From a virus: DNA of 64,000 nucleotides. A program made the translations under genes and the position numbers. The stretch covers positions 43,771 to 107,770 of IMG/VR virus record IMGVR_UViG_3300033273_000460; one strand, written 5' to 3'. Below the pieces are notes generated by a model. It saw only the letters and a program-made list of their open reading frames with translations. It was not told the DNA's origin and made no database searches. Shown here piece after piece: positions 1-64,000 of this stretch (position 1 is its first letter; the number at the start of each line of letters is the position of its first letter).

Positions 1-583
1 CAGTTATTGCCTCTTTTGTGATGCGTGTTTGTTCTTTGAGTGTTTCTGCTTTTTCACTGAGCAGTGTTATACCCAACAACTGTTCAATGATAGCACGTTG
101 ATCATTGTTGCCTAAACTTAAAAATGGTTGTGTGTAAGTGTTGAGTGCTACAAGATGCTTGAACATTTCATGTGTCATGCCCAGCATGGTTTCTATAGCG
201 CCTTGCGTTTCTCTGCTGTCGCCTTCTTGTAGCTCGTCATCACCTACTGCATATTTGAGTATGTTTGGTTTGCGTCCACGTTCAATACGATAGTGTACAC
301 CATTGTTTTCAAACTCAACTGTGACCAACATACCTTTGCTGTTGGTTTTGTTGATTAGATTGTCGCGCTTGATGTTTGTTAGTGCATTGCCATACAGTGC
401 GTAACTGAGTGCATTGATGATTGTGGTTTTGCCTGTGCCGTTTCTAGCACCACTGTCATCGCCACCTAAGTCTAAGTTTTCGCCTAACACCAATGTGAGG
501 TCGTTGCGGTTGAAGTCAACTGCTTGTGTAGTGTTACCCACACTCATAAAGTTTTTTACTGTGAGAGTATTGAGTTTAAACAT
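1..583 (-). CDS. gp46: Recombination endonuclease ATPase subunit (T4 gp46 / SbcC / Rad50 family), 5' part; runs off the window
   Basis: Not in the ORF track; translated by hand from ATG at 583: MFKLNTLTVKNFMSVGN...GARNGTGKTTIINALSYALYG. Shows the KNF.S motif and Walker A NGTGKT; lies downstream of gp47. Confidence 0.93.
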   Translation of the reverse strand, partial: MFKLNTLTVKNFMSVGNTTQAVDFNRNDLTLVLGENLDLGGDDSGARNGTGKTTIINALSYALYGNALTNIKRDNLINKTNSKGMLVTVEFENNGVHYRIERGRKPNILKYAVGDDELQEGDSRETQGAIETMLGMTHEMFKHLVALNTYTQPFLSLGNNDQRAIIEQLLGITLLSEKAETLKEQTRITKEAIT

Positions 584-589
584 GTGAAT

Positions 590-618
590 ATTTTACTACT
601 TCTTTGTGAATTTGTCTA
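590..618 (-). promoter_or_regulatory. sigma70-like promoter for gp46 (TAGACA-17-TAAAAT), likely giving a leaderless mRNA
   Basis: Minus strand reads TAGACA aattcacaaagaagtag TAAAAT attcac ATG: 17-nt spacer, ATG 6 nt after the -10. Confidence 0.6.
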
Positions 619-622
619 TAAA

Positions 623-1291
623 TCAACTCGTTTCGTTCCACAACTCTTTTATATGTTTTCCTATTGCTAAATGTTGTTCTTTGTTTGGGTGATTACCGCC
701 GTGTTTACGATTAGCAATCCAGTAATCTGTGAAACCTTTATAATTTTTTTGATTTATTATTTCTTGCTCTAGTGTTTTTAAATTTGCAAACATTTCTTTG
801 ATATTGTTATCGTTAGTATTATGAAACCATGGAAAAAGTATAAGATCTTGTGTGTAAATTTGTTGTTCAACACGATCTTGATTTAGCATCATCCAACGAA
901 TGTTGTTTTGATTAAACCAAGAAATTAATCGTAAGCATCTTAACCAATGTGTTCTTATACTTTCAAGTTGACAAAAATATTTCTTATAATAAGCATTTAC
1001 AAATTTATCATCACTGTGTACACCGTGAAGTCCTCGAGGACCATAGTTTACATATTCTCTAGTATCTGCTTTGTATACACATTTTCTAATAGTGTTAGGC
1101 CATGCAACAATACAAGAATCAAATTTTGCAGTATTATAATAATAAGATTGTAAACTTATTTCTATGTGATCAATACTTTTGCCTGGTTTTGCTAAACTAA
1201 TAACATTTTGGTCAACAACGTAAGGCCATGCATCCTTTGGATTATCTAATCCATCGCCGTGAGTGGTGCTACCGCCGTCAACAACTAACAT
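623..1291 (-). CDS. SGNH/GDSL-hydrolase-like protein (acyltransferase/esterase-like)
   Basis: N-terminal VDGGSTTHG (block I G-x-S) and C-terminal GGNHPNKEQHLAIG (block V HP); resembles 48259 and 52639. Confidence 0.55.
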   Translation of the reverse strand: MLVVDGGSTTHGDGLDNPKDAWPYVVDQNVISLAKPGKSIDHIEISLQSYYYNTAKFDSCIVAWPNTIRKCVYKADTREYVNYGPRGLHGVHSDDKFVNAYYKKYFCQLESIRTHWLRCLRLISWFNQNNIRWMMLNQDRVEQQIYTQDLILFPWFHNTNDNNIKEMFANLKTLEQEIINQKNYKGFTDYWIANRKHGGNHPNKEQHLAIGKHIKELWNETS

Positions 1292-2304
1292 TATAAGTTC
1301 CTATAGATATCTAGCATGAGATTGTTGTCGTATTGCGCACTATCTAGCTGTGTCAAGTGAGATGTTACAATACTATCAACACTCTCAAAGTTTAGTTCGC
1401 CTTCTACTGCAGTGCTGAGATCTAATTCTGCAGTTTGTGGTATGAGGCTTAGTTCACGCAACCGGTACTGCGGTATAAACTGTTCTTTGATAAAGTTTGC
1501 TTCTTCGTAACTGATGTCTACATCAATTTCTACTCTGCAGTACATGTTTGGTTGTAGCAATACATCTGTGTTTGTAAGTATGTCACCCAGTTTGTACTTG
1601 CGAAACTTAGGTGCATCTGGCCATGCATGATATTCTTCTTTACCTCCCCACTCCATGATCATTACACCACGTTCATCATCGTGTGCATCTGCATAGTTGT
1701 GCGGAAATGCATTGCCAATGTAATTGATGTTTTTGTTTTGCTGACGTTTGTGAAAGTGTCCTGTAAACACACGTTCAGGTGCAACAAAGTCTTCACGTTT
1801 GAGTTCGCCATGGTCTGGCATTTGCACCATTGCATTCATGTAAAAGTGTGGCAACTCAAAATGTCCAAACATGTATTGTGCATCCAGTTTGCTCACACGT
1901 TTGTATTCATCACCCACTAACCATGGCACAACAGCAACATCTTCTACGACCTGCATGTCATTAAAGAAACGTATGTTGTCATACTTTTTCACCCACACAA
2001 TGCTGTTTACATCACGTGTGTCTCTGTAGTGCTCGTCATGATTGCCAGGAATCATCACCACTTGATCAAATCCAGCACTGAGCGTATCAACTGCATTCAC
2101 ACTGTAATTGAGTGTGCTTACATTGACACTGGCTCTGTTGTGATGCCAGTCGCCAAGAAAAACACAAGTTTCGCACTTGTGTTTTTTGCCCATTTCAACA
2201 GCCCATTCAACAAAAGCAAGGCAGTCTTGGTTGTGCTGCCTGCTGTTTGACTTCATGCCAAAGTGAATGTCTGTGAAGAACAGTGCCTTCTTAAACATGC
2301 TCAT
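1291..2304 (-). CDS. gp47: Recombination endonuclease nuclease subunit (T4 gp47 / SbcD / Mre11)
   Basis: Metallophosphoesterase motifs FTDIHFG, FLGDWHH, IPGNHD, TGHFH. The true start may be the second ATG at 2298. Confidence 0.93.
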   Translation of the reverse strand: MSMFKKALFFTDIHFGMKSNSRQHNQDCLAFVEWAVEMGKKHKCETCVFLGDWHHNRASVNVSTLNYSVNAVDTLSAGFDQVVMIPGNHDEHYRDTRDVNSIVWVKKYDNIRFFNDMQVVEDVAVVPWLVGDEYKRVSKLDAQYMFGHFELPHFYMNAMVQMPDHGELKREDFVAPERVFTGHFHKRQQNKNINYIGNAFPHNYADAHDDERGVMIMEWGGKEEYHAWPDAPKFRKYKLGDILTNTDVLLQPNMYCRVEIDVDISYEEANFIKEQFIPQYRLRELSLIPQTAELDLSTAVEGELNFESVDSIVTSHLTQLDSAQYDNNLMLDIYRNL

Positions 2305-2333
2305 ATACTAACACCCTTGATTATAATTGTCAA
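2305..2333 (-). promoter_or_regulatory. sigma70-like promoter for gp47 (TTGACA-17-TAGTAT with extended -10 TG)
   Basis: Minus strand reads TTGACA attataatcaagggtgt TAGTAT atgagc ATG(2298). Confidence 0.65.
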
Positions 2334-3149
2334 TTATTTTCTAGACACACTTTCTCGTGCAGCACTTTCATTGGCTGCCTGGCGTGTGTAACTAGGCATC
2401 ATTCCATTTTGTTCTAGTATGTCATCTCGAATGTTTTGGCCTTTCTTTTCAAGGTTTAACACACGGGTAAAACTGTTAGTGATGGCTGCTGTGTAATAGG
2501 CAAATGGATTTTGACTCTTAGATTCATCAAACTGCAATCCAATTTGACTCAATTGTAACAGTGCAGCACTTTGCATTTCATCATTGTAGGTATATCCACG
2601 CCAGTTGCTTCTGCTGCCATAGCGTTCGCATAACTTGATAAACATTCTAGCCAACTTGTTGGTCATTTGTCCTTGTTCTTTGGAGAAATATCCGTTTTCC
2701 ATACCGCCAATCCAATGGCTTTTACCTACACAAATCAGTTTGTCATTTTCATCAAAACGATAGTGTTGAAACGGCGGAAAGTTGCACTGTGTGTGATGAT
2801 CCGCTACTGTCTTTGGATTCTTCTTGCGTCCTGGTTGTAGAGGAACATGATCAAATGTCATAATACGAAACACTAGGTCTGTTTTTTCTATCTTACGCCA
2901 ATCAACTGCAAATTCTGCTTGTTTGACTTTTTTGTTTTCTAAACAGGCTGCTTCGTATGCTTCTTTTTGCAATCTATCTGCTCTGTTGCGTTTGGCTTGT
3001 GCAACTGTACGAATATTAATCTTGTCTAAACTGGGCAGTATAATGTCAAATTGATGGTCTGTTTCAGATAAAAAACTTGAATAACTGTTTTTACTTTTGT
3101 GAATTTCTAATAGTAAATCTTTGTTATTGAGATACTTTCTAGGTCTCAT
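2334..3149 (-). CDS. gp55: Late-transcription sigma factor (T4 gp55-like)
   Basis: NWRGYTYNDEM...QFDESKSQNPFAYYTAAITNSFTRVLNLEKK is the gp55 signature; synteny gp55-gp47-gp46. Confidence 0.88.
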   Translation of the reverse strand: MRPRKYLNNKDLLLEIHKSKNSYSSFLSETDHQFDIILPSLDKINIRTVAQAKRNRADRLQKEAYEAACLENKKVKQAEFAVDWRKIEKTDLVFRIMTFDHVPLQPGRKKNPKTVADHHTQCNFPPFQHYRFDENDKLICVGKSHWIGGMENGYFSKEQGQMTNKLARMFIKLCERYGSRSNWRGYTYNDEMQSAALLQLSQIGLQFDESKSQNPFAYYTAAITNSFTRVLNLEKKGQNIRDDILEQNGMMPSYTRQAANESAARESVSRK

Positions 3150-3180
3150 ATTATAAACGGTCCTTTAATTAACTACGCAC

Positions 3181-3208
3181 ATTATAGCATATATAAATAC
3201 TTATGCAA
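3181..3208 (-). promoter_or_regulatory. sigma70-like promoter for gp55 (TTGCAT-16-TATAAT, extended -10 TGc)
   Basis: Minus strand reads TTGCAT aagtatttatatatgc TATAAT; an AAAGGA SD-like sequence precedes ATG 3149. Confidence 0.55.
3192..3199 (+). promoter_or_regulatory. T4-type late promoter TATAAATA for the baseplate operon
   Basis: Exact T4 late consensus ending 28 nt before the first structural gene. Confidence 0.75.
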
Positions 3209-3227
3209 GAAAAAAATAAGGAAAGTT

Positions 3228-4112
3228 ATGGCCAAGAATCAATTCAGTGCAGCGTCAATTGCAAGCCAAGCAGCCCAGGCAACAACCAATGGTGTTAGTG
3301 GTTTGACTAAAAACTTGCCTAAATCTATAGGCAACTTTAGTCCTAGTTTGCAAAGACTATACCAAAGTCAATTGTTTGGCAAAAACAATGGCAGTGTCAG
3401 CATCACTGATATACTCACAGATGTTGCTGCACAGGTGCTGGTCAATACTTTTGATTTAAAAAACAACAGTCCAAGTGCTGTGAGTGCTCCTTATGCACCA
3501 GATCGTAGAGCAAAGCTCAGTTTAAGTCCGCAAAGTGGTCCTATACTATATAACGATAATGGTATTATTCTTGAACCATTACGAAACACCGGTGGAATGA
3601 TATTTCCATACAATCCAACTATAAACGCATCACACACTGCAGAATATGATGTTCAAAGTCTTGCTCACACAAACTATCAACAGTATAGTTACAATCGTAG
3701 CAGTGCAGATCAACTACAAGTTGTAGGCGACTTCACTGCAGAAACACAAGAAGAAGGACGTTATTTGTTAGCGTGCATTCACTTTCTTAAGAGTGCTACA
3801 AAGATGTTTTATGGTCTTGACGACAACAGAGGCACACCACCTCCGGTGTTGAGATTCAGTGCATATGGTGAACAAATGTATCATAGTCTACCAGTTGTGG
3901 TTACAACCAGCACATTTGACTTTCCTAACAACGTTGATTATATTGCTGTAGAACTGCCAGGTGGCGGTATCACTGATGTTCCTACACAAATGCAATTGAA
4001 TATGTCACTAACTGTGATTCACAGCAGAACACGCACACTTGAATTTAGTTTAAAAGATTATGCTCAAGGCAGATTGATAGGTGATCCGTACGGTAAAGGA
4101 GGATTCATGTAA
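3228..4112 (+). CDS. Baseplate/tail-tube initiator-like protein (gp48/gp54 / CIS-tube-like fold)
   Basis: FPYNPTI...GTPPPVLRFSAYG...PVVVTTSTFDFP motif typical of tube-fold baseplate proteins; precedes the gp53-like gene. Confidence 0.6.
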   Translation: MAKNQFSAASIASQAAQATTNGVSGLTKNLPKSIGNFSPSLQRLYQSQLFGKNNGSVSITDILTDVAAQVLVNTFDLKNNSPSAVSAPYAPDRRAKLSLSPQSGPILYNDNGIILEPLRNTGGMIFPYNPTINASHTAEYDVQSLAHTNYQQYSYNRSSADQLQVVGDFTAETQEEGRYLLACIHFLKSATKMFYGLDDNRGTPPPVLRFSAYGEQMYHSLPVVVTTSTFDFPNNVDYIAVELPGGGITDVPTQMQLNMSLTVIHSRTRTLEFSLKDYAQGRLIGDPYGKGGFM

Positions 4113-4414
4113 TGGCTGTAACATACTTGATGGATAGTCCATATGCCAACACCGACTTTAAGAGTGACTATTTAGACATCCTGAATGTGAGAAACATACC
4201 TGCAGAAGTTGATGACACTTACCACACACTGACACTTGTTCATCAGTATAGACCAGACTTGTTGGCATTTGACTTGTATGGCAATCAAAACCTTTGGTGG
4301 GTATTTGCCTCACGCAATCCAAACACCATAAAAGATCCAATTTGGGATTTCAGAGAAGGACTACGTTTTTACATTCCTAAAAAGAGCAACGTCGAGCAAG
4401 CATTAGGACTATAA
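4112..4414 (+). CDS. gp53: Baseplate wedge subunit, gp53-like (LysM-like)
   Basis: YRPDLLAFDLYGNQNLWWVFASRN motif; 100 aa; context. Confidence 0.8.
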   Translation: MAVTYLMDSPYANTDFKSDYLDILNVRNIPAEVDDTYHTLTLVHQYRPDLLAFDLYGNQNLWWVFASRNPNTIKDPIWDFREGLRFYIPKKSNVEQALGL

Positions 4415-4415
4415 C

Positions 4416-7400
4416 ATGGCACCTGTTGGTCTAACAGACAAACAATTCCAGGCATTTGCTGAAGCTGTTCGCCAAAGAGAAAGTGGCGGTAACTACCAAC
4501 TGGTGAGTGAAAATGGCTACGTTGGTGCATACCAATTCAGTGCCGCACAACTTGTTGACAGTGGGTTTATTGATAGAACCAGTTATTCAGAAGCCAGTGC
4601 TAGTAGCACCTACAGCCAATTGGAATTTGTAAACGCACAGTCAAATTGGCTAAGTTCAGGTGGTTTATCTAGTTTTTTAACCAACCCAGGACAACAGGAC
4701 AGTGCTTTTGAAGCACTGAGCAATCGCAACAGGCGACAATTGGTGTCTAGTGGTGTGCTTGATGATACCAGCTCAGGAGCCGACACTGCTGGAATGCTAG
4801 GCGTAGCACATTTGTTAGGACCAAGCCAAGCTGCTAACTGGCGCCTAAATGATGATGCCGCTGTTGATATAGAATTTAGCGACGATGCTGCAATTAGATT
4901 TAGCGAAGCAGCAAGTAGCATTAGTAGTGACGTAGTAGTTACCTCTTCGCAAACTGTTTCCAGAGCAACAAGAACTGAAACTGCTGTATTTGACGATGGG
5001 CCTTTAGAAGTTACAGTAAGGCCCATAGAAGGAATAAATCCTACTCCAGGCAGAGTTGGCACAACAGTAAGAAATGGCCCAGCTGGAGAAGCAATGCCAA
5101 GTGCTCCACCGGCTACAGCAACACCAAGTGCTGCACCTAGAACAGTGGTTGCAACTGATCCTGGAGCAGAGCCTGCACCTGAAGCTGCTGCTCCGCAAGA
5201 AACAACTCAAGAAGTAACAGGCGGTCAAGCAGCATCTGGCAGTCCTCAAAGTTTTACTCAAGATCTTAGCAATGTAAAAATTGATGTAAAACCAAACCCT
5301 CTAAACGATTTTGCAAGTTATACTTACAATCTAAGTTTGTATATGATGGGTGTAAAAGGCTACATAGATCTAATGCGCAGCCCTAGTTCTAGTCCGCTTG
5401 AAGCAGTCAATAACACTACCAAGGTGTTGGTTGCAAGAAGTGGCGGAATGGGTAGACCGTTAAATGAACAATTTGACATAGACTTTTTTATAGATAGTTT
5501 GAGTGTTACTAATGTAGGTTCACCTAATCGCAGTGCAGCAAACACAAATGCTGTAGATATCAAATTTGAAATCTATGAGCCTCGTGGTATTACACTGATT
5601 GAAAGACTAAAAGAAGCCAGCGATTCATTTGGCGAAGATACCAATTATATCAACACTCCATACTTGTTACAGATTGATTTTAAGGGATACGACGACGAAG
5701 GTAAACAAATTAATCAACGCATACTGCCAAGATATATTCCTCTAAAAATTGTAGAGTTGAGTTTTGAAATTACTTCAAGTGGTGCTGCTTATAAATGCAC
5801 TGCAGTGCCTTTTCATCACAATGTGTTTGGCAGTATCAACAACACCATTCCACTAAACGTTCAAGTAAAAGCAACAACAGTTGGAGATATTTTTAGCAGT
5901 AGTACTCAAGCTATCGAAGATGAACAAGTAACAGATGATACAACAGGCGAAACATCAAATGTATCAGTTGTTAAAGGAAAAGCAACCACACTAGCTGCAG
6001 CAATAACTGATTACAACAGAAAAACAACAGAGCCAAAAAGAGAAAACAAAGGCGGTCCTCCGGATCAAGACATCATTACACCTGCTGAAGCAGAATTGTA
6101 TGACGAAGTAGAATTTAACCCTGGCGGAGAAATAGCAAACAGTCTATTAGTAACAGACAAATTTGATGCACTCAACACAGACATGAAAGAAGCAGGCGAT
6201 GCTTTCAGACAGTATGCATCTACAGTCAAAGGCAAAGTTCAACTAGAAGACAATCAAATATTCCGTATCAATGCCGGTACAGGTATTGTTAGTTTGTTAA
6301 ACTTTGTTGTCATAGCCAGTAACTATATGGAACGTAATGTGCTTGAAGAAAATGCAGGATCAGGCAAAGGACAAAACACACCTGTGTATTGGTGGAAGAT
6401 TAAACCCAAATTGATAGACATAAAAGGCTGGGACAAAAAAGCAGGACGTTACAAATACAAAGTGCGTTATGATGTAATTCCTACCACAGTGTTCTACAGT
6501 GACTATCCATGGGCACCAAGAAGCAAACCTGCAGGTGATGGATTCCATAAAAAATATGATTACATTTTCACTGGTATAAACACAGAAGTAATTGGCTTTA
6601 AATTAGATTTCAACACTGCATACTACCAAGCCAATCAGTTTGGCACAGGTGTTCCAGATGGTGAACAGCAAGACGCAAAAACTACTTTCCCAGTTGCAAA
6701 GCAACCTCAGGCAATCAGCACTGAGAGCGAAAACCTAAAAAGTGATACCACAGTAGAAGCAAAACGCAGCAAAGATTTGCTGAGTACCATCATGACAGAA
6801 GGCGCTGACCTAATAGAATTAAAAATGGACATACTTGGTGATCCTGATTACATTCCAACAGGCGATGGCTTTTTCCAAAAAGACGAACTTGCCAACAGAC
6901 TTTACACAAAACCGTACTGGCCCGATGGCACTATTAACTATGATTTGACTATACCACATGTGCAAGTCAATTTTAAGACTCCAACAGAGTATGATGATTT
7001 AACTGGATTGTTAGATCCAACAGTGGATAAAAGATACAGTAGCAGCGAGTTCAGTGGAATTTACAAAGTGATTGAAGTTCGCAGCACTTTCCAAGGCGGT
7101 GCGTTTACACAAAAATTAAATCTTGTGCGTACGAAAACACAACCTGATAAAAATGGTCAAATTGAGCAAAACAGCTACAGTGAAGCATTTAATCCAGGTG
7201 CTGTAGGCAAGAGTGCTAAAAAAGAAATGCCAAAACAGATCACAAAAGTTGATGATGTTTCACAACAGACACAAATTGATCAGACTGATGCGACCACACC
7301 AACACAAGCTCAAAGAATGCAAAACAACTTAGGTGCAAGCAGAACATCAAGAGATCAGTCTGACGATACAGGACCAACTGATAGACAAAGTGCAATAATA

Positions 7401-7469
7401 CAAAGACTTTCACGCCAAAGGTTAACAGATACCAACACTGAAGTTGATCCAACACAGTTCGCAACATAA
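4416..7469 (+). CDS. Baseplate hub protein (gp27-like) with an N-terminal lysozyme/SLT-like domain and a Pro/Ala linker
   Basis: N-terminus QRESGGNY...GYVGAYQF...AHLLGP; C-terminus ILGDPDYI...FSGIYKVIEVRSTFQGGAFTQKLNLVR, typical of hub proteins; lies before the gp5-like gene. Confidence 0.65.
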   Translation: MAPVGLTDKQFQAFAEAVRQRESGGNYQLVSENGYVGAYQFSAAQLVDSGFIDRTSYSEASASSTYSQLEFVNAQSNWLSSGGLSSFLTNPGQQDSAFEALSNRNRRQLVSSGVLDDTSSGADTAGMLGVAHLLGPSQAANWRLNDDAAVDIEFSDDAAIRFSEAASSISSDVVVTSSQTVSRATRTETAVFDDGPLEVTVRPIEGINPTPGRVGTTVRNGPAGEAMPSAPPATATPSAAPRTVVATDPGAEPAPEAAAPQETTQEVTGGQAASGSPQSFTQDLSNVKIDVKPNPLNDFASYTYNLSLYMMGVKGYIDLMRSPSSSPLEAVNNTTKVLVARSGGMGRPLNEQFDIDFFIDSLSVTNVGSPNRSAANTNAVDIKFEIYEPRGITLIERLKEASDSFGEDTNYINTPYLLQIDFKGYDDEGKQINQRILPRYIPLKIVELSFEITSSGAAYKCTAVPFHHNVFGSINNTIPLNVQVKATTVGDIFSSSTQAIEDEQVTDDTTGETSNVSVVKGKATTLAAAITDYNRKTTEPKRENKGGPPDQDIITPAEAELYDEVEFNPGGEIANSLLVTDKFDALNTDMKEAGDAFRQYASTVKGKVQLEDNQIFRINAGTGIVSLLNFVVIASNYMERNVLEENAGSGKGQNTPVYWWKIKPKLIDIKGWDKKAGRYKYKVRYDVIPTTVFYSDYPWAPRSKPAGDGFHKKYDYIFTGINTEVIGFKLDFNTAYYQANQFGTGVPDGEQQDAKTTFPVAKQPQAISTESENLKSDTTVEAKRSKDLLSTIMTEGADLIELKMDILGDPDYIPTGDGFFQKDELANRLYTKPYWPDGTINYDLTIPHVQVNFKTPTEYDDLTGLLDPTVDKRYSSSEFSGIYKVIEVRSTFQGGAFTQKLNLVRTKTQPDKNGQIEQNSYSEAFNPGAVGKSAKKEMPKQITKVDDVSQQTQIDQTDATTPTQAQRMQNNLGASRTSRDQSDDTGPTDRQSAIIQRLSRQRLTDTNTEVDPTQFAT

Positions 7470-7487
7470 AAAAATAGGAAGATATAG

Positions 7488-10196
7488 ATGGCAATCAGTT
7501 CAAGAAATGTAGGGCGCAGAGGAGGAGACAAAGCCTTTGATACCAGTGCTAAACGTGGTGTTATGGAAGAAAAAGGTATTGTCATTGGCATTGTAAAAGA
7601 AAATGCTCATCCTGTGCGCATGGGCAATATCATGGTGTTCATACCTGGCAGAGGTGCTACTGGACGAACACAACAAGGTGATGCCAAAAGCATTGAAGAT
7701 GATCCAGCGCAATGGCGCATGGTGCGTTATGCTACTCCTTGGTATAGTAGAACAGACGCCACTAGTTCAAAAAACACATACCAAGAAGTAAAAAACACAG
7801 CAGGTATAATTTATCCTGCACCCGATATTGGTACCAAAGTGCTGTGCTTTTTTCCAGAAGGCAAAAACGCTGAAGGTTTTTGGTTTGCTTGTGCACCTGA
7901 TCCTTACATGATGCAGAGTTTGCCCGAGCCAACAAGGTCATCTAATTTTACACAAAACGGAGACATAACACCAAGAAACGCAGCACCTTCAGGCGAGTTT
8001 AACGATAAGACTACAGACACACGATCACTCAAAGAATACATCAGTGTCACTCGCAGTTTGCAAAATGATTTTTACACAAATCTTGTAAAACAAGGCATAG
8101 ATGAAAGTTTTAGCAAAGGCATAAGCAACAGTGGTTACATGCGTGACACACCTGCAGAACTTATTGGCATTACCACCAAAGGTCGCAAGATAGATGCCAA
8201 TGGAATAGACATTGCTGCTCGCGAAGATATACAAAGCGCACTCAGAAGTAATGATGAAAAAAAGGGTGTAAGTGGAGATAATTTAAAAATACTCAAAGGT
8301 TTTAGACGTGCCAAAGGACACAGTCTAATACTTGACGATGGTGATCTACAAGGCCAAGATCAACTCATACGACTTCGCAGTGCTAAAGGTGCACAGTTTT
8401 TGATACATGACACAGAAGAGTTTGTGTACATCATCAACCAAAGTGGCAACGCATGGATGAGCATGGACAAGCATGGACAGATTGATGTGTACAGCGAAAG
8501 AAACATCAACTTCCGCAGCACAAATATGAACTTCCATGCTGAAAAAGATATAAAAATGCATGCTGGAAACTTTATTGATCTGGTAAGCGAAAACGAAGTT
8601 AACATTGAAGCAGACCAAGATGTAAGCATGCACAGCACAGGAGCAATGGCTTTTGTTAATGCCAGTGATGCGGTACACATAAATGCTGGCGGTCAATTGA
8701 ACATGGCTGGTGGCACTATCACAAATATCAAAGCTGGTCCTGCAATGAACGTTCAAGCAGGTACTATATTCTTGCAAGGTAATGCTACTGATCCTACTAC
8801 TAAAAGTGCTATTCCAAGTAGTAAGCCAAGTGATACACAACTAGAGGATAACTTTTACACTGCTAACACTGAAATATACACCACAGTTGACAGAGTGCCT
8901 ACACACGAACCTTATCCAAATTTTGATCAAATCACTGAGCCAACATCACGTGGTAACAGACGCGGCAGCGGAGGCAGCGGTGGTGCAGTTGGCAGTATGC
9001 AAGGCTCAGGCTTAGGTGCTGAAACACCTATCAGCAGTGGAATTGAACCAATTCCTGGTGCACTTGGTGGTGTTGAAGATTTCTCTGGTCCTTTAGCAAC
9101 TGCAACAGGTGGACAACTGTCTAGTGCTTTAAGTTCTGATGTAACTAGTCAAATAAGCGACACAGGTGGTATTACTGCTATATCAGGCAGTGCCAGCACA
9201 ATCACTGCAAGTAGTTTTGATATAGGAGGTCTAAGCAAAGCAGTAAATGGTGCAGGCGTTAGCGGCCTAGCAGACATATCAAACACTGTGCCTGGAATAA
9301 CTGGTGTAACAGACTCTGGCGGTCTCGTACAAGATTTTGGAGGCAATTTGCCTGTTGAGTTTCCTATGCCAAATGTGATTACTGGTGTAAGCAGTGTAGA
9401 TAGATTTTCTCCAGAAAGTTTAGCACAAAGCAGCACTCTCAGCAAACTTAACGCAGGCAGTTTGAGCAAAGTTACAGGTGCATTACCAAACAGTGCTAAT
9501 TTTGGACAACTACCAGGATTGGCAAATGTTAAAAACTTTGCTAACAATGGACTAGCAAATTACCCTCGAGGTTTTGATCCTGTTAAAATTTTACAAAGCA
9601 ATCAATTTTCAACAGGTGTTGGAGGAATTGATGCAGACACTCTCAGAGGAATGGCTGCAGCACAAACCAGTTTTGTTGGCAGTGGAGGACTAACAGACTT
9701 TGTTGACAGTTCAACAGGTGCTGTTGGCAAATATGGATTTACAGTAAGCAATCTAAAAGACGCTGGTTTTATCAAACCTAATGCGGTGTTGAACGCACAG
9801 TTACAAGACTCAAGAATGTGGACAGGCTATCAAGGCATTGACAGTTTTAGCACATTTGCCACCAATAGCAGTTTACAGGATTCGTTGTTTGCTGAAGTTA
9901 CACAAAAGAACATGCAAAGTTTAGCAAATTTAGGCACGTTATTTCCTAATGACCCAACAGATGTAATGGCAGGATTAGCCAACGTATCAAACGCAGTAGG
10001 TGTAAAAAATGCAGGCAATCTCAGGTATGCTAGAGATTTACAACCATTTCCTGTAGATGGAACAACCACAGTGTTAAGTTCACAAGATGTACAAGCAAAA
10101 TCAAACCAATTGTTAGCAGAAACTATGAGTGCAGTCAACAGTCCGTTGTTGCAGAATCCTTTACAGCGCAGTCTGTTTAGGGATGTTCAGGTGTAG
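7488..10196 (+). CDS. gp5: Baseplate central spike, gp5/VgrG-like
   Basis: N-terminal OB-fold-type motif (IGIVKEN...PDIGTKVLCFF), GHSLILDDG..IRLRSAKG, a beta-helix repeat region, RVPTHEPY motif, and a C-terminal degenerate lysozyme-like domain. Confidence 0.72.
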   Translation: MAISSRNVGRRGGDKAFDTSAKRGVMEEKGIVIGIVKENAHPVRMGNIMVFIPGRGATGRTQQGDAKSIEDDPAQWRMVRYATPWYSRTDATSSKNTYQEVKNTAGIIYPAPDIGTKVLCFFPEGKNAEGFWFACAPDPYMMQSLPEPTRSSNFTQNGDITPRNAAPSGEFNDKTTDTRSLKEYISVTRSLQNDFYTNLVKQGIDESFSKGISNSGYMRDTPAELIGITTKGRKIDANGIDIAAREDIQSALRSNDEKKGVSGDNLKILKGFRRAKGHSLILDDGDLQGQDQLIRLRSAKGAQFLIHDTEEFVYIINQSGNAWMSMDKHGQIDVYSERNINFRSTNMNFHAEKDIKMHAGNFIDLVSENEVNIEADQDVSMHSTGAMAFVNASDAVHINAGGQLNMAGGTITNIKAGPAMNVQAGTIFLQGNATDPTTKSAIPSSKPSDTQLEDNFYTANTEIYTTVDRVPTHEPYPNFDQITEPTSRGNRRGSGGSGGAVGSMQGSGLGAETPISSGIEPIPGALGGVEDFSGPLATATGGQLSSALSSDVTSQISDTGGITAISGSASTITASSFDIGGLSKAVNGAGVSGLADISNTVPGITGVTDSGGLVQDFGGNLPVEFPMPNVITGVSSVDRFSPESLAQSSTLSKLNAGSLSKVTGALPNSANFGQLPGLANVKNFANNGLANYPRGFDPVKILQSNQFSTGVGGIDADTLRGMAAAQTSFVGSGGLTDFVDSSTGAVGKYGFTVSNLKDAGFIKPNAVLNAQLQDSRMWTGYQGIDSFSTFATNSSLQDSLFAEVTQKNMQSLANLGTLFPNDPTDVMAGLANVSNAVGVKNAGNLRYARDLQPFPVDGTTTVLSSQDVQAKSNQLLAETMSAVNSPLLQNPLQRSLFRDVQV

Positions 10197-10197
10197 G

Positions 10198-10203
10198 TAA
10201 ATA
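10198..10203 (+). promoter_or_regulatory. Possible late promoter core TAAATA before gp25
   Basis: GGTAAATAcgttATG in the 11-nt intergenic gap. Confidence 0.4.
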
Positions 10204-10207
10204 CGTT

Positions 10208-10585
10208 ATGGCTTACTACAGAGGTTACAACACAGTAGATAATATTTTTAGCAGCACAAGATTGACTGAAAGTTCATTGGTGCGCAGAGATATTCTCAAT
10301 CATTTTAACGTCAATCAAGGCGAAGCAGTGATGCGTCCAAACTTTGGTACTATAATTCAAAGTTTAGTTTTTGAACCATTAACACCAGAAACACAAGAAT
10401 TAATTATTACCGAAATAAAACGTGTTGTAAACAGTGATCCGAGAGTTGTAATGGCTGATATGGAGCTGGAAGAATATCAAAGTGGAATTCAAGTTGCCAT
10501 GACATTAAATTATAGAAACACTGATCTTAGTGAACAACTCTTTATTAAATTTGATAGAGATACACAAACTGCAGTGTTTGTATAA
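10208..10585 (+). CDS. gp25: Baseplate wedge subunit gp25-like
   Basis: GEAVMRPNFGTIIQSLVFEP...DPRV, the GPW/gp25 motif. Confidence 0.9.
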   Translation: MAYYRGYNTVDNIFSSTRLTESSLVRRDILNHFNVNQGEAVMRPNFGTIIQSLVFEPLTPETQELIITEIKRVVNSDPRVVMADMELEEYQSGIQVAMTLNYRNTDLSEQLFIKFDRDTQTAVFV

Positions 10586-10605
10586 TATGCGTAGTTTATA
10601 CATCA

Positions 10606-10613
10606 AATAAATA
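10606..10613 (+). promoter_or_regulatory. Late promoter AATAAATA before gp6
   Basis: Intergenic; followed by TAGGA SD and ATG 10633. Confidence 0.6.
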
Positions 10614-10632
10614 ACACAAATAGGACGTAAAC

Positions 10633-13600
10633 ATGGCACACATCACTAGACAATCAAATTTGTTTGCTGCAGAGGATTGGACCAAACTATACGAAAGTTT
10701 CAAGGAAATTGACTTTCAGAGTTATGATTATCAAACAATTCGTAAGAGTTTGATTGACTATTTGCGTACCTATTATCCGGAAGATTTTAACGATTTTATT
10801 GAAAGCAGTGAATATGTTGCACTGATTGATATGATTGCATATCAAGCACAGGCACTGAGTTTTCGCACAGATTTAAACGCTAGAGAAAACTTTTTAGAAA
10901 CTGCTACACGCAGGGACAGTGTGTTACGTCTTGCCAAAATGGTTAACTACAACCCAAAACGCACACAAGTAGCACGTGGATTGATCAAAGTTGTTGGTGT
11001 AGAAACAACTGAAAGCATTTTTGACAGCAATGGCACAGATCTACAAGGCACTACAATATTTTGGGGAGACACAAACAACCCTGATTTCTTAGAGCAATTT
11101 ACAACAGTAATGAATGCTGCTTTGTTTAGGACACAACGTTTTGGTAAACCTGCTGCAACAACCACTGTTGCAGGTGTTACAATTGACGAATATAATATTA
11201 ATATTGTGCCTAGTACAGTTCCTGTTTATGAATTCCAACAAACAATCAATGGCACAAACATGACCTTTGAAGTTGTAAAAGGTACATACAGCGGAACAAA
11301 CTATCTATACGAAGTTGCACCAAAACCAAGCAACAGCACCAATGTGCTTTATCGCAATGATGGTAGAGGTTTTAACAGTGCTGACAGCGGCTTTTTCTTT
11401 TACATCAAACAAGGTCAACTACAAGTAAGTGACTTTACTGTTGAGGATAGTTTGCCAAACAGAATTATTGATGTTGAAGTAAGCAACATTGACAACAACG
11501 ATGTTTATTTGTACAAAGTTGACAGCAATGGATTAGAAACAACACAATGGTCAAAACTACCAAGTGTTAGTGGTACGAATGTTATCTACAACAGTTTGAG
11601 CAACAACACAAAAACAATTTTTAGTATCAACAGTAAAACAAATGATCAAATACAACTGTTGTTTGGTGATGGCGTGTTCACAGATATTCCTGTAGGCGAC
11701 TTCCGCACCTATTACAGAGTTGGCAATGGCTTAACTTACAAAATTGAACCACAGGATATGCAAAACATTGAGATTAACATTCCATACGTTTCGCATGATA
11801 ATCAATTGGAAACACTCACAGTAACATTAAGTTTGCAAAACACAATCAGCAATGGCACTGCAAAAGAAACACTAACCAATATCAAGACCAAAGCACAACA
11901 ACAGTATTACACACAAAACAGAATGGTAACTGGCGAAGATTATCAGATCTTTCCATTTACAAACTTCAATGATATTGTAAAAGCAAAAGCAGTAAACAGA
12001 ACTGCTAGTGGCATCAGCAGGTATCTTGATGTGCGTGATACCACAGGCAAGTACAGTAGCACAAACATCATAGCCAAAGATGGTATCTTGTATCGTAGCG
12101 AAAGCATCAAAAACTTTACATTTGATTTTGTAACAGACAGTGACATTGCTGTAATGATCAGCGGAACACTAGAGCCTATTGTACAAAACACAGAAAGCAA
12201 ACATTTTTACTATAAAAATTATCCTTACATCACTGCTCCTGCAGGTGTTACCTGGAACCAAAGTACAAGAGGTACTGCTAGTGTAACAGGATATTTTAAA
12301 AATGCAAGTAATAATCCACAACCAATTGGAACATTTACAACTTCAAACATGAAGTATGTCAAACAAGGCACTTTGCTCAAGTTTACTCCTCCAAGTGGAT
12401 ATGTTTTTGATGTAAACAACAATCTTGTAGCAACACCAACAACACTACGTGGTACAAAAGAATATGTTTGGGCAAGCATTAGCAGTGTTACTGGAGATGG
12501 TACAAACCAGGGTGTTGGAAATCTTCTAGATGGAACTGGTCCTGTAACACTAAGTGAGGTAATTCCTAGCACTGCAATATTGACCAGTATCATTGCACCA
12601 TGGAACACTGTACTTCCACAAAGTGTGCGCAACCTAATTATTAACAATGTTAACACCTACAAAACATTTGCACTAAGATATGATGTTGACACACAAGAAT
12701 GGACAGAAATCAATGCGCTTGACTTGAGCAGTAGCACAACATTTGATTTAGGAAACGCCGGCGATACATCAGAAAACAATTTAGATGCAAGTTGGATCTA
12801 TAAATTTACCAACGATGGCATCACATACACTGTTCAATATCGTAGCACAGAATATGTTTTTGAAAGTGCGTTAGAGACACGTTTCTATTTTGATCCAGAC
12901 CAAAGCATATTTGATCCTGCAAGTGGTCGTACAATCAAAGACACAATAAACATATTAACAGTTAACAGTCAACCAGATGCAGATACTGCACTAGGGCAAG
13001 GTTACAAATTAAACATTGCTGATAGGTATGTTGAAACAGATGGTTTTGTAATAAGTGAAAAAATTAAAGTTACATTTGCTGATGTAGACAATGACAGTGT
13101 TGCTGACGATCCTGAATTTTTTGACAAAATTGTAGCACCTGATGTAAACAGCACTACTAAAATTGTATACTATAAAAATTACCTAGACATAGAAGGCTAC
13201 AGTAGAGAAGAACCTGTTGCATCAAGCACAATTGAAGCACAGTACACAACACTAAGTGCTATCAATGCTGTGGTGCAAAGTTACGCTGCTGGACAAATCT
13301 TTTATGCCAGCAGTGAACAAAAATTTTACATAACCAGTGTTGACAACGACAATGTTCGCACTGTTGCTCGGACAACAGATTATACTACCAAGGTTGGCAG
13401 AGACAACTTGATATTCCAATACACACACAATGCGCCAAACACCAGACGCATTGATCCAAGTCCAACCAATCTTATAGACATGTATTTGCTTACACGCACT
13501 TACGACCAAGACTATCGGAATTGGGTAAGTGATATCACAGGACGTGTGAGCAAGCCTGCACAGTTAACCACAAGTCAATTGCGAGATAACTACGGAAGTC

Positions 13601-14175
13601 TTGACAATGCTAAAAGTGTTAGTGACAGTTTGATTTTCCATAATGTTAGTTACAGACCATTGTTTGGTAACAAAGCAGATGAAGAACTACAAGCAACATT
13701 TAAAGTAGTGAAAAATAAACAAGCATTTGTAAGTGATAATGAAATTAAAGCCAGTGTTGTACAAGCAATTAATGATTATTTTGCTTTAGAAAACTGGGAT
13801 TTTGGTGATACTTTTTATTTCAGTGAATTGAGTGCATACTTGCATCAAACACTAGCACCAAATGTATTAAGCATTATTATTGTACCAAAGAAAAGTACAA
13901 GTGTATTTGGAAGCCTATACCAAATAACCAGTAACAGGGATGAAATTTTTATCAGCAGTGCAACTGTAAATGATATTGAAATTATTGATACAATAACTGC
14001 TACACAATTGGCAGCAAGTGGTAACGTTGTTAGTAATGCAGCATCAACCATTGCAAGTGAAAGTATTATAAGTGCTACATCAGGTAACACAACAACTGCA
14101 GTGACAACAAGTACAAATAACACAACCAGTACTACAACAAGTGCAAGTTCAAGCAGTGGAGGCTATAGTTACTAA
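10633..14175 (+). CDS. gp6: Baseplate wedge subunit gp6-like
   Basis: DFNDFIESSEYVALIDMIAY...ARENFLETATRRDSVLRLAKMVNYNPKR, LLFGDG, QNRMVTGEDY (baseplate J/gp6 motifs); Ser/Thr-rich C-terminal tail. Confidence 0.88.
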   Translation: MAHITRQSNLFAAEDWTKLYESFKEIDFQSYDYQTIRKSLIDYLRTYYPEDFNDFIESSEYVALIDMIAYQAQALSFRTDLNARENFLETATRRDSVLRLAKMVNYNPKRTQVARGLIKVVGVETTESIFDSNGTDLQGTTIFWGDTNNPDFLEQFTTVMNAALFRTQRFGKPAATTTVAGVTIDEYNINIVPSTVPVYEFQQTINGTNMTFEVVKGTYSGTNYLYEVAPKPSNSTNVLYRNDGRGFNSADSGFFFYIKQGQLQVSDFTVEDSLPNRIIDVEVSNIDNNDVYLYKVDSNGLETTQWSKLPSVSGTNVIYNSLSNNTKTIFSINSKTNDQIQLLFGDGVFTDIPVGDFRTYYRVGNGLTYKIEPQDMQNIEINIPYVSHDNQLETLTVTLSLQNTISNGTAKETLTNIKTKAQQQYYTQNRMVTGEDYQIFPFTNFNDIVKAKAVNRTASGISRYLDVRDTTGKYSSTNIIAKDGILYRSESIKNFTFDFVTDSDIAVMISGTLEPIVQNTESKHFYYKNYPYITAPAGVTWNQSTRGTASVTGYFKNASNNPQPIGTFTTSNMKYVKQGTLLKFTPPSGYVFDVNNNLVATPTTLRGTKEYVWASISSVTGDGTNQGVGNLLDGTGPVTLSEVIPSTAILTSIIAPWNTVLPQSVRNLIINNVNTYKTFALRYDVDTQEWTEINALDLSSSTTFDLGNAGDTSENNLDASWIYKFTNDGITYTVQYRSTEYVFESALETRFYFDPDQSIFDPASGRTIKDTINILTVNSQPDADTALGQGYKLNIADRYVETDGFVISEKIKVTFADVDNDSVADDPEFFDKIVAPDVNSTTKIVYYKNYLDIEGYSREEPVASSTIEAQYTTLSAINAVVQSYAAGQIFYASSEQKFYITSVDNDNVRTVARTTDYTTKVGRDNLIFQYTHNAPNTRRIDPSPTNLIDMYLLTRTYDQDYRNWVSDITGRVSKPAQLTTSQLRDNYGSLDNAKSVSDSLIFHNVSYRPLFGNKADEELQATFKVVKNKQAFVSDNEIKASVVQAINDYFALENWDFGDTFYFSELSAYLHQTLAPNVLSIIIVPKKSTSVFGSLYQITSNRDEIFISSATVNDIEIIDTITATQLAASGNVVSNAASTIASESIISATSGNTTTAVTTSTNNTTSTTTSASSSSGGYSY

Positions 14176-17100
14176 TGGCATTGCGTAAACATTCACAACT
14201 GCTCCCGGGCGTATTTCAAACTTCTCGTAATCAAAAGTTTTTAAATGCTACACTGGACCAATTGAACAGTGAACCAAATAATGTTCGCATCAATCAGTAC
14301 ATTGGACGTTCACCAACTAGAAGTTATGTCAAAGGTGATGGTTATATTACAGAAAGTACTGCTCTTAGGCAAAGCTACCAACTAGAACCAGCAGTTGTAT
14401 ATCGCAACAGTGCTGGTGAGGTAGAAAGTGTTGATGGTATCATTAATGCTGTTAACAGTATAGCATTTAACAATGGCGATACAAATAATTTACACAACTT
14501 GGTAACTCAACAATATTACAACTACGAAGGTTGGGTTGACAATGACAAATTGATCAACTATGGTGAATACTTTTGGTTGCCTAAAGGACCAGATGTTGTT
14601 AATGTAGGCGGCAGTGCCGTTGACCCAGAAAAAGATTTTACAGTAAACCGTAGTGACACAACCCGTATCACAGAATTATACGACAGCAATCCCTATGATA
14701 GTCAACCATTTGCTGAATACTTTGAAGACATCAGCACAGCAACAAGTTATTATACATTTAATAATGATGCAGATCAAAACCAAACAATTTATCTAGCTAG
14801 AGGTGGTGAGTATACCTTCACTGTTGATCAACCAGGATTTCCTTTCTGGATCCAAACTGAAATTGGTATAAGTGGTATTAGCACAAGTCAAAGCAATATC
14901 AGCACAAGAGAAGTTGCTGGTGTTGTAAACAATGGCGAAGACGATGGTGTAATCACATACAGAGTTCCAACAGTAGATGATCAAAATTATTATGTAAATT
15001 TACCTGTAACTGCTAATGTAGACCTAGCAACTGATTTAACATGGAAGCAACTGCACAACCAGCCATTGGCAAATATACTTGCCAATGGCGGCATTGACAC
15101 ACTGACCAGTTTTGATGGTAAAACACTAGTGTTTGCAAATCAAAATCTTAATGAAAGAGAATGGGAAGCTGGTGCACTGTTTGACAGTGTAGGATTTGAT
15201 GACCCTGAGGGTTTTGACCCTACAACTGTTATCAGTATAGCAGATCGTTACAGTGTATACAAAATTAACGTAACTAACATTGCTGGCACAGACTACGTGC
15301 TGCTAACCAAACTTAGCGATATACCTCAATACACCAAAGTAAAAATTAAACAAGGTGTTACCTACGGATCACGTGAACTATACAAAAATGTAGATGGATT
15401 ATTAGAACTTATTCCACCTATCACTGCAGACAATAATGTACTATACTACAGAGATGGTGTAAACGAAAACATGTTTGGACGCATTGTATTGGTAGACATT
15501 GGCAATGCACAAACTATTAATGTCACCAATGACATCATTGGACAAAATGATTATACTGCTCCAAATGGTGTTGTGTTTACAAACGGATTAAAAATTGAAT
15601 TTGACAGTACTGTGTTACCTGAAAGTTATCAGAACAACACCTACTACATTGAAGGTGTAGGACAACGCAGTGGTATTTGTTTGGTTCCAGAAGTTGATCT
15701 TAGCACACCAGAAACATTCACAAACAGCCTCAGCGAACCTTTTGATAGCATAGGATTTGATGCAGGTAATTTTGATGGTACAGAGTTTGCTCCAAGTGAC
15801 CCTGACTACATTGTAATGAACAGGGCATGCCGTGATAACAATGCTTGGAGTCGTTACAACAGATGGTTCCACAAAAGTGTTATTGAAGCAGCAGCAGCAT
15901 ACAATGATTTCACTGTGACTGTTGATTATACTGCAAGAGCAAAACGCCCTATTGTAGAATACCGTGCAGGTCTACAACTGTTTAATCATGGCATTAATGC
16001 AAAACAGCCTGTGAGTATTTTTGATGTTACACAAACAGACGCACTCAGCAATGTAGCAGGAACCACAGGATACTATGCAGATGGTATCAACTTAGATCCA
16101 CAAATGCGTATTGTGTTCAGTGCTGACACTGATGAAAATGTAAGGAAAACAGTCTACAGAGTTGACTTCATTGACCAAGACGGCGATATTACAACAGATA
16201 AAATTATAAACTTGGTACCTGTTGATACCATTACAGAAGATGACTGTTTGGTTGCAAAATTAGGCACTACAAATCAAGGTAAAATGTTCTATTTCAAAAA
16301 TGGTGTATGGAACGAAAGTCAACAAAAGACAGAGTTGTTTCAAGATCCATTGTTTGATATACACAACGGAAGTCATGTTAGTTTAAGTGATACCACTGCA
16401 TATCCTGACAGTTCGTTTGTAGGAACAAAACTATTCAGTTATAAACGCAACAACAACGCTGCCAGTGACAGTGTGTTAGGCTTTGGTTTAAGTTATAAAA
16501 ACTTTAACAACATTGGCGATATTGTTTTTGATAACAACTTTATCTCAGACACATTCACATATACAAAACCAAGCACAGGCAAACAAACAAGTATTATTGT
16601 TAAAAGTGGACATGCTCATTCTTATGATTACAACACAGGTGCTCGCAGACTTGAAAATGGCTGGCGTAGAATCAACGTTGAAAGCAAAGACTTCCAGATT
16701 GTAAGATACGAAGTTGTAGATGAGTTTTACAGTTTTGAAATTGGATGTCAGCCTTACCAAAACAATACCAGCACAAATTTAAAAGTATACATCAACAGCA
16801 AGTTCCTAGAGCCAAGCAAGTATACTGTACTAAGTCAAAACAACAAATACTATGTGGTGCTTGATACTGCAGCACAAGTAGATGATGTTGTAGTAATAAA
16901 AGTATTCAGCAATGACCTTACTTCGTTAGGCTATTTTGAAACACCTGTAAACTTAGAAAACAATGCCAACAACACAGATTTCACTGACCTAACACTAGGA
17001 CAAATGAGAAATCATCACATTGAAATTGGAGAAAATATTCCAACCTTGTCTGGTAGTATACTTGGTGCTAACAACATGAGAGACATCGATGTTGCTCAGT

Positions 17101-20100
17101 ATGCTGGTAAAATACTACAGCACAGTGCAGGTGCAATTATTCCGTTCTATTTGCTTACAAATGAAAAAGCAAACATCATTGATGCTATAAAGTTTAGCAG
17201 CACTGAATACACAAGATTCAAAAATAGATTCATAGACAATCTTGACAAGTTAGATTTAGATCTACTTGATGCAGCTGGCAGTGTTGACAAAATACTAGAG
17301 ACAATGGTAGGCAGTAAAACCAATGCATTTCCTTTTTACTACAGCGACATGGTTGGTTGGGGCAATCAAAAAAGCACATACAATTATACACTAGACAACA
17401 TTCAAGAAAGATTTTATGAGTTTGGCACACAGTTTGACCTAAATGATGTTAGTCAACGCAGTGTCCTAGTTTACCTCACAAACAGCAAAAACCAAAAGCA
17501 ACAACTTGTACACGGTCGTGATTATACCTTTGACACAGAAGTTGCTGGAATTCATCTTGACACTAATTTAACCATAGCAGTTGGAAATGTGTTAACAATT
17601 GTTGAATATACAGACACAGATGGCAGTTTTGTTCCGCCTACTCCAAGTAAACTTGGACTATGGCCAGCAATTGAACCAAGTGTGTACCTTGAACAAAACT
17701 TTGGTTATGAAGATACCGGCACTGGTCCATACAAAGTGTACGGAACACTTGATCCAAACTACACACAACATGGGCAAGGACAATTGGGTTTTGCATACCC
17801 TTTGTATACCACTTATGAAGCAGCACAGGCTGCTGATAGAGCTGCTGGTGGTGATGGCACAGGCATTCATATTCACAAGTTTATAGGTACACCACAACTT
17901 TTCTATATGCCTGCCGCAGCAGGTTTGCCACAGCATGGAGCACAGGATAACTCCACCATTGATTATTATCCAGGTGTGCGTACAATCATTAGAGGGCATG
18001 ATGGTTCACGTTACGTTGGTTTTGGCGATGTACGTGACAGTATCATTTTTGAATACGAAGCTAGAGTATACAACAATATCAAAACTGTTTACAGCAATGA
18101 ATTGTTTGATTGGCAGGAAGTACTAACTGGTTATGCTCGCAGTACTCAAGAAGATAGAAAAATTGAAAATGATATACTGCGTAGCAGTTATGGCACCTGG
18201 GCAGAAAAGAATCGTATAGACATCACTAAAAATGATACATTTAGTGTAGCAAATGCATTTACATGGAACTACTCCCAAAGCCAAAATAAAAATACTGGAG
18301 ATACATGGCCGGGCGGCTGGAGAGGCATATTCAATTGGTTGTATGACACCGAAACTCCACACTTAACTCCATGGGAAATGTTAGGACTATCCTCAAAACC
18401 AAGTTGGTGGGATTATCGTTATGGTGCAGCTCCTTATACAAAAGGTAACACTGTGTTGTGGGAAGACCTACGTGATGGCAAGTTATACAGTGATGCAATC
18501 AGCAGTGAATACACCACGCTGTCAAGATACCAACGTCCAGAGCTGTTAGATTTTATTCCAACAGACGAACAAGGTAATCTTCGTCCTCCTGCAGATTTTG
18601 CCTGCAAAGATTTATCTGTTAGCACTGCAAATGGCACTTGGCGTTTTGGTGACTATTCACCACAAGAAACTGCTTGGAGAACCAGCAGCGAATGGCCATT
18701 CGCTGCACAATTGTTAGGGATACTACGCAAGCCCGCAAAGTATTGTAGTTTGCTATGGGATACAAATTTATTTGAATACAACAGTGCATTTGATCAAATA
18801 CTACAGAAAAACAGGACATACAGACCAAACCTTGCAGACTACTGCTTGCACGGCGTTGCTGACAGCAACGGCACAATAAGTCGCAGAGAAGGTTATAATC
18901 AATTTATTTTCAATCATCTTGTGTACAACAACTTCAGTGCCAGTGATGTTGAAACAAAGGTAAGAAATCTAGAACTAAATCTTTGTTATGCTGTTGGTGG
19001 TTTTACTGACAAAAACCTACTCAAAGTTGTAGCAGAAACAGCAACACCAAACACCAGCAACAACACAATTTTTGTTCCAGATGAAAACTACACTATCTTT
19101 TTAAGCAAAAGCACTCCGCTAGAGCGTGTGGTGTACAGTGGTGTGCGTATTGTTCGTGTTGAGAATGGTTATAAGATCACAGGTTACGACAGTGCCAATC
19201 CGTTTTTTAAAGTTGTTCCTAGTAAAAAATCACAGAACACTAGAACATTCAGTATAGGACCTGACACTGGTTTTAGTGTATATGATGATTATAATCCTTA
19301 TATTGTAAATCTAGCATATGGTACAGTTTTGTCAACCAAGCAGCAGGTGGTAGATTTCCTAAACAGTTTACAAAGATACTATGTAAACAAAGGAATTGTG
19401 TTTGACAACGACAACGGTGACTTTATTCAAGCTGCAAAAGAGTTTGTGTTCTGGAGTCAACAAGGATGGGAAACAGGCAGTGTGTTTACTGTTAGTCCTT
19501 TGTATGATAGAATTAAAATAAATCGTAATTTTACAACAATAGATGATCTAAGTCAAACCATAAGTTTACGTGACGTCAATGGCAAACCTATTGCTAAAAC
19601 AGATTATAAAGTTAGTCGCATAGACAACGAAACTATAGTTTATGTTAACTCAGAAAACACAGTGTTAGCAAGTGCTGTGATAAATCCTATACAGTATGAA
19701 CATGTGTTGGTATTAGACAATGAAACTATTTTTAATGATCTAGTGTATCAACCAAATCTAGGCAACAGACAAGATAGATTAAAATTAATTGGACAAAAGA
19801 CAGGAGACTGGAATGGTACACTGCACGCACCAGGTTATATTGTAAGTGCAGATAGTTTTAATATTTGGTTAGAAAATAAAAGTTACAGCAAAGGGGAATA
19901 TGTAAGTTTCCGCAACAAAGAATATGTAGCCAACCAAGATCATTCAGGAACATCAACTTTTGATTATGACAACTGGGATTTACTACCTAATTATAAATCA
20001 GGTTTGTTAAAAAATATTGCACATCGCAGTTCACAATTTGAAAACTTTTACAACATTGACATACTCAATATTGAAAATGATGTTGATTTAGCAGGCAAAG

Positions 20101-23100
20101 GACTTATTGGTTTCCGTAGTAGAGAATGGTTAGAAAACTTAGGCTTAGATGACGTTAGCCAAGTAAAGTTCTATCAAGGATTGCTCAAGGGCAAAGGTAC
20201 TAGCGATGTTATCAACAAACTTATCAATGCTGACCTTACAAACCTAAATCAAGAAATTGATTTCTACGAAGAGTGGGGCTTTAGAGTTGGCGAGTATGGT
20301 AGTAATGAAAGCAATCAGGTTGTTGAAGTTATAGTAGATGAAAGTAACAGTCTTAACAATCCAATCACAGTTGAATTTTTAGGTGATGGCGAGAGTGTAG
20401 AAAAAGAACAAAATTTAGGCATCACTGCCAGTGACTTGTACAAAACACCAGGAGGCTTTACAAAAGATCTTTGGAAAGTAAGAACTGCTAACACCAAGCA
20501 GACTGATTTGGACCATGTTGGTTATCCACGCTTAGATGATGTTGATTACACAGTTGTAGAAAACTTTACCGACTTAGAACCACAAATACAAGATCTTGGC
20601 AGAGGTGATAAAGTTTGGATCGCTCGCGATGCTGCAACAGCTGGTCAATGGAATGTTTATCGCATTGATGAAACAGAAACAAGTGTTAGTGAGATCAGCT
20701 CAACCAATACAGGATTGTTAAACGTTACACTCGATGGTAATCATGACCTAGCAAAAGACGATTGGATCATTCTAAAAACTGATGAATTTTACGGTGGTAT
20801 CTATCAAGTACAACGTATTCTCAGCAACCGCAGTTTCCAAATTCTAAGTGAGTTTGAACTTCCAGAACCTATAGAAGAAATCAATAGTGTTCCTGTTTAC
20901 AAATTTGTAAGCAATAGATTTACAAACTTAAAAGACTTGAGCAGTTACACACCATTGTATGGTTTCTTCCAAAACGAACTTGTTTGGGTAGACAGTGACG
21001 AAAACAATCGTTGGGCAGCCTACCAAAAGAAATTGCCATGGACACAAAATGATGTCATAACCAGTACAAGCATTGCTGCAGCAGGACACATGGGCGAAAG
21101 TGTTAGCATTGCCAAAGACAGCAACATTGCACTGGTTGGTGCTCCTGATAGTGCAGAAGGCAGAGTCATACACTACAAAGTTGACAGCACCACAAATAGA
21201 TTAACACAAGCAAGTGTTAAAAAAGTTGTTACAAAAACTGTTGTAGATGAATATGGATATAGTGTAGCCAGCGGAGATGTTTGGCACGCAGTTGGTGCTC
21301 CAGCAACCAACACCGGAACTGGTGCAGTATTTCTCTACACTAGAGATAGTAACAACGATCTAACACTATCACAAATACTTGGATATAATGCAAGTGCTGG
21401 AAGATTTGGACACAGTATTGCAATCAGCAACAACGAGCAATACATGGTAATTGGATCGCCTGGGCGATCCAGCAGCACTGGTAGAGTTCATGTATTTGGA
21501 TATAGAAATGTTGATCCAGCTGATGAAGAAACTGTTACAATCACTGGAACAGGCACAGACACATATGCACTAGGATTTAGTCCACTTTCGCAGCACAGCC
21601 TACTGGTAGTTGACGACCAAGGCACCTACTATATTCCAAATATAGACTTTACTACTAGTGGAAGTAACATTGTATTCACAACCAATTTAAATGCTCCGCG
21701 TGTGGTTAGTGCAACACAAAAAAGTCACTGGGCACAAGCTGATTTCATTACCAGTAGCAACAGCACTACCGGAGACCAATTTGGTTACAGTGTAGACATT
21801 GATGCTACAGGACGCACCATTGTGGTAGGTGCACCATATGCAGACCTTGCAGACAGCACTAGCACAGTGTTCACAGATGCAGGAGAAGTTTATGTATACA
21901 ACAACACAGTTGAGGCATTTACAGCAGACGGAACCAGTAAGACATACAACACCACCAACACCATTGATGCTGATGGCGTAACAGTAACAGTTGATGGCAC
22001 TGAGTATGTGAATGTAACTGCTGGCAAACTAGCAGGCGAGACAGAAGCAAGTGCAATCAATCATTACAGTGTAAGTGGTAACAGTATCACTTTCAGTTAC
22101 GCACCTGCTAAAGATGAAATTATTCGTGTGTGGACAGGAACCTACAAAGAGACTCAACGCATTGATCAAAACATCACAGGCGAGTCACTAACTGAAGATG
22201 AAAACTTTGGTTATAGTGTTGCAATTAATACCTATGGAAGTGCTATTGCAATTGGTTGTCCAGGAGAAGATGAAACCAATCCAAACACAGGCAGCGTGTT
22301 TGTGTTTACAGACACAGGTTTACGTTTTGGCACAGTAAACACAGAAACAACACTGCACAGTCTAGATTACTTTGAGAATGAATCATTGTTTATCAATGAC
22401 TTTGAGGTTACTGCAAGTGCAGACGACACAGACATACAACAGTTTATTGCAGACATAACAACTGCAAACATTGCAGGTGTAAGTGCAGCAAACAGAGAAA
22501 CAGCAACACATCAAGCAACAATCTCAACAACCACAACAACACCAAACGAACGTTTGAGAATACGACCCGGCAAAGGTGCACTGTTTGATAAAGTTGCAGT
22601 AACACCATTTGTGTTAACACAAAAAATTAATCATCCTAGTTTGTTTGAAAACGAAAACTTTGGTAAGAAGGTTGCATTTGACAAACACATCAATGCCAAC
22701 GGTGTTAGCACACAGAACCTAGTGGTAAGCAGTGATCGTAGCAGCACACTATTGCCTGTAGGATTTGATAAAATCACAGACACATCAGATCCTGATTACA
22801 ACACATATGCTACCACATTTGACGATGACGGCACACTGTTCATAGACAGAGAAACACAAAGTGGTGCAGCATATGTTTACGAATTTACCAGTGCTCCATA
22901 CGAAAGCATTACAAATTATCCACAGCATCTATTCCAGCAACAGTTAACATCAAGCACAATAGACAAACTAGACGAATTTGGAAGTGCCATTGCAATCAAC
23001 AACAAGCGTGTATTAGTTGGCAGTAGACGAGATGATGAACTAGCAGTTGATGCAGGCAGTGTGTATGAATTCAACACTGACACTGGCATTGGATGGGTAA

Positions 23101-26100
23101 AGAAACGCACACAAGCTGACAAAGTTGACATCAGTTTGTTTAACCGTGTGGTAACATACAACACAGAAGAACAAGAAATTATTACATTCTGTGATTACAT
23201 TGATCCATACAAACTTAAAGTTGCAGGCATAGCACAACAAGAAATAGATTACTTTACAGACTTTGATCCTGCAAAATACAACACATGGAATGACGAACAC
23301 ATAGGTCGTGTGTGGTGGGATCTAAGCACTGCAATGTTTATTGAATATGAACAAGGTGAACTTGATTATCGCACACAGTATTGGGGCAGAATGTTCCCGG
23401 GCACATCACCAGATGTTTACGAATGGGTTGAAAGTGATGTCCCTCCTGCACAATACACAGGCGAAGGCACACCACGTAGCACAACCGCTTACAGTGTTGC
23501 TGAACAGGTTGACAGTGCAACTAATACGTCTCAAACATTTTATTACTTCTGGGTCATTGGAAAGGAAAGTATTCCTAATTTAGAATTTAGATCAACAAGC
23601 ACACAAGCAGTTGCAAGAGCAATTGAAAATCCAATAGGTAACAATATCAAGCATGTTCAATTTATTGCACCTGATGCATTTAATCTTGTTAATATAACTC
23701 CAGACCTAGACAGCAACAAGGTTGCAGTTAGCATCAACTATGACAGAATTGCAAATGACGGCATACTACACAGTGAGTTTGATTTGGTCAGCAAAGGCGA
23801 TCCTTTGCAAGAAATACCGAGCAGAATATGGAATAAAATTGTAGACAGTTGTGCTGGCAAGGACGCAGTAGGCAATGCAGTTCCAACAGCAGGGTTAAGT
23901 GCTGCTGAACGTTATGGTATTAGCATACGCCCAAGACAAACACTGTATCGAAATAGATTCAAAGCAATACAAGTATTTGTTGATTATTGTAATCAGCAAT
24001 TTAGAAATTTTCCTGTAATTAGGCAAGCAAATATTAACAACTTCCTAGCTAAAGATGAAGTGCAGCCAACAAGTGCAAGCGGACTTTGGGACAAAAAAGT
24101 AAACAGTATTGAAGAAAGAGATTACTTAAACACAGCACTATTTGCAACAGGGTACAATGTGTTAGTAACCAGTGACAGTACACAAAACGGTAGATGGAGT
24201 ATCTACCAACTACAAAGTGATGACACTTGGACACGCACACGAACTCAAAGTTATGACACAACTGAACAGTGGAGTTATAAAACTTGGTATGCACCAGGCT
24301 TTAATGAATTTACAGTGCCACTTTACCAAGTTGATCTAGAAGCTGATCTAGAAACACTAACAGATGCCACTGTTGGCGAACTGGCCAAAGTATTGAGCAA
24401 TGACGATGGTAATGAAAGCAGTTTTGAACTGCAAAGTGATGGCACATGGCGTGAAGTAATAATCAGCAACGGCACAGTTGAATTTAAAACTACACTGTAT
24501 ACAGATTACAACAGCGCAAGCACAGATTTTCCTGCAGATGAAATGCGCAACTTGCTAAGTGCGGTAAAAAATGATATATTCATTAACGACAAAGCACTAA
24601 TGATGAACGAACTGTTCTTTAGAATGGTAGAGTACAATCTAGACGAATACGGCATTGTACATCCAGACTGGGTGTTAAAAACTTCATTTATTCGTGTGTC
24701 ACACAAGTTGCGAGATTTAGTACAGTATCCAACTTTCCGCAACGATAACAGTGAATTTGTTGAAACATTCATTAACGAAGTGAAACCATACAAAACAAAA
24801 ATACGAGATTATACAACACGTTTTGCTGGCGATGACAACTTTGCAGGTGACGTAACAGACTTTGATACACATGCATTTTATGACCAAGATCTAACACTGT
24901 TTAGAAAACCCAGCGGTGACTATGCTGGTGACGAAATCCTTAGAACACAAGGACTAAACACACCATGGGGCGAAAATTACACCTATCGTGTTGATGAAAT
25001 TGAAATTTACACTGCTGGCACTGGATATATTGTAGAACCAACAATTACTATCAGTGCACCGGATGTAGAAGGTGGAGTACAAGCCACTGCAGTCGCAATC
25101 ACAAATGGTAGTGCAATCATTGCTGTGAACATGACCAACAAAGGCAGTGGATATACCACAATACCAACATTGACAATAAGTGGAGAAGCAGGAACTGGTC
25201 TAAAACTTATTCCAAGACTTAAGAATGATGCAATAAGAGAATTTGATCTAACATTGAAATTTGATCGTATCACATTCAGTGCTACAGTTAAAGATTGGAC
25301 TGCTAACACTTCATATGATTACTTGGATTTGATTGCATATAAAAATACCAACACAGGCATACAAGAAGTATACCAAGTTGACGTCACTGGTGGGTTCACA
25401 AGTGGTGCAACATTCAGTGCAGAAACTGCAAATGGTACCACTGCTCTTGTGATTTATGCAGACGAAAGTATTGCTAACAACGCAGACAGAATTGCAGCAT
25501 ACTATACACCAACAACAGGAATGATTGGCGATGATTTAAATCTGCTGCAGATAGGTACAGACTACACAGGCACAAGAGTAGCAGGACTAGGATTTGATCA
25601 ATCACCTGGATTTGACAGTGCAAGTTTTGATCGCAGTGGTTTTGATTCCTTTGAAATTGACACAGATGGTCTTGAGGTACTAGCAGGTACCTTGATTGAT
25701 TCAAACATTCGCAGCACATTTACTGACAGTTTACTTGGTACACGACCAGAAGATGTTGATATCAACGGTGGTAAGTTTGTTGATGTATACAACAGTCATG
25801 CACCAGAAGAATTTGTTCCGGGTAGAGTGTTTGATACACTAGACATTGAAGTTTACACAGATCCAAGTGATGACTTTGAGTACGATGGCAATGGATTTAA
25901 CATTGTAACAAGAGCATATGTCAGCGATGGTACCACAAGCACATTTAGTTTTGCAAGCACCAGTTTAGCACAAGACGTTGATAATGTTTACGTTTGGGTT
26001 GGTTCACAACGCCAGTATGATGCAACAGTAAATCATACAGCAAGAACTGTTACACTGAGCACGACACCAAGTGTGGGCGTAGGAATTAACATTTATGGTT

Positions 26101-27713
26101 ATGGATTCACTGGAGAAAAAATAACACACGAGCAAACCTTCACTGGTGATGGTGTAATAAACTATATGGTTCTAGGTGTTAGCCTAGATCAAGTTGCGCA
26201 GGAACTTGTGCTTAAAAATGGTGTCAAGCAGGTTAAGAATACAGATTATGTCATATCAGAAGCAGACAACAGAACCATTATTACCTTTACTTCAACACCT
26301 GCAGTAAACGATCACATACATGCAATTGCAAGTTCTCAAGATACCAGTAGATATGCATTTACAGAAACATACACACAGGCTATTACACTAACAAGTGGTG
26401 TGCAAACATACGACTTGGATAAAACAATTCAGTATGTTTGGCCATACGAAGGTGCAGTGGTTGCAGAAATGGATAATGCTAGACTGCGTCCTACAAATGC
26501 AAAGCACTACACTGGAGACGGAAGCACAGTAACCTATAGCATTCCAACCACTGCCGGCGAAGGAGCAGTTGCAGATGGTGACATACGTGTAAGTGTTATA
26601 TCACCTGATGATAGAAGCACATTGTTCCCAACAGTGAATAAAACTGTAAACATTGACTACACACTGGATCCTAGTGATGGATCAAGTGCAAGAACAATCA
26701 CTTTCTACGATCCACCAAGCACAGGCGATACAATTATTGTTAGTGTGCGCACAGGTGCAGAATATTTGGTTGATGGAACAACTATCACACTAACAAGTGC
26801 AGCACCTAGTTACACAACAGGTGACATATTATATTTGACCAGTTTCTCAAATCACAATCCAATTAGACCACAAACACAAGTGTTCATAGGACTTGGCAGT
26901 GATACAGTGGTTGATGATGAATTTTTTGATGAAAGTGGATTTGATAGCACAGGTTTTGATGAAACATTGATCACAGGTGTTAGCCTCAGCAAGTATTCAC
27001 TGGATCGTGCAGTAACCAAAAATGACTATCTTTGGGTAACACTAGATGGGGTTAAATTGCATCCAGGTGAATATGACATTGATGACAATGGCAGATTAGA
27101 TTTGACAAGTCAAACAGTTACAAGTGCCAGTGAAATTATTGTTACATCATTTACTGAAAATATTATAACACCTACAGTAGGATTTAGAATCTTTAAAGAC
27201 ATGTTGGGTGGCTACAATTACTATAGAATCTGCGACGACGAAAGCACTGTATTAGCACAAGATGTAAGTCCTACTGATACTAAAATTTATGTTCAAGATG
27301 CAAGCAGACTCAGTAACGTAACACGTGACAGCAGAAATCCAGGTGTGGTGTTTATTGGTAACGAACGTGTGACATATTGGGAAAGAAATACTGAAGAAAA
27401 TTATATCACAGGCTTACGACGTTCAACACGTGGTACACGCTACGCACCTATTCACAGAGCGGGTGTTGCTGTTATTGATGCCAGTGAAGACAGCAGAATG
27501 CCTGCAACGGATACACATACCAAAACCTGGTATGATGCAGGCACAGGCACACCAGCAAATGGATTGGGCATACAAGCAAGCACAACAGTAAATGCAAAAT
27601 ACTTAAAAGCATGCACAGCAATACTACAAAATTACACCAAAGAACTAGATAGTCCCAATTATATAGATGATGGTTATGTTGTAGATGGATATGTAGAAGT
27701 ACAGCTGATTTAA
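14175..27713 (+). CDS. Giant (4512 aa) baseplate wedge/adhesin protein, in the gp7 position, with an FG-GAP beta-propeller
   Basis: Follows gp6 with TAATG coupling; N-terminus LLPGVFQT..NQKFLNATLDQL; FINEVKPYKTKIR; seven FG-GAP-like repeats; recurring FTGDG..F modules. Confidence 0.7.
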   Translation: MALRKHSQLLPGVFQTSRNQKFLNATLDQLNSEPNNVRINQYIGRSPTRSYVKGDGYITESTALRQSYQLEPAVVYRNSAGEVESVDGIINAVNSIAFNNGDTNNLHNLVTQQYYNYEGWVDNDKLINYGEYFWLPKGPDVVNVGGSAVDPEKDFTVNRSDTTRITELYDSNPYDSQPFAEYFEDISTATSYYTFNNDADQNQTIYLARGGEYTFTVDQPGFPFWIQTEIGISGISTSQSNISTREVAGVVNNGEDDGVITYRVPTVDDQNYYVNLPVTANVDLATDLTWKQLHNQPLANILANGGIDTLTSFDGKTLVFANQNLNEREWEAGALFDSVGFDDPEGFDPTTVISIADRYSVYKINVTNIAGTDYVLLTKLSDIPQYTKVKIKQGVTYGSRELYKNVDGLLELIPPITADNNVLYYRDGVNENMFGRIVLVDIGNAQTINVTNDIIGQNDYTAPNGVVFTNGLKIEFDSTVLPESYQNNTYYIEGVGQRSGICLVPEVDLSTPETFTNSLSEPFDSIGFDAGNFDGTEFAPSDPDYIVMNRACRDNNAWSRYNRWFHKSVIEAAAAYNDFTVTVDYTARAKRPIVEYRAGLQLFNHGINAKQPVSIFDVTQTDALSNVAGTTGYYADGINLDPQMRIVFSADTDENVRKTVYRVDFIDQDGDITTDKIINLVPVDTITEDDCLVAKLGTTNQGKMFYFKNGVWNESQQKTELFQDPLFDIHNGSHVSLSDTTAYPDSSFVGTKLFSYKRNNNAASDSVLGFGLSYKNFNNIGDIVFDNNFISDTFTYTKPSTGKQTSIIVKSGHAHSYDYNTGARRLENGWRRINVESKDFQIVRYEVVDEFYSFEIGCQPYQNNTSTNLKVYINSKFLEPSKYTVLSQNNKYYVVLDTAAQVDDVVVIKVFSNDLTSLGYFETPVNLENNANNTDFTDLTLGQMRNHHIEIGENIPTLSGSILGANNMRDIDVAQYAGKILQHSAGAIIPFYLLTNEKANIIDAIKFSSTEYTRFKNRFIDNLDKLDLDLLDAAGSVDKILETMVGSKTNAFPFYYSDMVGWGNQKSTYNYTLDNIQERFYEFGTQFDLNDVSQRSVLVYLTNSKNQKQQLVHGRDYTFDTEVAGIHLDTNLTIAVGNVLTIVEYTDTDGSFVPPTPSKLGLWPAIEPSVYLEQNFGYEDTGTGPYKVYGTLDPNYTQHGQGQLGFAYPLYTTYEAAQAADRAAGGDGTGIHIHKFIGTPQLFYMPAAAGLPQHGAQDNSTIDYYPGVRTIIRGHDGSRYVGFGDVRDSIIFEYEARVYNNIKTVYSNELFDWQEVLTGYARSTQEDRKIENDILRSSYGTWAEKNRIDITKNDTFSVANAFTWNYSQSQNKNTGDTWPGGWRGIFNWLYDTETPHLTPWEMLGLSSKPSWWDYRYGAAPYTKGNTVLWEDLRDGKLYSDAISSEYTTLSRYQRPELLDFIPTDEQGNLRPPADFACKDLSVSTANGTWRFGDYSPQETAWRTSSEWPFAAQLLGILRKPAKYCSLLWDTNLFEYNSAFDQILQKNRTYRPNLADYCLHGVADSNGTISRREGYNQFIFNHLVYNNFSASDVETKVRNLELNLCYAVGGFTDKNLLKVVAETATPNTSNNTIFVPDENYTIFLSKSTPLERVVYSGVRIVRVENGYKITGYDSANPFFKVVPSKKSQNTRTFSIGPDTGFSVYDDYNPYIVNLAYGTVLSTKQQVVDFLNSLQRYYVNKGIVFDNDNGDFIQAAKEFVFWSQQGWETGSVFTVSPLYDRIKINRNFTTIDDLSQTISLRDVNGKPIAKTDYKVSRIDNETIVYVNSENTVLASAVINPIQYEHVLVLDNETIFNDLVYQPNLGNRQDRLKLIGQKTGDWNGTLHAPGYIVSADSFNIWLENKSYSKGEYVSFRNKEYVANQDHSGTSTFDYDNWDLLPNYKSGLLKNIAHRSSQFENFYNIDILNIENDVDLAGKGLIGFRSREWLENLGLDDVSQVKFYQGLLKGKGTSDVINKLINADLTNLNQEIDFYEEWGFRVGEYGSNESNQVVEVIVDESNSLNNPITVEFLGDGESVEKEQNLGITASDLYKTPGGFTKDLWKVRTANTKQTDLDHVGYPRLDDVDYTVVENFTDLEPQIQDLGRGDKVWIARDAATAGQWNVYRIDETETSVSEISSTNTGLLNVTLDGNHDLAKDDWIILKTDEFYGGIYQVQRILSNRSFQILSEFELPEPIEEINSVPVYKFVSNRFTNLKDLSSYTPLYGFFQNELVWVDSDENNRWAAYQKKLPWTQNDVITSTSIAAAGHMGESVSIAKDSNIALVGAPDSAEGRVIHYKVDSTTNRLTQASVKKVVTKTVVDEYGYSVASGDVWHAVGAPATNTGTGAVFLYTRDSNNDLTLSQILGYNASAGRFGHSIAISNNEQYMVIGSPGRSSSTGRVHVFGYRNVDPADEETVTITGTGTDTYALGFSPLSQHSLLVVDDQGTYYIPNIDFTTSGSNIVFTTNLNAPRVVSATQKSHWAQADFITSSNSTTGDQFGYSVDIDATGRTIVVGAPYADLADSTSTVFTDAGEVYVYNNTVEAFTADGTSKTYNTTNTIDADGVTVTVDGTEYVNVTAGKLAGETEASAINHYSVSGNSITFSYAPAKDEIIRVWTGTYKETQRIDQNITGESLTEDENFGYSVAINTYGSAIAIGCPGEDETNPNTGSVFVFTDTGLRFGTVNTETTLHSLDYFENESLFINDFEVTASADDTDIQQFIADITTANIAGVSAANRETATHQATISTTTTTPNERLRIRPGKGALFDKVAVTPFVLTQKINHPSLFENENFGKKVAFDKHINANGVSTQNLVVSSDRSSTLLPVGFDKITDTSDPDYNTYATTFDDDGTLFIDRETQSGAAYVYEFTSAPYESITNYPQHLFQQQLTSSTIDKLDEFGSAIAINNKRVLVGSRRDDELAVDAGSVYEFNTDTGIGWVKKRTQADKVDISLFNRVVTYNTEEQEIITFCDYIDPYKLKVAGIAQQEIDYFTDFDPAKYNTWNDEHIGRVWWDLSTAMFIEYEQGELDYRTQYWGRMFPGTSPDVYEWVESDVPPAQYTGEGTPRSTTAYSVAEQVDSATNTSQTFYYFWVIGKESIPNLEFRSTSTQAVARAIENPIGNNIKHVQFIAPDAFNLVNITPDLDSNKVAVSINYDRIANDGILHSEFDLVSKGDPLQEIPSRIWNKIVDSCAGKDAVGNAVPTAGLSAAERYGISIRPRQTLYRNRFKAIQVFVDYCNQQFRNFPVIRQANINNFLAKDEVQPTSASGLWDKKVNSIEERDYLNTALFATGYNVLVTSDSTQNGRWSIYQLQSDDTWTRTRTQSYDTTEQWSYKTWYAPGFNEFTVPLYQVDLEADLETLTDATVGELAKVLSNDDGNESSFELQSDGTWREVIISNGTVEFKTTLYTDYNSASTDFPADEMRNLLSAVKNDIFINDKALMMNELFFRMVEYNLDEYGIVHPDWVLKTSFIRVSHKLRDLVQYPTFRNDNSEFVETFINEVKPYKTKIRDYTTRFAGDDNFAGDVTDFDTHAFYDQDLTLFRKPSGDYAGDEILRTQGLNTPWGENYTYRVDEIEIYTAGTGYIVEPTITISAPDVEGGVQATAVAITNGSAIIAVNMTNKGSGYTTIPTLTISGEAGTGLKLIPRLKNDAIREFDLTLKFDRITFSATVKDWTANTSYDYLDLIAYKNTNTGIQEVYQVDVTGGFTSGATFSAETANGTTALVIYADESIANNADRIAAYYTPTTGMIGDDLNLLQIGTDYTGTRVAGLGFDQSPGFDSASFDRSGFDSFEIDTDGLEVLAGTLIDSNIRSTFTDSLLGTRPEDVDINGGKFVDVYNSHAPEEFVPGRVFDTLDIEVYTDPSDDFEYDGNGFNIVTRAYVSDGTTSTFSFASTSLAQDVDNVYVWVGSQRQYDATVNHTARTVTLSTTPSVGVGINIYGYGFTGEKITHEQTFTGDGVINYMVLGVSLDQVAQELVLKNGVKQVKNTDYVISEADNRTIITFTSTPAVNDHIHAIASSQDTSRYAFTETYTQAITLTSGVQTYDLDKTIQYVWPYEGAVVAEMDNARLRPTNAKHYTGDGSTVTYSIPTTAGEGAVADGDIRVSVISPDDRSTLFPTVNKTVNIDYTLDPSDGSSARTITFYDPPSTGDTIIVSVRTGAEYLVDGTTITLTSAAPSYTTGDILYLTSFSNHNPIRPQTQVFIGLGSDTVVDDEFFDESGFDSTGFDETLITGVSLSKYSLDRAVTKNDYLWVTLDGVKLHPGEYDIDDNGRLDLTSQTVTSASEIIVTSFTENIITPTVGFRIFKDMLGGYNYYRICDDESTVLAQDVSPTDTKIYVQDASRLSNVTRDSRNPGVVFIGNERVTYWERNTEENYITGLRRSTRGTRYAPIHRAGVAVIDASEDSRMPATDTHTKTWYDAGTGTPANGLGIQASTTVNAKYLKACTAILQNYTKELDSPNYIDDGYVVDGYVEVQLI

Positions 27714-27716
27714 GGT

Positions 27717-27724
27717 AATAAATA
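27717..27724 (+). promoter_or_regulatory. Late promoter AATAAATA before the tail fibre gene
   Basis: Intergenic; followed by AGAGG SD and ATG 27743. Confidence 0.6.
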
Positions 27725-27742
27725 TGTTAGAGGTAGAATATA

Positions 27743-30622
27743 ATGGCAATCATTCTTAGAGCAAGTAAAAGTGTTCCACTTACGTTTACTGAAATGGACG
27801 GAAACTTTAGTGACCTTAATTCTCGTACCACAACACTTGAAGGTGCACATATCAAGAATGTAAATGGTGTTACTGCCAACAGTAGCAATGCTATAACAAT
27901 AGATACAGATGATGTTGGCGAAGGTTCTACCAATCAGTATTTTACAAATGCAAGAGCAAGAAGTGCTATCAGCATCACTGATGCAGGAGGCGACGGAAGT
28001 CTTAGTTACAACAGCAGCACTGGTGTAATAACATACACAGGTCCTAGTGCAGCAGAAGTAAGAGCACACATCAGTGCAACTAGTGCGTCTGGTGTTACTT
28101 ACACAGCCGGCACAGGTGTAATTGCACTTGCTAGTATACCAAACAGTAGTATCACAAACAGCACAATTACAGTTGCAGGTGACAGTGGCAGCACTGCTAT
28201 AGACTTAGGCGATACATTAACAGTAACAGGTGGTAGTGGACTTGAAACCAGTCAAAGCGGCGATACTTTAACAATAGATGTAAGTGCAAATGGTATCAAT
28301 GATACACACATTGATTTTGGTACAGGCGCTAACCAAGTAAGCACTGCTGATCTTCCAGAACAAACTAATTTGTATTACACAGATGTTAGAGCAGATGCAA
28401 GAATTGCTGCAGCTAATCTAACAGATCTTAATGATGTAACCTACAGTTCACCAACCACAAACTATGTGTTGACATGGACTGGTAGTCAATGGGAAGCACT
28501 AGCAGCACCTGGTGCAGCAGGCGGTGAAGTAAACGTAGGTATCAACGTAGGCGGCTACAATGAATTGTTCAAAGAAAAAGCAGGCGTTGAATTGCGTTTC
28601 CGCACAATAGATCATGGTGATAATTTAAGCATCACACAAGGCACAGACACACTTACAATCAACACAGTTGCAGCGCCAGAGTTTGGCAACATCAAAATTG
28701 GCGGCAACACCATTGAAAATATTAGCACAAACAGCAACATTGCATTGGTGCCAAATGGCACAGGTGTTGTAACCACAGACGGTGATCTTCTACCAGCAAG
28801 TGATAGCGCATATGACCTAGGTGCAGTTGGCACTGAATGGGCAAATGCATACATTGATGATGTAACAGCAACAAACTTAACAGGTACGATACAAACAGGT
28901 GCACAGCCAAACATTGTTAGCATTGGTGCACAAACTGCTAACATCAACATGAACAACAACAAGCTCATCAATGTTACAGATCCTACCAGCGCACAAGATG
29001 CAGCAACCAAAGCATATGTTGATTCACAACTGCAAACACAAGACACACTTCAAGAAATTACAGATAATGGTGCAACCACAACAAACACCATCACTGCAAA
29101 TGGCTTTACCACAGATGGATTGACTGTTACAGACAACAACATTCAAACCACAAGAAGCAACGACAACATTGTGATGTTGCCAAATGGCACTGGTGTTGTT
29201 GAAATGCGCAGTGCTGTGGCAATGAGCACAAACAAAATTACAGGTGTAGGTGATCCAACCAGTGCGCAGGATGCAGCAACCAAAGCATACGTTGACGGTG
29301 CATTGTCAAGTGGAACAACAATCTTCACACTGCAAGCAGACAGTGGATCAAATGACACAGTGCTAACAGGTGACACTATTGACTTTGAAGGCACAGCAAA
29401 TGAAATTGAAACAGTTGTAACCAGTAATAAAGTTACTTTTGGATTACCAAATGATGTAACAATTACTAATAACTTAACCATTGGCGGCAACTTTACTGTA
29501 AATGGTACAACCACAACAGTAGACACAACAAACTTAAACGTTACAGACAGTTTGATTAGACTTGCAGTGGGCAATGAATCAAGTGATACACTTGACATTG
29601 GTTTTGTTGGACACTATTATGATGGTGCAAACACATCACACGCTGGTTTGTTCCGTGATGCCAGTGACGGCAAATTCAAAATGTTCAGTGCATATGATGC
29701 TGAACCAACTGCTAACACAATTAATATTGCAGATCCGCTGTTCAGACTTGCAACACTACAGTTAGAAGCACTTGAAATAGGTGCAACAGATGATCCAAGT
29801 TTACACATTCGTGGTTCAAGCATCAGCACAGTAAACACAAACCAAAATCTTACCCTAGACACAGCAGGCAGTGGTGTTATTGAACTTAATAGTATTACAA
29901 ATGTTACAGGTGATGTAACCCTCAAAGCACAAAGTGACCTACGCTTTGCTGATAGTGATAGTAGTAATCATGTTGGTTTCCAAGCACCTGCTACAATAGC
30001 AAGTAATTTAATTTGGACGCTGCCAGATGATGATGCCAGTGTAAGCGGTTATGCACTAGTTAGTAATGGATCAGGTGTATTGAGTTGGGCAGCGGCTGGC
30101 GCAGATGTTTCTGCAGATGCTAGTACAAACACAGATTTCAATGTATACTTTGCAAGCACTACCAGTGGCGTACTTACTGCAGTAAAATATGATACAGCAT
30201 TGCACTACAACCCAAGTACAGAAACACTTACAGCAACAAACTTTGATGGTGTTGCTACCAGCGCACAATATGCTGACTTGGCTGAGATTTACACTCCAGA
30301 TGTGGATTATTCACCAGGCACAGTTGTAACCATAGGCGGTACACAAGAAATAACTGCAGCAAATCACAACACACAATATCTAGCAGGTGTGATATCAACT
30401 GCTCCGGCTTATTTGATGAACAGTAACGCAGATGGACAAGCAGTTGCACTGGTTGGTCGTGTTCCGGTGCTGGTTGTAGGTGCGGTAAATAAAGGACAGG
30501 CTGTTTTTGCAGCAGACGGTGGTGTAGCAAGTACAAATGGACAAGGACCTATTGTGGGTATTGCGCTAGAATCAAGCAGCAACACCGAGGAAAAACTTAT
30601 TGAATGTTTGTTGAAAGTATAG
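27743..30622 (+). CDS. Tail fibre protein with C-terminal intramolecular-chaperone autocleavage domain (peptidase G2-like)
   Basis: PLTFTEMDGNF N-terminus; two DPTSAQDAATKAYVD repeats; C-terminus SAQYADLAEIY...GVISTAPAYLMN...ALVGRVPV. Confidence 0.8.
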   Translation: MAIILRASKSVPLTFTEMDGNFSDLNSRTTTLEGAHIKNVNGVTANSSNAITIDTDDVGEGSTNQYFTNARARSAISITDAGGDGSLSYNSSTGVITYTGPSAAEVRAHISATSASGVTYTAGTGVIALASIPNSSITNSTITVAGDSGSTAIDLGDTLTVTGGSGLETSQSGDTLTIDVSANGINDTHIDFGTGANQVSTADLPEQTNLYYTDVRADARIAAANLTDLNDVTYSSPTTNYVLTWTGSQWEALAAPGAAGGEVNVGINVGGYNELFKEKAGVELRFRTIDHGDNLSITQGTDTLTINTVAAPEFGNIKIGGNTIENISTNSNIALVPNGTGVVTTDGDLLPASDSAYDLGAVGTEWANAYIDDVTATNLTGTIQTGAQPNIVSIGAQTANINMNNNKLINVTDPTSAQDAATKAYVDSQLQTQDTLQEITDNGATTTNTITANGFTTDGLTVTDNNIQTTRSNDNIVMLPNGTGVVEMRSAVAMSTNKITGVGDPTSAQDAATKAYVDGALSSGTTIFTLQADSGSNDTVLTGDTIDFEGTANEIETVVTSNKVTFGLPNDVTITNNLTIGGNFTVNGTTTTVDTTNLNVTDSLIRLAVGNESSDTLDIGFVGHYYDGANTSHAGLFRDASDGKFKMFSAYDAEPTANTINIADPLFRLATLQLEALEIGATDDPSLHIRGSSISTVNTNQNLTLDTAGSGVIELNSITNVTGDVTLKAQSDLRFADSDSSNHVGFQAPATIASNLIWTLPDDDASVSGYALVSNGSGVLSWAAAGADVSADASTNTDFNVYFASTTSGVLTAVKYDTALHYNPSTETLTATNFDGVATSAQYADLAEIYTPDVDYSPGTVVTIGGTQEITAANHNTQYLAGVISTAPAYLMNSNADGQAVALVGRVPVLVVGAVNKGQAVFAADGGVASTNGQGPIVGIALESSSNTEEKLIECLLKV

Positions 30623-30626
30623 TATA

Positions 30627-31286
30627 ATGTCTGAACAGGGTAAAAATATGCAACCAGAAAACAAAAAACCACAAACACCACTAAAAGAAAACAGCGGCGT
30701 TATGATGGAAGGACACATCAGAATCTTTGATCCTGAAACTGGTGAAGACATTGTAAACAAACGCAATGCCATACACTATGAAAATATGAGTGAAGCACTT
30801 GCTCTTAGTGTATCAAACAAAACCACAGGTTTTATTCATGAAATGGCGTTTGGAAATGGCGGTACCAGTGTTGATCCAACAGGCGTTATAACATATTTGC
30901 CAGCAAACAGTAGTGGTGCAAATGCAAGTTTGTACAACCAAACATATTACAAAGTAGTTGACGACAACAGTAGTCTTAACACAGACCCGGGTCGTAACAA
31001 ATTGACAGTTAATCATGTAGCAGGCAACATTTACACAGATATTGTTGTAAGTTGTTTGCTTGATTACGGCGAGCCTAGCGGACAGCAGGCTTTTGATAAC
31101 ACCAGTAATTTCAATGAAACTTATACATTTGACGAGTTGGGATTGAAGAGTTGGGTAGGGACAGTGAACACAGGAAAACTGCTTACACATGTTGTTTTCC
31201 ATCCAGTCCAAAAAAGTTTGAACAGACTTATACAAATTGATTATACAATCAGAATTCAAACACTAACGAATTTAAGTGCAGTATAA
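30627..31286 (+). CDS. Conserved virion/baseplate structural protein (tail-collar-like)
   Basis: EMAFGNGG...FDELGL...LTHVVFHPVQKSLNR; lies between fibre genes. Confidence 0.6.
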   Translation: MSEQGKNMQPENKKPQTPLKENSGVMMEGHIRIFDPETGEDIVNKRNAIHYENMSEALALSVSNKTTGFIHEMAFGNGGTSVDPTGVITYLPANSSGANASLYNQTYYKVVDDNSSLNTDPGRNKLTVNHVAGNIYTDIVVSCLLDYGEPSGQQAFDNTSNFNETYTFDELGLKSWVGTVNTGKLLTHVVFHPVQKSLNRLIQIDYTIRIQTLTNLSAV

Positions 31287-31306
31287 TGTATAGTTATATT
31301 TGTGGC

Positions 31307-31313
31307 ATAAATA
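31307..31313 (+). promoter_or_regulatory. Late promoter ATAAATA
   Basis: Intergenic; followed by TGGAG SD and ATG 31340. Confidence 0.6.
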
Positions 31314-31339
31314 ACATAATAATGTGGAGTTAAAGAAAC

Positions 31340-32794
31340 ATGGCATATACAGTAAATAAAACCAACGGTGCTGTATTAGCAACAGTAGCAGATGGTACAA
31401 TTGATACCTCAACTGACCTAGTACTTATAGGTAAAAACTATGCAGGTTATGGTGAGTTCCTAAACGAAAATACTGTTAAACTATTAGAAAATTTTGCTAA
31501 TACCAGCGCACCTAGTTCACCACTAGCAGGTCAATTGTGGTGGGATACAACAAACAGTCTACTTAAAGTTTACAATGGTAGCAGTTTCAAAACAATTAGT
31601 GCAAGCACAGCAAGTGCTAGTGAACCAACCAGTAACGTTACAGGTAACCTTTGGTGGGATACCACAAACGGACAGTTGAAAGTTTACAATGGTAGTAGCT
31701 TTGTTACAATTGGTCCAACTTTCACTGCAGCACAAGGCACATCAGGTGCTATTGTTGAGACTGTTACGGACAGCGGTGCAACAGATCATGTTGTTGTTAA
31801 GTTATATGCAGGCGGCACAGTAGTTGGCACAGTCAGTAAAGATGCTCAATTTACTCCACAAGCAGCTTTATCAGGCTTTGCAACAATCAGCCCAGGTATC
31901 CAAGTTAGCACAACAGTAAGTGGTGCCAAATTCCAAGGTACAGCAACAGATGCAGATGCACTTGGCGGCGTTGCAGCAGCAAACTATTTGCGCAGTAATG
32001 CAAACGACACCACAAGCGGTACATTAGGTGTATTAAATGACACAGGTCTAAGCATTGGTGTTGATCAAGACTTAACAGTAAGTGTAAGCGGAAGCAATGT
32101 ACAAGTTAAAAACGTAACCACAGACGGCGACATCATCTTTAATGTAAATGATGGTGGTAGCGACACAACTGCAATGACAATTGATGGTGCAACATCAAGA
32201 GTCACAGTGGCAGGCGATCCAACAGCAAACCTTGGTGTTGCAACAAAACAATATGTTGACAACTCAATCAGTGCTGGTGGCGCAACAAGTCCACTACTTG
32301 CAGATGGTAGTGTACAAATCCAAGGTGTGCTACGTCCAGATGGTAGTGGTACACGCGACCTAGGCACCAGTGGTGCTCCTTTTGCAACCATTTACGGTGA
32401 ATCAACTTCAGCACAATATGCTGACGTAGCGGAAATGTTTGCACCTGATGTACAGTATGCGCCCGGTACAATTGTAGCACTTGGTGGTGCTGCAGAAATT
32501 ACAGCAGCCAATGATGAACTTGCCGAAGATGTATTTGGTGTTATCAGTACAAAACCAGCATACTTAATGAACAATGCACTAGCAAACGGACAACCAGTTG
32601 CTGTTGCAGGTCGTGTGCCGGTTCGTGTTGTTGGACAGATAAATAAAGGTGATAGACTAGTAAGTGCAGGTAACGGCCTTGCAAGAGCAGCAGCCGTTAG
32701 TGAAGCAAATTCATTTAATGTTATTGGCCGCGCACTTGAATCAAAGACAACTGTAGAAGAAGGCACAGTGGAAGCCTTTGTCACTATTAATTAA
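31340..32794 (+). CDS. Short tail fibre / baseplate-tail fibre connector (gp10-like N-terminus) with C-terminal autocleavage domain
   Basis: LIGKNYAGYGEFLNENTVKLLENFA; two GxLWWDTTN..LKVYNGSSF repeats; C-terminus SAQYADVAEMF...GRVPVRVVG. Confidence 0.78.
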   Translation: MAYTVNKTNGAVLATVADGTIDTSTDLVLIGKNYAGYGEFLNENTVKLLENFANTSAPSSPLAGQLWWDTTNSLLKVYNGSSFKTISASTASASEPTSNVTGNLWWDTTNGQLKVYNGSSFVTIGPTFTAAQGTSGAIVETVTDSGATDHVVVKLYAGGTVVGTVSKDAQFTPQAALSGFATISPGIQVSTTVSGAKFQGTATDADALGGVAAANYLRSNANDTTSGTLGVLNDTGLSIGVDQDLTVSVSGSNVQVKNVTTDGDIIFNVNDGGSDTTAMTIDGATSRVTVAGDPTANLGVATKQYVDNSISAGGATSPLLADGSVQIQGVLRPDGSGTRDLGTSGAPFATIYGESTSAQYADVAEMFAPDVQYAPGTIVALGGAAEITAANDELAEDVFGVISTKPAYLMNNALANGQPVAVAGRVPVRVVGQINKGDRLVSAGNGLARAAAVSEANSFNVIGRALESKTTVEEGTVEAFVTIN

Positions 32795-32808
32795 TCGGAG
32801 AATAACAA

Positions 32809-33747
32809 ATGGCATATACATCTGGTGATACCATACTAGACGATCACTACAATGATTTTGCAACAAGCGTTAATGCAATATGGGGCACAGGATCAAGTGT
32901 TCGTGGTTATGGGCAAAGCAGTACAGTAAGTAGTGTCAGTGCTGGTACTACAATTACTGCTACACAATGGTCCACGCTATTAGATAGAATAAGAAGCATC
33001 AGTGATCACCAAGGCAATGATGCCAGTATAACAATTGACACAGTGACAAATCCTAGTGCAGGTAACACAATTAGTGCTTTTACAACACTTAGTACAGATA
33101 TTGGAACAATTGATACCAGTGCTGCAGCCGCAGCAAATGCCGCAGGTTTTGGAACTGCAATCACTGATACAGCAGCTCTTTCTACTTCACTTACAGGAAC
33201 CATTACACAAACTGACACACTTACATTTGCAAGTGCAGATGCAATGCGTTATGGTTTTAATGCAGGTGGTAAAATTGAAGTTAGTTGGAATTTAAGTGGT
33301 GGTACTGCAGATGACAAGTACAACAACTGGGTTGCACTAGCAACTGCATGTGGTACATATCAAATTTTTGCAAACACCAGTGGTAAGTCAGGTGGTAGTG
33401 GATCTCCAAACGTCAACCTTACCGATGAAGGTTTCTATGACATGAGTACTAGTGCAGTAGCATCCTTTAGACAGTATGAAGATACAGCACCTTACACAGC
33501 CAGTTATATCCAACTTAATACTCAACTAAATGCTGCACCTGGCAGTGCTACAGTGATGACACTGACCAGTTATTGGGTTGATGGCGCAGCAGATCAAACC
33601 AGTTACAACAAAAACATCTACAACGTGCTTGATCAGGTTGATGGTACAAAAACAACAACATTCAGTTGGTACCCACCAGCAACCACTTATCTTACAGCAA
33701 CGTGGGGAACACCTACTTGGTCAACCACAGTTAACTCACACGCATAA
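32809..33747 (+). CDS. Virion structural / fibre-associated protein
   Basis: MAYTSGDTI..DHYN..GYGQS; Thr/Ser/Ala-rich; last gene of the structural operon. Confidence 0.6.
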   Translation: MAYTSGDTILDDHYNDFATSVNAIWGTGSSVRGYGQSSTVSSVSAGTTITATQWSTLLDRIRSISDHQGNDASITIDTVTNPSAGNTISAFTTLSTDIGTIDTSAAAAANAAGFGTAITDTAALSTSLTGTITQTDTLTFASADAMRYGFNAGGKIEVSWNLSGGTADDKYNNWVALATACGTYQIFANTSGKSGGSGSPNVNLTDEGFYDMSTSAVASFRQYEDTAPYTASYIQLNTQLNAAPGSATVMTLTSYWVDGAADQTSYNKNIYNVLDQVDGTKTTTFSWYPPATTYLTATWGTPTWSTTVNSHA

Positions 33748-33768
33748 GAGTCAAGCACATAAAATAAA

Positions 33769-33797
33769 TTGACAGGGCCGCAAGGCCCTGTTATAAT
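33769..33797 (+). promoter_or_regulatory. Perfect sigma70 promoter TTGACA-17-TATAAT (extended -10) heading the modification cluster
   Basis: TTGACA gggccgcaaggccctgt TATAAT gagtac ATG(33804). Confidence 0.85.
33772..33791. terminator. GC-rich hairpin ACAGGGCC-GCAA-GGCCCTGT; probable intrinsic (possibly bidirectional) terminator
   Basis: Perfect 8-bp stem with a GNRA tetraloop at the end of the structural operon; A/T-rich flanks, with the better U-tract on the minus strand. Confidence 0.6.
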
Positions 33798-33803
33798 GAG
33801 TAC

Positions 33804-34118
33804 ATGGAAAATTTAGAACAATTTGCAAAGCAACGTCTTGACTGGAATCGTCAACGACTAACACTGCACGAATCACAACAGGCAAGATTGACAGTACCAC
33901 ACAATGGTGGACTGTTCACTGTAGACATGACACTGTTGGTGTATTTGCGTACATCAACTGTTGACACTTGCATACTAGTAGACAGTTATGGAAATCCTGT
34001 GCAAGTGGATGTGCAACAACTGCTAGAACTGTGCGAACAGCGTTGGCAGGAAGTTCTCAATGATTGGCACAATCAATATCAAGAACTCAAACGCATAAGA
34101 AAGGTAGAACAATTATGA
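33804..34118 (+). CDS. Hypothetical protein (possible fibre-assembly factor)
   Basis: 104-aa ORF directly after the promoter; ATGA coupling to the next gene. Confidence 0.7.
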   Translation: MENLEQFAKQRLDWNRQRLTLHESQQARLTVPHNGGLFTVDMTLLVYLRTSTVDTCILVDSYGNPVQVDVQQLLELCEQRWQEVLNDWHNQYQELKRIRKVEQL

Positions 34119-34294
34119 GTGATGGACCATTTACATCAGAATTTGATATAGATCTAGAAGGTGTGGTAAGACGTGAATTAACTACATATCGTTATGTAGA
34201 CGGTATGATGCGTATGGAAACTGTTACAAGAGTATACACTGGTAATGACTATAACGACAGTAGTGCAAGTATTCCACTACCGGAGATCAAATAA
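34115..34294 (+). CDS. Small hypothetical protein (59 aa, MSDGPFTSEF...)
   Basis: ATGA overlap with the upstream stop supports a start at 34115 rather than 34064. Confidence 0.7.
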   Translation: MSDGPFTSEFDIDLEGVVRRELTTYRYVDGMMRMETVTRVYTGNDYNDSSASIPLPEIK

Positions 34295-34461
34295 TGGAAC
34301 CAGTAGATCCTAGCAAAAAACATTTTTATATCAGTATGGTAAAAAGTGCTATACGCATTTGTGCTGGCGGAGTCTTGTGCTTTATGGGCAATGATTTCTT
34401 AATTGTTACTGGTGCGCTCATAATTGCAGCAGAAGTATTAGGCATAGCGGAGGAACTGTGA
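34294..34461 (+). CDS. Small membrane protein (55 aa)
   Basis: Not in the ORF track: MEPVDPSKKHFYISMVKSAIRICAGGVLCFMGNDFLIVTGALIIAAEVLGIAEEL; TAATG and GTGA coupling at its ends; two hydrophobic segments. Confidence 0.75.
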   Translation: MEPVDPSKKHFYISMVKSAIRICAGGVLCFMGNDFLIVTGALIIAAEVLGIAEEL

Positions 34462-35240
34462 GCAAAGGATGTCTACTGTTAGCAACCAAACATGAGTCAA
34501 TTGATTATATTGGCATGGCCAAACTTGCGGCTGCACTGGTAGAAAAACATCTCAACATACACACTCACATACACATTGGCGAACAAGTAGAAGGCAATGT
34601 GCGATCGTTTCGTTGGGAAGATGGTACTGTAGAAAACGTGCAATGGTATAACAGTGATAGGCCATGTGCATTTGATATTTCTCCTTTTGAGGAAACACTG
34701 CTTGTAGATGTTGATTATCTCACATTTAATAACAGTCTAGCAGGTGTGTTTGGTAGTGACAATGAGTTCTTGTGTTATGACCGTGCTTGGGATGTCACGC
34801 AAACAGGCACACTCAACAACGAAACCTTTATGACACGCAATGGTCTGCCCATGTTGTGGGCAACTGTGATATACTTTCGTAAAACAGAACTAGCACACAA
34901 CATATTTGAAACTATGAAGATGATACAAAATTCATGGGGATACTATAGTAAACTTTATGGATTTATGGGAGGAAAATATCGCAATGATTTTGCTCTTACA
35001 ATAGCACACCAATTAATGAATGGATATACCAACAACACATGCACATTTGATCATGCTCTTGCAACACTGGGTACAGAAGATACAGTGTATGGTGTGCGTG
35101 ACAATCAACTGTTGATACGCTATAGACATGGTGTAGAACAAAATGCACTACGCCTACAAGATACAAATCTACACTGCATGAACAAACGTTGTTTGCAGGA
35201 TGAACAAATACTAGAAGGACTGTGGAAACTTGCAGCCTAA
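34458..35240 (+). CDS. GT-A-fold glycosyltransferase-like protein
   Basis: ISPFEETLLVDVDYL (DxD), WATVIYFRK, YRNDFALTIA, HCMNK. Confidence 0.6.
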   Translation: MSKGCLLLATKHESIDYIGMAKLAAALVEKHLNIHTHIHIGEQVEGNVRSFRWEDGTVENVQWYNSDRPCAFDISPFEETLLVDVDYLTFNNSLAGVFGSDNEFLCYDRAWDVTQTGTLNNETFMTRNGLPMLWATVIYFRKTELAHNIFETMKMIQNSWGYYSKLYGFMGGKYRNDFALTIAHQLMNGYTNNTCTFDHALATLGTEDTVYGVRDNQLLIRYRHGVEQNALRLQDTNLHCMNKRCLQDEQILEGLWKLAA

Positions 35241-36045
35241 AAACGGACAGGGCTTTTTAACCTTTGCACACAACACACCAGATGTTGATTATGTCAACAT
35301 GGCATATCTGTTGGCATTGAGCATAAAGCGCAGTTGCAGTATCAACAACTTCAGTGTTGTAGTTACAAAAGGCACAATGTTAACAGATGCACAACGTGAT
35401 GTATTTGATCATGTGATAGAAATACCTACCACACCTCTATTCTACAGCGAGTGCCTTGCTTGGAACTTGACACCCTACAAGGAAACATTTAAACTAGAAT
35501 GTGACATGTTGGTTCCGCGCAGCATTGACCATTGGTGGAGTGCATGTAGACTCAGTGATGTAGTGTTAACCACATGTGTTAGAAACTACAAAGGAGAGAT
35601 TAGTGACAACAGGTTTTACAGGCGTTATTTTGATGCCAACAATTTGGTTGATGCTTATAATGGGTGTGTGTATTTTCGTTTCTCACAAGATAGCAAAACG
35701 TTTTTTGATACAGCACAATCTGTTTATCAAAACTGGGATCTATATCGCGACAGGGTGCTGGTTGGTAGTAACTATCCTAGTGCTGACACAGATGTTTGTT
35801 TTGGTGTTACCGCAGCACTTTTGGATATATTTTCCTGTACTCTGCCATTAGACTTTCCAACTTTTACACACATGAAAGGTGCGATAAACGGCTGGAAATC
35901 ACACATGGACTGGCGTGATGCAGTGCAATGGCACATTGATGATGAACACAATTTGTTTGTTGGCGGAGTTGCACAACAGTATCCTTTCCACTACTACCAA
36001 AAAGACTTTTGTACACCTGAATTGATTGCACACTATGAGTTTTAA
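35230..36045 (+). CDS. GT-A-fold glycosyltransferase-like protein, paralog of 34458
   Basis: LTPYKETFKLECDML (ExD in place of DxD), YNGCVYFR, DTDVCF, FTHMK. Confidence 0.6.
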   Translation: MQPKNGQGFLTFAHNTPDVDYVNMAYLLALSIKRSCSINNFSVVVTKGTMLTDAQRDVFDHVIEIPTTPLFYSECLAWNLTPYKETFKLECDMLVPRSIDHWWSACRLSDVVLTTCVRNYKGEISDNRFYRRYFDANNLVDAYNGCVYFRFSQDSKTFFDTAQSVYQNWDLYRDRVLVGSNYPSADTDVCFGVTAALLDIFSCTLPLDFPTFTHMKGAINGWKSHMDWRDAVQWHIDDEHNLFVGGVAQQYPFHYYQKDFCTPELIAHYEF

Positions 36046-36313
36046 CAACAAATACGGACTAGAATTTAGAATAACCTACAACGATGCAGGAGAACTAACC
36101 AGCGACAAAATTACTGCACGACCAGAAGAGGTTTGGGAACAGTCATATATAGTTGTAGAAGAACATTTTAGCAAACGACCTGGTCACAGAGTTGTAGATG
36201 GTTCTCTCGTAGAAATTGATACCAGCATACACATATATCACAAACCTGCACGTGGTATATTGATCAACAACAATCCATATTTTTGCAAAGAGGAAATCAA
36301 TGACGCAAGTTGA
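36035..36313 (+). CDS. Hypothetical protein
   Basis: ORF overlapping both neighbours; ATG at 36035. Confidence 0.6.
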   Translation: MSFNNKYGLEFRITYNDAGELTSDKITARPEEVWEQSYIVVEEHFSKRPGHRVVDGSLVEIDTSIHIYHKPARGILINNNPYFCKEEINDAS

Positions 36314-37205
36314 TGTAGCAGATCTAGACTGTATATTTCTCACCTATTATGAACCCAAGCGAGAAGAGTTTTGGGCACAGATCAGCAACATGGTGCCGTG
36401 GGCAAAACGTGTTGATGGTGTTAAAGGATCAGATGCAGCACACAAAGCAGCAGCAGATGCCAGCGACACAGAACGTTTTGTGTTAATTGATGGAGACAAT
36501 TTGCCTGAAGAACGTTTCTTCAATTTGGTTCTTGACATACCAGAAAACATGGCAGACTGTGTGTTCCGTTGGAAAGGACGCAATGACATCAACGGATTGA
36601 TGTATGGCAATGGTGGACTAAGTTGTTGGACTAGAGAGTTTGTCAACAACATGCGCACACACGAAAACACAGATGGCACAGATGCTACACTGGTAGAGTT
36701 TTGTTTTGATAACAAATATCTTCCAATGAACAATTGCTACAGCACCAGTTACCCCAACGGTGATGAGTATCATGCATGGCGTGCAGGATTTAGAGAAGGT
36801 GTTAAACTGTGTTTGGACAGAGGTGCAAAACCTCCAGTGGACAACTTTCCGTGGAACCTGCACCATGTCAACAGAGATCACTTGAGCATTTGGCATAACA
36901 TTGGACGTGATGCGGACTATGGCGAACATGCTATCCAAGGTGCACGTTATGGCACATACAAACTTATGTGTACAGAGTGGGATTGGACTGAAACACAAGA
37001 CTTTGATAAACTAAAAAACATCTACGATGAATGGCAGCAAGACAACTGGGATCAAACCATACTAGCAGCACGTCTTGGATTGGAGATACACGAATACACT
37101 GCAGAACAAAGTGCATTCTTTAAACATCACATGCAACGCACCTATCACGAACATGATGCAATGACCACAGAAATTGAGCTGATACGAAAGGCAGAAGGTT
37201 GGTAA
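36300..37205 (+). CDS. GT-A-like glycosyltransferase (phage family)
   Basis: RVDGVKGSDAAHKAAA...FVLIDGDN (DxD), YGNGG, AWRAGFREGVKL; paralogous to the C-terminal domain of 56614. Confidence 0.62.
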   Translation: MTQVDVADLDCIFLTYYEPKREEFWAQISNMVPWAKRVDGVKGSDAAHKAAADASDTERFVLIDGDNLPEERFFNLVLDIPENMADCVFRWKGRNDINGLMYGNGGLSCWTREFVNNMRTHENTDGTDATLVEFCFDNKYLPMNNCYSTSYPNGDEYHAWRAGFREGVKLCLDRGAKPPVDNFPWNLHHVNRDHLSIWHNIGRDADYGEHAIQGARYGTYKLMCTEWDWTETQDFDKLKNIYDEWQQDNWDQTILAARLGLEIHEYTAEQSAFFKHHMQRTYHEHDAMTTEIELIRKAEGW

Positions 37206-38113
37206 TTGATTTAACAAAGTACTGTGGTAGTGTTAGACATTGGAATACACACCTACTAGCATTAGAAATTGCACAAAATAAAAATAGATCAATTGAATTT
37301 GATCTAGCACACGAGCATTGGGATGTTGATGTTAATGGAATACACAGTGTAATACAGGACTGTTTTGTTAATTTGAATATCAAACAACCTATAGTATATG
37401 CACATGACCGCAGACGTTCAATCTCTAATTATTACAAATACATGCTAGATTGGAAGTATAATCCTTGTACCAAAATTGGATATGGTCAATTTTTTGGCAG
37501 ACCCACATATGAAAGATTGTATTGTCATCACAAACATCTCAATTGGCGCCATCGTGCGTTAGGTGTTGCAACTTTTCATTTCTGCCCAGATGGTTTAAAT
37601 GCACACAACTGTGATTTTGTAGAATTTCTTTGGGAACAACCCGAAAAATGGGCTAGTCTTAAAAGTTCTGGCTTGCCTTATGCAGATATAGAATGTAAAT
37701 ACGATGAACACGGTGCCCTTGCTAACCACGGTGTTGATCATACCGATTATGATAATTTGAAACAAGCATATAAAAAAATATGTGCAGAAGTTGTGTGTGA
37801 AACTAACACCCAGGGTAAAACTTATTTTATAACCGAAAAAACACTGAGACCAATGCTAAATGGTTGTATACCTTTGATAATATCAAATGCAGGATATGAG
37901 AGCTATCTAAAAAGTTTAGGTTTTGACCTGTTTGATGATGTGTTAGACAAAAGTTATGATAAGAATACAGGTGCAATAAGGATTGAAAAAGTTTATCATG
38001 TTCTCGAAGATATACTTGTAAACAAAGACAAGTTGTGGTTGAAACAGTTATCCAACAGATTACAAAACAATATAGAACGAGCAACAAGTTACATACAGGA
38101 AAATATTGTATGA
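37199..38113 (+). CDS. GT-B/GT10(fucosyltransferase)-like protein, paralog 1
   Basis: EVVCET...FITEKTLRPM...LKSLGFDLFDDVLDKSYD. Confidence 0.55.
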   Translation: MVIDLTKYCGSVRHWNTHLLALEIAQNKNRSIEFDLAHEHWDVDVNGIHSVIQDCFVNLNIKQPIVYAHDRRRSISNYYKYMLDWKYNPCTKIGYGQFFGRPTYERLYCHHKHLNWRHRALGVATFHFCPDGLNAHNCDFVEFLWEQPEKWASLKSSGLPYADIECKYDEHGALANHGVDHTDYDNLKQAYKKICAEVVCETNTQGKTYFITEKTLRPMLNGCIPLIISNAGYESYLKSLGFDLFDDVLDKSYDKNTGAIRIEKVYHVLEDILVNKDKLWLKQLSNRLQNNIERATSYIQENIV

Positions 38114-39069
38114 AGTGTGGAGCATTTGATAGCGGATTGTCAATACATCCAGATGGAAAAGTAAGTCCTTGTTGTGTGTTTGATCACAATTATTTTCAAG
38201 ACTTGCATGAGTTGGATTGGAATGATCCATGGTTAGATTTACGTGACGGCAGAGGTTGCGCCGCTTGCAAATTTAAAGGTAAAACATATCGAGACAGTTT
38301 CGATGATTTCTTAAATGACAGTTATAAAGTTAGACATCTTGACATTAGAAATAACAACTTGTGTAATTTAGAATGCAGTATATGCAACAGCTATTACAGT
38401 AGTAAATGGGCTGAAAGATTAGGCGAGCAAAAATTTATAAGCACAGAATTTAATATAGATTTATCAAGTGTAGTGTCTATATATTTTGCAGGCGGTGAGC
38501 CATTGTTAAATCCTACACATTGGAAAATACTAGACAGTATACCTCATCCAGAAAGAGTGTCTTTGCAATACAGTACCAATGGTTCTGTTACAAGAAAAAT
38601 TCAAAAGTATTGGCCAAAATTTAGAGATGTATTAGTGTGCGCAAGTATGGATGCATATGGTCAGCTTGGTGAATATTTAAGGTATGGAACAGACTGGAAA
38701 AAATTTGAATCTAATCTAGCCATAATGTCAGAGTATGCAACTGTGAAAATTGTACCTACAGTCAGTGTTTTAAACATTTTTCATCTTGAAAGTTTGGTTA
38801 ATTGGAGTAAGTATGAAATAGAATGGAACTGTTTAACAGGTCCAGATTATTTGTGTGTAAGTGTGCTTCCAACAGAATTAAAAAAACAAATACCGTATGT
38901 ACCAGATGGTGTTGATCAACTACAACAACTTTTAGAAATAGATAGTAGTTATTTATTTCCGCATACAATGAGCTTTGTGCTATTACAGGACAAGATAAAA
39001 GGTACAGATGTTTGGAGTTATCTGCCTTTTGAAAAATATGCAATACAGGAGTATATGCAAAAGAAATGA
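38110..39069 (+). CDS. Radical SAM enzyme with N-terminal twitch/SPASM-like module (1)
   Basis: CNLECSIC, YFAGGEP; N-terminal C...DGKVSPCC...CAAC; ATGA start at 38110. Confidence 0.88.
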   Translation: MKCGAFDSGLSIHPDGKVSPCCVFDHNYFQDLHELDWNDPWLDLRDGRGCAACKFKGKTYRDSFDDFLNDSYKVRHLDIRNNNLCNLECSICNSYYSSKWAERLGEQKFISTEFNIDLSSVVSIYFAGGEPLLNPTHWKILDSIPHPERVSLQYSTNGSVTRKIQKYWPKFRDVLVCASMDAYGQLGEYLRYGTDWKKFESNLAIMSEYATVKIVPTVSVLNIFHLESLVNWSKYEIEWNCLTGPDYLCVSVLPTELKKQIPYVPDGVDQLQQLLEIDSSYLFPHTMSFVLLQDKIKGTDVWSYLPFEKYAIQEYMQKK

Positions 39070-40427
39070 GTGATTATTACAAAGATGCACAGGTTGCACA
39101 ACAACGGTTAGCAGGCATAAGTGACAGTTTCTGTTTGGCCAAATGGAAACAGGTAAGCCTACATTTGACCACAGGACACACCAACAGTTGTTATCATCCT
39201 CCACTGCATCGTATACCCATAGAACCACTTGCTGACAATCCAAGTGCATTGCACAACACTGAACACAAAAAGCAGAGCCGCCGTGAAATGATGGCAGGTG
39301 TAAAGTGCAGTGATTGTCAATACTGTTGGAACATTGAAGCACAAGGCAACATGAGTGACCGTCACTATCGCAGTGGTGAGCGTTGGGCTATGGAAAGTTT
39401 TGAGGATATTGTAAACAATCCACAGGCAGATGTCAACCCTAGTTATGTTGAAGTTAACTTTAACCATGCATGCAATCTAAAGTGCAGTTATTGCAGTCCA
39501 CAGTTTAGCAGCACATGGGAACAGGAAACAAAAGAACATGGTGCATGGCCTACCAGCACACCACACAATGATCCAAAGCACTTTACAGGTGAACGGCGTC
39601 CTATTCCCAACAGAGAGCACAACCCATACAGAGAAGCATTCTGGCGTTGGTGGCCAGACCTGTATCCAGACCTCAAACACTTTCGCATGACAGGCGGTGA
39701 ACCCTCAATGGATCCCAACACCTATCGTGTGTTTGACTATGTGCTGGAAAATCCAAAAAGTGATCTACACCTAAACACCACCAGTAACTTTAGTGTGGAC
39801 CAACGTGTGTGGGAAAAATACAAAGGCTATGTGCAACGGCTGTGCAAAGGAGAACAAATTGAACACTTTATGCAGTTTGTTAGTTTAGACACATGGGGTG
39901 CCCAAGCAGAATACATACGACATGGACTAGACTTTGAACTAGCGATAAATAGATGTGAAGAGTTTGTTCGCGATGTCCCCTATCGTAGCAGTCTAACGTT
40001 CATTATAACAATGAATAATTTGAGTATACTTTCTCTCAAAAAACTATTAGAATATATTGTACACTTACGCAAAACCTACACAGACACATACCAACGTGTA
40101 TGGTTTGATACTCCACTGTTGTACACTCCAGACTGGCAAAGCATGCAGATACTGCCTATGGAGTTTCAAATAGTAATGCAAGAATGTATACGCTACATGG
40201 AAGACAACTTGCACGACATGCATGGATTCAAGGACTACGAAGTGTTAAAAATGAAGCGTGATTTAGATTGGATGCTACAAGGCACCACAGATGTAGAACG
40301 CAAACGTGGAGACTTCTATAGATTCTTTAGTGAACATGATCGCAGACGCGGCACAAACTTTTTAGAGACATTTCCTGAAATGGAACAGTTTTGGAGACAG
40401 TGTGAATATTTTAGTAACAGGCAGTGA
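39066..40427 (+). CDS. Radical SAM enzyme with N-terminal twitch-like module (2)
   Basis: CNLKCSYC, MTGGEP; N-terminal FCLAKW...SCYHPP...CQYC. Confidence 0.9.
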   Translation: MSDYYKDAQVAQQRLAGISDSFCLAKWKQVSLHLTTGHTNSCYHPPLHRIPIEPLADNPSALHNTEHKKQSRREMMAGVKCSDCQYCWNIEAQGNMSDRHYRSGERWAMESFEDIVNNPQADVNPSYVEVNFNHACNLKCSYCSPQFSSTWEQETKEHGAWPTSTPHNDPKHFTGERRPIPNREHNPYREAFWRWWPDLYPDLKHFRMTGGEPSMDPNTYRVFDYVLENPKSDLHLNTTSNFSVDQRVWEKYKGYVQRLCKGEQIEHFMQFVSLDTWGAQAEYIRHGLDFELAINRCEEFVRDVPYRSSLTFIITMNNLSILSLKKLLEYIVHLRKTYTDTYQRVWFDTPLLYTPDWQSMQILPMEFQIVMQECIRYMEDNLHDMHGFKDYEVLKMKRDLDWMLQGTTDVERKRGDFYRFFSEHDRRRGTNFLETFPEMEQFWRQCEYFSNRQ

Positions 40428-41220
40428 TGGTTTTCTCGGCAAACACACAGTACAATATTTGCGCAGCAAAGGTCACACTGTAACTGCACATAATACAGAT
40501 GTGTTAGATGGATTACCAGAACACACATATGATGTAGTATTTCATTTTGCTGCTTATGTAGGCGGTCGCAAAGGAATTGAAAATAATACCTGGCTAGTTG
40601 CTAAAAATATTGAAATAGACAGAACTGTTTTTGAATGGGCAGAAACACACTGTGGGAAGATAGTATATCCTAGTAGTTGTGCCGCATATCCTTTGTGGAC
40701 ACAAACAAGCACAGATATTACAATGAAAGAAAATTTGCCATTGGATAGTGTGTATGATATTTATGGTCTAAGCAAAGTAACTGCTGAACGTATGTTAAGG
40801 TACACTAAAATAACAAGTAACATAGTGCGCATTTTTAGCAGTTATGGGCCAGATCAAACATTAGATTATCCTTTGCCTAGCATCATTGCAAGAGCAAAGC
40901 AAGGTGAATGTAGTGTATGGGGTACAGGCACACAGACTAGAGATTGGGTATACATTGATGATGTATTGCGTGTGTTTGAATATTTGCTTACAAATGACGT
41001 AGGTGTATTAAATATTGGCACAGGCGTTGCTACTAGTTTTCACGACTTAGCACAAACTATATATCGTTGTATACACGGAATTACTATACCTGTTAGCGTA
41101 ACCGCATCCGAACCCGAAGGCGCAAGCCATAGATGTGCAGATATTACACTGTTACAGAAACTAGGGTTAGAACCAAATGTTACCTTAGAACAAGGAATAT
41201 ACAGATGCTTAAAACAATAG
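40402..41220 (+). CDS. NAD-dependent NDP-sugar epimerase/dehydratase (extended SDR)
   Basis: ILVTGSDGFLG (GxxGxxG), HFAA, SS, YGLSK (YxxxK), GTGTQTRDWVYIDD. Confidence 0.9.
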   Translation: MNILVTGSDGFLGKHTVQYLRSKGHTVTAHNTDVLDGLPEHTYDVVFHFAAYVGGRKGIENNTWLVAKNIEIDRTVFEWAETHCGKIVYPSSCAAYPLWTQTSTDITMKENLPLDSVYDIYGLSKVTAERMLRYTKITSNIVRIFSSYGPDQTLDYPLPSIIARAKQGECSVWGTGTQTRDWVYIDDVLRVFEYLLTNDVGVLNIGTGVATSFHDLAQTIYRCIHGITIPVSVTASEPEGASHRCADITLLQKLGLEPNVTLEQGIYRCLKQ

Positions 41221-42200
41221 GATTAACATTTCCTAAATCTAGTCAATGGCATACAGATCAAATTGCACTTATGCAAAGCCTAGGAACACAAATTGAGGAC
41301 AAGTTTCCAGATGCAAATAATGTTTTGATCAACATGACATGGTTTGGGCCACAGTTTGAAAATAATGAATACGATAAGTTTTTAGAGTATGCCAGTACTA
41401 CCCAGATAGATAATCTTTTTTTGCTTGCAAGTGAAGATCCTTGTTTTTTTAATCGAGAGGAAACTTTTAATTTTATTGCACTGAGTGAAGCTGTTAACAG
41501 TTATTTGTTAGGTCACTTTGATAGCGATTACAACTTTAACTTTCATAATCTTGTACTTCCTAAATATTTTTATCCCTATACTGAAGACCAAATCATAATG
41601 AAAGATCCTAAATTTGTTTTTATTTGTTACAACAGAAAGCCTAGGCCTCATAGGACAAAGTTGGTTGATCTATTAGATAGTAGTTATCTAAGTAGCTATG
41701 GTGTTATAACACTAGGAGATAACCGTACACTAGGAGAATCTGTTGACGATATTGGTGTAGAAAACCAATGGTGGCCAGAGGAGTATGGTATACCACATGA
41801 CATACACAGTTTAGGTAGACTAGATGTATGGCAAAATCACTTTTTAACAATAGTCAGTGAAACAGACTATGAAGACATGTTATGGACATTTGTTACCGAA
41901 AAAACTTGGAAACCTATAATAGGATTAAGACCTTTTGTAATCAATGGCCAGACTGCAGTTTATAAATGGTTAACTGATAATGGGTTTCGTACATTCAATA
42001 AGTATTGGAGCCACATTGATTTAGAAACATGCAATATAGATGAAATTCATCCTAATATTTGCAGTGTTATTGAATTTCTCAAGACTCAAGATCTAAAACA
42101 AATGTACATTGACATGTTGCCAGATTTACGTTATAATAAACAACGCTTTTATGAATTCAGTAGCGAGCAAAAACATAAGATGGAGAATTTATTTGGATAA
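41205..42200 (+). CDS. GT-B/GT10-like protein, paralog 2
   Basis: FICYNRKPRPHR...TIVSET...FVTEKTWKPI..LRPF...GFRTF; start ATG 41205 after CAAGGA. Confidence 0.55.
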   Translation: MLKTIGLTFPKSSQWHTDQIALMQSLGTQIEDKFPDANNVLINMTWFGPQFENNEYDKFLEYASTTQIDNLFLLASEDPCFFNREETFNFIALSEAVNSYLLGHFDSDYNFNFHNLVLPKYFYPYTEDQIIMKDPKFVFICYNRKPRPHRTKLVDLLDSSYLSSYGVITLGDNRTLGESVDDIGVENQWWPEEYGIPHDIHSLGRLDVWQNHFLTIVSETDYEDMLWTFVTEKTWKPIIGLRPFVINGQTAVYKWLTDNGFRTFNKYWSHIDLETCNIDEIHPNICSVIEFLKTQDLKQMYIDMLPDLRYNKQRFYEFSSEQKHKMENLFG

Positions 42201-42855
42201 ATTTTTAATTTATTATGTAGCAGGAAGTGGCGGGCAATTTCTCACAAGTGTTTTTGCTAACCTAGTAGGAATCAATGTACGTCCTATTTTTAGTTTCAGT
42301 GGCAATAGTCATGATTTAGGAAAAGGAGCATGGCAAGGTTATGGTAGAGATATTTGCTTTTGTGGAGATCTCTGGGAATTAAATTACCGACCAGGTGCTA
42401 CAATTTACTACACACATTCTGGTGACATGAAAAAGTTTAAACAAGAAAATCCAGATTTTAAAATTGTATCGATTGATGTAGACGAGGAAGATTATAGAAA
42501 AGTAACAGAGTTGTATGTATGCAAAGCCTGGCCAGACATACTAAGAGATAATGATGGAGAATATGAAAAATGGAAAGGACCAGATTGGCCAGAGTGGGAA
42601 TACAAAGTAATACAAAAAAGTGAGATGGTAAAAAACGAACTTATAGATGCATTTTTACCCGACACATCTAATTGGATGAAAAACTACAACAAAGATGTTG
42701 TGGATGCGAAAATTAACTTTAAATCACTAATAGGAATAAGAGGAAATTTAGCAAAAGAGTGTGGCGAAATAGCTAACCGTCCTGTGAGCCAGACAGTCAT
42801 AAATCTTATTCAAGAATACCAGGACATCAATAGAAAGTTATACTTTGCAAACTGA
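42193..42855 (+). CDS. Hypothetical protein, possibly P-loop sulfotransferase-like
   Basis: Probable TTG start after TGGAG; N-terminal YYVAGSGGQFL loop; KGPDWPEW motif. Confidence 0.4.
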   Translation: MDKFLIYYVAGSGGQFLTSVFANLVGINVRPIFSFSGNSHDLGKGAWQGYGRDICFCGDLWELNYRPGATIYYTHSGDMKKFKQENPDFKIVSIDVDEEDYRKVTELYVCKAWPDILRDNDGEYEKWKGPDWPEWEYKVIQKSEMVKNELIDAFLPDTSNWMKNYNKDVVDAKINFKSLIGIRGNLAKECGEIANRPVSQTVINLIQEYQDINRKLYFAN

Positions 42856-44164
42856 TCTAATATTCAAACATCAAGTACTTGAGAAATTGAGTCCAAGTTT
42901 CTGTGGTGCCAAATGGTACAACGCTACCATATGGCTTGGCAGCGGTATGACCACAAGTTGCCACCATCCGCCTGCACACTTGGTTGACATAGAACAAGTA
43001 AAACAAAATCCTAAACTGTTACACAACACTCCAGAGAAAAAAGAACAACGACGTCAAATGCAGTGCGGCGAGCGTCCGGGTGGCTGTGAATACTGCTGGA
43101 AACTAGAGGATATGGGTCCTAACTACATCAGCGACAGGGTGTACAAAAGTAAGATATATACTCAAGAGGAATTAAAAGATGCATTCAATACTCCAGCAGA
43201 TCAAGACGTTAATCTCATTACCCTTGAAATTGCCTTTGATAGAACATGTAATTTTGCTTGCAGTTATTGCAATCCCGCTTTTAGTAGCACATGGGTAAAA
43301 GATCTCAAAAACAACGGAAGTTACACAGATCTAGTCAGTGATGGTCGCAACCACTTTACACATACACATGACAGTGCGCAACTGTACAAATTTGGAGAAA
43401 CCAATCCATATGTAGAAGCATTTTTTAAATGGTGGGACAGTGATCTACACCGCACACTGCGTGAACTACGCATAACAGGCGGCGAGCCCATAATGAGTGC
43501 AGAACTGTGGAGACTGTTTGATTGGTTTAAGGACAACGTTGACAAATCACAGACCAAACTTGCTATTAACAGCAACCTAGGAGGCAAGGCAGAATTAATA
43601 GATAGATTGGTAGACTGTAGAAAACACTTGCCAAGTTTAGATGTATATACCAGTATGGAAGCTACAGGCTACAGTGCAGAATACATTCGTGATGGATTAG
43701 ACTTTGAACTATGGTGGAATAATATTCAAAAATTGCATAATGCAGACATTGACACACACTGTATGATGACAATAAATGCATTGTGCTTGCCAACACTGCC
43801 CGACATGATACAAAAAATACTAGATAAAAGAAACGAATTTGGCAAAGACTTTGCTACAATGAGTTATAACATACTACGTTTTCCCAGTTTCCAAAGTTGT
43901 TTGGTACTACCACAACACATCAAAGATGCATGTGTTGCAAGACTACAACAACTTGATTTGACCAACATGCAAGATTGGGAACATGGACAGTTAGACAGAC
44001 TTGTAGAATATTTGCAAGTTGTAGAAACACCACACAGTGAAAGTTTTGAAATGCCAAAACTGCACAATGACTTCAAACGTTTTTACACACAATATGATGT
44101 GCGACGAAATCACACATTTGCAAAGGCTTTTCCAGAACTAGAAGAATGGTACCAAACACTATGA
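42845..44164 (+). CDS. Radical SAM enzyme with N-terminal twitch-like module (3)
   Basis: CNFACSYC, ITGGEP; N-terminal FCGAKW...SCHHPP...CEYC; close paralog of 39066. Confidence 0.9.
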   Translation: MQTDLIFKHQVLEKLSPSFCGAKWYNATIWLGSGMTTSCHHPPAHLVDIEQVKQNPKLLHNTPEKKEQRRQMQCGERPGGCEYCWKLEDMGPNYISDRVYKSKIYTQEELKDAFNTPADQDVNLITLEIAFDRTCNFACSYCNPAFSSTWVKDLKNNGSYTDLVSDGRNHFTHTHDSAQLYKFGETNPYVEAFFKWWDSDLHRTLRELRITGGEPIMSAELWRLFDWFKDNVDKSQTKLAINSNLGGKAELIDRLVDCRKHLPSLDVYTSMEATGYSAEYIRDGLDFELWWNNIQKLHNADIDTHCMMTINALCLPTLPDMIQKILDKRNEFGKDFATMSYNILRFPSFQSCLVLPQHIKDACVARLQQLDLTNMQDWEHGQLDRLVEYLQVVETPHSESFEMPKLHNDFKRFYTQYDVRRNHTFAKAFPELEEWYQTL

Positions 44165-45471
44165 GTGAACGCAACGACAAAATGAAAGAATACTACAGGA
44201 AGTATGACTACAACAGTCGTCGTCCTGTACACATAGATTCAGAAGATCTCACAGAAAAACAACGCTACCAATTGATGGAAAGTGATTACTTTTGTTTGAT
44301 TCCTTGGACACACATACACGGCTTTCCAACAGGCGAAGCGTATCCTTGTTGCTTGGGCGAAATGGATCACCCAATTGGAAACATGCGGGAAAATAGTTTA
44401 GAAGAGATCTGGAACGGTCCAGAATATGTTGAGATGCGTGAACGCATGCTTGCTGATAAACCTTGTAAACAATGCACACGCTGTTACGAGCAAGAAAAGA
44501 ATGGCTTCTTTAGTATGCGCAACAGTCACAACAAACACTTTGGACATCATATTGACAAAGTAGACCAAGGTATCAATCCAGACTTTGAAATTGTGTATTG
44601 GGACATACGTTTTAGCAATCAATGTAATTTAAAGTGTCGTAGTTGTGGACCAATGTTCAGCAGTTTATGGTACGACGATCATGTTAAAATGTATGGACAG
44701 AGTCCGGGACACAAACGCATAGAGTATGCAGGGCGCACCAAAACAGACATTTGGGAACAATTAGAACCTCAAATTGACAACATAGAACAGATTTATTTTG
44801 CAGGTGGCGAACCACTTATCATGCAAGAGCACTACAACATAATCAAAGAATTGGTGCGCAGAGAACGTTTTGATGTTAGATTGATTTACAACAGCAACTT
44901 CCAAAAACTTACCTACAAAGATCTAGATGTGCTAGAGTATTGGAAACTGTTTGAAAATGTATCAATTGGTGCAAGTCTAGATGCAATGGGACCACGTGCT
45001 GAACTCATACGCAAAGGCACAAGTTGGGATGAAGTCTTACGCAACAGAGAGCGTATGTTAGAAACCTGTCCTAACGTTGATTTTTATATCTCACCAACCA
45101 TGAGCATAATGAATGTGTTTCATGTGCATGACTTTCACAAAGATTGGGTCAACAGAGGCTTTTTAAAACACAGTGATCTCAATGTAAACATACTGCAATC
45201 ACCAGAATGGTACAGAGCAGATTGTTTGCCACAGCACATGAAAGATGATGCTATTGCACAAATACGTGAACACATGGATTGGCTAGAACCGCATGATACA
45301 GTGCGTCGTGCAATCAATGGATTTAACAGCACAATCACGTTCCTAGAACAAACTGACAACACACAACATCTACCCAAATTTAATGCTATGCGTAGATTGC
45401 TTGATGGTGTGCGTGATGAAGACTTTTACAGTGTGTTACCAGAACTAAAGGAACTTGAAACATATGCATAA
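44161..45471 (+). CDS. Radical SAM enzyme with N-terminal twitch/SPASM module (4)
   Basis: CNLKCRSC, YFAGGEP; N-terminal FCLIPW...GEAYPCC..IGN....LEEIWNG...CTRC. Confidence 0.92.
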   Translation: MSERNDKMKEYYRKYDYNSRRPVHIDSEDLTEKQRYQLMESDYFCLIPWTHIHGFPTGEAYPCCLGEMDHPIGNMRENSLEEIWNGPEYVEMRERMLADKPCKQCTRCYEQEKNGFFSMRNSHNKHFGHHIDKVDQGINPDFEIVYWDIRFSNQCNLKCRSCGPMFSSLWYDDHVKMYGQSPGHKRIEYAGRTKTDIWEQLEPQIDNIEQIYFAGGEPLIMQEHYNIIKELVRRERFDVRLIYNSNFQKLTYKDLDVLEYWKLFENVSIGASLDAMGPRAELIRKGTSWDEVLRNRERMLETCPNVDFYISPTMSIMNVFHVHDFHKDWVNRGFLKHSDLNVNILQSPEWYRADCLPQHMKDDAIAQIREHMDWLEPHDTVRRAINGFNSTITFLEQTDNTQHLPKFNAMRRLLDGVRDEDFYSVLPELKELETYA

Positions 45472-46636
45472 GTGTATACTGCCATGGATCAGCATAGAAA
45501 CAACTCCTACAGGGCGTGTTAGACCTTGTTGTTTGTATACACAAGAGTTGCCTGATATTGATCTAAACACTCACACACTGCAAGATGCATTTGACTCTAA
45601 ACCTATGCGTGACCTGCGTCGCAGTTTTAGACGTGGCGAAAAACCCGCAGGTTGTGAACGTTGTTGGATGGAAGAAGACGCAGGTAAAAAAAGCAAACGT
45701 GAATACATGTTAGAGAAGTTTAAACATGAACCTGTAGACTATACTAATAACAGTGGTACCAGTTTAAAGTTTCTTGATTTAAAATTAGGTAACATTTGCA
45801 ATCTTAAATGCAGAATATGCGGTACTTGGTCAAGCAGCAAATGGGGCCAAGAAGAAATTGACTACTACGAACCTGAGGGCGGAGGTAACATACAAAAACA
45901 ATGGATAAAGCAAGGACAATGGCCTCGTAAAAATCGCACTTTTTGGGAACACATGGATGAACTGTTACCAGACATCAAGTTTTTTGAATTTACTGGTGGT
46001 GAACCATTTTTAATTAAACAGCATTTTGATCTATTACAACGTGCAGTTGATGCTGGTTATGCCAAAGATATTGACATACACTACAACACAAACACCACAA
46101 AGTTTCCTGCTCAGCATGAACTGTGGAAACATTTCAAACATGTACAAATAGCATTCAGTGTAGACAACACAGGCAAACGTTTTGAATACGAACGCTATGG
46201 TGCTAAATGGCGCACAGCAAACACCAATATCAAAAAAATAAACAATCTAAGAGACAGTGGATATCCTATTTCAACACAGTTGTGTTGCACATGGAACCTA
46301 CAAAACATCTACTACATGGAAGAAATATTGACTTGGGCACATACCATGAACTTTGATGATATTCATTTTAATCTCATGCATGACCCTTGGGAATATGCGT
46401 TATCAAATACACCCAAGAGTGCAAAAAGTACGTTGATGCTTTATTTACAAAAGTGCCAAGTGAAATATCCGCAACACTCACAAGACATAGATGCACTTAA
46501 AAAGATTGTGATTGACAGTGTACAAGAAGATGCAGACGGCTTGCACAAGAAAATTCGTCGCACAGATCTATATAGAAATCAAAATTTTGCACAAACGCAC
46601 AGCAAAATGGCCAAGGCAATTGGGTATGAACGCTAA
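45464..46636 (+). CDS. Radical SAM enzyme with N-terminal twitch/SPASM module (5)
   Basis: CNLKCRIC, FTGGEP; N-terminal CILPW...GRVRPCC...CERC. Confidence 0.92.
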   Translation: MHKCILPWISIETTPTGRVRPCCLYTQELPDIDLNTHTLQDAFDSKPMRDLRRSFRRGEKPAGCERCWMEEDAGKKSKREYMLEKFKHEPVDYTNNSGTSLKFLDLKLGNICNLKCRICGTWSSSKWGQEEIDYYEPEGGGNIQKQWIKQGQWPRKNRTFWEHMDELLPDIKFFEFTGGEPFLIKQHFDLLQRAVDAGYAKDIDIHYNTNTTKFPAQHELWKHFKHVQIAFSVDNTGKRFEYERYGAKWRTANTNIKKINNLRDSGYPISTQLCCTWNLQNIYYMEEILTWAHTMNFDDIHFNLMHDPWEYALSNTPKSAKSTLMLYLQKCQVKYPQHSQDIDALKKIVIDSVQEDADGLHKKIRRTDLYRNQNFAQTHSKMAKAIGYER

Positions 46637-47603
46637 GCCCACAATACTAGTAAGTGAAAACAAAACAGTCTTTCAGACACCGTTCTTAGAACAAAAATGG
46701 GCACAGTATTTTAATGTTGAGATACTTGATACAAATAAAAATTATGATAAACGCTCAACAGTTGTTGTCAGCGACTGGATAGATGTAAATCAATCTACTA
46801 ATAGTAACGAATGTGTACTTGCAAACACAGGTATAAGGCATGTTATTGATCATTGCTGGGATAGCTGGGATAGTAGTTTAGACAACAGTGCAGATTTTAC
46901 AATTAGACCTAGAGATTTTATCCGAATAAATGAAAGCCTGTGTTATAAAAGTTTAGGTTATGATCAGTGTAAACTAAACAGTAATCCAACTAAAGATTTT
47001 TTATTATTAATGAATCTTGTGCGTCCACATCGAGATAATTTGTTGGATAGTTTAAAAGAATACGTTGAACATAATATTTACAGTTATGTAGGACGTGGAA
47101 TACCTTTACAAAATGCACAGGACATAGAATTTAACTCTAGTACATGGCAAAGATATACTGATCCGCATTGGTATACAGACACACGATTTAGTGTTGTAAG
47201 TGAAAGTATGATATATAATTTAGGAGAGCCAACAGAAAAGAATGATTACCGTTATGATGATGATATAAATGTAAGTGAAAAAACATACAAGCCCATGGCA
47301 TTTAAACATGCATTTGTGGTTCACGGGCAGCCTGGCACACTTGCAAGATGTAAACAGCTAGGTTTTGAAACTTTTGATCATGTCATTGACGAAAGTTACG
47401 ATAATGTTACTGATCATAACAAGAGATTAGAGTTAATAGTAAACCAAATTGAATTGTTGATTGCAGACAAGTCATTGCTAACAGATCCTATAAGTAAACA
47501 AAAAATACAACACAATTTTGAACACTTCTATGATGAAGGTATTGTTACAAATCTTTTTGTAACTCAAATAGTCAATCCACTGTTGGAGTTTATTGAGTCA
47601 TGA
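46626..47603 (+). CDS. GT-B/GT10-like protein, paralog 3
   Basis: FLLLMNLVRPHR...SVVSES...VSEKTYKPM...LGFETFDHVIDESYD; start ATG 46626. Confidence 0.55.
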   Translation: MNAKPTILVSENKTVFQTPFLEQKWAQYFNVEILDTNKNYDKRSTVVVSDWIDVNQSTNSNECVLANTGIRHVIDHCWDSWDSSLDNSADFTIRPRDFIRINESLCYKSLGYDQCKLNSNPTKDFLLLMNLVRPHRDNLLDSLKEYVEHNIYSYVGRGIPLQNAQDIEFNSSTWQRYTDPHWYTDTRFSVVSESMIYNLGEPTEKNDYRYDDDINVSEKTYKPMAFKHAFVVHGQPGTLARCKQLGFETFDHVIDESYDNVTDHNKRLELIVNQIELLIADKSLLTDPISKQKIQHNFEHFYDEGIVTNLFVTQIVNPLLEFIES

Positions 47604-48262
47604 TTGGTGTAATTGGAAATGGCTTAATCAGCGGTTGTATACAAAACAGTATTGGTGTTGACAAGGTATTCACAAGTAAAAATATACACACTATTGGTGA
47701 AAACGAGTATGATGTTGTTTACTGTGCAGCACCAACTAGTAATAGGATTTGGGCAAGCAAAAATCCAGATCTAGATAAAAAAAGTGTACACAGTATTATC
47801 AACGAATGTACACTTGCTAATATCAAAAGATTTGTTCTAGTAAGCACTGGCGATACACAAATAAAGCCATGGACTACTTATGGTCAAAACAGATTAAAAT
47901 TAGAAAATTTTGTTAAACAACACTACAGTGACTATGGCATTATTAGATTACCTTGTTTGATACACAATAGCATTACAAAAAATTTATTATGGGATATAAA
48001 ACACAAGAAATGGCTAGATAAAATAAATCTTAATGTTACCAATCAATGGTTTGATCTCAACAACCTTGAAAATTATCTCAACGTTGAACAAGAATTTAAT
48101 GTATGCAGTGAACCTATTTCAAATAAAAAAATTATTGCACGTTTTGCTCATGAGATATTTGATTTGCTAGATGTATCTAAACCACACGAGTTATATAATT
48201 TAGAACCCTATAGTTTTACAACTGAAGAAATTTTTAGAAGCATAGAGAATTACCTAAAGTGA
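47600..48262 (+). CDS. Rossmann-fold NAD(P)-binding sugar epimerase/reductase-like protein
   Basis: IGVIGNGLISG, VVYCAAP, VLVST, YGQNRLKLE, IIRLP. Confidence 0.6.
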   Translation: MIGVIGNGLISGCIQNSIGVDKVFTSKNIHTIGENEYDVVYCAAPTSNRIWASKNPDLDKKSVHSIINECTLANIKRFVLVSTGDTQIKPWTTYGQNRLKLENFVKQHYSDYGIIRLPCLIHNSITKNLLWDIKHKKWLDKINLNVTNQWFDLNNLENYLNVEQEFNVCSEPISNKKIIARFAHEIFDLLDVSKPHELYNLEPYSFTTEEIFRSIENYLK

Positions 48263-48825
48263 TTTATATTTGTGGAGATAGTTTTGCAACATCTGATGTT
48301 GAAAGCAACATCGTACCTTGGCATGAACAATTAGAATGTGTTAATCTCAGTCGTAAGTGTGCTACCAATCTACAAATAAGTCAGCAAGTAGATCATGCAA
48401 TTGCACATGCTAGTTTCGTTATAGTACTGTTTACAACTTGTGTAAGATTTGAATATAACGACGACAGTTATACACTACATAATTTAGACACAAGTAACTT
48501 AACCAACAAGCAAAAGCAGTTGGTAACTGAACATGCTAAACATTTTTTTAATTTAGACTTGGAAATTTATAGAAACAAGTGTATAATAGAAAGTGTATTG
48601 CAACGTTTGGTTGATAGTAATATACCATTTATTTTTGACCAGGGCGGGTTTGAACATACAAAGTTTGGTGCGGTGAACAAATACTTTAGTAAGTATGATC
48701 ATTGTCGTAGTCAATATAACCTATGGGATTATGGCGATAGTAAAACATACAGACCTTATTTTCATATCACAGATCAAACAATACACAACATGATAGCAGA
48801 ATATTACAATGAACAAACCCAATAA
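48259..48825 (+). CDS. SGNH/GDSL-like protein
   Basis: IYICGDSF block I; NLS...ATN; C-terminal YFHI...HNMIA. Confidence 0.55.
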   Translation: MIYICGDSFATSDVESNIVPWHEQLECVNLSRKCATNLQISQQVDHAIAHASFVIVLFTTCVRFEYNDDSYTLHNLDTSNLTNKQKQLVTEHAKHFFNLDLEIYRNKCIIESVLQRLVDSNIPFIFDQGGFEHTKFGAVNKYFSKYDHCRSQYNLWDYGDSKTYRPYFHITDQTIHNMIAEYYNEQTQ

Positions 48826-50074
48826 CCTGTGTATGGCACCATGGACACACACTTATCTCAGTCCGCAAACAGAACGGCGACTGTGTTGTGCTAGTCGAGA
48901 ACCTGCACAAAACTTCAAGCAGTATATAGACACTGCAGAAGGTACTAATGAATATGTTCCAAGCACACTAGAAGAATGGTGGAACGGTGAACACATACGT
49001 CGCATACGCACACAGATGTTAAATAATCAAGTGCCTCCTGAATGTGTGGTTTGTGATAAAAAACTACTAAACCAAGATGTATACAGAGACTATTTCAATC
49101 ATTTGTTTGCACACAAATGGCCAGAAGTTTTAGAAAGTACAACAGAATCTGGACATACTACAATGCAACCTGTAAGTTGGGACTACCGTTTTAGCAACCT
49201 GTGCAATTTCAAATGTCGTATGTGCGGCCCTATGCTGAGTAGCAGTTGGGAAACAGAGGCACGCAAACAAGGCAAAATAGAACCTTGGATGGAAAAAAGT
49301 GTAAAGAAAAGTATTGATAGTTTTCAAAAAGATACTGTAGAACAAGAGTTTGCTACTGCAGTTGAAGAACACAGAGTAGAAGAAATATATTGGGTTGGTG
49401 GTGAACCATTGATGTATGAACAACATTGGCGTTACATGCAACGTATAATAGAACTGGGAGATGGGCCAGGACTGTATGCACGTTACAACACAAACCTTAG
49501 CAGGATCAACTACAAAGGCATTAACCTCTACAGTGATATACTTGATAAGATCCGTGATTGGCAAATTTGTGCCAGCATAGATGGCACAGGCAGTATAGGA
49601 GAATACATACGCACAGGGCTAAACTACGAAGAATGGCTAGAATATTTTTGTCAAGGAATAAGTCACAGTCGCAACAGACGCATGATGCGTATAGATTTCA
49701 CTCTTACCACCCCCGGACTTTTTGAAGTTATAAATATCTGCAAGTTAGCAAAACAGTTAGATGTTGACATTCTTGCAAAGGTTACATTTGCCTTTACACC
49801 AGACATAGCAATGAGCCCATTGTTTCTGCCTAGAAATTTATTGGAGTCAGTGATTGATGATATATTACCCAACTGTGATAATGGCACGATGCACAACATG
49901 TTAACCACACTGCTAGACAGGCCTACATTTGAAGAGGAATATCCAGATCAATATCAGCAAGCAAGGATCGTAGGAAAAAAGCGCATGGATGCAATGGACA
50001 AATTGCGAGGCGGTATGTGCTTTGCTGACACACTTGATGCACAAACAAGAAAGTGGTGGAATGAAATCAGTTAA
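48809..50074 (+). CDS. Radical SAM enzyme with N-terminal twitch/SPASM module (6)
   Basis: CNFKCRMC, WVGGEP; N-terminal LCMAPW...RLCC...LEEWWNG...CVVC. Confidence 0.92.
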   Translation: MNKPNNLCMAPWTHTYLSPQTERRLCCASREPAQNFKQYIDTAEGTNEYVPSTLEEWWNGEHIRRIRTQMLNNQVPPECVVCDKKLLNQDVYRDYFNHLFAHKWPEVLESTTESGHTTMQPVSWDYRFSNLCNFKCRMCGPMLSSSWETEARKQGKIEPWMEKSVKKSIDSFQKDTVEQEFATAVEEHRVEEIYWVGGEPLMYEQHWRYMQRIIELGDGPGLYARYNTNLSRINYKGINLYSDILDKIRDWQICASIDGTGSIGEYIRTGLNYEEWLEYFCQGISHSRNRRMMRIDFTLTTPGLFEVINICKLAKQLDVDILAKVTFAFTPDIAMSPLFLPRNLLESVIDDILPNCDNGTMHNMLTTLLDRPTFEEEYPDQYQQARIVGKKRMDAMDKLRGGMCFADTLDAQTRKWWNEIS

Positions 50075-51149
50075 AGTTGTATTGAGAAATTATCAAACCA
50101 ATGAAACCTTAGACTACAACATAGTTCCCAATGATACCCAATTGGCCCAAGATTGGATGGCTGCATTAGAAAAAGATATTCTCAAAACAAATTTACACCT
50201 AGAAAAGAACTTTTGTTTTCACGGTTTCCCTTATACACAACGAACTTTGGAATTATTGTGTAGTGAATTAAATCGTCATATCTATAATATCAACACCAGT
50301 GGACTTGGTTACACCATTGAAGAATGGTTTGCTCCGGATGTTGTACGGTTTGGAGATGAATATCCTGTTGGAAACTATACAGACAACATGCGTAATCATG
50401 GCTTAAAAGTTAAACACAGTGTAATGAATCAACTGCACAATCATTTTGAGGTATTACAAGGAACTGTAGAACATCCAAGTGAGTATGCAAAGTTCATGTC
50501 ACCAGAAACTACATACGCAGTAAGACAGTTAAACAATATCTGCCATGAAATGGAAACTCTTGTATTAAGCCAACGCAAACTTGCTTACGACCCACACTGG
50601 GTACGTCCTAGTCAAATCACAACATTTCTACGATGTCCTCGGCATGATCTAACAGATGAACACAGACAAGGATTTATTGACAATGGGTATGACAGAGAAT
50701 TAGGCGGTGTGTACATGCACTGGTGTCAGATTGGTAAGACACTGATGGAAGTGTACAGAGATGAAGGTGCACCAGAACTCACAGATGCAGTGTGCGAGGC
50801 CATAACTCATTTGCAGTATTACAGCGGTGAGTTTGACATAGAATGGGCCAATGATGTAACATACACTAGTAATAATCCGTGGCACCGTGATGAAATAGAT
50901 GGTTTTACAAATTGGTTGTGTGAAAATAACCACGATCCACAGGATCCAAAACTAAGTCTAGGCTATTTAAAATTAGGTAGTGTAGATTTAAAAGGTTCTT
51001 TTGGTAGCGAAAATGGTCAGGACATTTGGCAGCAAATGGGAGATTATCTAGACATTTATCGCATTGAATGTGGAAATACCACAGCAACATACGACTATCA
51101 CTGGAGTGACACAGATCATGAACAACGACAATTGGGCGCACTAACATAA
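50061..51149 (+). CDS. Hypothetical protein with paired His/Glu helical motifs (possible metalloprotein)
   Basis: LNRHI, MNQLHNHFE, LNNICHEME, YMHWCQIGKT; start ATG 50061. Confidence 0.6.
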   Translation: MKSVKVVLRNYQTNETLDYNIVPNDTQLAQDWMAALEKDILKTNLHLEKNFCFHGFPYTQRTLELLCSELNRHIYNINTSGLGYTIEEWFAPDVVRFGDEYPVGNYTDNMRNHGLKVKHSVMNQLHNHFEVLQGTVEHPSEYAKFMSPETTYAVRQLNNICHEMETLVLSQRKLAYDPHWVRPSQITTFLRCPRHDLTDEHRQGFIDNGYDRELGGVYMHWCQIGKTLMEVYRDEGAPELTDAVCEAITHLQYYSGEFDIEWANDVTYTSNNPWHRDEIDGFTNWLCENNHDPQDPKLSLGYLKLGSVDLKGSFGSENGQDIWQQMGDYLDIYRIECGNTTATYDYHWSDTDHEQRQLGALT

Positions 51150-51159
51150 ACGAGGATCA

Positions 51160-52302
51160 TTGATGGACATAAGAATAAAAGAAATATTTCGCAAAGAAAG
51201 CAATAGGCAAAACAATACTGTTGAACTTATTGCCAGTGAAAACTTTGCAAGTGCTGATGTAATGGAACTTGTTGGTAGTATTTTTACCAACAAGTATGCC
51301 GAAGGTTATCCGGGCAAACGTTACTACAACGGTTGCGATCATATGGATGAGATCGAGCAACTGGCAATAGATCAACTAAAAGAAATCTACGGTTGTGAGT
51401 TTGCCAACGTTCAACCACACTGCGGTGCTAATGCCAACACTGCCATTTACCTAGCGTTCCTTAAACCAGGCGACCGTATACTTGGCATGGATCTAGCCAG
51501 TGGCGGACATCTAAGTCACGGTGCACCAGTTAACATCAGTGGTAAAGTTTATGAGGCACATCACTATGGTGTGGATGCAGATGGTTGGTTAAACTATGAT
51601 GACATTGAACAGCAGGCAGTAGAACTACAGCCTAAGATTATTGTAGCAGGTGCCAGTGCTTATCCTCGTCACATCAACTTTGCACGTTTTAGAAGTATTG
51701 CAGACAAAGTTGGTGCATACCTGCTGGTTGACATGGCACACTACAGTGGACTGGTTGCTGGCAATGCATATCCTAGTCCTGTTGAACATGCAGACTTTGT
51801 AACAAGCACCACACACAAAACACTGCGTGGACCTAGAGGCGGTTTTATACTGTGGAACAATCCAGACTTCACACGCAAGATTAACAGTGCAATCTTTCCT
51901 GGCACACAAGGCGGTCCACTGATGAATATCATTGCCGCAAAAGCACAGGCATTTATTGAAGCAAACACACCAGAGTTTGCAGATTATGCACGCCGTGTTG
52001 TGGAAAATGCACAAGCAATGTGTGAAGTTTTTGTAACAAATGGATTTAAAGTACAAACAGGTGGTACATGTTCACACATTATTCTAATGGACTTGAGTGA
52101 GTCTAAATACAGTGGGCGTGAGGCTGCAGACTTGTTAGAAGCAAATGGAATCACAGTAAATAAAAATGGGGTACCAAACGATCCACGTAGTTTTGTAGAA
52201 ACCAGTGGTATACGAATTGGCACTGCCGCAGAAACAACTCGAGGTCACGATGACGAATGGTTCAGAGACCTCGCCAGAAGAATTTGTGAGATATTAGCAT
52301 GA
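51160..52302 (+). CDS. glyA: Serine hydroxymethyltransferase
   Basis: LIASENF, NKYAEGYPGKRYY, GGHLSHG, VTSTTHKTLRGPRGG (PLP lysine), FPGTQGGP, SGIRIGT. Confidence 0.97.
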   Translation: MMDIRIKEIFRKESNRQNNTVELIASENFASADVMELVGSIFTNKYAEGYPGKRYYNGCDHMDEIEQLAIDQLKEIYGCEFANVQPHCGANANTAIYLAFLKPGDRILGMDLASGGHLSHGAPVNISGKVYEAHHYGVDADGWLNYDDIEQQAVELQPKIIVAGASAYPRHINFARFRSIADKVGAYLLVDMAHYSGLVAGNAYPSPVEHADFVTSTTHKTLRGPRGGFILWNNPDFTRKINSAIFPGTQGGPLMNIIAAKAQAFIEANTPEFADYARRVVENAQAMCEVFVTNGFKVQTGGTCSHIILMDLSESKYSGREAADLLEANGITVNKNGVPNDPRSFVETSGIRIGTAAETTRGHDDEWFRDLARRICEILA

Positions 52303-52403
52303 TTACATTTATAAAAAAGATTGTAAACAAAATCAAACTGGAGATAAGATATCGCAAGCGTCTAAAAGAATTGCGCAAGCGTGATCCTTTTATATACAAA
52401 TGA
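52299..52403 (+). CDS. 34-aa basic microprotein MITFIKKIVNKIKLEIRYRKRLKELRKRDPFIYK
   Basis: Not in the ORF track; ATGA overlaps at both ends fill the glyA-52400 gap exactly. Confidence 0.75.
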   Translation: MITFIKKIVNKIKLEIRYRKRLKELRKRDPFIYK

Positions 52404-52642
52404 TAGAAATCAAAATTGGTATATTCAATCTACTCAAAAAGGTCATAGGCGGAAGCAGCCTACAACTTGCAGTTGTTTATACCATTGGACACATACTGAT
52501 TGCAATGACCTGCAATAGAATGATAACTGGTGCAGACTGGGCACTAGCAGGTGCAGATGCACTCATTGAACCAATCATTAATGGTTTCTGGTTTTACATA
52601 CTACACAAAGGCTATAAAGTTTATAGCAGTAAACAAAAATGA
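52400..52642 (+). CDS. Small membrane protein, DUF2061-like
   Basis: YTIGHILIAMT...ITGA..ALAGADALIEPIINGFWFYILHK. Confidence 0.65.
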   Translation: MIEIKIGIFNLLKKVIGGSSLQLAVVYTIGHILIAMTCNRMITGADWALAGADALIEPIINGFWFYILHKGYKVYSSKQK

Positions 52643-53271
52643 AACTGGTTACGTTTGGTGACAGTTGGCCTGCAGGTGAAGAATTAAATCCAGGAGAAAA
52701 ACCTTTTGGTCAAATCATTGCAGAAATATTAACATTTGATTTTGCAAATTATGCACAGTCTGCTACAAGCATACCTCACATGATAATACAACTTCAACAA
52801 TGTATTAAAGACGATCCTGGCGGTCATCCAATGGCATTGTTTTGTATAACCAGTAGCAGTAGAAGCATGTATTACGACGATGATTATCTGGAAAATATGG
52901 GGTGGCGTGAAATACACATTAGCAACGAAGATACTGCTAGTGAAAGTTATTATCGCAATTTGTATAGTGATCAACTGGCTCATTTTCATGCCAATGTGTA
53001 CCTGCTTGCACTGCAACAAATTTGCCAGAAACACAGTATCAACGATAGATATGTTTTTTGTTGGGAAAATTTTGATTTAATGCCTGGTATTGATACAAGT
53101 AAAATATATCCTCGCACCCTTGCTGACATTATAGGTGTTGGGTTGCCTTTGGGTAGAAAAGATGTATTAATTGACAGCAATCATGAATGTGTTAAACCAA
53201 ACGAAAATCATCCCAATCAAAAAGGACATCAAAAAATTGCTGATGAACTAGCACGATGGATACAAAAATGA
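52639..53271 (+). CDS. SGNH/GDSL-like protein
   Basis: LVTFGDSWPAG block I; NYA..ATS; NENHPNQKGHQKIA block V. Confidence 0.6.
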   Translation: MKLVTFGDSWPAGEELNPGEKPFGQIIAEILTFDFANYAQSATSIPHMIIQLQQCIKDDPGGHPMALFCITSSSRSMYYDDDYLENMGWREIHISNEDTASESYYRNLYSDQLAHFHANVYLLALQQICQKHSINDRYVFCWENFDLMPGIDTSKIYPRTLADIIGVGLPLGRKDVLIDSNHECVKPNENHPNQKGHQKIADELARWIQK

Positions 53272-54740
53272 TATTAGGACTTAGTGCTGGATTTCATGAC
53301 GCTGGTGCAACACTTGTAAACACCAACGGCGATATACTGTTTGCAGGTCATGCAGAACGTTACAGCGGCATAAAGAATGATGCTAACCTCAATGATGCAC
53401 TGTTAGAAGATGCATGCAGTTATGGCAAACCTACCAGTATAGCATGGTACGAAAACCATTGGCGTAAACGCACACGACAGATCTACAGTGGCGAATGGCG
53501 CAAAGCACTAGACTTTAGCACAACACCACAAGCACTGTGTTCCAAACACAACTTACAGGCACCTATAACCAGTTATGGTCATCACATGTGCCACGCAGCA
53601 GCAGGATTCCAAACAAGTCCTTTTGAACGGTGTAAAGTACTAGTTGTGGACGCCATTGGCGAATGGGACACTGTTAGTGTTTGGGATGCATGGTATGATG
53701 ATGATGGGTATGCACGTTATAAAAAGATTTGGAGTCAACGTTATCCGCACAGCATAGGACTATACTACAGTGCAGTCACACACTACGTTGGGCTCAAGCC
53801 TATGGAAGATGAATACATACTGATGGGCATGGCAGCATATGGCAAAGGATATCTCACTGCATACCAAGAAAACCTAAAACTGTGGAGTGACGATAGAAAT
53901 ATAAAACTTGTGGACAATTTACACACAGGCATTGACGAAGAATGGTTCAGTGGCACAGGACTCAATGAATATGATATTGCAGCAGGTGCACAAAAAGTTG
54001 TTGAAAAACTGTTAATAGAATTGGTGCAACGTTGGTGCGGTCTCGACGAGAATTTGGTGTTTATGGGAGGTGTTGCACTCAACTGTGTTGCCAACAGCCA
54101 AATAAGATTTTATTGCAACGACCTATGGATCATGCCTAATCCAGGTGATTGTGGTAGCAGTTTGGGTGCTGCAGCACTACAGTACGGCAAAAAACTCAAC
54201 TGGCAAGGTCCTTATTTGGGACATGACATGGGCAACAAGTATCCTACAGATGAACTACTGGGAGAATTACAAACAAATAAAATTGTAGGTGTTGCTACAG
54301 GTCGTGCAGAGTTTGGACCGCGAGCATTGGGCACTAGAAGTTTGTTAGCAGATCCACGTGGCAATGACATCAAAGACCGTGTAAACGAAATAAAACGCAG
54401 ACAAAAGTTTAGACCATTTGCTCCAATGGTGTTAGAAGAACATGCCAGTAGATATTTTGATATGCATAGAGAAATAAATCCATACATGCAAGGCACATAC
54501 AAATGTCTAGCACCAGAACTGTTTCCTGCTATTGTGCATGCAGACAATACCAGCAGAGTACAAACAGTAGGACGTAACGATCATCCAGGCGTGAGAGAAC
54601 TGTTAGAAAAGTGGTATGTACTCACAGATTGCCCTATTTTGTTAAATACTAGTCTGAATATTAAAGGCGAACCTATGGTTAACAACAGAGCAGATGCTGA
54701 TAGGTTTGAACAGCGTTATGGAGTACGAGTGTGTTCATAG
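53256..54740 (+). CDS. O-carbamoyltransferase (NodU/CmcH/TobZ family)
   Basis: GFHDAGA..AGHAER, HHMCHAAAG, DAIGE, MGMAAYG, GGVALNC, GDCG, EFGPRALG.RS, FRPFAP, LLNTSLN. The start is probably ATG 53268 (ATGA overlap). Confidence 0.95.
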   Translation: MDTKMILGLSAGFHDAGATLVNTNGDILFAGHAERYSGIKNDANLNDALLEDACSYGKPTSIAWYENHWRKRTRQIYSGEWRKALDFSTTPQALCSKHNLQAPITSYGHHMCHAAAGFQTSPFERCKVLVVDAIGEWDTVSVWDAWYDDDGYARYKKIWSQRYPHSIGLYYSAVTHYVGLKPMEDEYILMGMAAYGKGYLTAYQENLKLWSDDRNIKLVDNLHTGIDEEWFSGTGLNEYDIAAGAQKVVEKLLIELVQRWCGLDENLVFMGGVALNCVANSQIRFYCNDLWIMPNPGDCGSSLGAAALQYGKKLNWQGPYLGHDMGNKYPTDELLGELQTNKIVGVATGRAEFGPRALGTRSLLADPRGNDIKDRVNEIKRRQKFRPFAPMVLEEHASRYFDMHREINPYMQGTYKCLAPELFPAIVHADNTSRVQTVGRNDHPGVRELLEKWYVLTDCPILLNTSLNIKGEPMVNNRADADRFEQRYGVRVCS

Positions 54741-55267
54741 ACCAATTACACCCTAGTTTTTATCACATCAAAGATGTGTTCACTGACCAGCAACTTACAG
54801 AATTAAGAAGTTTGTACTGGGACAAACACACATGGCAAGAATTAGCAGACGAATGGGATAACATACGCCATAAAAAAACATTAGATTTTGAGATAGACGG
54901 ATTGGAAGAAATACAAAATTTTATCGAAGACAGATTACAAAAACCAGTATATCCAAATAGTCCTCAATTATGGTTTGATTATCCTGGTTACATAGATCGT
55001 TTACACACAAGTACTGGTCCTAATATACATGTGGCTGCAAAAATATATCTTATTCACAGTTCAAATACACAACAAGGCACCTACTTTATAGATGACGTCA
55101 CTGATCATGAAAAGAGGAGTCTATACCATATTGATTATGTTGTGAATACAGGATATGTAATGTTTGGGCCTACACAATTTAGCCATGGCATGAGGCATCC
55201 TGTAACAGATCATCGTATGAGTCTTTATCAAAGTTATAGGCTCAATTCAATTGCAGCCAACGAGTAG
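54731..55267 (+). CDS. 2OG-Fe(II) oxygenase-like (DSBH) protein with an atypical facial triad
   Basis: LWFDYPGY..RLHTS...IYL...GTYF...NTGYVM...SHGM...RMSLY; HxD replaced by HTS. Confidence 0.5.
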   Translation: MFIDQLHPSFYHIKDVFTDQQLTELRSLYWDKHTWQELADEWDNIRHKKTLDFEIDGLEEIQNFIEDRLQKPVYPNSPQLWFDYPGYIDRLHTSTGPNIHVAAKIYLIHSSNTQQGTYFIDDVTDHEKRSLYHIDYVVNTGYVMFGPTQFSHGMRHPVTDHRMSLYQSYRLNSIAANE

Positions 55268-55574
55268 TGATGTGCAACTAAAAGACAAAGTAATAGTCGC
55301 ACTTAGAGATGTGTATGATCCTGAAATCAGTATCAACGTGTATGACCTTGGGCTAATATATAACATTGAAGTAACAGGCACACATGTACATGTTCAGCAC
55401 TCACTTACCAGCATGATGTGTCCATTTGCAGATCAAATCTGTGAGGACATTACCAATGCTGTCAAAGGCGTAGATGGTGTAGAAACTGTAGAGCGAGAAT
55501 TGGTTTGGGAGCCGGAGTTTGGTCCAGAAATGGTACCAGAGGATACTAAATTAGCTTTGGGTTGGGATTTTTAA
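55251..55574 (+). CDS. sufT: Fe-S cluster maturation factor, DUF59/SufT/MIP18 family
   Basis: ALRDVYDPEISINVYDLGLIY...LTSMMCPFA...LVWEP (DPE-x-T-x3-C signature). Confidence 0.88.
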   Translation: MQPTSSDVQLKDKVIVALRDVYDPEISINVYDLGLIYNIEVTGTHVHVQHSLTSMMCPFADQICEDITNAVKGVDGVETVERELVWEPEFGPEMVPEDTKLALGWDF

Positions 55575-56615
55575 TTCAATATCCTTAAACAATTGATTGA
55601 CAATGTTGTCTAGTGTGCGTTGCATATAGAACCATTCATAGTTGTGTTCTAGTGTGCTTCGTATGCTCTTTGTTTTGATCATGCTTTGTATGTTTTCAAG
55701 TGGCTGGTCTGCTAAATCTTTTATCACATCAAATGCTGCACTGTATCTTGCATCATGATCCTCTAAATTGTCATAGTGCTCGCTCCAGTGTGTGCCAAAT
55801 GTTTTGAACCCCATTTGTTTGAGAGTATCCAGTGTTTTACATGTTCCAAACACTATAAAAGGTTGCATGAGCACCATTGGTTTGAATATCTTTTCTGTAA
55901 AAAAGTTTTCGTTTTGATCAAATACTGTTTCCATACAAATGTGTATACCACAAGTGTTTGCAGTTTCAACGTCTACGCTGTGGCTAGCATTGGGATGAGT
56001 TTTATCATCTATTACCAATGGTAAAATTTTTTGTATGTCTTCTCTGCCAGTGATGCTTTCAAAACTTTGTTGTGTAAGCGGATCGTGTGCAGGAAAACTG
56101 TATGCTGCAGTATCAAGTATGTTGTTGTCATAAAAGTCTTGCACCAGTTTACAACGATGAGGCCTATTTTCTGCAAACAATCTGTTGTAACACACAAAAT
56201 GTTTTTCAAGTGTGCGTTCGCTTGGACGCATCAACAGTGGGTGGTTTCTATATCCTCTGTACCAATCTCTTGCTGCAACATAGTGGTGTTGATAGTGTAC
56301 AACACTCCAACCGTATTTTTCAACATAACTGTCTAAGTTTTCGCCGTACTTTTCTGCAGTAATAAGTATTACTGTTGATCCCCAATCATTAAACATTTCA
56401 GCAAAATGATCTAGCCAACGTATTCTTGACCAAATTGGTTCTTGATCGTATAATAATAACACAGTCTTAGGAAATTCATAAGCACTGTCAAACACAGTAT
56501 CTTCTGGATGTTCACTGCCATATGGATAAGGATATACCACAGCAGGTTCTAAATGGTCATACGTGCGTCTAAACCAAGTGCTGATGGTAGGATAAAAGGT
56601 TTCTAAATTATACAT
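55551..56615 (-). CDS. GT-B/GT10-like protein, paralog 4 (inverted relative to the cluster)
   Basis: FVCYNR...RPHR...ICMET...FFTEKIFKPM..QPF...MGFKTF..WSEHYD. Confidence 0.55.
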   Translation of the reverse strand: MYNLETFYPTISTWFRRTYDHLEPAVVYPYPYGSEHPEDTVFDSAYEFPKTVLLLYDQEPIWSRIRWLDHFAEMFNDWGSTVILITAEKYGENLDSYVEKYGWSVVHYQHHYVAARDWYRGYRNHPLLMRPSERTLEKHFVCYNRLFAENRPHRCKLVQDFYDNNILDTAAYSFPAHDPLTQQSFESITGREDIQKILPLVIDDKTHPNASHSVDVETANTCGIHICMETVFDQNENFFTEKIFKPMVLMQPFIVFGTCKTLDTLKQMGFKTFGTHWSEHYDNLEDHDARYSAAFDVIKDLADQPLENIQSMIKTKSIRSTLEHNYEWFYMQRTLDNIVNQLFKDIELKIPTQS

Positions 56616-58920
56616 GTTTGATGTTTTCTACACAGGTTCTAAGCCAAATTTGTTTGCTCACGAGCAACCTGCTGATTCAATTGAAGCAGCACGACAGCAA
56701 AGTCGCACTGAATACTGTTGGTATTTATGTGGCCAAAATGACTACACAAATTTTCGCTTTGACATGGTGCCTCCACACTGGGAGCATGATCATGTGTACA
56801 CCTGGCCCAGTCAATGGCAACAAGATGGACAAGTGTATCTAACACCCAAACACAATCCAGGTCCTTTACACTACATGAAAGATCAAATGGTAACTAGATT
56901 GCCATGTGAAGATAACTGGCAAATACCTTTGAACATTGACACTGATGCATTTGATTTTAGTTGGCATCCAAACCCAAGTGAAAATTACATTCATGTTTTT
57001 GGAACACAATGGCAACCAGATGGAGGTCCTGAGTATCACACACCGGGTGCCAATGAAATCAAGTACGAAAGTGTACAAAGATCAACAGCGTTAGAAAATT
57101 TAGATCATTGGCGTGTACCTGACAATGCTGATGTTGATGAGTTTGATTTTAGCTGGCACCCTCGAAAGTCAGACATTTACGTTCATGTTTTTGGTAGTAA
57201 ATGGGCAAGACAGGGAGGCCCTGAATATCACACACCTGGTGCTAATGAAATAAAATATGAAAATGCACAAACTGTAAAAAGTAAAATTACCTGCGACGTT
57301 TTTGTTGTAGACCAGTTTAACAAAAACAACAACAAAAGTTTTGACACAGTAAAGACACAAGATGAAAATGCTCGCAAAATTAGAGGTGTAGGCAACTGGG
57401 CCAGCATTATTAAAAAGGCTTGCGAAAACTCTACCAGTGACTTTGTATGGATAGTCAGCAGTGATTATGACTACACAGACTTTGACTTTGGGTGGTATCC
57501 AGAAACTTGGCAAAGCAACATGATACATGTGTTTGGCAGCAAGTTTCAGAAATGGGCCAATGTGTTCCGTGTGCCGCGTTGGGAGTTTCTACGACTGGCA
57601 CCTTGGTTTGAAGATGTAAAAGACTTTCCAGAACTAAACTTTGTTGAGGATCAAACAGTAGAATTGTTTGACGACAACAGAGAAATTGTGTATGTAGACT
57701 TTGGCAATGGCATAGACTTTGCACCTGATTTGGATCACAAAACCACACGCTTCTTTAGCACTTGGTTAGAAACACTTGGTCGCATATGCGAACGCACTGA
57801 CAGCGAGTACATATGGGTTGCAAGCAGTATTTGTGACTATACAAACTTTGACTTTGGATGGGAACCAGAACCGTGGCAGCAAGACATGCTGCATGTGTTT
57901 GCCAGCAATGATCAAAGAGAAGGTGATACATTTTTGGTGCCTGTACAGCGTTTTAAGCAGCAACAGCAACGTCTAGAACTTCTAGGCTGGTTTGACACTG
58001 TAAACTATGTAGAAGGCATTACTGTACCTGCATACAGCTGGCCTGTTGCAGCAAGTGTACACGCTATAACAACAGTCTATGCTTGGTTACTGCGTAATGG
58101 CACACAGACTGTAGACTATACGCCTAGTTTTTGGAAAAAGCCTGATTTACATGTCTTGAACACAAGCGGAAGTGTATCGTTATGCCCAAGAGACAGTAAA
58201 ACACATTTTAAAGAGCAAATGTATGATTACCCATACATATTGCGTCATAATCGCAAAGATATACCAGAAAAAATACTGGATGTTGTATATGTTTCAAACG
58301 GCGAAAAAAATGCCAATTTAAATTGGGAAAGACTTCAAAAACTGTGCCCACGAGCCAAAAGAATTGATGGTGTTAATGGCAGAGCACAAGCATATAAAGC
58401 ATGTGCAGAAGTAAGCGAGACTGAATGGTTTTTAAATGTGTTTGCTAAATGTTGGGTGCACGATGACTTTGACTTTAACTGGCAACCTGATTATCTGCAA
58501 AGCGACAAGCATTATATTTTTAATGCTCATAACACTGTGACCGGATTAACATATGGACACATGGGAATTATTGCTTATCACAAACGATTGGTTTTAGATT
58601 GTGAAACTTGGGGGTTAGACTTTACACTCAGTATGCCACACACTAGTGTACCTATAACAGCAAGCACTGCTGACTATGCAACCACTCCTTATGAAACTTG
58701 GCGCACTGCATTTCGCGAAGCAGTTAAATTAACGCAACAACAAGATCCACAAAGCCAATACAGATTAAATGCATGGCTTAATGTTGGGAATGGAGAGTTT
58801 GGAGAATGGAGTATGAGCGGTGCTCGTGATGCTGTAGACTTTGTAGCTACAGGACAAGATTTACAATTAAGTTTTGAATGGGCTTGGCTCAAAGAAACTT
58901 TTGACAGCCTCTATAACTAA
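56614..58920 (+). CDS. Multi-domain protein made of tandem degenerate GT-A-like modules
   Basis: Recurring S.T...W / FDF.W.P..W....HVF modules; C-terminal domain (RIDGVNGRAQAYKAC, TWRTAFREAVKL) is paralogous to 36300. Confidence 0.6.
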   Translation: MFDVFYTGSKPNLFAHEQPADSIEAARQQSRTEYCWYLCGQNDYTNFRFDMVPPHWEHDHVYTWPSQWQQDGQVYLTPKHNPGPLHYMKDQMVTRLPCEDNWQIPLNIDTDAFDFSWHPNPSENYIHVFGTQWQPDGGPEYHTPGANEIKYESVQRSTALENLDHWRVPDNADVDEFDFSWHPRKSDIYVHVFGSKWARQGGPEYHTPGANEIKYENAQTVKSKITCDVFVVDQFNKNNNKSFDTVKTQDENARKIRGVGNWASIIKKACENSTSDFVWIVSSDYDYTDFDFGWYPETWQSNMIHVFGSKFQKWANVFRVPRWEFLRLAPWFEDVKDFPELNFVEDQTVELFDDNREIVYVDFGNGIDFAPDLDHKTTRFFSTWLETLGRICERTDSEYIWVASSICDYTNFDFGWEPEPWQQDMLHVFASNDQREGDTFLVPVQRFKQQQQRLELLGWFDTVNYVEGITVPAYSWPVAASVHAITTVYAWLLRNGTQTVDYTPSFWKKPDLHVLNTSGSVSLCPRDSKTHFKEQMYDYPYILRHNRKDIPEKILDVVYVSNGEKNANLNWERLQKLCPRAKRIDGVNGRAQAYKACAEVSETEWFLNVFAKCWVHDDFDFNWQPDYLQSDKHYIFNAHNTVTGLTYGHMGIIAYHKRLVLDCETWGLDFTLSMPHTSVPITASTADYATTPYETWRTAFREAVKLTQQQDPQSQYRLNAWLNVGNGEFGEWSMSGARDAVDFVATGQDLQLSFEWAWLKETFDSLYN
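56917..57261 (+). repeat. Intragenic tandem duplication with a 192-nt (64-aa) period
   Basis: W..P.N.D...FDFSWHP....Y.HVFG..W...GGPEYHTPGANEIKYE occurs twice (56917-57069 and 57109-57261); differences in the conserved core are synonymous. Confidence 0.9.
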
Positions 58921-59847
58921 TTCAACTTCTAAATCTGTGGTGTAACTGTCACATGGTAATTGTAAAAAGCGTTCACAGTTGCTTTGCGCCTGCGGCATTT
59001 CAAACAATGGCTTTGCATATGCACGTTTTGTTTGAATAAGATTGTTTGTTAAATGTGTTTCTAGTTCTGCACGTTGATCAGTAGCAATAATAAATTTACT
59101 AACCATTCCTGTAACATCTGTGACGATTTCTACATAGTGTCTTAATTCTTCTATGTATTGTTCTGCAATTTCTCTACGGTGTTTGGTCCAATCGTCAAAG
59201 TGGTCTAGTTTTACTAAACACTCTGCACAGTCGCGTTCGCTCATAATGCTGTTACCGCCTGTGTGTTTGTTTACAACACCGTGCCGTCTCAACTGTCTAA
59301 CACTATGTGCAAGGTCTTCGTCGTTGGTAACAACTGCTCCGCCATTGCCAAAGTTTGGTAAACTTTTTGTAGGATCAAAACTATAACTAGCAAATACACC
59401 TTGTAGAGGTAATCCAAAGTGTTGTGCACCATCTTCGTAGATAGGTACTGTGGTATCTAATTCACTATTGTTTCCAAAAAGTCCAACCCAAACAGCACTG
59501 TGTGTTACACTCTTCCATTCTATACAACCTTTTGAATCAACATCACAAGGTATGATGTTTGTACCTGCTCGGGTGCAACTGTTAGGTGTTGCTACAAAAC
59601 TTTGCGCAGGAACACATACACTTTTTTCTCCAGTAGCTTGCAATCCATACATTAGTGCATCACTACCACTGCCCACAACAACGCAGTGACTTGCGCCACT
59701 GCGTTCTGCTAATGCTTCCTCAAAATGTTTTGTAAAATTTCCTAGCATAACTTGACCGCTGTTTAACACAGCCTGTTGCACAGCATCAAGTTTTTGATAG
59801 AGTTCTTTGTTCAATCTGTTGAGATTGGTTAGGTTTATTTTATTCAT
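58867..59847 (-). CDS. DegT/DnrJ/EryC1/StrS-family PLP aminotransferase (NDP-aminosugar synthesis)
   Basis: GSGSDAL, SFVAT, YEDGAQHFG, SYSFDPTKSLPNFGNGGAV, LRRHG. Confidence 0.9.
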   Translation of the reverse strand: MNKINLTNLNRLNKELYQKLDAVQQAVLNSGQVMLGNFTKHFEEALAERSGASHCVVVGSGSDALMYGLQATGEKSVCVPAQSFVATPNSCTRAGTNIIPCDVDSKGCIEWKSVTHSAVWVGLFGNNSELDTTVPIYEDGAQHFGLPLQGVFASYSFDPTKSLPNFGNGGAVVTNDEDLAHSVRQLRRHGVVNKHTGGNSIMSERDCAECLVKLDHFDDWTKHRREIAEQYIEELRHYVEIVTDVTGMVSKFIIATDQRAELETHLTNNLIQTKRAYAKPLFEMPQAQSNCERFLQLPCDSYTTDLEVELVIEAVKSFFEPSPFKT

Positions 59848-59853
59848 TAATGA

Positions 59854-60507
59854 TTATAGAGATTCTGCTAGTGGAAATATTTCTGCAATCACTTTGGCGC
59901 AAGCATGAGCAATTTCCATGTGCTCTTTTTGGGTGCCGTTAGCACCTCTTAATTCAATGTAGTGTACCCATGAACGAAGTGTGCCGTTCATGTATAGTCT
60001 TGTTTTTGTACAACCTTCGGGTAAAACCGCACGAGCCTGTTCTTTGGCAATGCCATTTTCAATAGCCCATTCATAAACTTCTTGAGCTTTGTCAATAACT
60101 TCTTGTTGCTTGTCTTCCCAATCGTGGATAAGTCCAACATTGTCTGTTTCAATTGAATTTTGTCTGTTGCTTGGATCTTGTAAACGTGCTTCACGTGTGA
60201 CAAATTGATCACCCATAGCAGCAGGATCCGCATAACGCTGACTAAATTCTTGGAAAGCAAAACTTCTGTGTCTAACTATCTGATGTGCAATATCTCTAGT
60301 GGTATCAATTTGTAGACACACATTTACCATTTCCAGTGGTGACCAGTGAGCATGTTTGATAAGGTGCCGTATCAATTTCTCACTGGTTTCGCTGTTCATT
60401 TGATTTGCAGGGTTACTTACTCTAGCACAATACGCAATAAGTTCTTGACAGTTGTCAAGTTTCATATCTGGATTTGCTACACTGTGCGAAATAAGTTTTA
60501 CCTGCAT
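59854..60507 (-). CDS. thyX: Flavin-dependent thymidylate synthase
   Basis: HWSPLE, RHRSFAFQEFSQRY (RHRx7S), EQARAVLP, NGTLRSWVHY, TQKEH. Confidence 0.96.
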   Translation of the reverse strand: MQVKLISHSVANPDMKLDNCQELIAYCARVSNPANQMNSETSEKLIRHLIKHAHWSPLEMVNVCLQIDTTRDIAHQIVRHRSFAFQEFSQRYADPAAMGDQFVTREARLQDPSNRQNSIETDNVGLIHDWEDKQQEVIDKAQEVYEWAIENGIAKEQARAVLPEGCTKTRLYMNGTLRSWVHYIELRGANGTQKEHMEIAHACAKVIAEIFPLAESL

Positions 60508-61145
60508 TACATCACCACTGCTTTAGACTTTGCAGGCCGCCCACGCTTTTTAGGAGCAACACTTGGATCAAGTTCACTTGCTTCTTCCATAAGCCTTTGC
60601 ACTTCTGCTTCTAGTCCAGTTATTTGTGCTCGCATTTGCTCTGCTTGTGTTACAAGGTTGCGAGCAATGTCTGCATCACTTAGTACACCAGCACCTGATG
60701 CTTGTTGTGCTGCTTGGATACCTGCAGCCTTCTTTTGTGGGTCTGCAAGTCCAGCATTGGCATCAAGATCCGCAAGTTTAGCAGCAGCTTCGCCACCGGT
60801 GTCTAAGTCACGGATGATTTGATTGATCTCACTCAACTGCACACCTGGGTTATTTGGACGTGGAATCATAATCACATCTTGTGTGCGAACTTTCTTCATC
60901 CAGCCTTCTTGGTGGATTGCGTTTAGCAACACACGACCATCTGTTCCTGTTACTCGAGCAAGTGCATCAGCAAGATCTTTTGCATTTTGTCCTGCATCAC
61001 TTTGCAAGCAGTTCATAATATCGTCGTGGAAGTGTGTGGGCAAGTTGTCTGGGTATACCACAAGACACATGTGATCCTCACCTGGCACTTCACGGAAGAC
61101 CACAACAACTCGCTTGTCGTTTTGTCTACCAACATGTTTAATCAT
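60507..61145 (-). CDS. Conserved phage hypothetical protein
   Basis: MIKHVGR..VVVVFREVPGE..CLVV; coiled-coil C-terminus ending KKRGRP; coupled to thyX. Confidence 0.75.
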   Translation of the reverse strand: MIKHVGRQNDKRVVVVFREVPGEDHMCLVVYPDNLPTHFHDDIMNCLQSDAGQNAKDLADALARVTGTDGRVLLNAIHQEGWMKKVRTQDVIMIPRPNNPGVQLSEINQIIRDLDTGGEAAAKLADLDANAGLADPQKKAAGIQAAQQASGAGVLSDADIARNLVTQAEQMRAQITGLEAEVQRLMEEASELDPSVAPKKRGRPAKSKAVVM

Positions 61146-61395
61146 CAGTTTCTCCTTCTGCAGGTGCTTCTTCTTCAGCTTCGGGTTGTGGCACTTCTAC
61201 TGCGCCATTTGCTACCAAGAAGGTCATTAGATTGTTGTACAGCACACCTACAGCTTGCATTTCATTGGCTTTGATAGCACCGCGGCTGCTAACAACTTCA
61301 ATGATGTTGGCCATAAGTTTTAGATCATTTACACCCAATGAAGGTGCAGACACTTCCTGTTGTTCTTCTACAGGTGCTTGGGTGTCTTCGGACAT
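61138..61395 (-). CDS. Small acidic hypothetical protein
   Basis: Strong SD AAGGAGA; core LGVNDLKLM..IIEVVSSRGAIKANEM. Confidence 0.8.
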   Translation of the reverse strand: MSEDTQAPVEEQQEVSAPSLGVNDLKLMANIIEVVSSRGAIKANEMQAVGVLYNNLMTFLVANGAVEVPQPEAEEEAPAEGETDD

Positions 61396-61424
61396 TCGAA
61401 TCTCCTTGTTAATTGATAAGTTAT

Positions 61425-61454
61425 ATTATACGGTAAATTGTATAGCAGTGTCAA
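61425..61454 (-). promoter_or_regulatory. sigma70-like promoter TTGACA-18-TATAAT for the 61395-thyX-degT operon
   Basis: Minus strand reads TTGACA ctgctatacaatttaccg TATAAT. Confidence 0.7.
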
Positions 61455-61470
61455 TAATAATATGCTATTA

Positions 61471-61854
61471 TTATTTATAAAATCTTTTAGGGTTGGTAAA
61501 TTCTTTTAATTGCTTGGGATCAAACATTGCCCCCTGACCATAACCAATAATACATGCTTCGGTGTATTCATAATTAATTTCAAGCACTGCCCATTGATTA
61601 GTTTGTAGGTTAACAGATAGGTATACATACACAGGTATTGGTTTATCAGTGTTTACACTGTTTGCTGTACCCAATCCACCAAACGCTGTTGACATTTCCA
61701 CTGCTTGCATTTCTGCAAGCACATCATAAACAGGTCCGCACTGAATTGGCTTCATAGACCATTCTTGTTGCTCTGGTTGAGATAATACACTTTTTCCAGT
61801 AAATAAACCGCCTAAAAAGGCTAACCAACATAGTAGGAAAAACCACTTTGGCAT
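61471..61854 (-). CDS. Exported/membrane-anchored hypothetical protein
   Basis: Hydrophobic N-terminus (WFFLLCWLAFLGGLF) and a Cys pair (KPIQCG, EACIIG). Confidence 0.7.
   Translation of the reverse strand: MPKWFFLLCWLAFLGGLFTGKSVLSQPEQQEWSMKPIQCGPVYDVLAEMQAVEMSTAFGGLGTANSVNTDKPIPVYVYLSVNLQTNQWAVLEINYEYTEACIIGYGQGAMFDPKQLKEFTNPKRFYK
61472..61479 (-). promoter_or_regulatory. Late promoter TATAAATA upstream of the same operon
   Basis: Exact consensus overlapping the stop codon of 61471..61854. Confidence 0.5.
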
Positions 61855-61874
61855 TTGGTTCCCCTTTGCATAGT

Positions 61875-61881
61875 TATTTAT
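61875..61881 (-). promoter_or_regulatory. Late promoter ATAAATA before 61854
   Basis: Minus strand reads gcATAAATAactatgcaaaggggaaccaaATG. Confidence 0.5.
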
Positions 61882-63167
61882 GCCTTTGCGTCGTAGTAGG
61901 CATGATTGCCAAAGGGTGGAGTTATGTCTTCACTGCCGTGTATGATAAACACAGTGTCGCAGTAGTGTTCATCGCCCCATGAGTCCCATGGTAAGCCATC
62001 TGTAAACATCACAAACCGTTCAGGCATGATGTCATTTTGTTCCATGAACTTCCAGTTGCACATAAAGTCTGTGCCGCCACCACCTTTGATGTCATAGGTG
62101 TCAATGTCGTCAATGTTGGTGTTGTCAAACTCTGCATATGAATAAACATCTGTATCAAAGCACCACAGTCTAACTTTGAAGTCTGTAAACTGTTGCATGA
62201 TACCTTTTACTTCACTGAGCATGTCTCTGCCCATTGCATCACTGATGCTTCCGCTCATGTCCATTGCAATAGCAACATCAATGGTTTGTTCAGGAATCAT
62301 ACCAGGCAGTATGCAGTTTGTTTGTGCTTGTTTGCGGCTACGACGTTGGAAACTGTAGTCGCTTTTAACAGTGCTTTCAATGCTCATGCTCAACAGTTCA
62401 CGCCAGTCCATCTTAGGCTCTGTTAGTTCCTGCACAATGCGTTTGACACCTGCAGGCAAGTTGCCAGCACCAGACTGTTTTGCACTGTTGATAAGACTTT
62501 CCTTGATCTCATCTTTGATCTTTTTGCGCTCTTCTTCGCTGTACTTTGGACGAGACTTTGATTTTAGGTTACCGTTTTCGTCTTCTTCTGGTTCTCCACT
62601 ACCACCACCTTCGTTTTCTTGGTTGTCTAAGTGTTCGTCTACAAGCATTTCTGCAAGTTTATCAATGTCAATCTTTTCTGCATTATCAAACAAGTAGTCA
62701 TACACTTCATCGCTTGACCAACCATCAAACTTGCGATCGTACAGTGCAGGCACAGTTTTGATAAGTTCGCCAATGTTATTGACCACAAGGTCTCTGTTTA
62801 TCACATAGTCTTGTGCAATGTTGCTGAGTGTAGGATTTCTCTTGAGCAGTTTAGTGGCTGCAATATGATCATACACATTGTGTAGCACTTCATGTCCAAA
62901 CAAAAACTCACACTCTTTTTCACGCAGCATGTTGATGAACTTGCTGTTATAGTAGAAGTAACGACCATCTGTTGCTGCTGTAGGGCACCAAGCATCAGCA
63001 TTTACAATAGGCAAACGTGTGGCCATGTTGCCAAAGAATGTTGCTTTGAGTAGTAGTGCAACACGAGCAGTGGTCAATTTCTCGCGAGCCTGTGCATCTT
63101 CTTCTGGCACAGTCTCAAAACCAACTGGAATGTCTACATCTTTGTTGCTTTGCTTTGTAGTAGTCAC
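61878..63167 (-). CDS. Putative metallopeptidase + VWA-like domain protein (DUF2201-like)
   Basis: TAATDG, HEVLH (HExxH), DMSGSIS (MIDAS DxSxS), GGGGTDF, FTDG; AAGGAG SD before GTG. Confidence 0.85.
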   Translation of the reverse strand: MTTTKQSNKDVDIPVGFETVPEEDAQAREKLTTARVALLLKATFFGNMATRLPIVNADAWCPTAATDGRYFYYNSKFINMLREKECEFLFGHEVLHNVYDHIAATKLLKRNPTLSNIAQDYVINRDLVVNNIGELIKTVPALYDRKFDGWSSDEVYDYLFDNAEKIDIDKLAEMLVDEHLDNQENEGGGSGEPEEDENGNLKSKSRPKYSEEERKKIKDEIKESLINSAKQSGAGNLPAGVKRIVQELTEPKMDWRELLSMSIESTVKSDYSFQRRSRKQAQTNCILPGMIPEQTIDVAIAMDMSGSISDAMGRDMLSEVKGIMQQFTDFKVRLWCFDTDVYSYAEFDNTNIDDIDTYDIKGGGGTDFMCNWKFMEQNDIMPERFVMFTDGLPWDSWGDEHYCDTVFIIHGSEDITPPFGNHAYYDAKA

Positions 63168-63193
63168 AGCCGTTACTCCTTACCTACAATACT

Positions 63194-63221
63194 AATATAC
63201 ACTATTCTGTATATGTGTCAA
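63194..63221 (-). promoter_or_regulatory. Possible sigma70 promoter TTGACA-16-TATATT for the VWA gene
   Basis: Minus strand reads TTGACA catatacagaatagtg TATATT. Confidence 0.45.
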
Positions 63222-63531
63222 CCAATTTAATCTGATTATTGTATGTATTTTCTATTTCCCAATTGATCCAGCTTAGTACTTGTTCATGCGGAACATCTTC
63301 GTTTATCCATTCGTACTTGCCTGTGCCTGTTGCAAACAAATGATTCCAAAATTCACCTTTGATACGATCTTCTAAATCTTCAATGTGGTTTGCAGGACCT
63401 TCGTAAACGCAGTCAAAGCGGACTTCATGTCCGCAATGACCTTCATATTTGCGTTTACGGTTTTCTACACGACTGGTAATTCCAAAACATGTTTTACCAA
63501 TGTGATTGTGCCATATGTACAAGTACCTCAT
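63202..63531 (-). CDS. GIY-YIG/T5orf172-like small nuclease-fold protein
   Basis: YLYIW....TCFGIT...ENRKRKY...EDLE..IK...KYEWI pattern. Confidence 0.5.
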   Translation of the reverse strand: MRYLYIWHNHIGKTCFGITSRVENRKRKYEGHCGHEVRFDCVYEGPANHIEDLEDRIKGEFWNHLFATGTGKYEWINEDVPHEQVLSWINWEIENTYNNQIKLVDTYTE

Positions 63532-63533
63532 GT

Positions 63534-63821
63534 TTAGATACCATTGTACTGGTTGATGTACTTGTCTGGCATAACTGGAAAGTTTTTATTATTAGTATTG
63601 CACCAGTTAAAGAAGTCTATGATTAATACAGCCTGTAAACAGTTGTCGCTCCAACTCTTTGCCAAGTTGTTTGTCTTTTGGAAGTTTTCTAAACGACTCT
63701 TGCAAGTCTTATGAAACTTACCGGGTGAAGCATAAGTTTTTTTGAAAAACTCAATCAGTGCTTCTTGCCACTCACGTGTAATAGTTACTTTTTGTTCTCT
63801 TGCGAGTGCTGTTACTCCCAC
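63534..63821 (-). CDS. Hypothetical protein, possibly a truncated C-terminal fragment
   Basis: GTG start immediately preceded by an in-frame TGA, with no clear SD; abuts the structured non-coding segment. Confidence 0.45.
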   Translation of the reverse strand: MGVTALAREQKVTITREWQEALIEFFKKTYASPGKFHKTCKSRLENFQKTNNLAKSWSDNCLQAVLIIDFFNWCNTNNKNFPVMPDKYINQYNGI

Positions 63822-63952
63822 TCAATAGTTGCGGTGATGTAAAGCATTGATTTATATAGCATTTAATATCCCTTTTCTAACAAGTTTCTAACTATTCCCT
63901 TCGTTTGTGCGTACGAAGGGAACTATTGAAACTCAATAGTATCAATGCGTTA
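63820..63952. other. Structured non-coding segment resembling a tyrosine-recombinase attachment site
   Basis: 10-bp inverted repeat TTCCCTTCGT/ACGAAGGGAA around an 8-bp spacer (63895-63922); TTTCTAAC direct repeats (63874, 63885); two WATCAANNNNTTR matches (63840-63852 minus, 63940-63952 plus); ACTCAATAGT twice (63820, 63931). Confidence 0.4.
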
Positions 63953-64000
63953 GTGAAAAGGCGATTGAAAGGTTTCTTTCTTAATTTTCCCTACCAATCA

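Follow-up and report, generated by a model that had tools for sequence, protein, structure and literature searches.

A tightly coupled gene block at positions 33804-59847 of the 64-kb window (the whole stretch of viral DNA that was analysed) has about an even chance of encoding, as one self-contained operon, soluble cytoplasmic enzymes that build and chemically edit a sugar-bearing molecule. The source fragment comes from a ~350-kb T4-like jumbo phage nearest to Atu_ph07 and the Rak2-like phages (gp6 identity 35%), and the 26-kb operon is positioned directly after the tail-fibre genes. Gene identities, paralogy, conservation and promoters of the block were established (Table 1); on the whole, the observation made in a sequence-only reading of this DNA was partly confirmed and its interpretation partly supported.

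The tightly packed cluster of about 30 genes described in that reading was recovered at 33804-55574, with all genes on the plus strand, and is followed, up to 59847, by two minus-strand genes and one more plus-strand gene. At the majority of junctions, neighbouring genes share 4-17 nt or touch end to end (ATGA and similar). The one consensus sigma70 promoter reported earlier, at the operon start, is real; its spacer is a GC hairpin, and L002/3, L004 and L005 retain the hexamers and show covariation in the hairpin stem. It is not the single such site, as a second perfect consensus, kept in L004 too, lies at 42109-42137, where conservation of the DMLPDL.YNK codons may have produced it incidentally. 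Since the operon has its own sigma70-type promoter, apart from the late structural operon, adjacency to the fibre genes does not mean co-expression, and the conservation of this adjacency may reflect shared ancestry only. In a hydropathy scan of the region, no more than four hydrophobic 19-residue segments appeared, all of them weak; the DUF2061 protein contains one.

Table 1. Features of the gene block and its promoters (positions in the window).
Position	Strand	Feature	Remarks
33769..33797	+	Perfect sigma70-type promoter, TTGACA-17-TGnTATAAT	12/12; operon start
33804..34118	+	104-aa conserved small protein, phrog_6694	ATG 7 nt past -10 box
34114..34294	+	Possible 59-aa ORF, ATGA-coupled	No conservation seen in related loci
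34458..35240	+	GT8-like GT-A glycosyltransferase, invariant DxD	hhalign vs 35230 profile 97%
35230..36045	+	GT8-like glycosyltransferase, N-terminal half glycogenin-like	Profile vs PDB glycogenin E 1.6e-4
36035..36313	+	Small protein, ~92 aa	Conserved in L006 and L009 only
36300..37205	+	Core transferase, GT-A / nucleotide-sugar-transferase fold, invariant DGD	AF2 pLDDT 75
37199..38113	+	EK-motif paralog 1	
38110..39069	+	Radical SAM 1, short N-twitch form	NF033640 181 bits
39066..40427	+	Radical SAM 2, subtype with C.AKW...SC.HP	NF033640 319 bits
40402..41220	+	NAD-dependent sugar epimerase/dehydratase (SDR), accessory	Pfam E 2e-33
41205..42200	+	EK-motif paralog 2	
42109..42137	+	Second perfect sigma70 consensus, within 3' end of 41205..42200 gene	12/12
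42151..42855	+	~234-aa protein	No relatives in the loci
42845..44164	+	Radical SAM 3	NF033640 298 bits
44161..45471	+	Radical SAM 4	NF033640 400 bits
45464..46636	+	Radical SAM 5	NF033640 327 bits
46626..47603	+	EK-motif paralog 3	
47600..48262	+	Rossmann NAD(P)-binding protein, weak	NAD_binding_10 E 6e-5, below cut-off
48259..48825	+	Short paralog of GT8-like 35230 gene	BLASTP E 3e-6
48809..50074	+	Radical SAM 6	NF033640 291 bits
50061..51149	+	Core conserved protein, many invariant His/Glu/Cys/Trp	ORF 49989-51149
51163..52302	+	Serine hydroxymethyltransferase (glyA), accessory	Missing from related loci
52299..52403	+	34-aa basic microprotein, C-terminus RKRDPFIYK	ATGA-coupled at both ends
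52400..52642	+	DUF2061 small membrane-like protein, 80 aa	
52639..53271	+	SGNH/GDSL-like hydrolase, FGDS...HPNxxGH	Weak, Pfam E 0.09
53268..54740	+	O-carbamoyltransferase, NodU/TobZ/GdmN/SxtI type, core gene	E 1e-50, 1e-39
54731..55267	+	178-aa protein	
55251..55574	+	SufT/DUF59-type Fe-S assembly protein	FeS_assembly_P, E 1.5e-19
55551..56615	-	EK-motif paralog 4	
56614..58920	+	768-aa protein; residues 555-768 paralogous to 36300 GT-A-like domain	
58867..59847	-	DegT/DnrJ/EryC1 sugar aminotransferase, accessory	E 2e-46

In a profile search, all six genes previously read as radical SAM enzymes scored above the NCBIfam NF033640 cut-off of 170 bits, and all retain CxxxCxxC and four N-terminal cysteines (catalytic and auxiliary, respectively). 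Each paralog has its own 1:1 ortholog in relatives at 60-87% identity (86% for radical SAM 2), and the kept cysteines and these orthologs together indicate that the enzymes are old, distinct and under selection; radical SAM 4 has >7,000 homologues. The NF033640 family (N_Twi_rSAM) likewise carries an auxiliary four-Cys domain ahead of the CxxxCxxC core, but most bacterial genomes sampled hold one to three members, compared with six old paralogs in the phage operon. The core is nearest in sequence to the peptide-modifying SPASM enzymes (TvgB, E 2e-11, also SkfB), and the twitch domain matches BtrN (E 3e-5). Like the phage enzymes, BtrN, TvgB, SkfB and anSME pair a radical SAM core with an auxiliary cluster domain of four cysteines; however, this domain is C-terminal in those four and N-terminal in the phage enzymes, identity is low, and the phage enzymes have no RiPP recognition element.

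The proposed GT-A-like genes were borne out as three GT8-like genes (34458, 35230 and 48259) and two GT-A/nucleotide-sugar-transferase folds (36300 and the C-terminus of 56614). For the model of 36300, the top Foldseek match in the PDB was A64R, the glycosyltransferase of the PBCV-1 major capsid protein (prob 0.96), although no kinship was found at sequence level; the best 50 of 48,161 chains all belong to the nucleotide-sugar-transferase superfamily (Z 6-8.4), and the BFVD match list was filled by viral GT-A enzymes, actinophage galactosyltransferases included. The modelled fold fits a GT-A transferase and a sugar nucleotidyltransferase alike, so that the two cannot be told apart. Four genes earlier called GT10-like are indeed paralogs, but the searches led to no GT10 model or structure; they share the motif 'R...E...(T/S)EKxxKP...GF' and belong to a very large family without a Pfam model. 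The SDR epimerase, DegT, GlyA (SHMT; E 4e-148), SufT-like and carbamoyltransferase calls all held, whereas no support was found for a sulfotransferase-like protein at 42151..42855 or a 2OG-oxygenase-like protein at 54731..55267. For the 50061..51149 protein, the Foldseek search of the AF2 model (pLDDT 77) returned no match and the Atlas was blank; the best VIA match, cyclophilin-like with Z 8.1, was at noise level.

The microprotein gene at 52299-52403 was absent from the earlier gene set. It is present in 19/19 related phage loci that span its position, its codon differences across relatives being 1015 synonymous vs 479 non-synonymous, and the near-invariant peptide has a conserved C-terminal core. 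It resembles SxtK/DUF5989, found beside bacterial carbamoyltransferases, in its N-terminal W motif, PFIY tail and synteny, and on these features looks like a derivative without the transmembrane segment: a basic helix stands in place of the DUF5989 transmembrane helix, and the DUF5989 and SxtJ models had no match in the 64-kb window. In bacterial NF033640 radical SAM loci, a true DUF5989 (87 bits) adjoins the carbamoyltransferase. The saxitoxin genes sxtI/sxtJ/sxtK/sxtL (PMC2679770) likewise combine an O-carbamoyltransferase, a PFIY-ending microprotein, a small membrane protein and a GDSL/SGNH hydrolase, but the remaining parts of the saxitoxin pathway are absent from the phage cluster. One of two reported SGNH-like genes carries GDS...HP..GH; the second was unsupported.

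Comparison with relatives revealed the core order in at least 20 phage loci and in the cultured phage RsoM2USA. The conserved core consists of GT8, GT8, GT-A, five to seven radical SAMs, the 50061-type protein, the microprotein and the carbamoyltransferase, and is kept in loci L002-L019, L030, L032 and L033, from many uncultured phages. The claim of one conserved system stands for this sugar-enzyme core but not for glyA, DegT, SDR (present among related loci in L004 and L007 only) and the GT10-like genes, which are variable accessories. Ralstonia phage RsoM2USA has a minimal form (fibre-like, GT8, GT8, GT-A, radical SAM, GT-A), which adjoins virion proteins identified by MS (PMC8504454). A far phage lineage combines the carbamoyltransferase with about seven radical SAMs, a B12-radical SAM, PhyH and GT1. 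In bacterial locus L055, an NF033640 radical SAM is found with a UDP-sugar dehydrogenase, SDR, sulfotransferase, PhyH, a carbamoyltransferase with DUF5989 and a UbiA-GT4-SGNH fusion. Radical SAM neighbours in 25 bacterial loci are foremost PhyH, with a few GT2, GT1 and EryCIII-type glycosyltransferases, and ABC transporters, among them. The earlier statement that no such phage pathway is known needs qualification: the radical SAM family is catalogued (NF033640), and the variable 'host recognition cluster' by the tail-fibre genes of pelagimyophages and cyanomyophages, T4-like aquatic myophages, contains radical SAM cassettes together with sugar genes and glycosyltransferases of the GT8 type (Zaragoza-Solas et al. 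2020, PMC7029224). That study presents neither an anatomy nor a test of the radical SAM-carbamoyltransferase-microprotein core, and the present phage differs in being a ~350-kb jumbo phage; in the literature searched, no product, acceptor or reaction is reported for the NF033640 radical SAM family.

Remodelling of the host envelope, in which an O-chain, capsule or other surface glycan would be altered, for example against superinfection, is an unlikely alternative. An early function agrees with the early-type sigma70 promoters, many LPS transferases belong to GT8, and the UbiA-GT-SGNH fusion in a bacterial homologue locus suggests a lipid-linked product; GT8 and radical SAM cassettes near fibre genes were also interpreted as O-chain modification (PMC7029224). 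Flippase, polymerase, ligase, initiating phosphoglycosyltransferase and large membrane protein are, however, all absent from the phage cluster, and conservation over very different phages would require a common host acceptor. It is rather doubtful that the radical SAMs mature a peptide such as the microprotein prior to its glycosylation and carbamoylation, and the same doubt attaches to the variant in which a cyclitol or sugar scaffold becomes an aminoglycoside-like glycoside. The RiPP maturases TvgB and SkfB as closest solved radical SAM relatives, the BtrN twitch match, the near-invariant peptide, and the EryCIII-type transferases, ABC transporters and PhyH near bacterial homologues all fit such a natural product, as does the far phage lineage, since PhyH, B12-radical SAM, carbamoyltransferase and GT1 together mirror aminoglycoside tailoring sets. 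Yet the microprotein looks like a derivative of DUF5989/SxtK, the carbamoyltransferase partner; the Vibrio phage K566 locus has four paralogs without the DPFIY peptide, RsoM2USA has a single radical SAM beside its GT genes, and the searches detected neither a RiPP recognition element nor a protease, exporter or scaffold synthase (e.g. DOI synthase).

DNA hypermodification, with transferases and carbamoyltransferase decorating hydroxymethylated pyrimidines against restriction, is improbable. A phage carbamoyltransferase makes 5-carbamoyloxymethyl-C from 5hmC (PMC8670742), 5hmC DNA is glycosylated by phage GT-A/GT-B enzymes with partner epimerases (bioRxiv 10.1101/2023.12.21.572611), and the early promoter, the adjoining thyX and the glyA gene inside the cluster would agree with such a role. 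But glyA is not conserved, and five related records (~555 kb, one record 73% complete) yielded no ThyA-like hydroxymethylase, TET/JBP dioxygenase or C5-methyltransferase; the ThyA that takes the place of thyX in two relatives is canonical (350 bits, PCH...DMFLGVPFNIASY with Asn kept). According to PMC8670742, carbamoyltransferases of the DNA type occur together with thymidylate-synthase homologues, while in unmodified contigs the neighbours of the carbamoyltransferase are unrelated genes, e.g. group 1 glycosyltransferases; the bacterial homologue clusters indicate non-DNA substrates.

In the favoured reading of the block as a sugar-building and sugar-editing operon, transcription would be performed by the host polymerase. 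The SDR, DegT aminotransferase and Rossmann protein would modify host NDP-sugars, from which the transferases of the GT8-like and GT-A-like groups, possibly aided by the four EK-motif proteins, would assemble an acceptor-bound oligosaccharide. Each of the six N-twitch radical SAMs, which diverged long ago and whose two Fe-S clusters SufT would help to load, would then perform a radical step of its own on the sugars, not redundant with the others, candidates being epimerisation, oxidation to a keto-sugar, deoxygenation and C-C bond formation. Finally, the microprotein, DUF2061 protein, SGNH hydrolase and carbamoyltransferase might add and trim O-carbamoyl groups, comparable to the sxtI/J/K/L proposal. 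As acceptor, a small molecule or peptide is doubtful and DNA less probable again; the host envelope is unlikely, and so, to the same degree, is some other acceptor. Virion glycosylation in PBCV-1 and actinophage likewise employs soluble enzymes adjoining structural genes, but neither radical SAM enzymes nor a carbamoyltransferase occur in those systems. Virion decoration fits the early-type promoter less well than early functions do; nevertheless, what the operon may decorate is tentatively proposed to be virion proteins, with the fibres and the Thr/Ser-rich 4512-aa protein as candidates.

The window forms the final 64 kb of a 107,770-bp IMG/VR contig, for which a completeness of 31% was estimated with CheckV, implying a genome of ~350 kb. 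Genes for an SbcD-like nuclease, a late sigma factor of gp55 type, proteins of the baseplate hub and wedge, a protein of 4512 aa and fibre-like proteins were found 5′ of the cluster at 33804-59847, and the gp6-like wedge protein shows 35-36% identity to its counterparts in Agrobacterium phage Atu_ph07, Sinorhizobium phage Phosso and Rak2-like jumbo phages. Judged from this gene set and these identities, the source phage is an uncultured T4-related jumbo myovirus; near-identical DNA was not present among the 50,697 phage records compared. The 4512-aa protein is encoded by a single ORF that separates the baseplate wedge from the fibre-like genes; Thr makes up 9.9% of its residues, Asp, Val, Ser and Asn are likewise abundant, and it may form a surface fibre that might accept glycans. 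Two of the fibre-like proteins have their C-terminal ~130 aa in common at 50% identity, possibly a receptor-binding or chaperone-binding module.

The tight gene packing noticed in the sequence-only reading was confirmed, since plus-strand ORFs are continuous from 33804 to 55574 and neighbouring genes mostly overlap, by 4-17 nt, or are no more than 10 nt apart; beyond this point, up to 59847, two minus-strand genes and one more plus-strand gene follow. Two of these genes start back to back on one CATG (56613-56616), and at their 3′ ends they run into convergent neighbours, with overlaps of 24 and 54 nt (55551-55574 and 58867-58920). The SDR epimerase, the SHMT, the two-domain O-carbamoyltransferase, the SufT/DUF59-type protein and the DegT aminotransferase were all recognised with Pfam and NCBIfam models, as was a DUF2061 protein inside the block. 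A ThyX gene is located directly outside the block and is also found 3′ of the cluster in the related loci L006 and L009, while a canonical ThyA occupies the equivalent site in two relatives' records (G001, 31603-32511; G003, 24560-25465), which looks like a non-orthologous replacement.

Positions of the features discussed in the window
Feature	Position	Strand	Remark
Late-promoter motif	3192-3199		29 nt before first gene of long structural operon
ORF of 4512 aa	14175-27713	+	
Fibre-like protein	27743-30622		
Fibre-like protein	31340-32794		
Promoter with hairpin spacer	33769-33797		perfect site
EK-motif paralog	37199-38113	+	BLASTP paralogy
EK-motif paralog	41205-42200	+	BLASTP paralogy
Second perfect promoter site	42109-42137	+	TTGACA-17-TATAAT, within 3′ end of gene 41205-42200
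EK-motif paralog	46626-47603	+	BLASTP paralogy
49989-type ORF	49989-51149		
DPFIY peptide, 34 codons	52299-52403	+	
EK-motif paralog	55551-56615	-	BLASTP paralogy; back-to-back with next gene
Gene with GT-A-like C-terminus	56614-58920	+	
ThyX	59854-60507	-	

All six radical SAM genes proposed from the sequence scored above the curated cut-off of 170 bits of NF033640 (N_Twi_rSAM; NCBIfam title 'twitch domain-containing radical SAM protein'), with 181, 319, 298, 400, 327 and 291 bits, and they were the sole six matches on the whole contig; 14 control genomes gave no match above the cut-off. In an alignment of the six paralogs C160/C164/C167 (CxxxCxxC), the N-terminal C50/C68/C110/C113 and a GGEP motif are invariant in all six, and on the basis of these residues every copy looks catalytically intact. 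Over 7,000 members of the family can be detected, and no reaction assigned to it was found. A first scan of genome contigs with a single protein query gave zero matches, and the divergence of the six-paralog alignment was too great for its use in scans. With tblastn, radical SAM protein 44146 matched only Vibrio phages K566 and K567, Ralstonia phage RsoM2USA and one marine single-cell virus.

Paralog sets of the remaining enzymes were defined by all-against-all BLASTP. The GT-A-like genes were borne out by BLASTP, profiles and a structural model, and comprise a GT8-like set (35230, 48259 and 34458) and a GT-A-like set (36300 with the C-terminal part of 56614). For the 35230 family a profile built from nine sequences (A4) matched glycogenin-1 (GT8) with an E value of 1.6e-4 over its first 106 positions, and the profile of the 34458 family (A6) was joined to A4 at 97% hhalign probability; the GT8-like genes had zero Pfam matches at E 0.01, and the A3 and A6 profiles retrieved nothing from PDB sequences. 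At the DxD position D84.D86 is invariant in the 34458 family, the aligned site of the 35230 family being E90.D92, and D64-G-D66 is invariant in the 36300 family. For 36300 an AlphaFold model (pLDDT 75) was compared with the PDB by Foldseek, where the best match was the PBCV-1 capsid glycosyltransferase A64R (prob 0.96, E 0.01) and the top rows were mostly GT-A enzymes. In a comparison independent of Foldseek the best 50 of 48,161 chains all belonged to the nucleotide-diphospho-sugar-transferase superfamily (Z 6.1-8.4), and the BFVD match list was filled by viral GT-A enzymes. By these matches 36300 and the C-terminus of 56614 have a nucleotide-diphospho-sugar-transferase fold with a DxD motif and may act as glycosyltransferase or as sugar nucleotidyltransferase, IspD/MobA-type nucleotidyltransferases being level with GT-A enzymes at Z 7-9 for this fold. 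An SGNH-like assignment was supported for 52639 (FGDS, HPNxxGH and a weak GDSL match) but for no other gene, and the sulfotransferase-like and 2OG-like calls found no support.

The four genes formerly described as GT10-like are true paralogs, but no GT10 model or structure matched them. R, E, EK and GF are invariant in this EK-motif family and are reminiscent of the nucleotide-binding motif R...E...(Y)xTEK in the GT-B C-terminal domain of GT10. The GT10 model PF00852 was absent at E ≤5 and also from 78 family members, and FucTA appeared in the PDB profile search at E 0.55 with a four-sequence profile only and was gone with profiles of 15 and 64 sequences. In the Atlas the closest named clusters were PF00852, at 0.80 only, and the resemblance to GT10 remains one of motif as far as can be read from sequence. 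A full HMMER search returned 12,090 cluster representatives at E ≤1e-3, whereas the family carries no Pfam model or name: none of the 78 members tested had any Pfam match, nor did any of the 286 matches from a word-index search. Two-copy proteins of 700-1000 aa also belong to the family. For the 49989-type family no assignment was obtained from PDB profiles, AF2 with Foldseek, or the Atlas, and a cyclophilin-like barrel was rejected since the wide VIA search gave Z ~8, the noise level. The radical SAM and EK-motif families are concentrated in abundant aquatic giant phages.

In the O-carbamoyltransferase both Carbam_trans_N and Carbam_trans_C scored above cut-off (137 and 172 bits), the N-domain profile being unmatched over its initial ~117 positions, and PDB matches were 7xb6 (E 4e-46), NovN, GdmN and TobZ. 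An apparent gap of 97 nt after glyA is filled by a 34-codon ORF overlooked in the sequence-only reading, which is ATGA-coupled at both ends, overlaps the carbamoyltransferase start in most relatives and encodes a basic peptide with the C-terminus RKRDPFIYK. This DPFIY peptide was present in 19 of the 19 related loci covering that part, the distant lineage included. Its last 25 codons show 1015 synonymous against 479 non-synonymous differences, with 23 third positions variable, and by this sequence pattern it is a real coding gene. In bacterial loci with the same radical SAM family and a carbamoyltransferase, a 50-aa DUF5989 (SxtK-type) microprotein adjoins the carbamoyltransferase, true members in the bacterial loci L055, L072 and L079 scoring 86-87 bits. 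Both peptides are encoded beside a carbamoyltransferase and have a PFIY tail and similar N-termini, (F/W)(L/I)K..(I/L)W overall and (F/W)LK..IW in the bacterial form, and their hhalign comparison gave P ~0.005 only over 33 columns. The DUF5989 model (PF19451) had no match on the contig at E ≤10 and the SxtJ model none in the window; DUF5989 has a transmembrane helix, whereas the phage peptide does not. We lean towards reading the peptide as a derivative of the carbamoyltransferase partner without the transmembrane segment. As a group, the peptide, the DUF2061 protein, the SGNH-like gene and the carbamoyltransferase are reminiscent of the sxtK/J/L/I set (PMC2679770).

Regarding transcription, the single consensus sigma70 promoter proposed for the cluster was found as a perfect site, but a second perfect site is present. 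The first is conserved in close relatives with both hexamers kept (L002/L003, 3288; L004, ~255; L005, 1662), and a GC hairpin occupies its 17-nt spacer, has a covarying stem (GGGCC/GGCCC, GGCGC/GCGCC, GGACC/GGTCC) and may serve as terminator or insulator. As the ATG at 33804 lies only 7 nt past the -10 box, the mRNA of the first gene may be leaderless. The second site is perfect in L004 too; its function as a promoter is uncertain, because both hexamers fall on codons for the conserved protein motif DMLPDL.YNK. No enrichment of the T4 late-promoter motif TATAAATA was seen (3 observed versus 3.5 expected), and its only well-placed copy precedes the structural operon; this copy is downstream of the divergently oriented gene for the gp55-like late sigma factor. 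Given its own promoter and the late motif being well placed only before the structural operon, the cluster is a transcription unit of its own, probably read by the host polymerase.

The cluster is carried by 18 IMG/VR loci and three contigs binned in bacterial MAGs. The latter, L030 (Legionellales MAG PBLX01000002) and L032/L033 (Haliscomenobacter MAG JBBAKG01 ctg3/ctg1), as well as L029 and L031, come from the species-representative genome set, contain the full phage cluster and fibre genes and most likely represent phage DNA that was binned with bacteria rather than genes of a host. With regard to synteny a core recurs, consisting of a 104-aa protein, two GT8-like proteins, a GT-A-like protein, five to seven radical SAMs, the 49989-type protein and the carbamoyltransferase, but the SDR, glyA, DegT, the Rossmann protein and most EK-motif genes are variable. 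Each radical SAM paralog has one ortholog in the relatives at 60-87% identity, which indicates from sequence comparison that the duplications are old and that every copy has been kept. The distant lineage L014-L017 encodes a B12-type radical SAM, PhyH, a QueC-like protein, a carbamoyltransferase, six N-twitch radical SAMs, a short radical SAM protein, DUF6071 and a GT1 enzyme, and adjoins PhoH. In the isolate Vibrio phage K566 (255 kb; OZ196521.1, 161548-168284) four N-twitch paralogs lie amid hypothetical genes, and in the vicinity of this locus no carbamoyltransferase, DPFIY peptide or homologues of the GT-like proteins of the window were detected. The cultured Ralstonia phage RsoM2USA, whose virion proteins were identified by mass spectrometry (PMC8504454), retains the window order fibre-like, GT8, GT8, GT-A, radical SAM, GT-A; these genes adjoin those of MS-identified virion proteins, and a carbamoyltransferase of 45% identity is encoded elsewhere in its genome.

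Bacterial radical SAM homologues (33-42% identity) are present in Bacteroidota, Bdellovibrionota, Elusimicrobiota, Acidobacteriota and others, mostly with one to three copies. On the Crocinitomicaceae chromosome L055 the neighbours comprise a UDP-sugar dehydrogenase, an SDR epimerase, a carbamoyltransferase, a UbiA-GT4-SGNH fusion, a sulfotransferase, a GDSL protein, PhyH and a WelO5-like oxygenase, and its unassigned proteins show no homology to the phage GT-like families; in a Synechococcus genome the homologues occur with DegT and GT2. Among 118 neighbours in 25 loci PhyH (8), further radical SAMs (5), ABC transporters (4) and TPR repeats (4) were the most frequent families, besides a few GT2, EryCIII-type and GT1 glycosyltransferases. 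These neighbour genes link the radical SAM family to the tailoring of carbohydrates or glycosides, not to nucleic acids.

As to the product, we favour soluble sugar building and tailoring, at about even odds, with virion proteins as the most likely single acceptor. In favour of virion proteins, even RsoM2USA retains the order fibre, GT, GT, GT, radical SAM, and virus capsid glycosyltransferases were the structural matches; the early type of the promoter speaks against them. An autonomous surface-polysaccharide pathway of the Wzx/Wzy or ABC type was not recognised: flippase or transporter, polymerase, ligase and initiating transferase are absent from the cluster proteins (Pfam), and a hydropathy scan revealed only four weak hydrophobic segments and no multi-pass or large membrane protein. 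DNA hypermodification is a rival with precedents, as the carbamoyltransferase of a phage makes 5-carbamoyloxymethylcytosine (PMC8670742) and phage GTs with epimerases glycosylate 5hmC (bioRxiv 10.1101/2023.12.21.572611). However, enzymes that would create the modifiable base (dCMP/dUMP hydroxymethylase, 5mYOX or TET/JBP, C5-methyltransferase) were not detected in five related records, all of them fragments (23-73% complete), and in two relatives the ThyA that stands in for ThyX is canonical. Alternatively, the DPFIY peptide itself could be the radical SAM substrate, as in RiPP pathways; a conserved peptide is indeed present, but RRE, protease and exporter were not detected among the cluster proteins. 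The DPFIY motif is absent from the 4512-aa protein.

The general phenomenon is already known, having been noted in the 'host recognition clusters' of pelagimyophages (PMC7029224), and the radical SAM family is catalogued. A bolder and rather unlikely proposal is that the N-twitch paralogs perform new radical carbohydrate editing, with several distinct C-H functionalisations on one oligosaccharide, and that a carbamoylated, hyper-edited glycan is placed on the phage's own fibres or giant surface protein. If true, this would be a bacteriophage counterpart to giant-virus fibril glycosylation, by a chemistry unknown in any glycan pathway. The minimal core in the cultured phage RsoM2USA makes the question accessible to bench testing. 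Identification of the product would define new radical sugar chemistry and would show whether large phages coat particles, hosts or DNA with custom glycans, a question relevant to host range, competition between phages and the evasion of defences.
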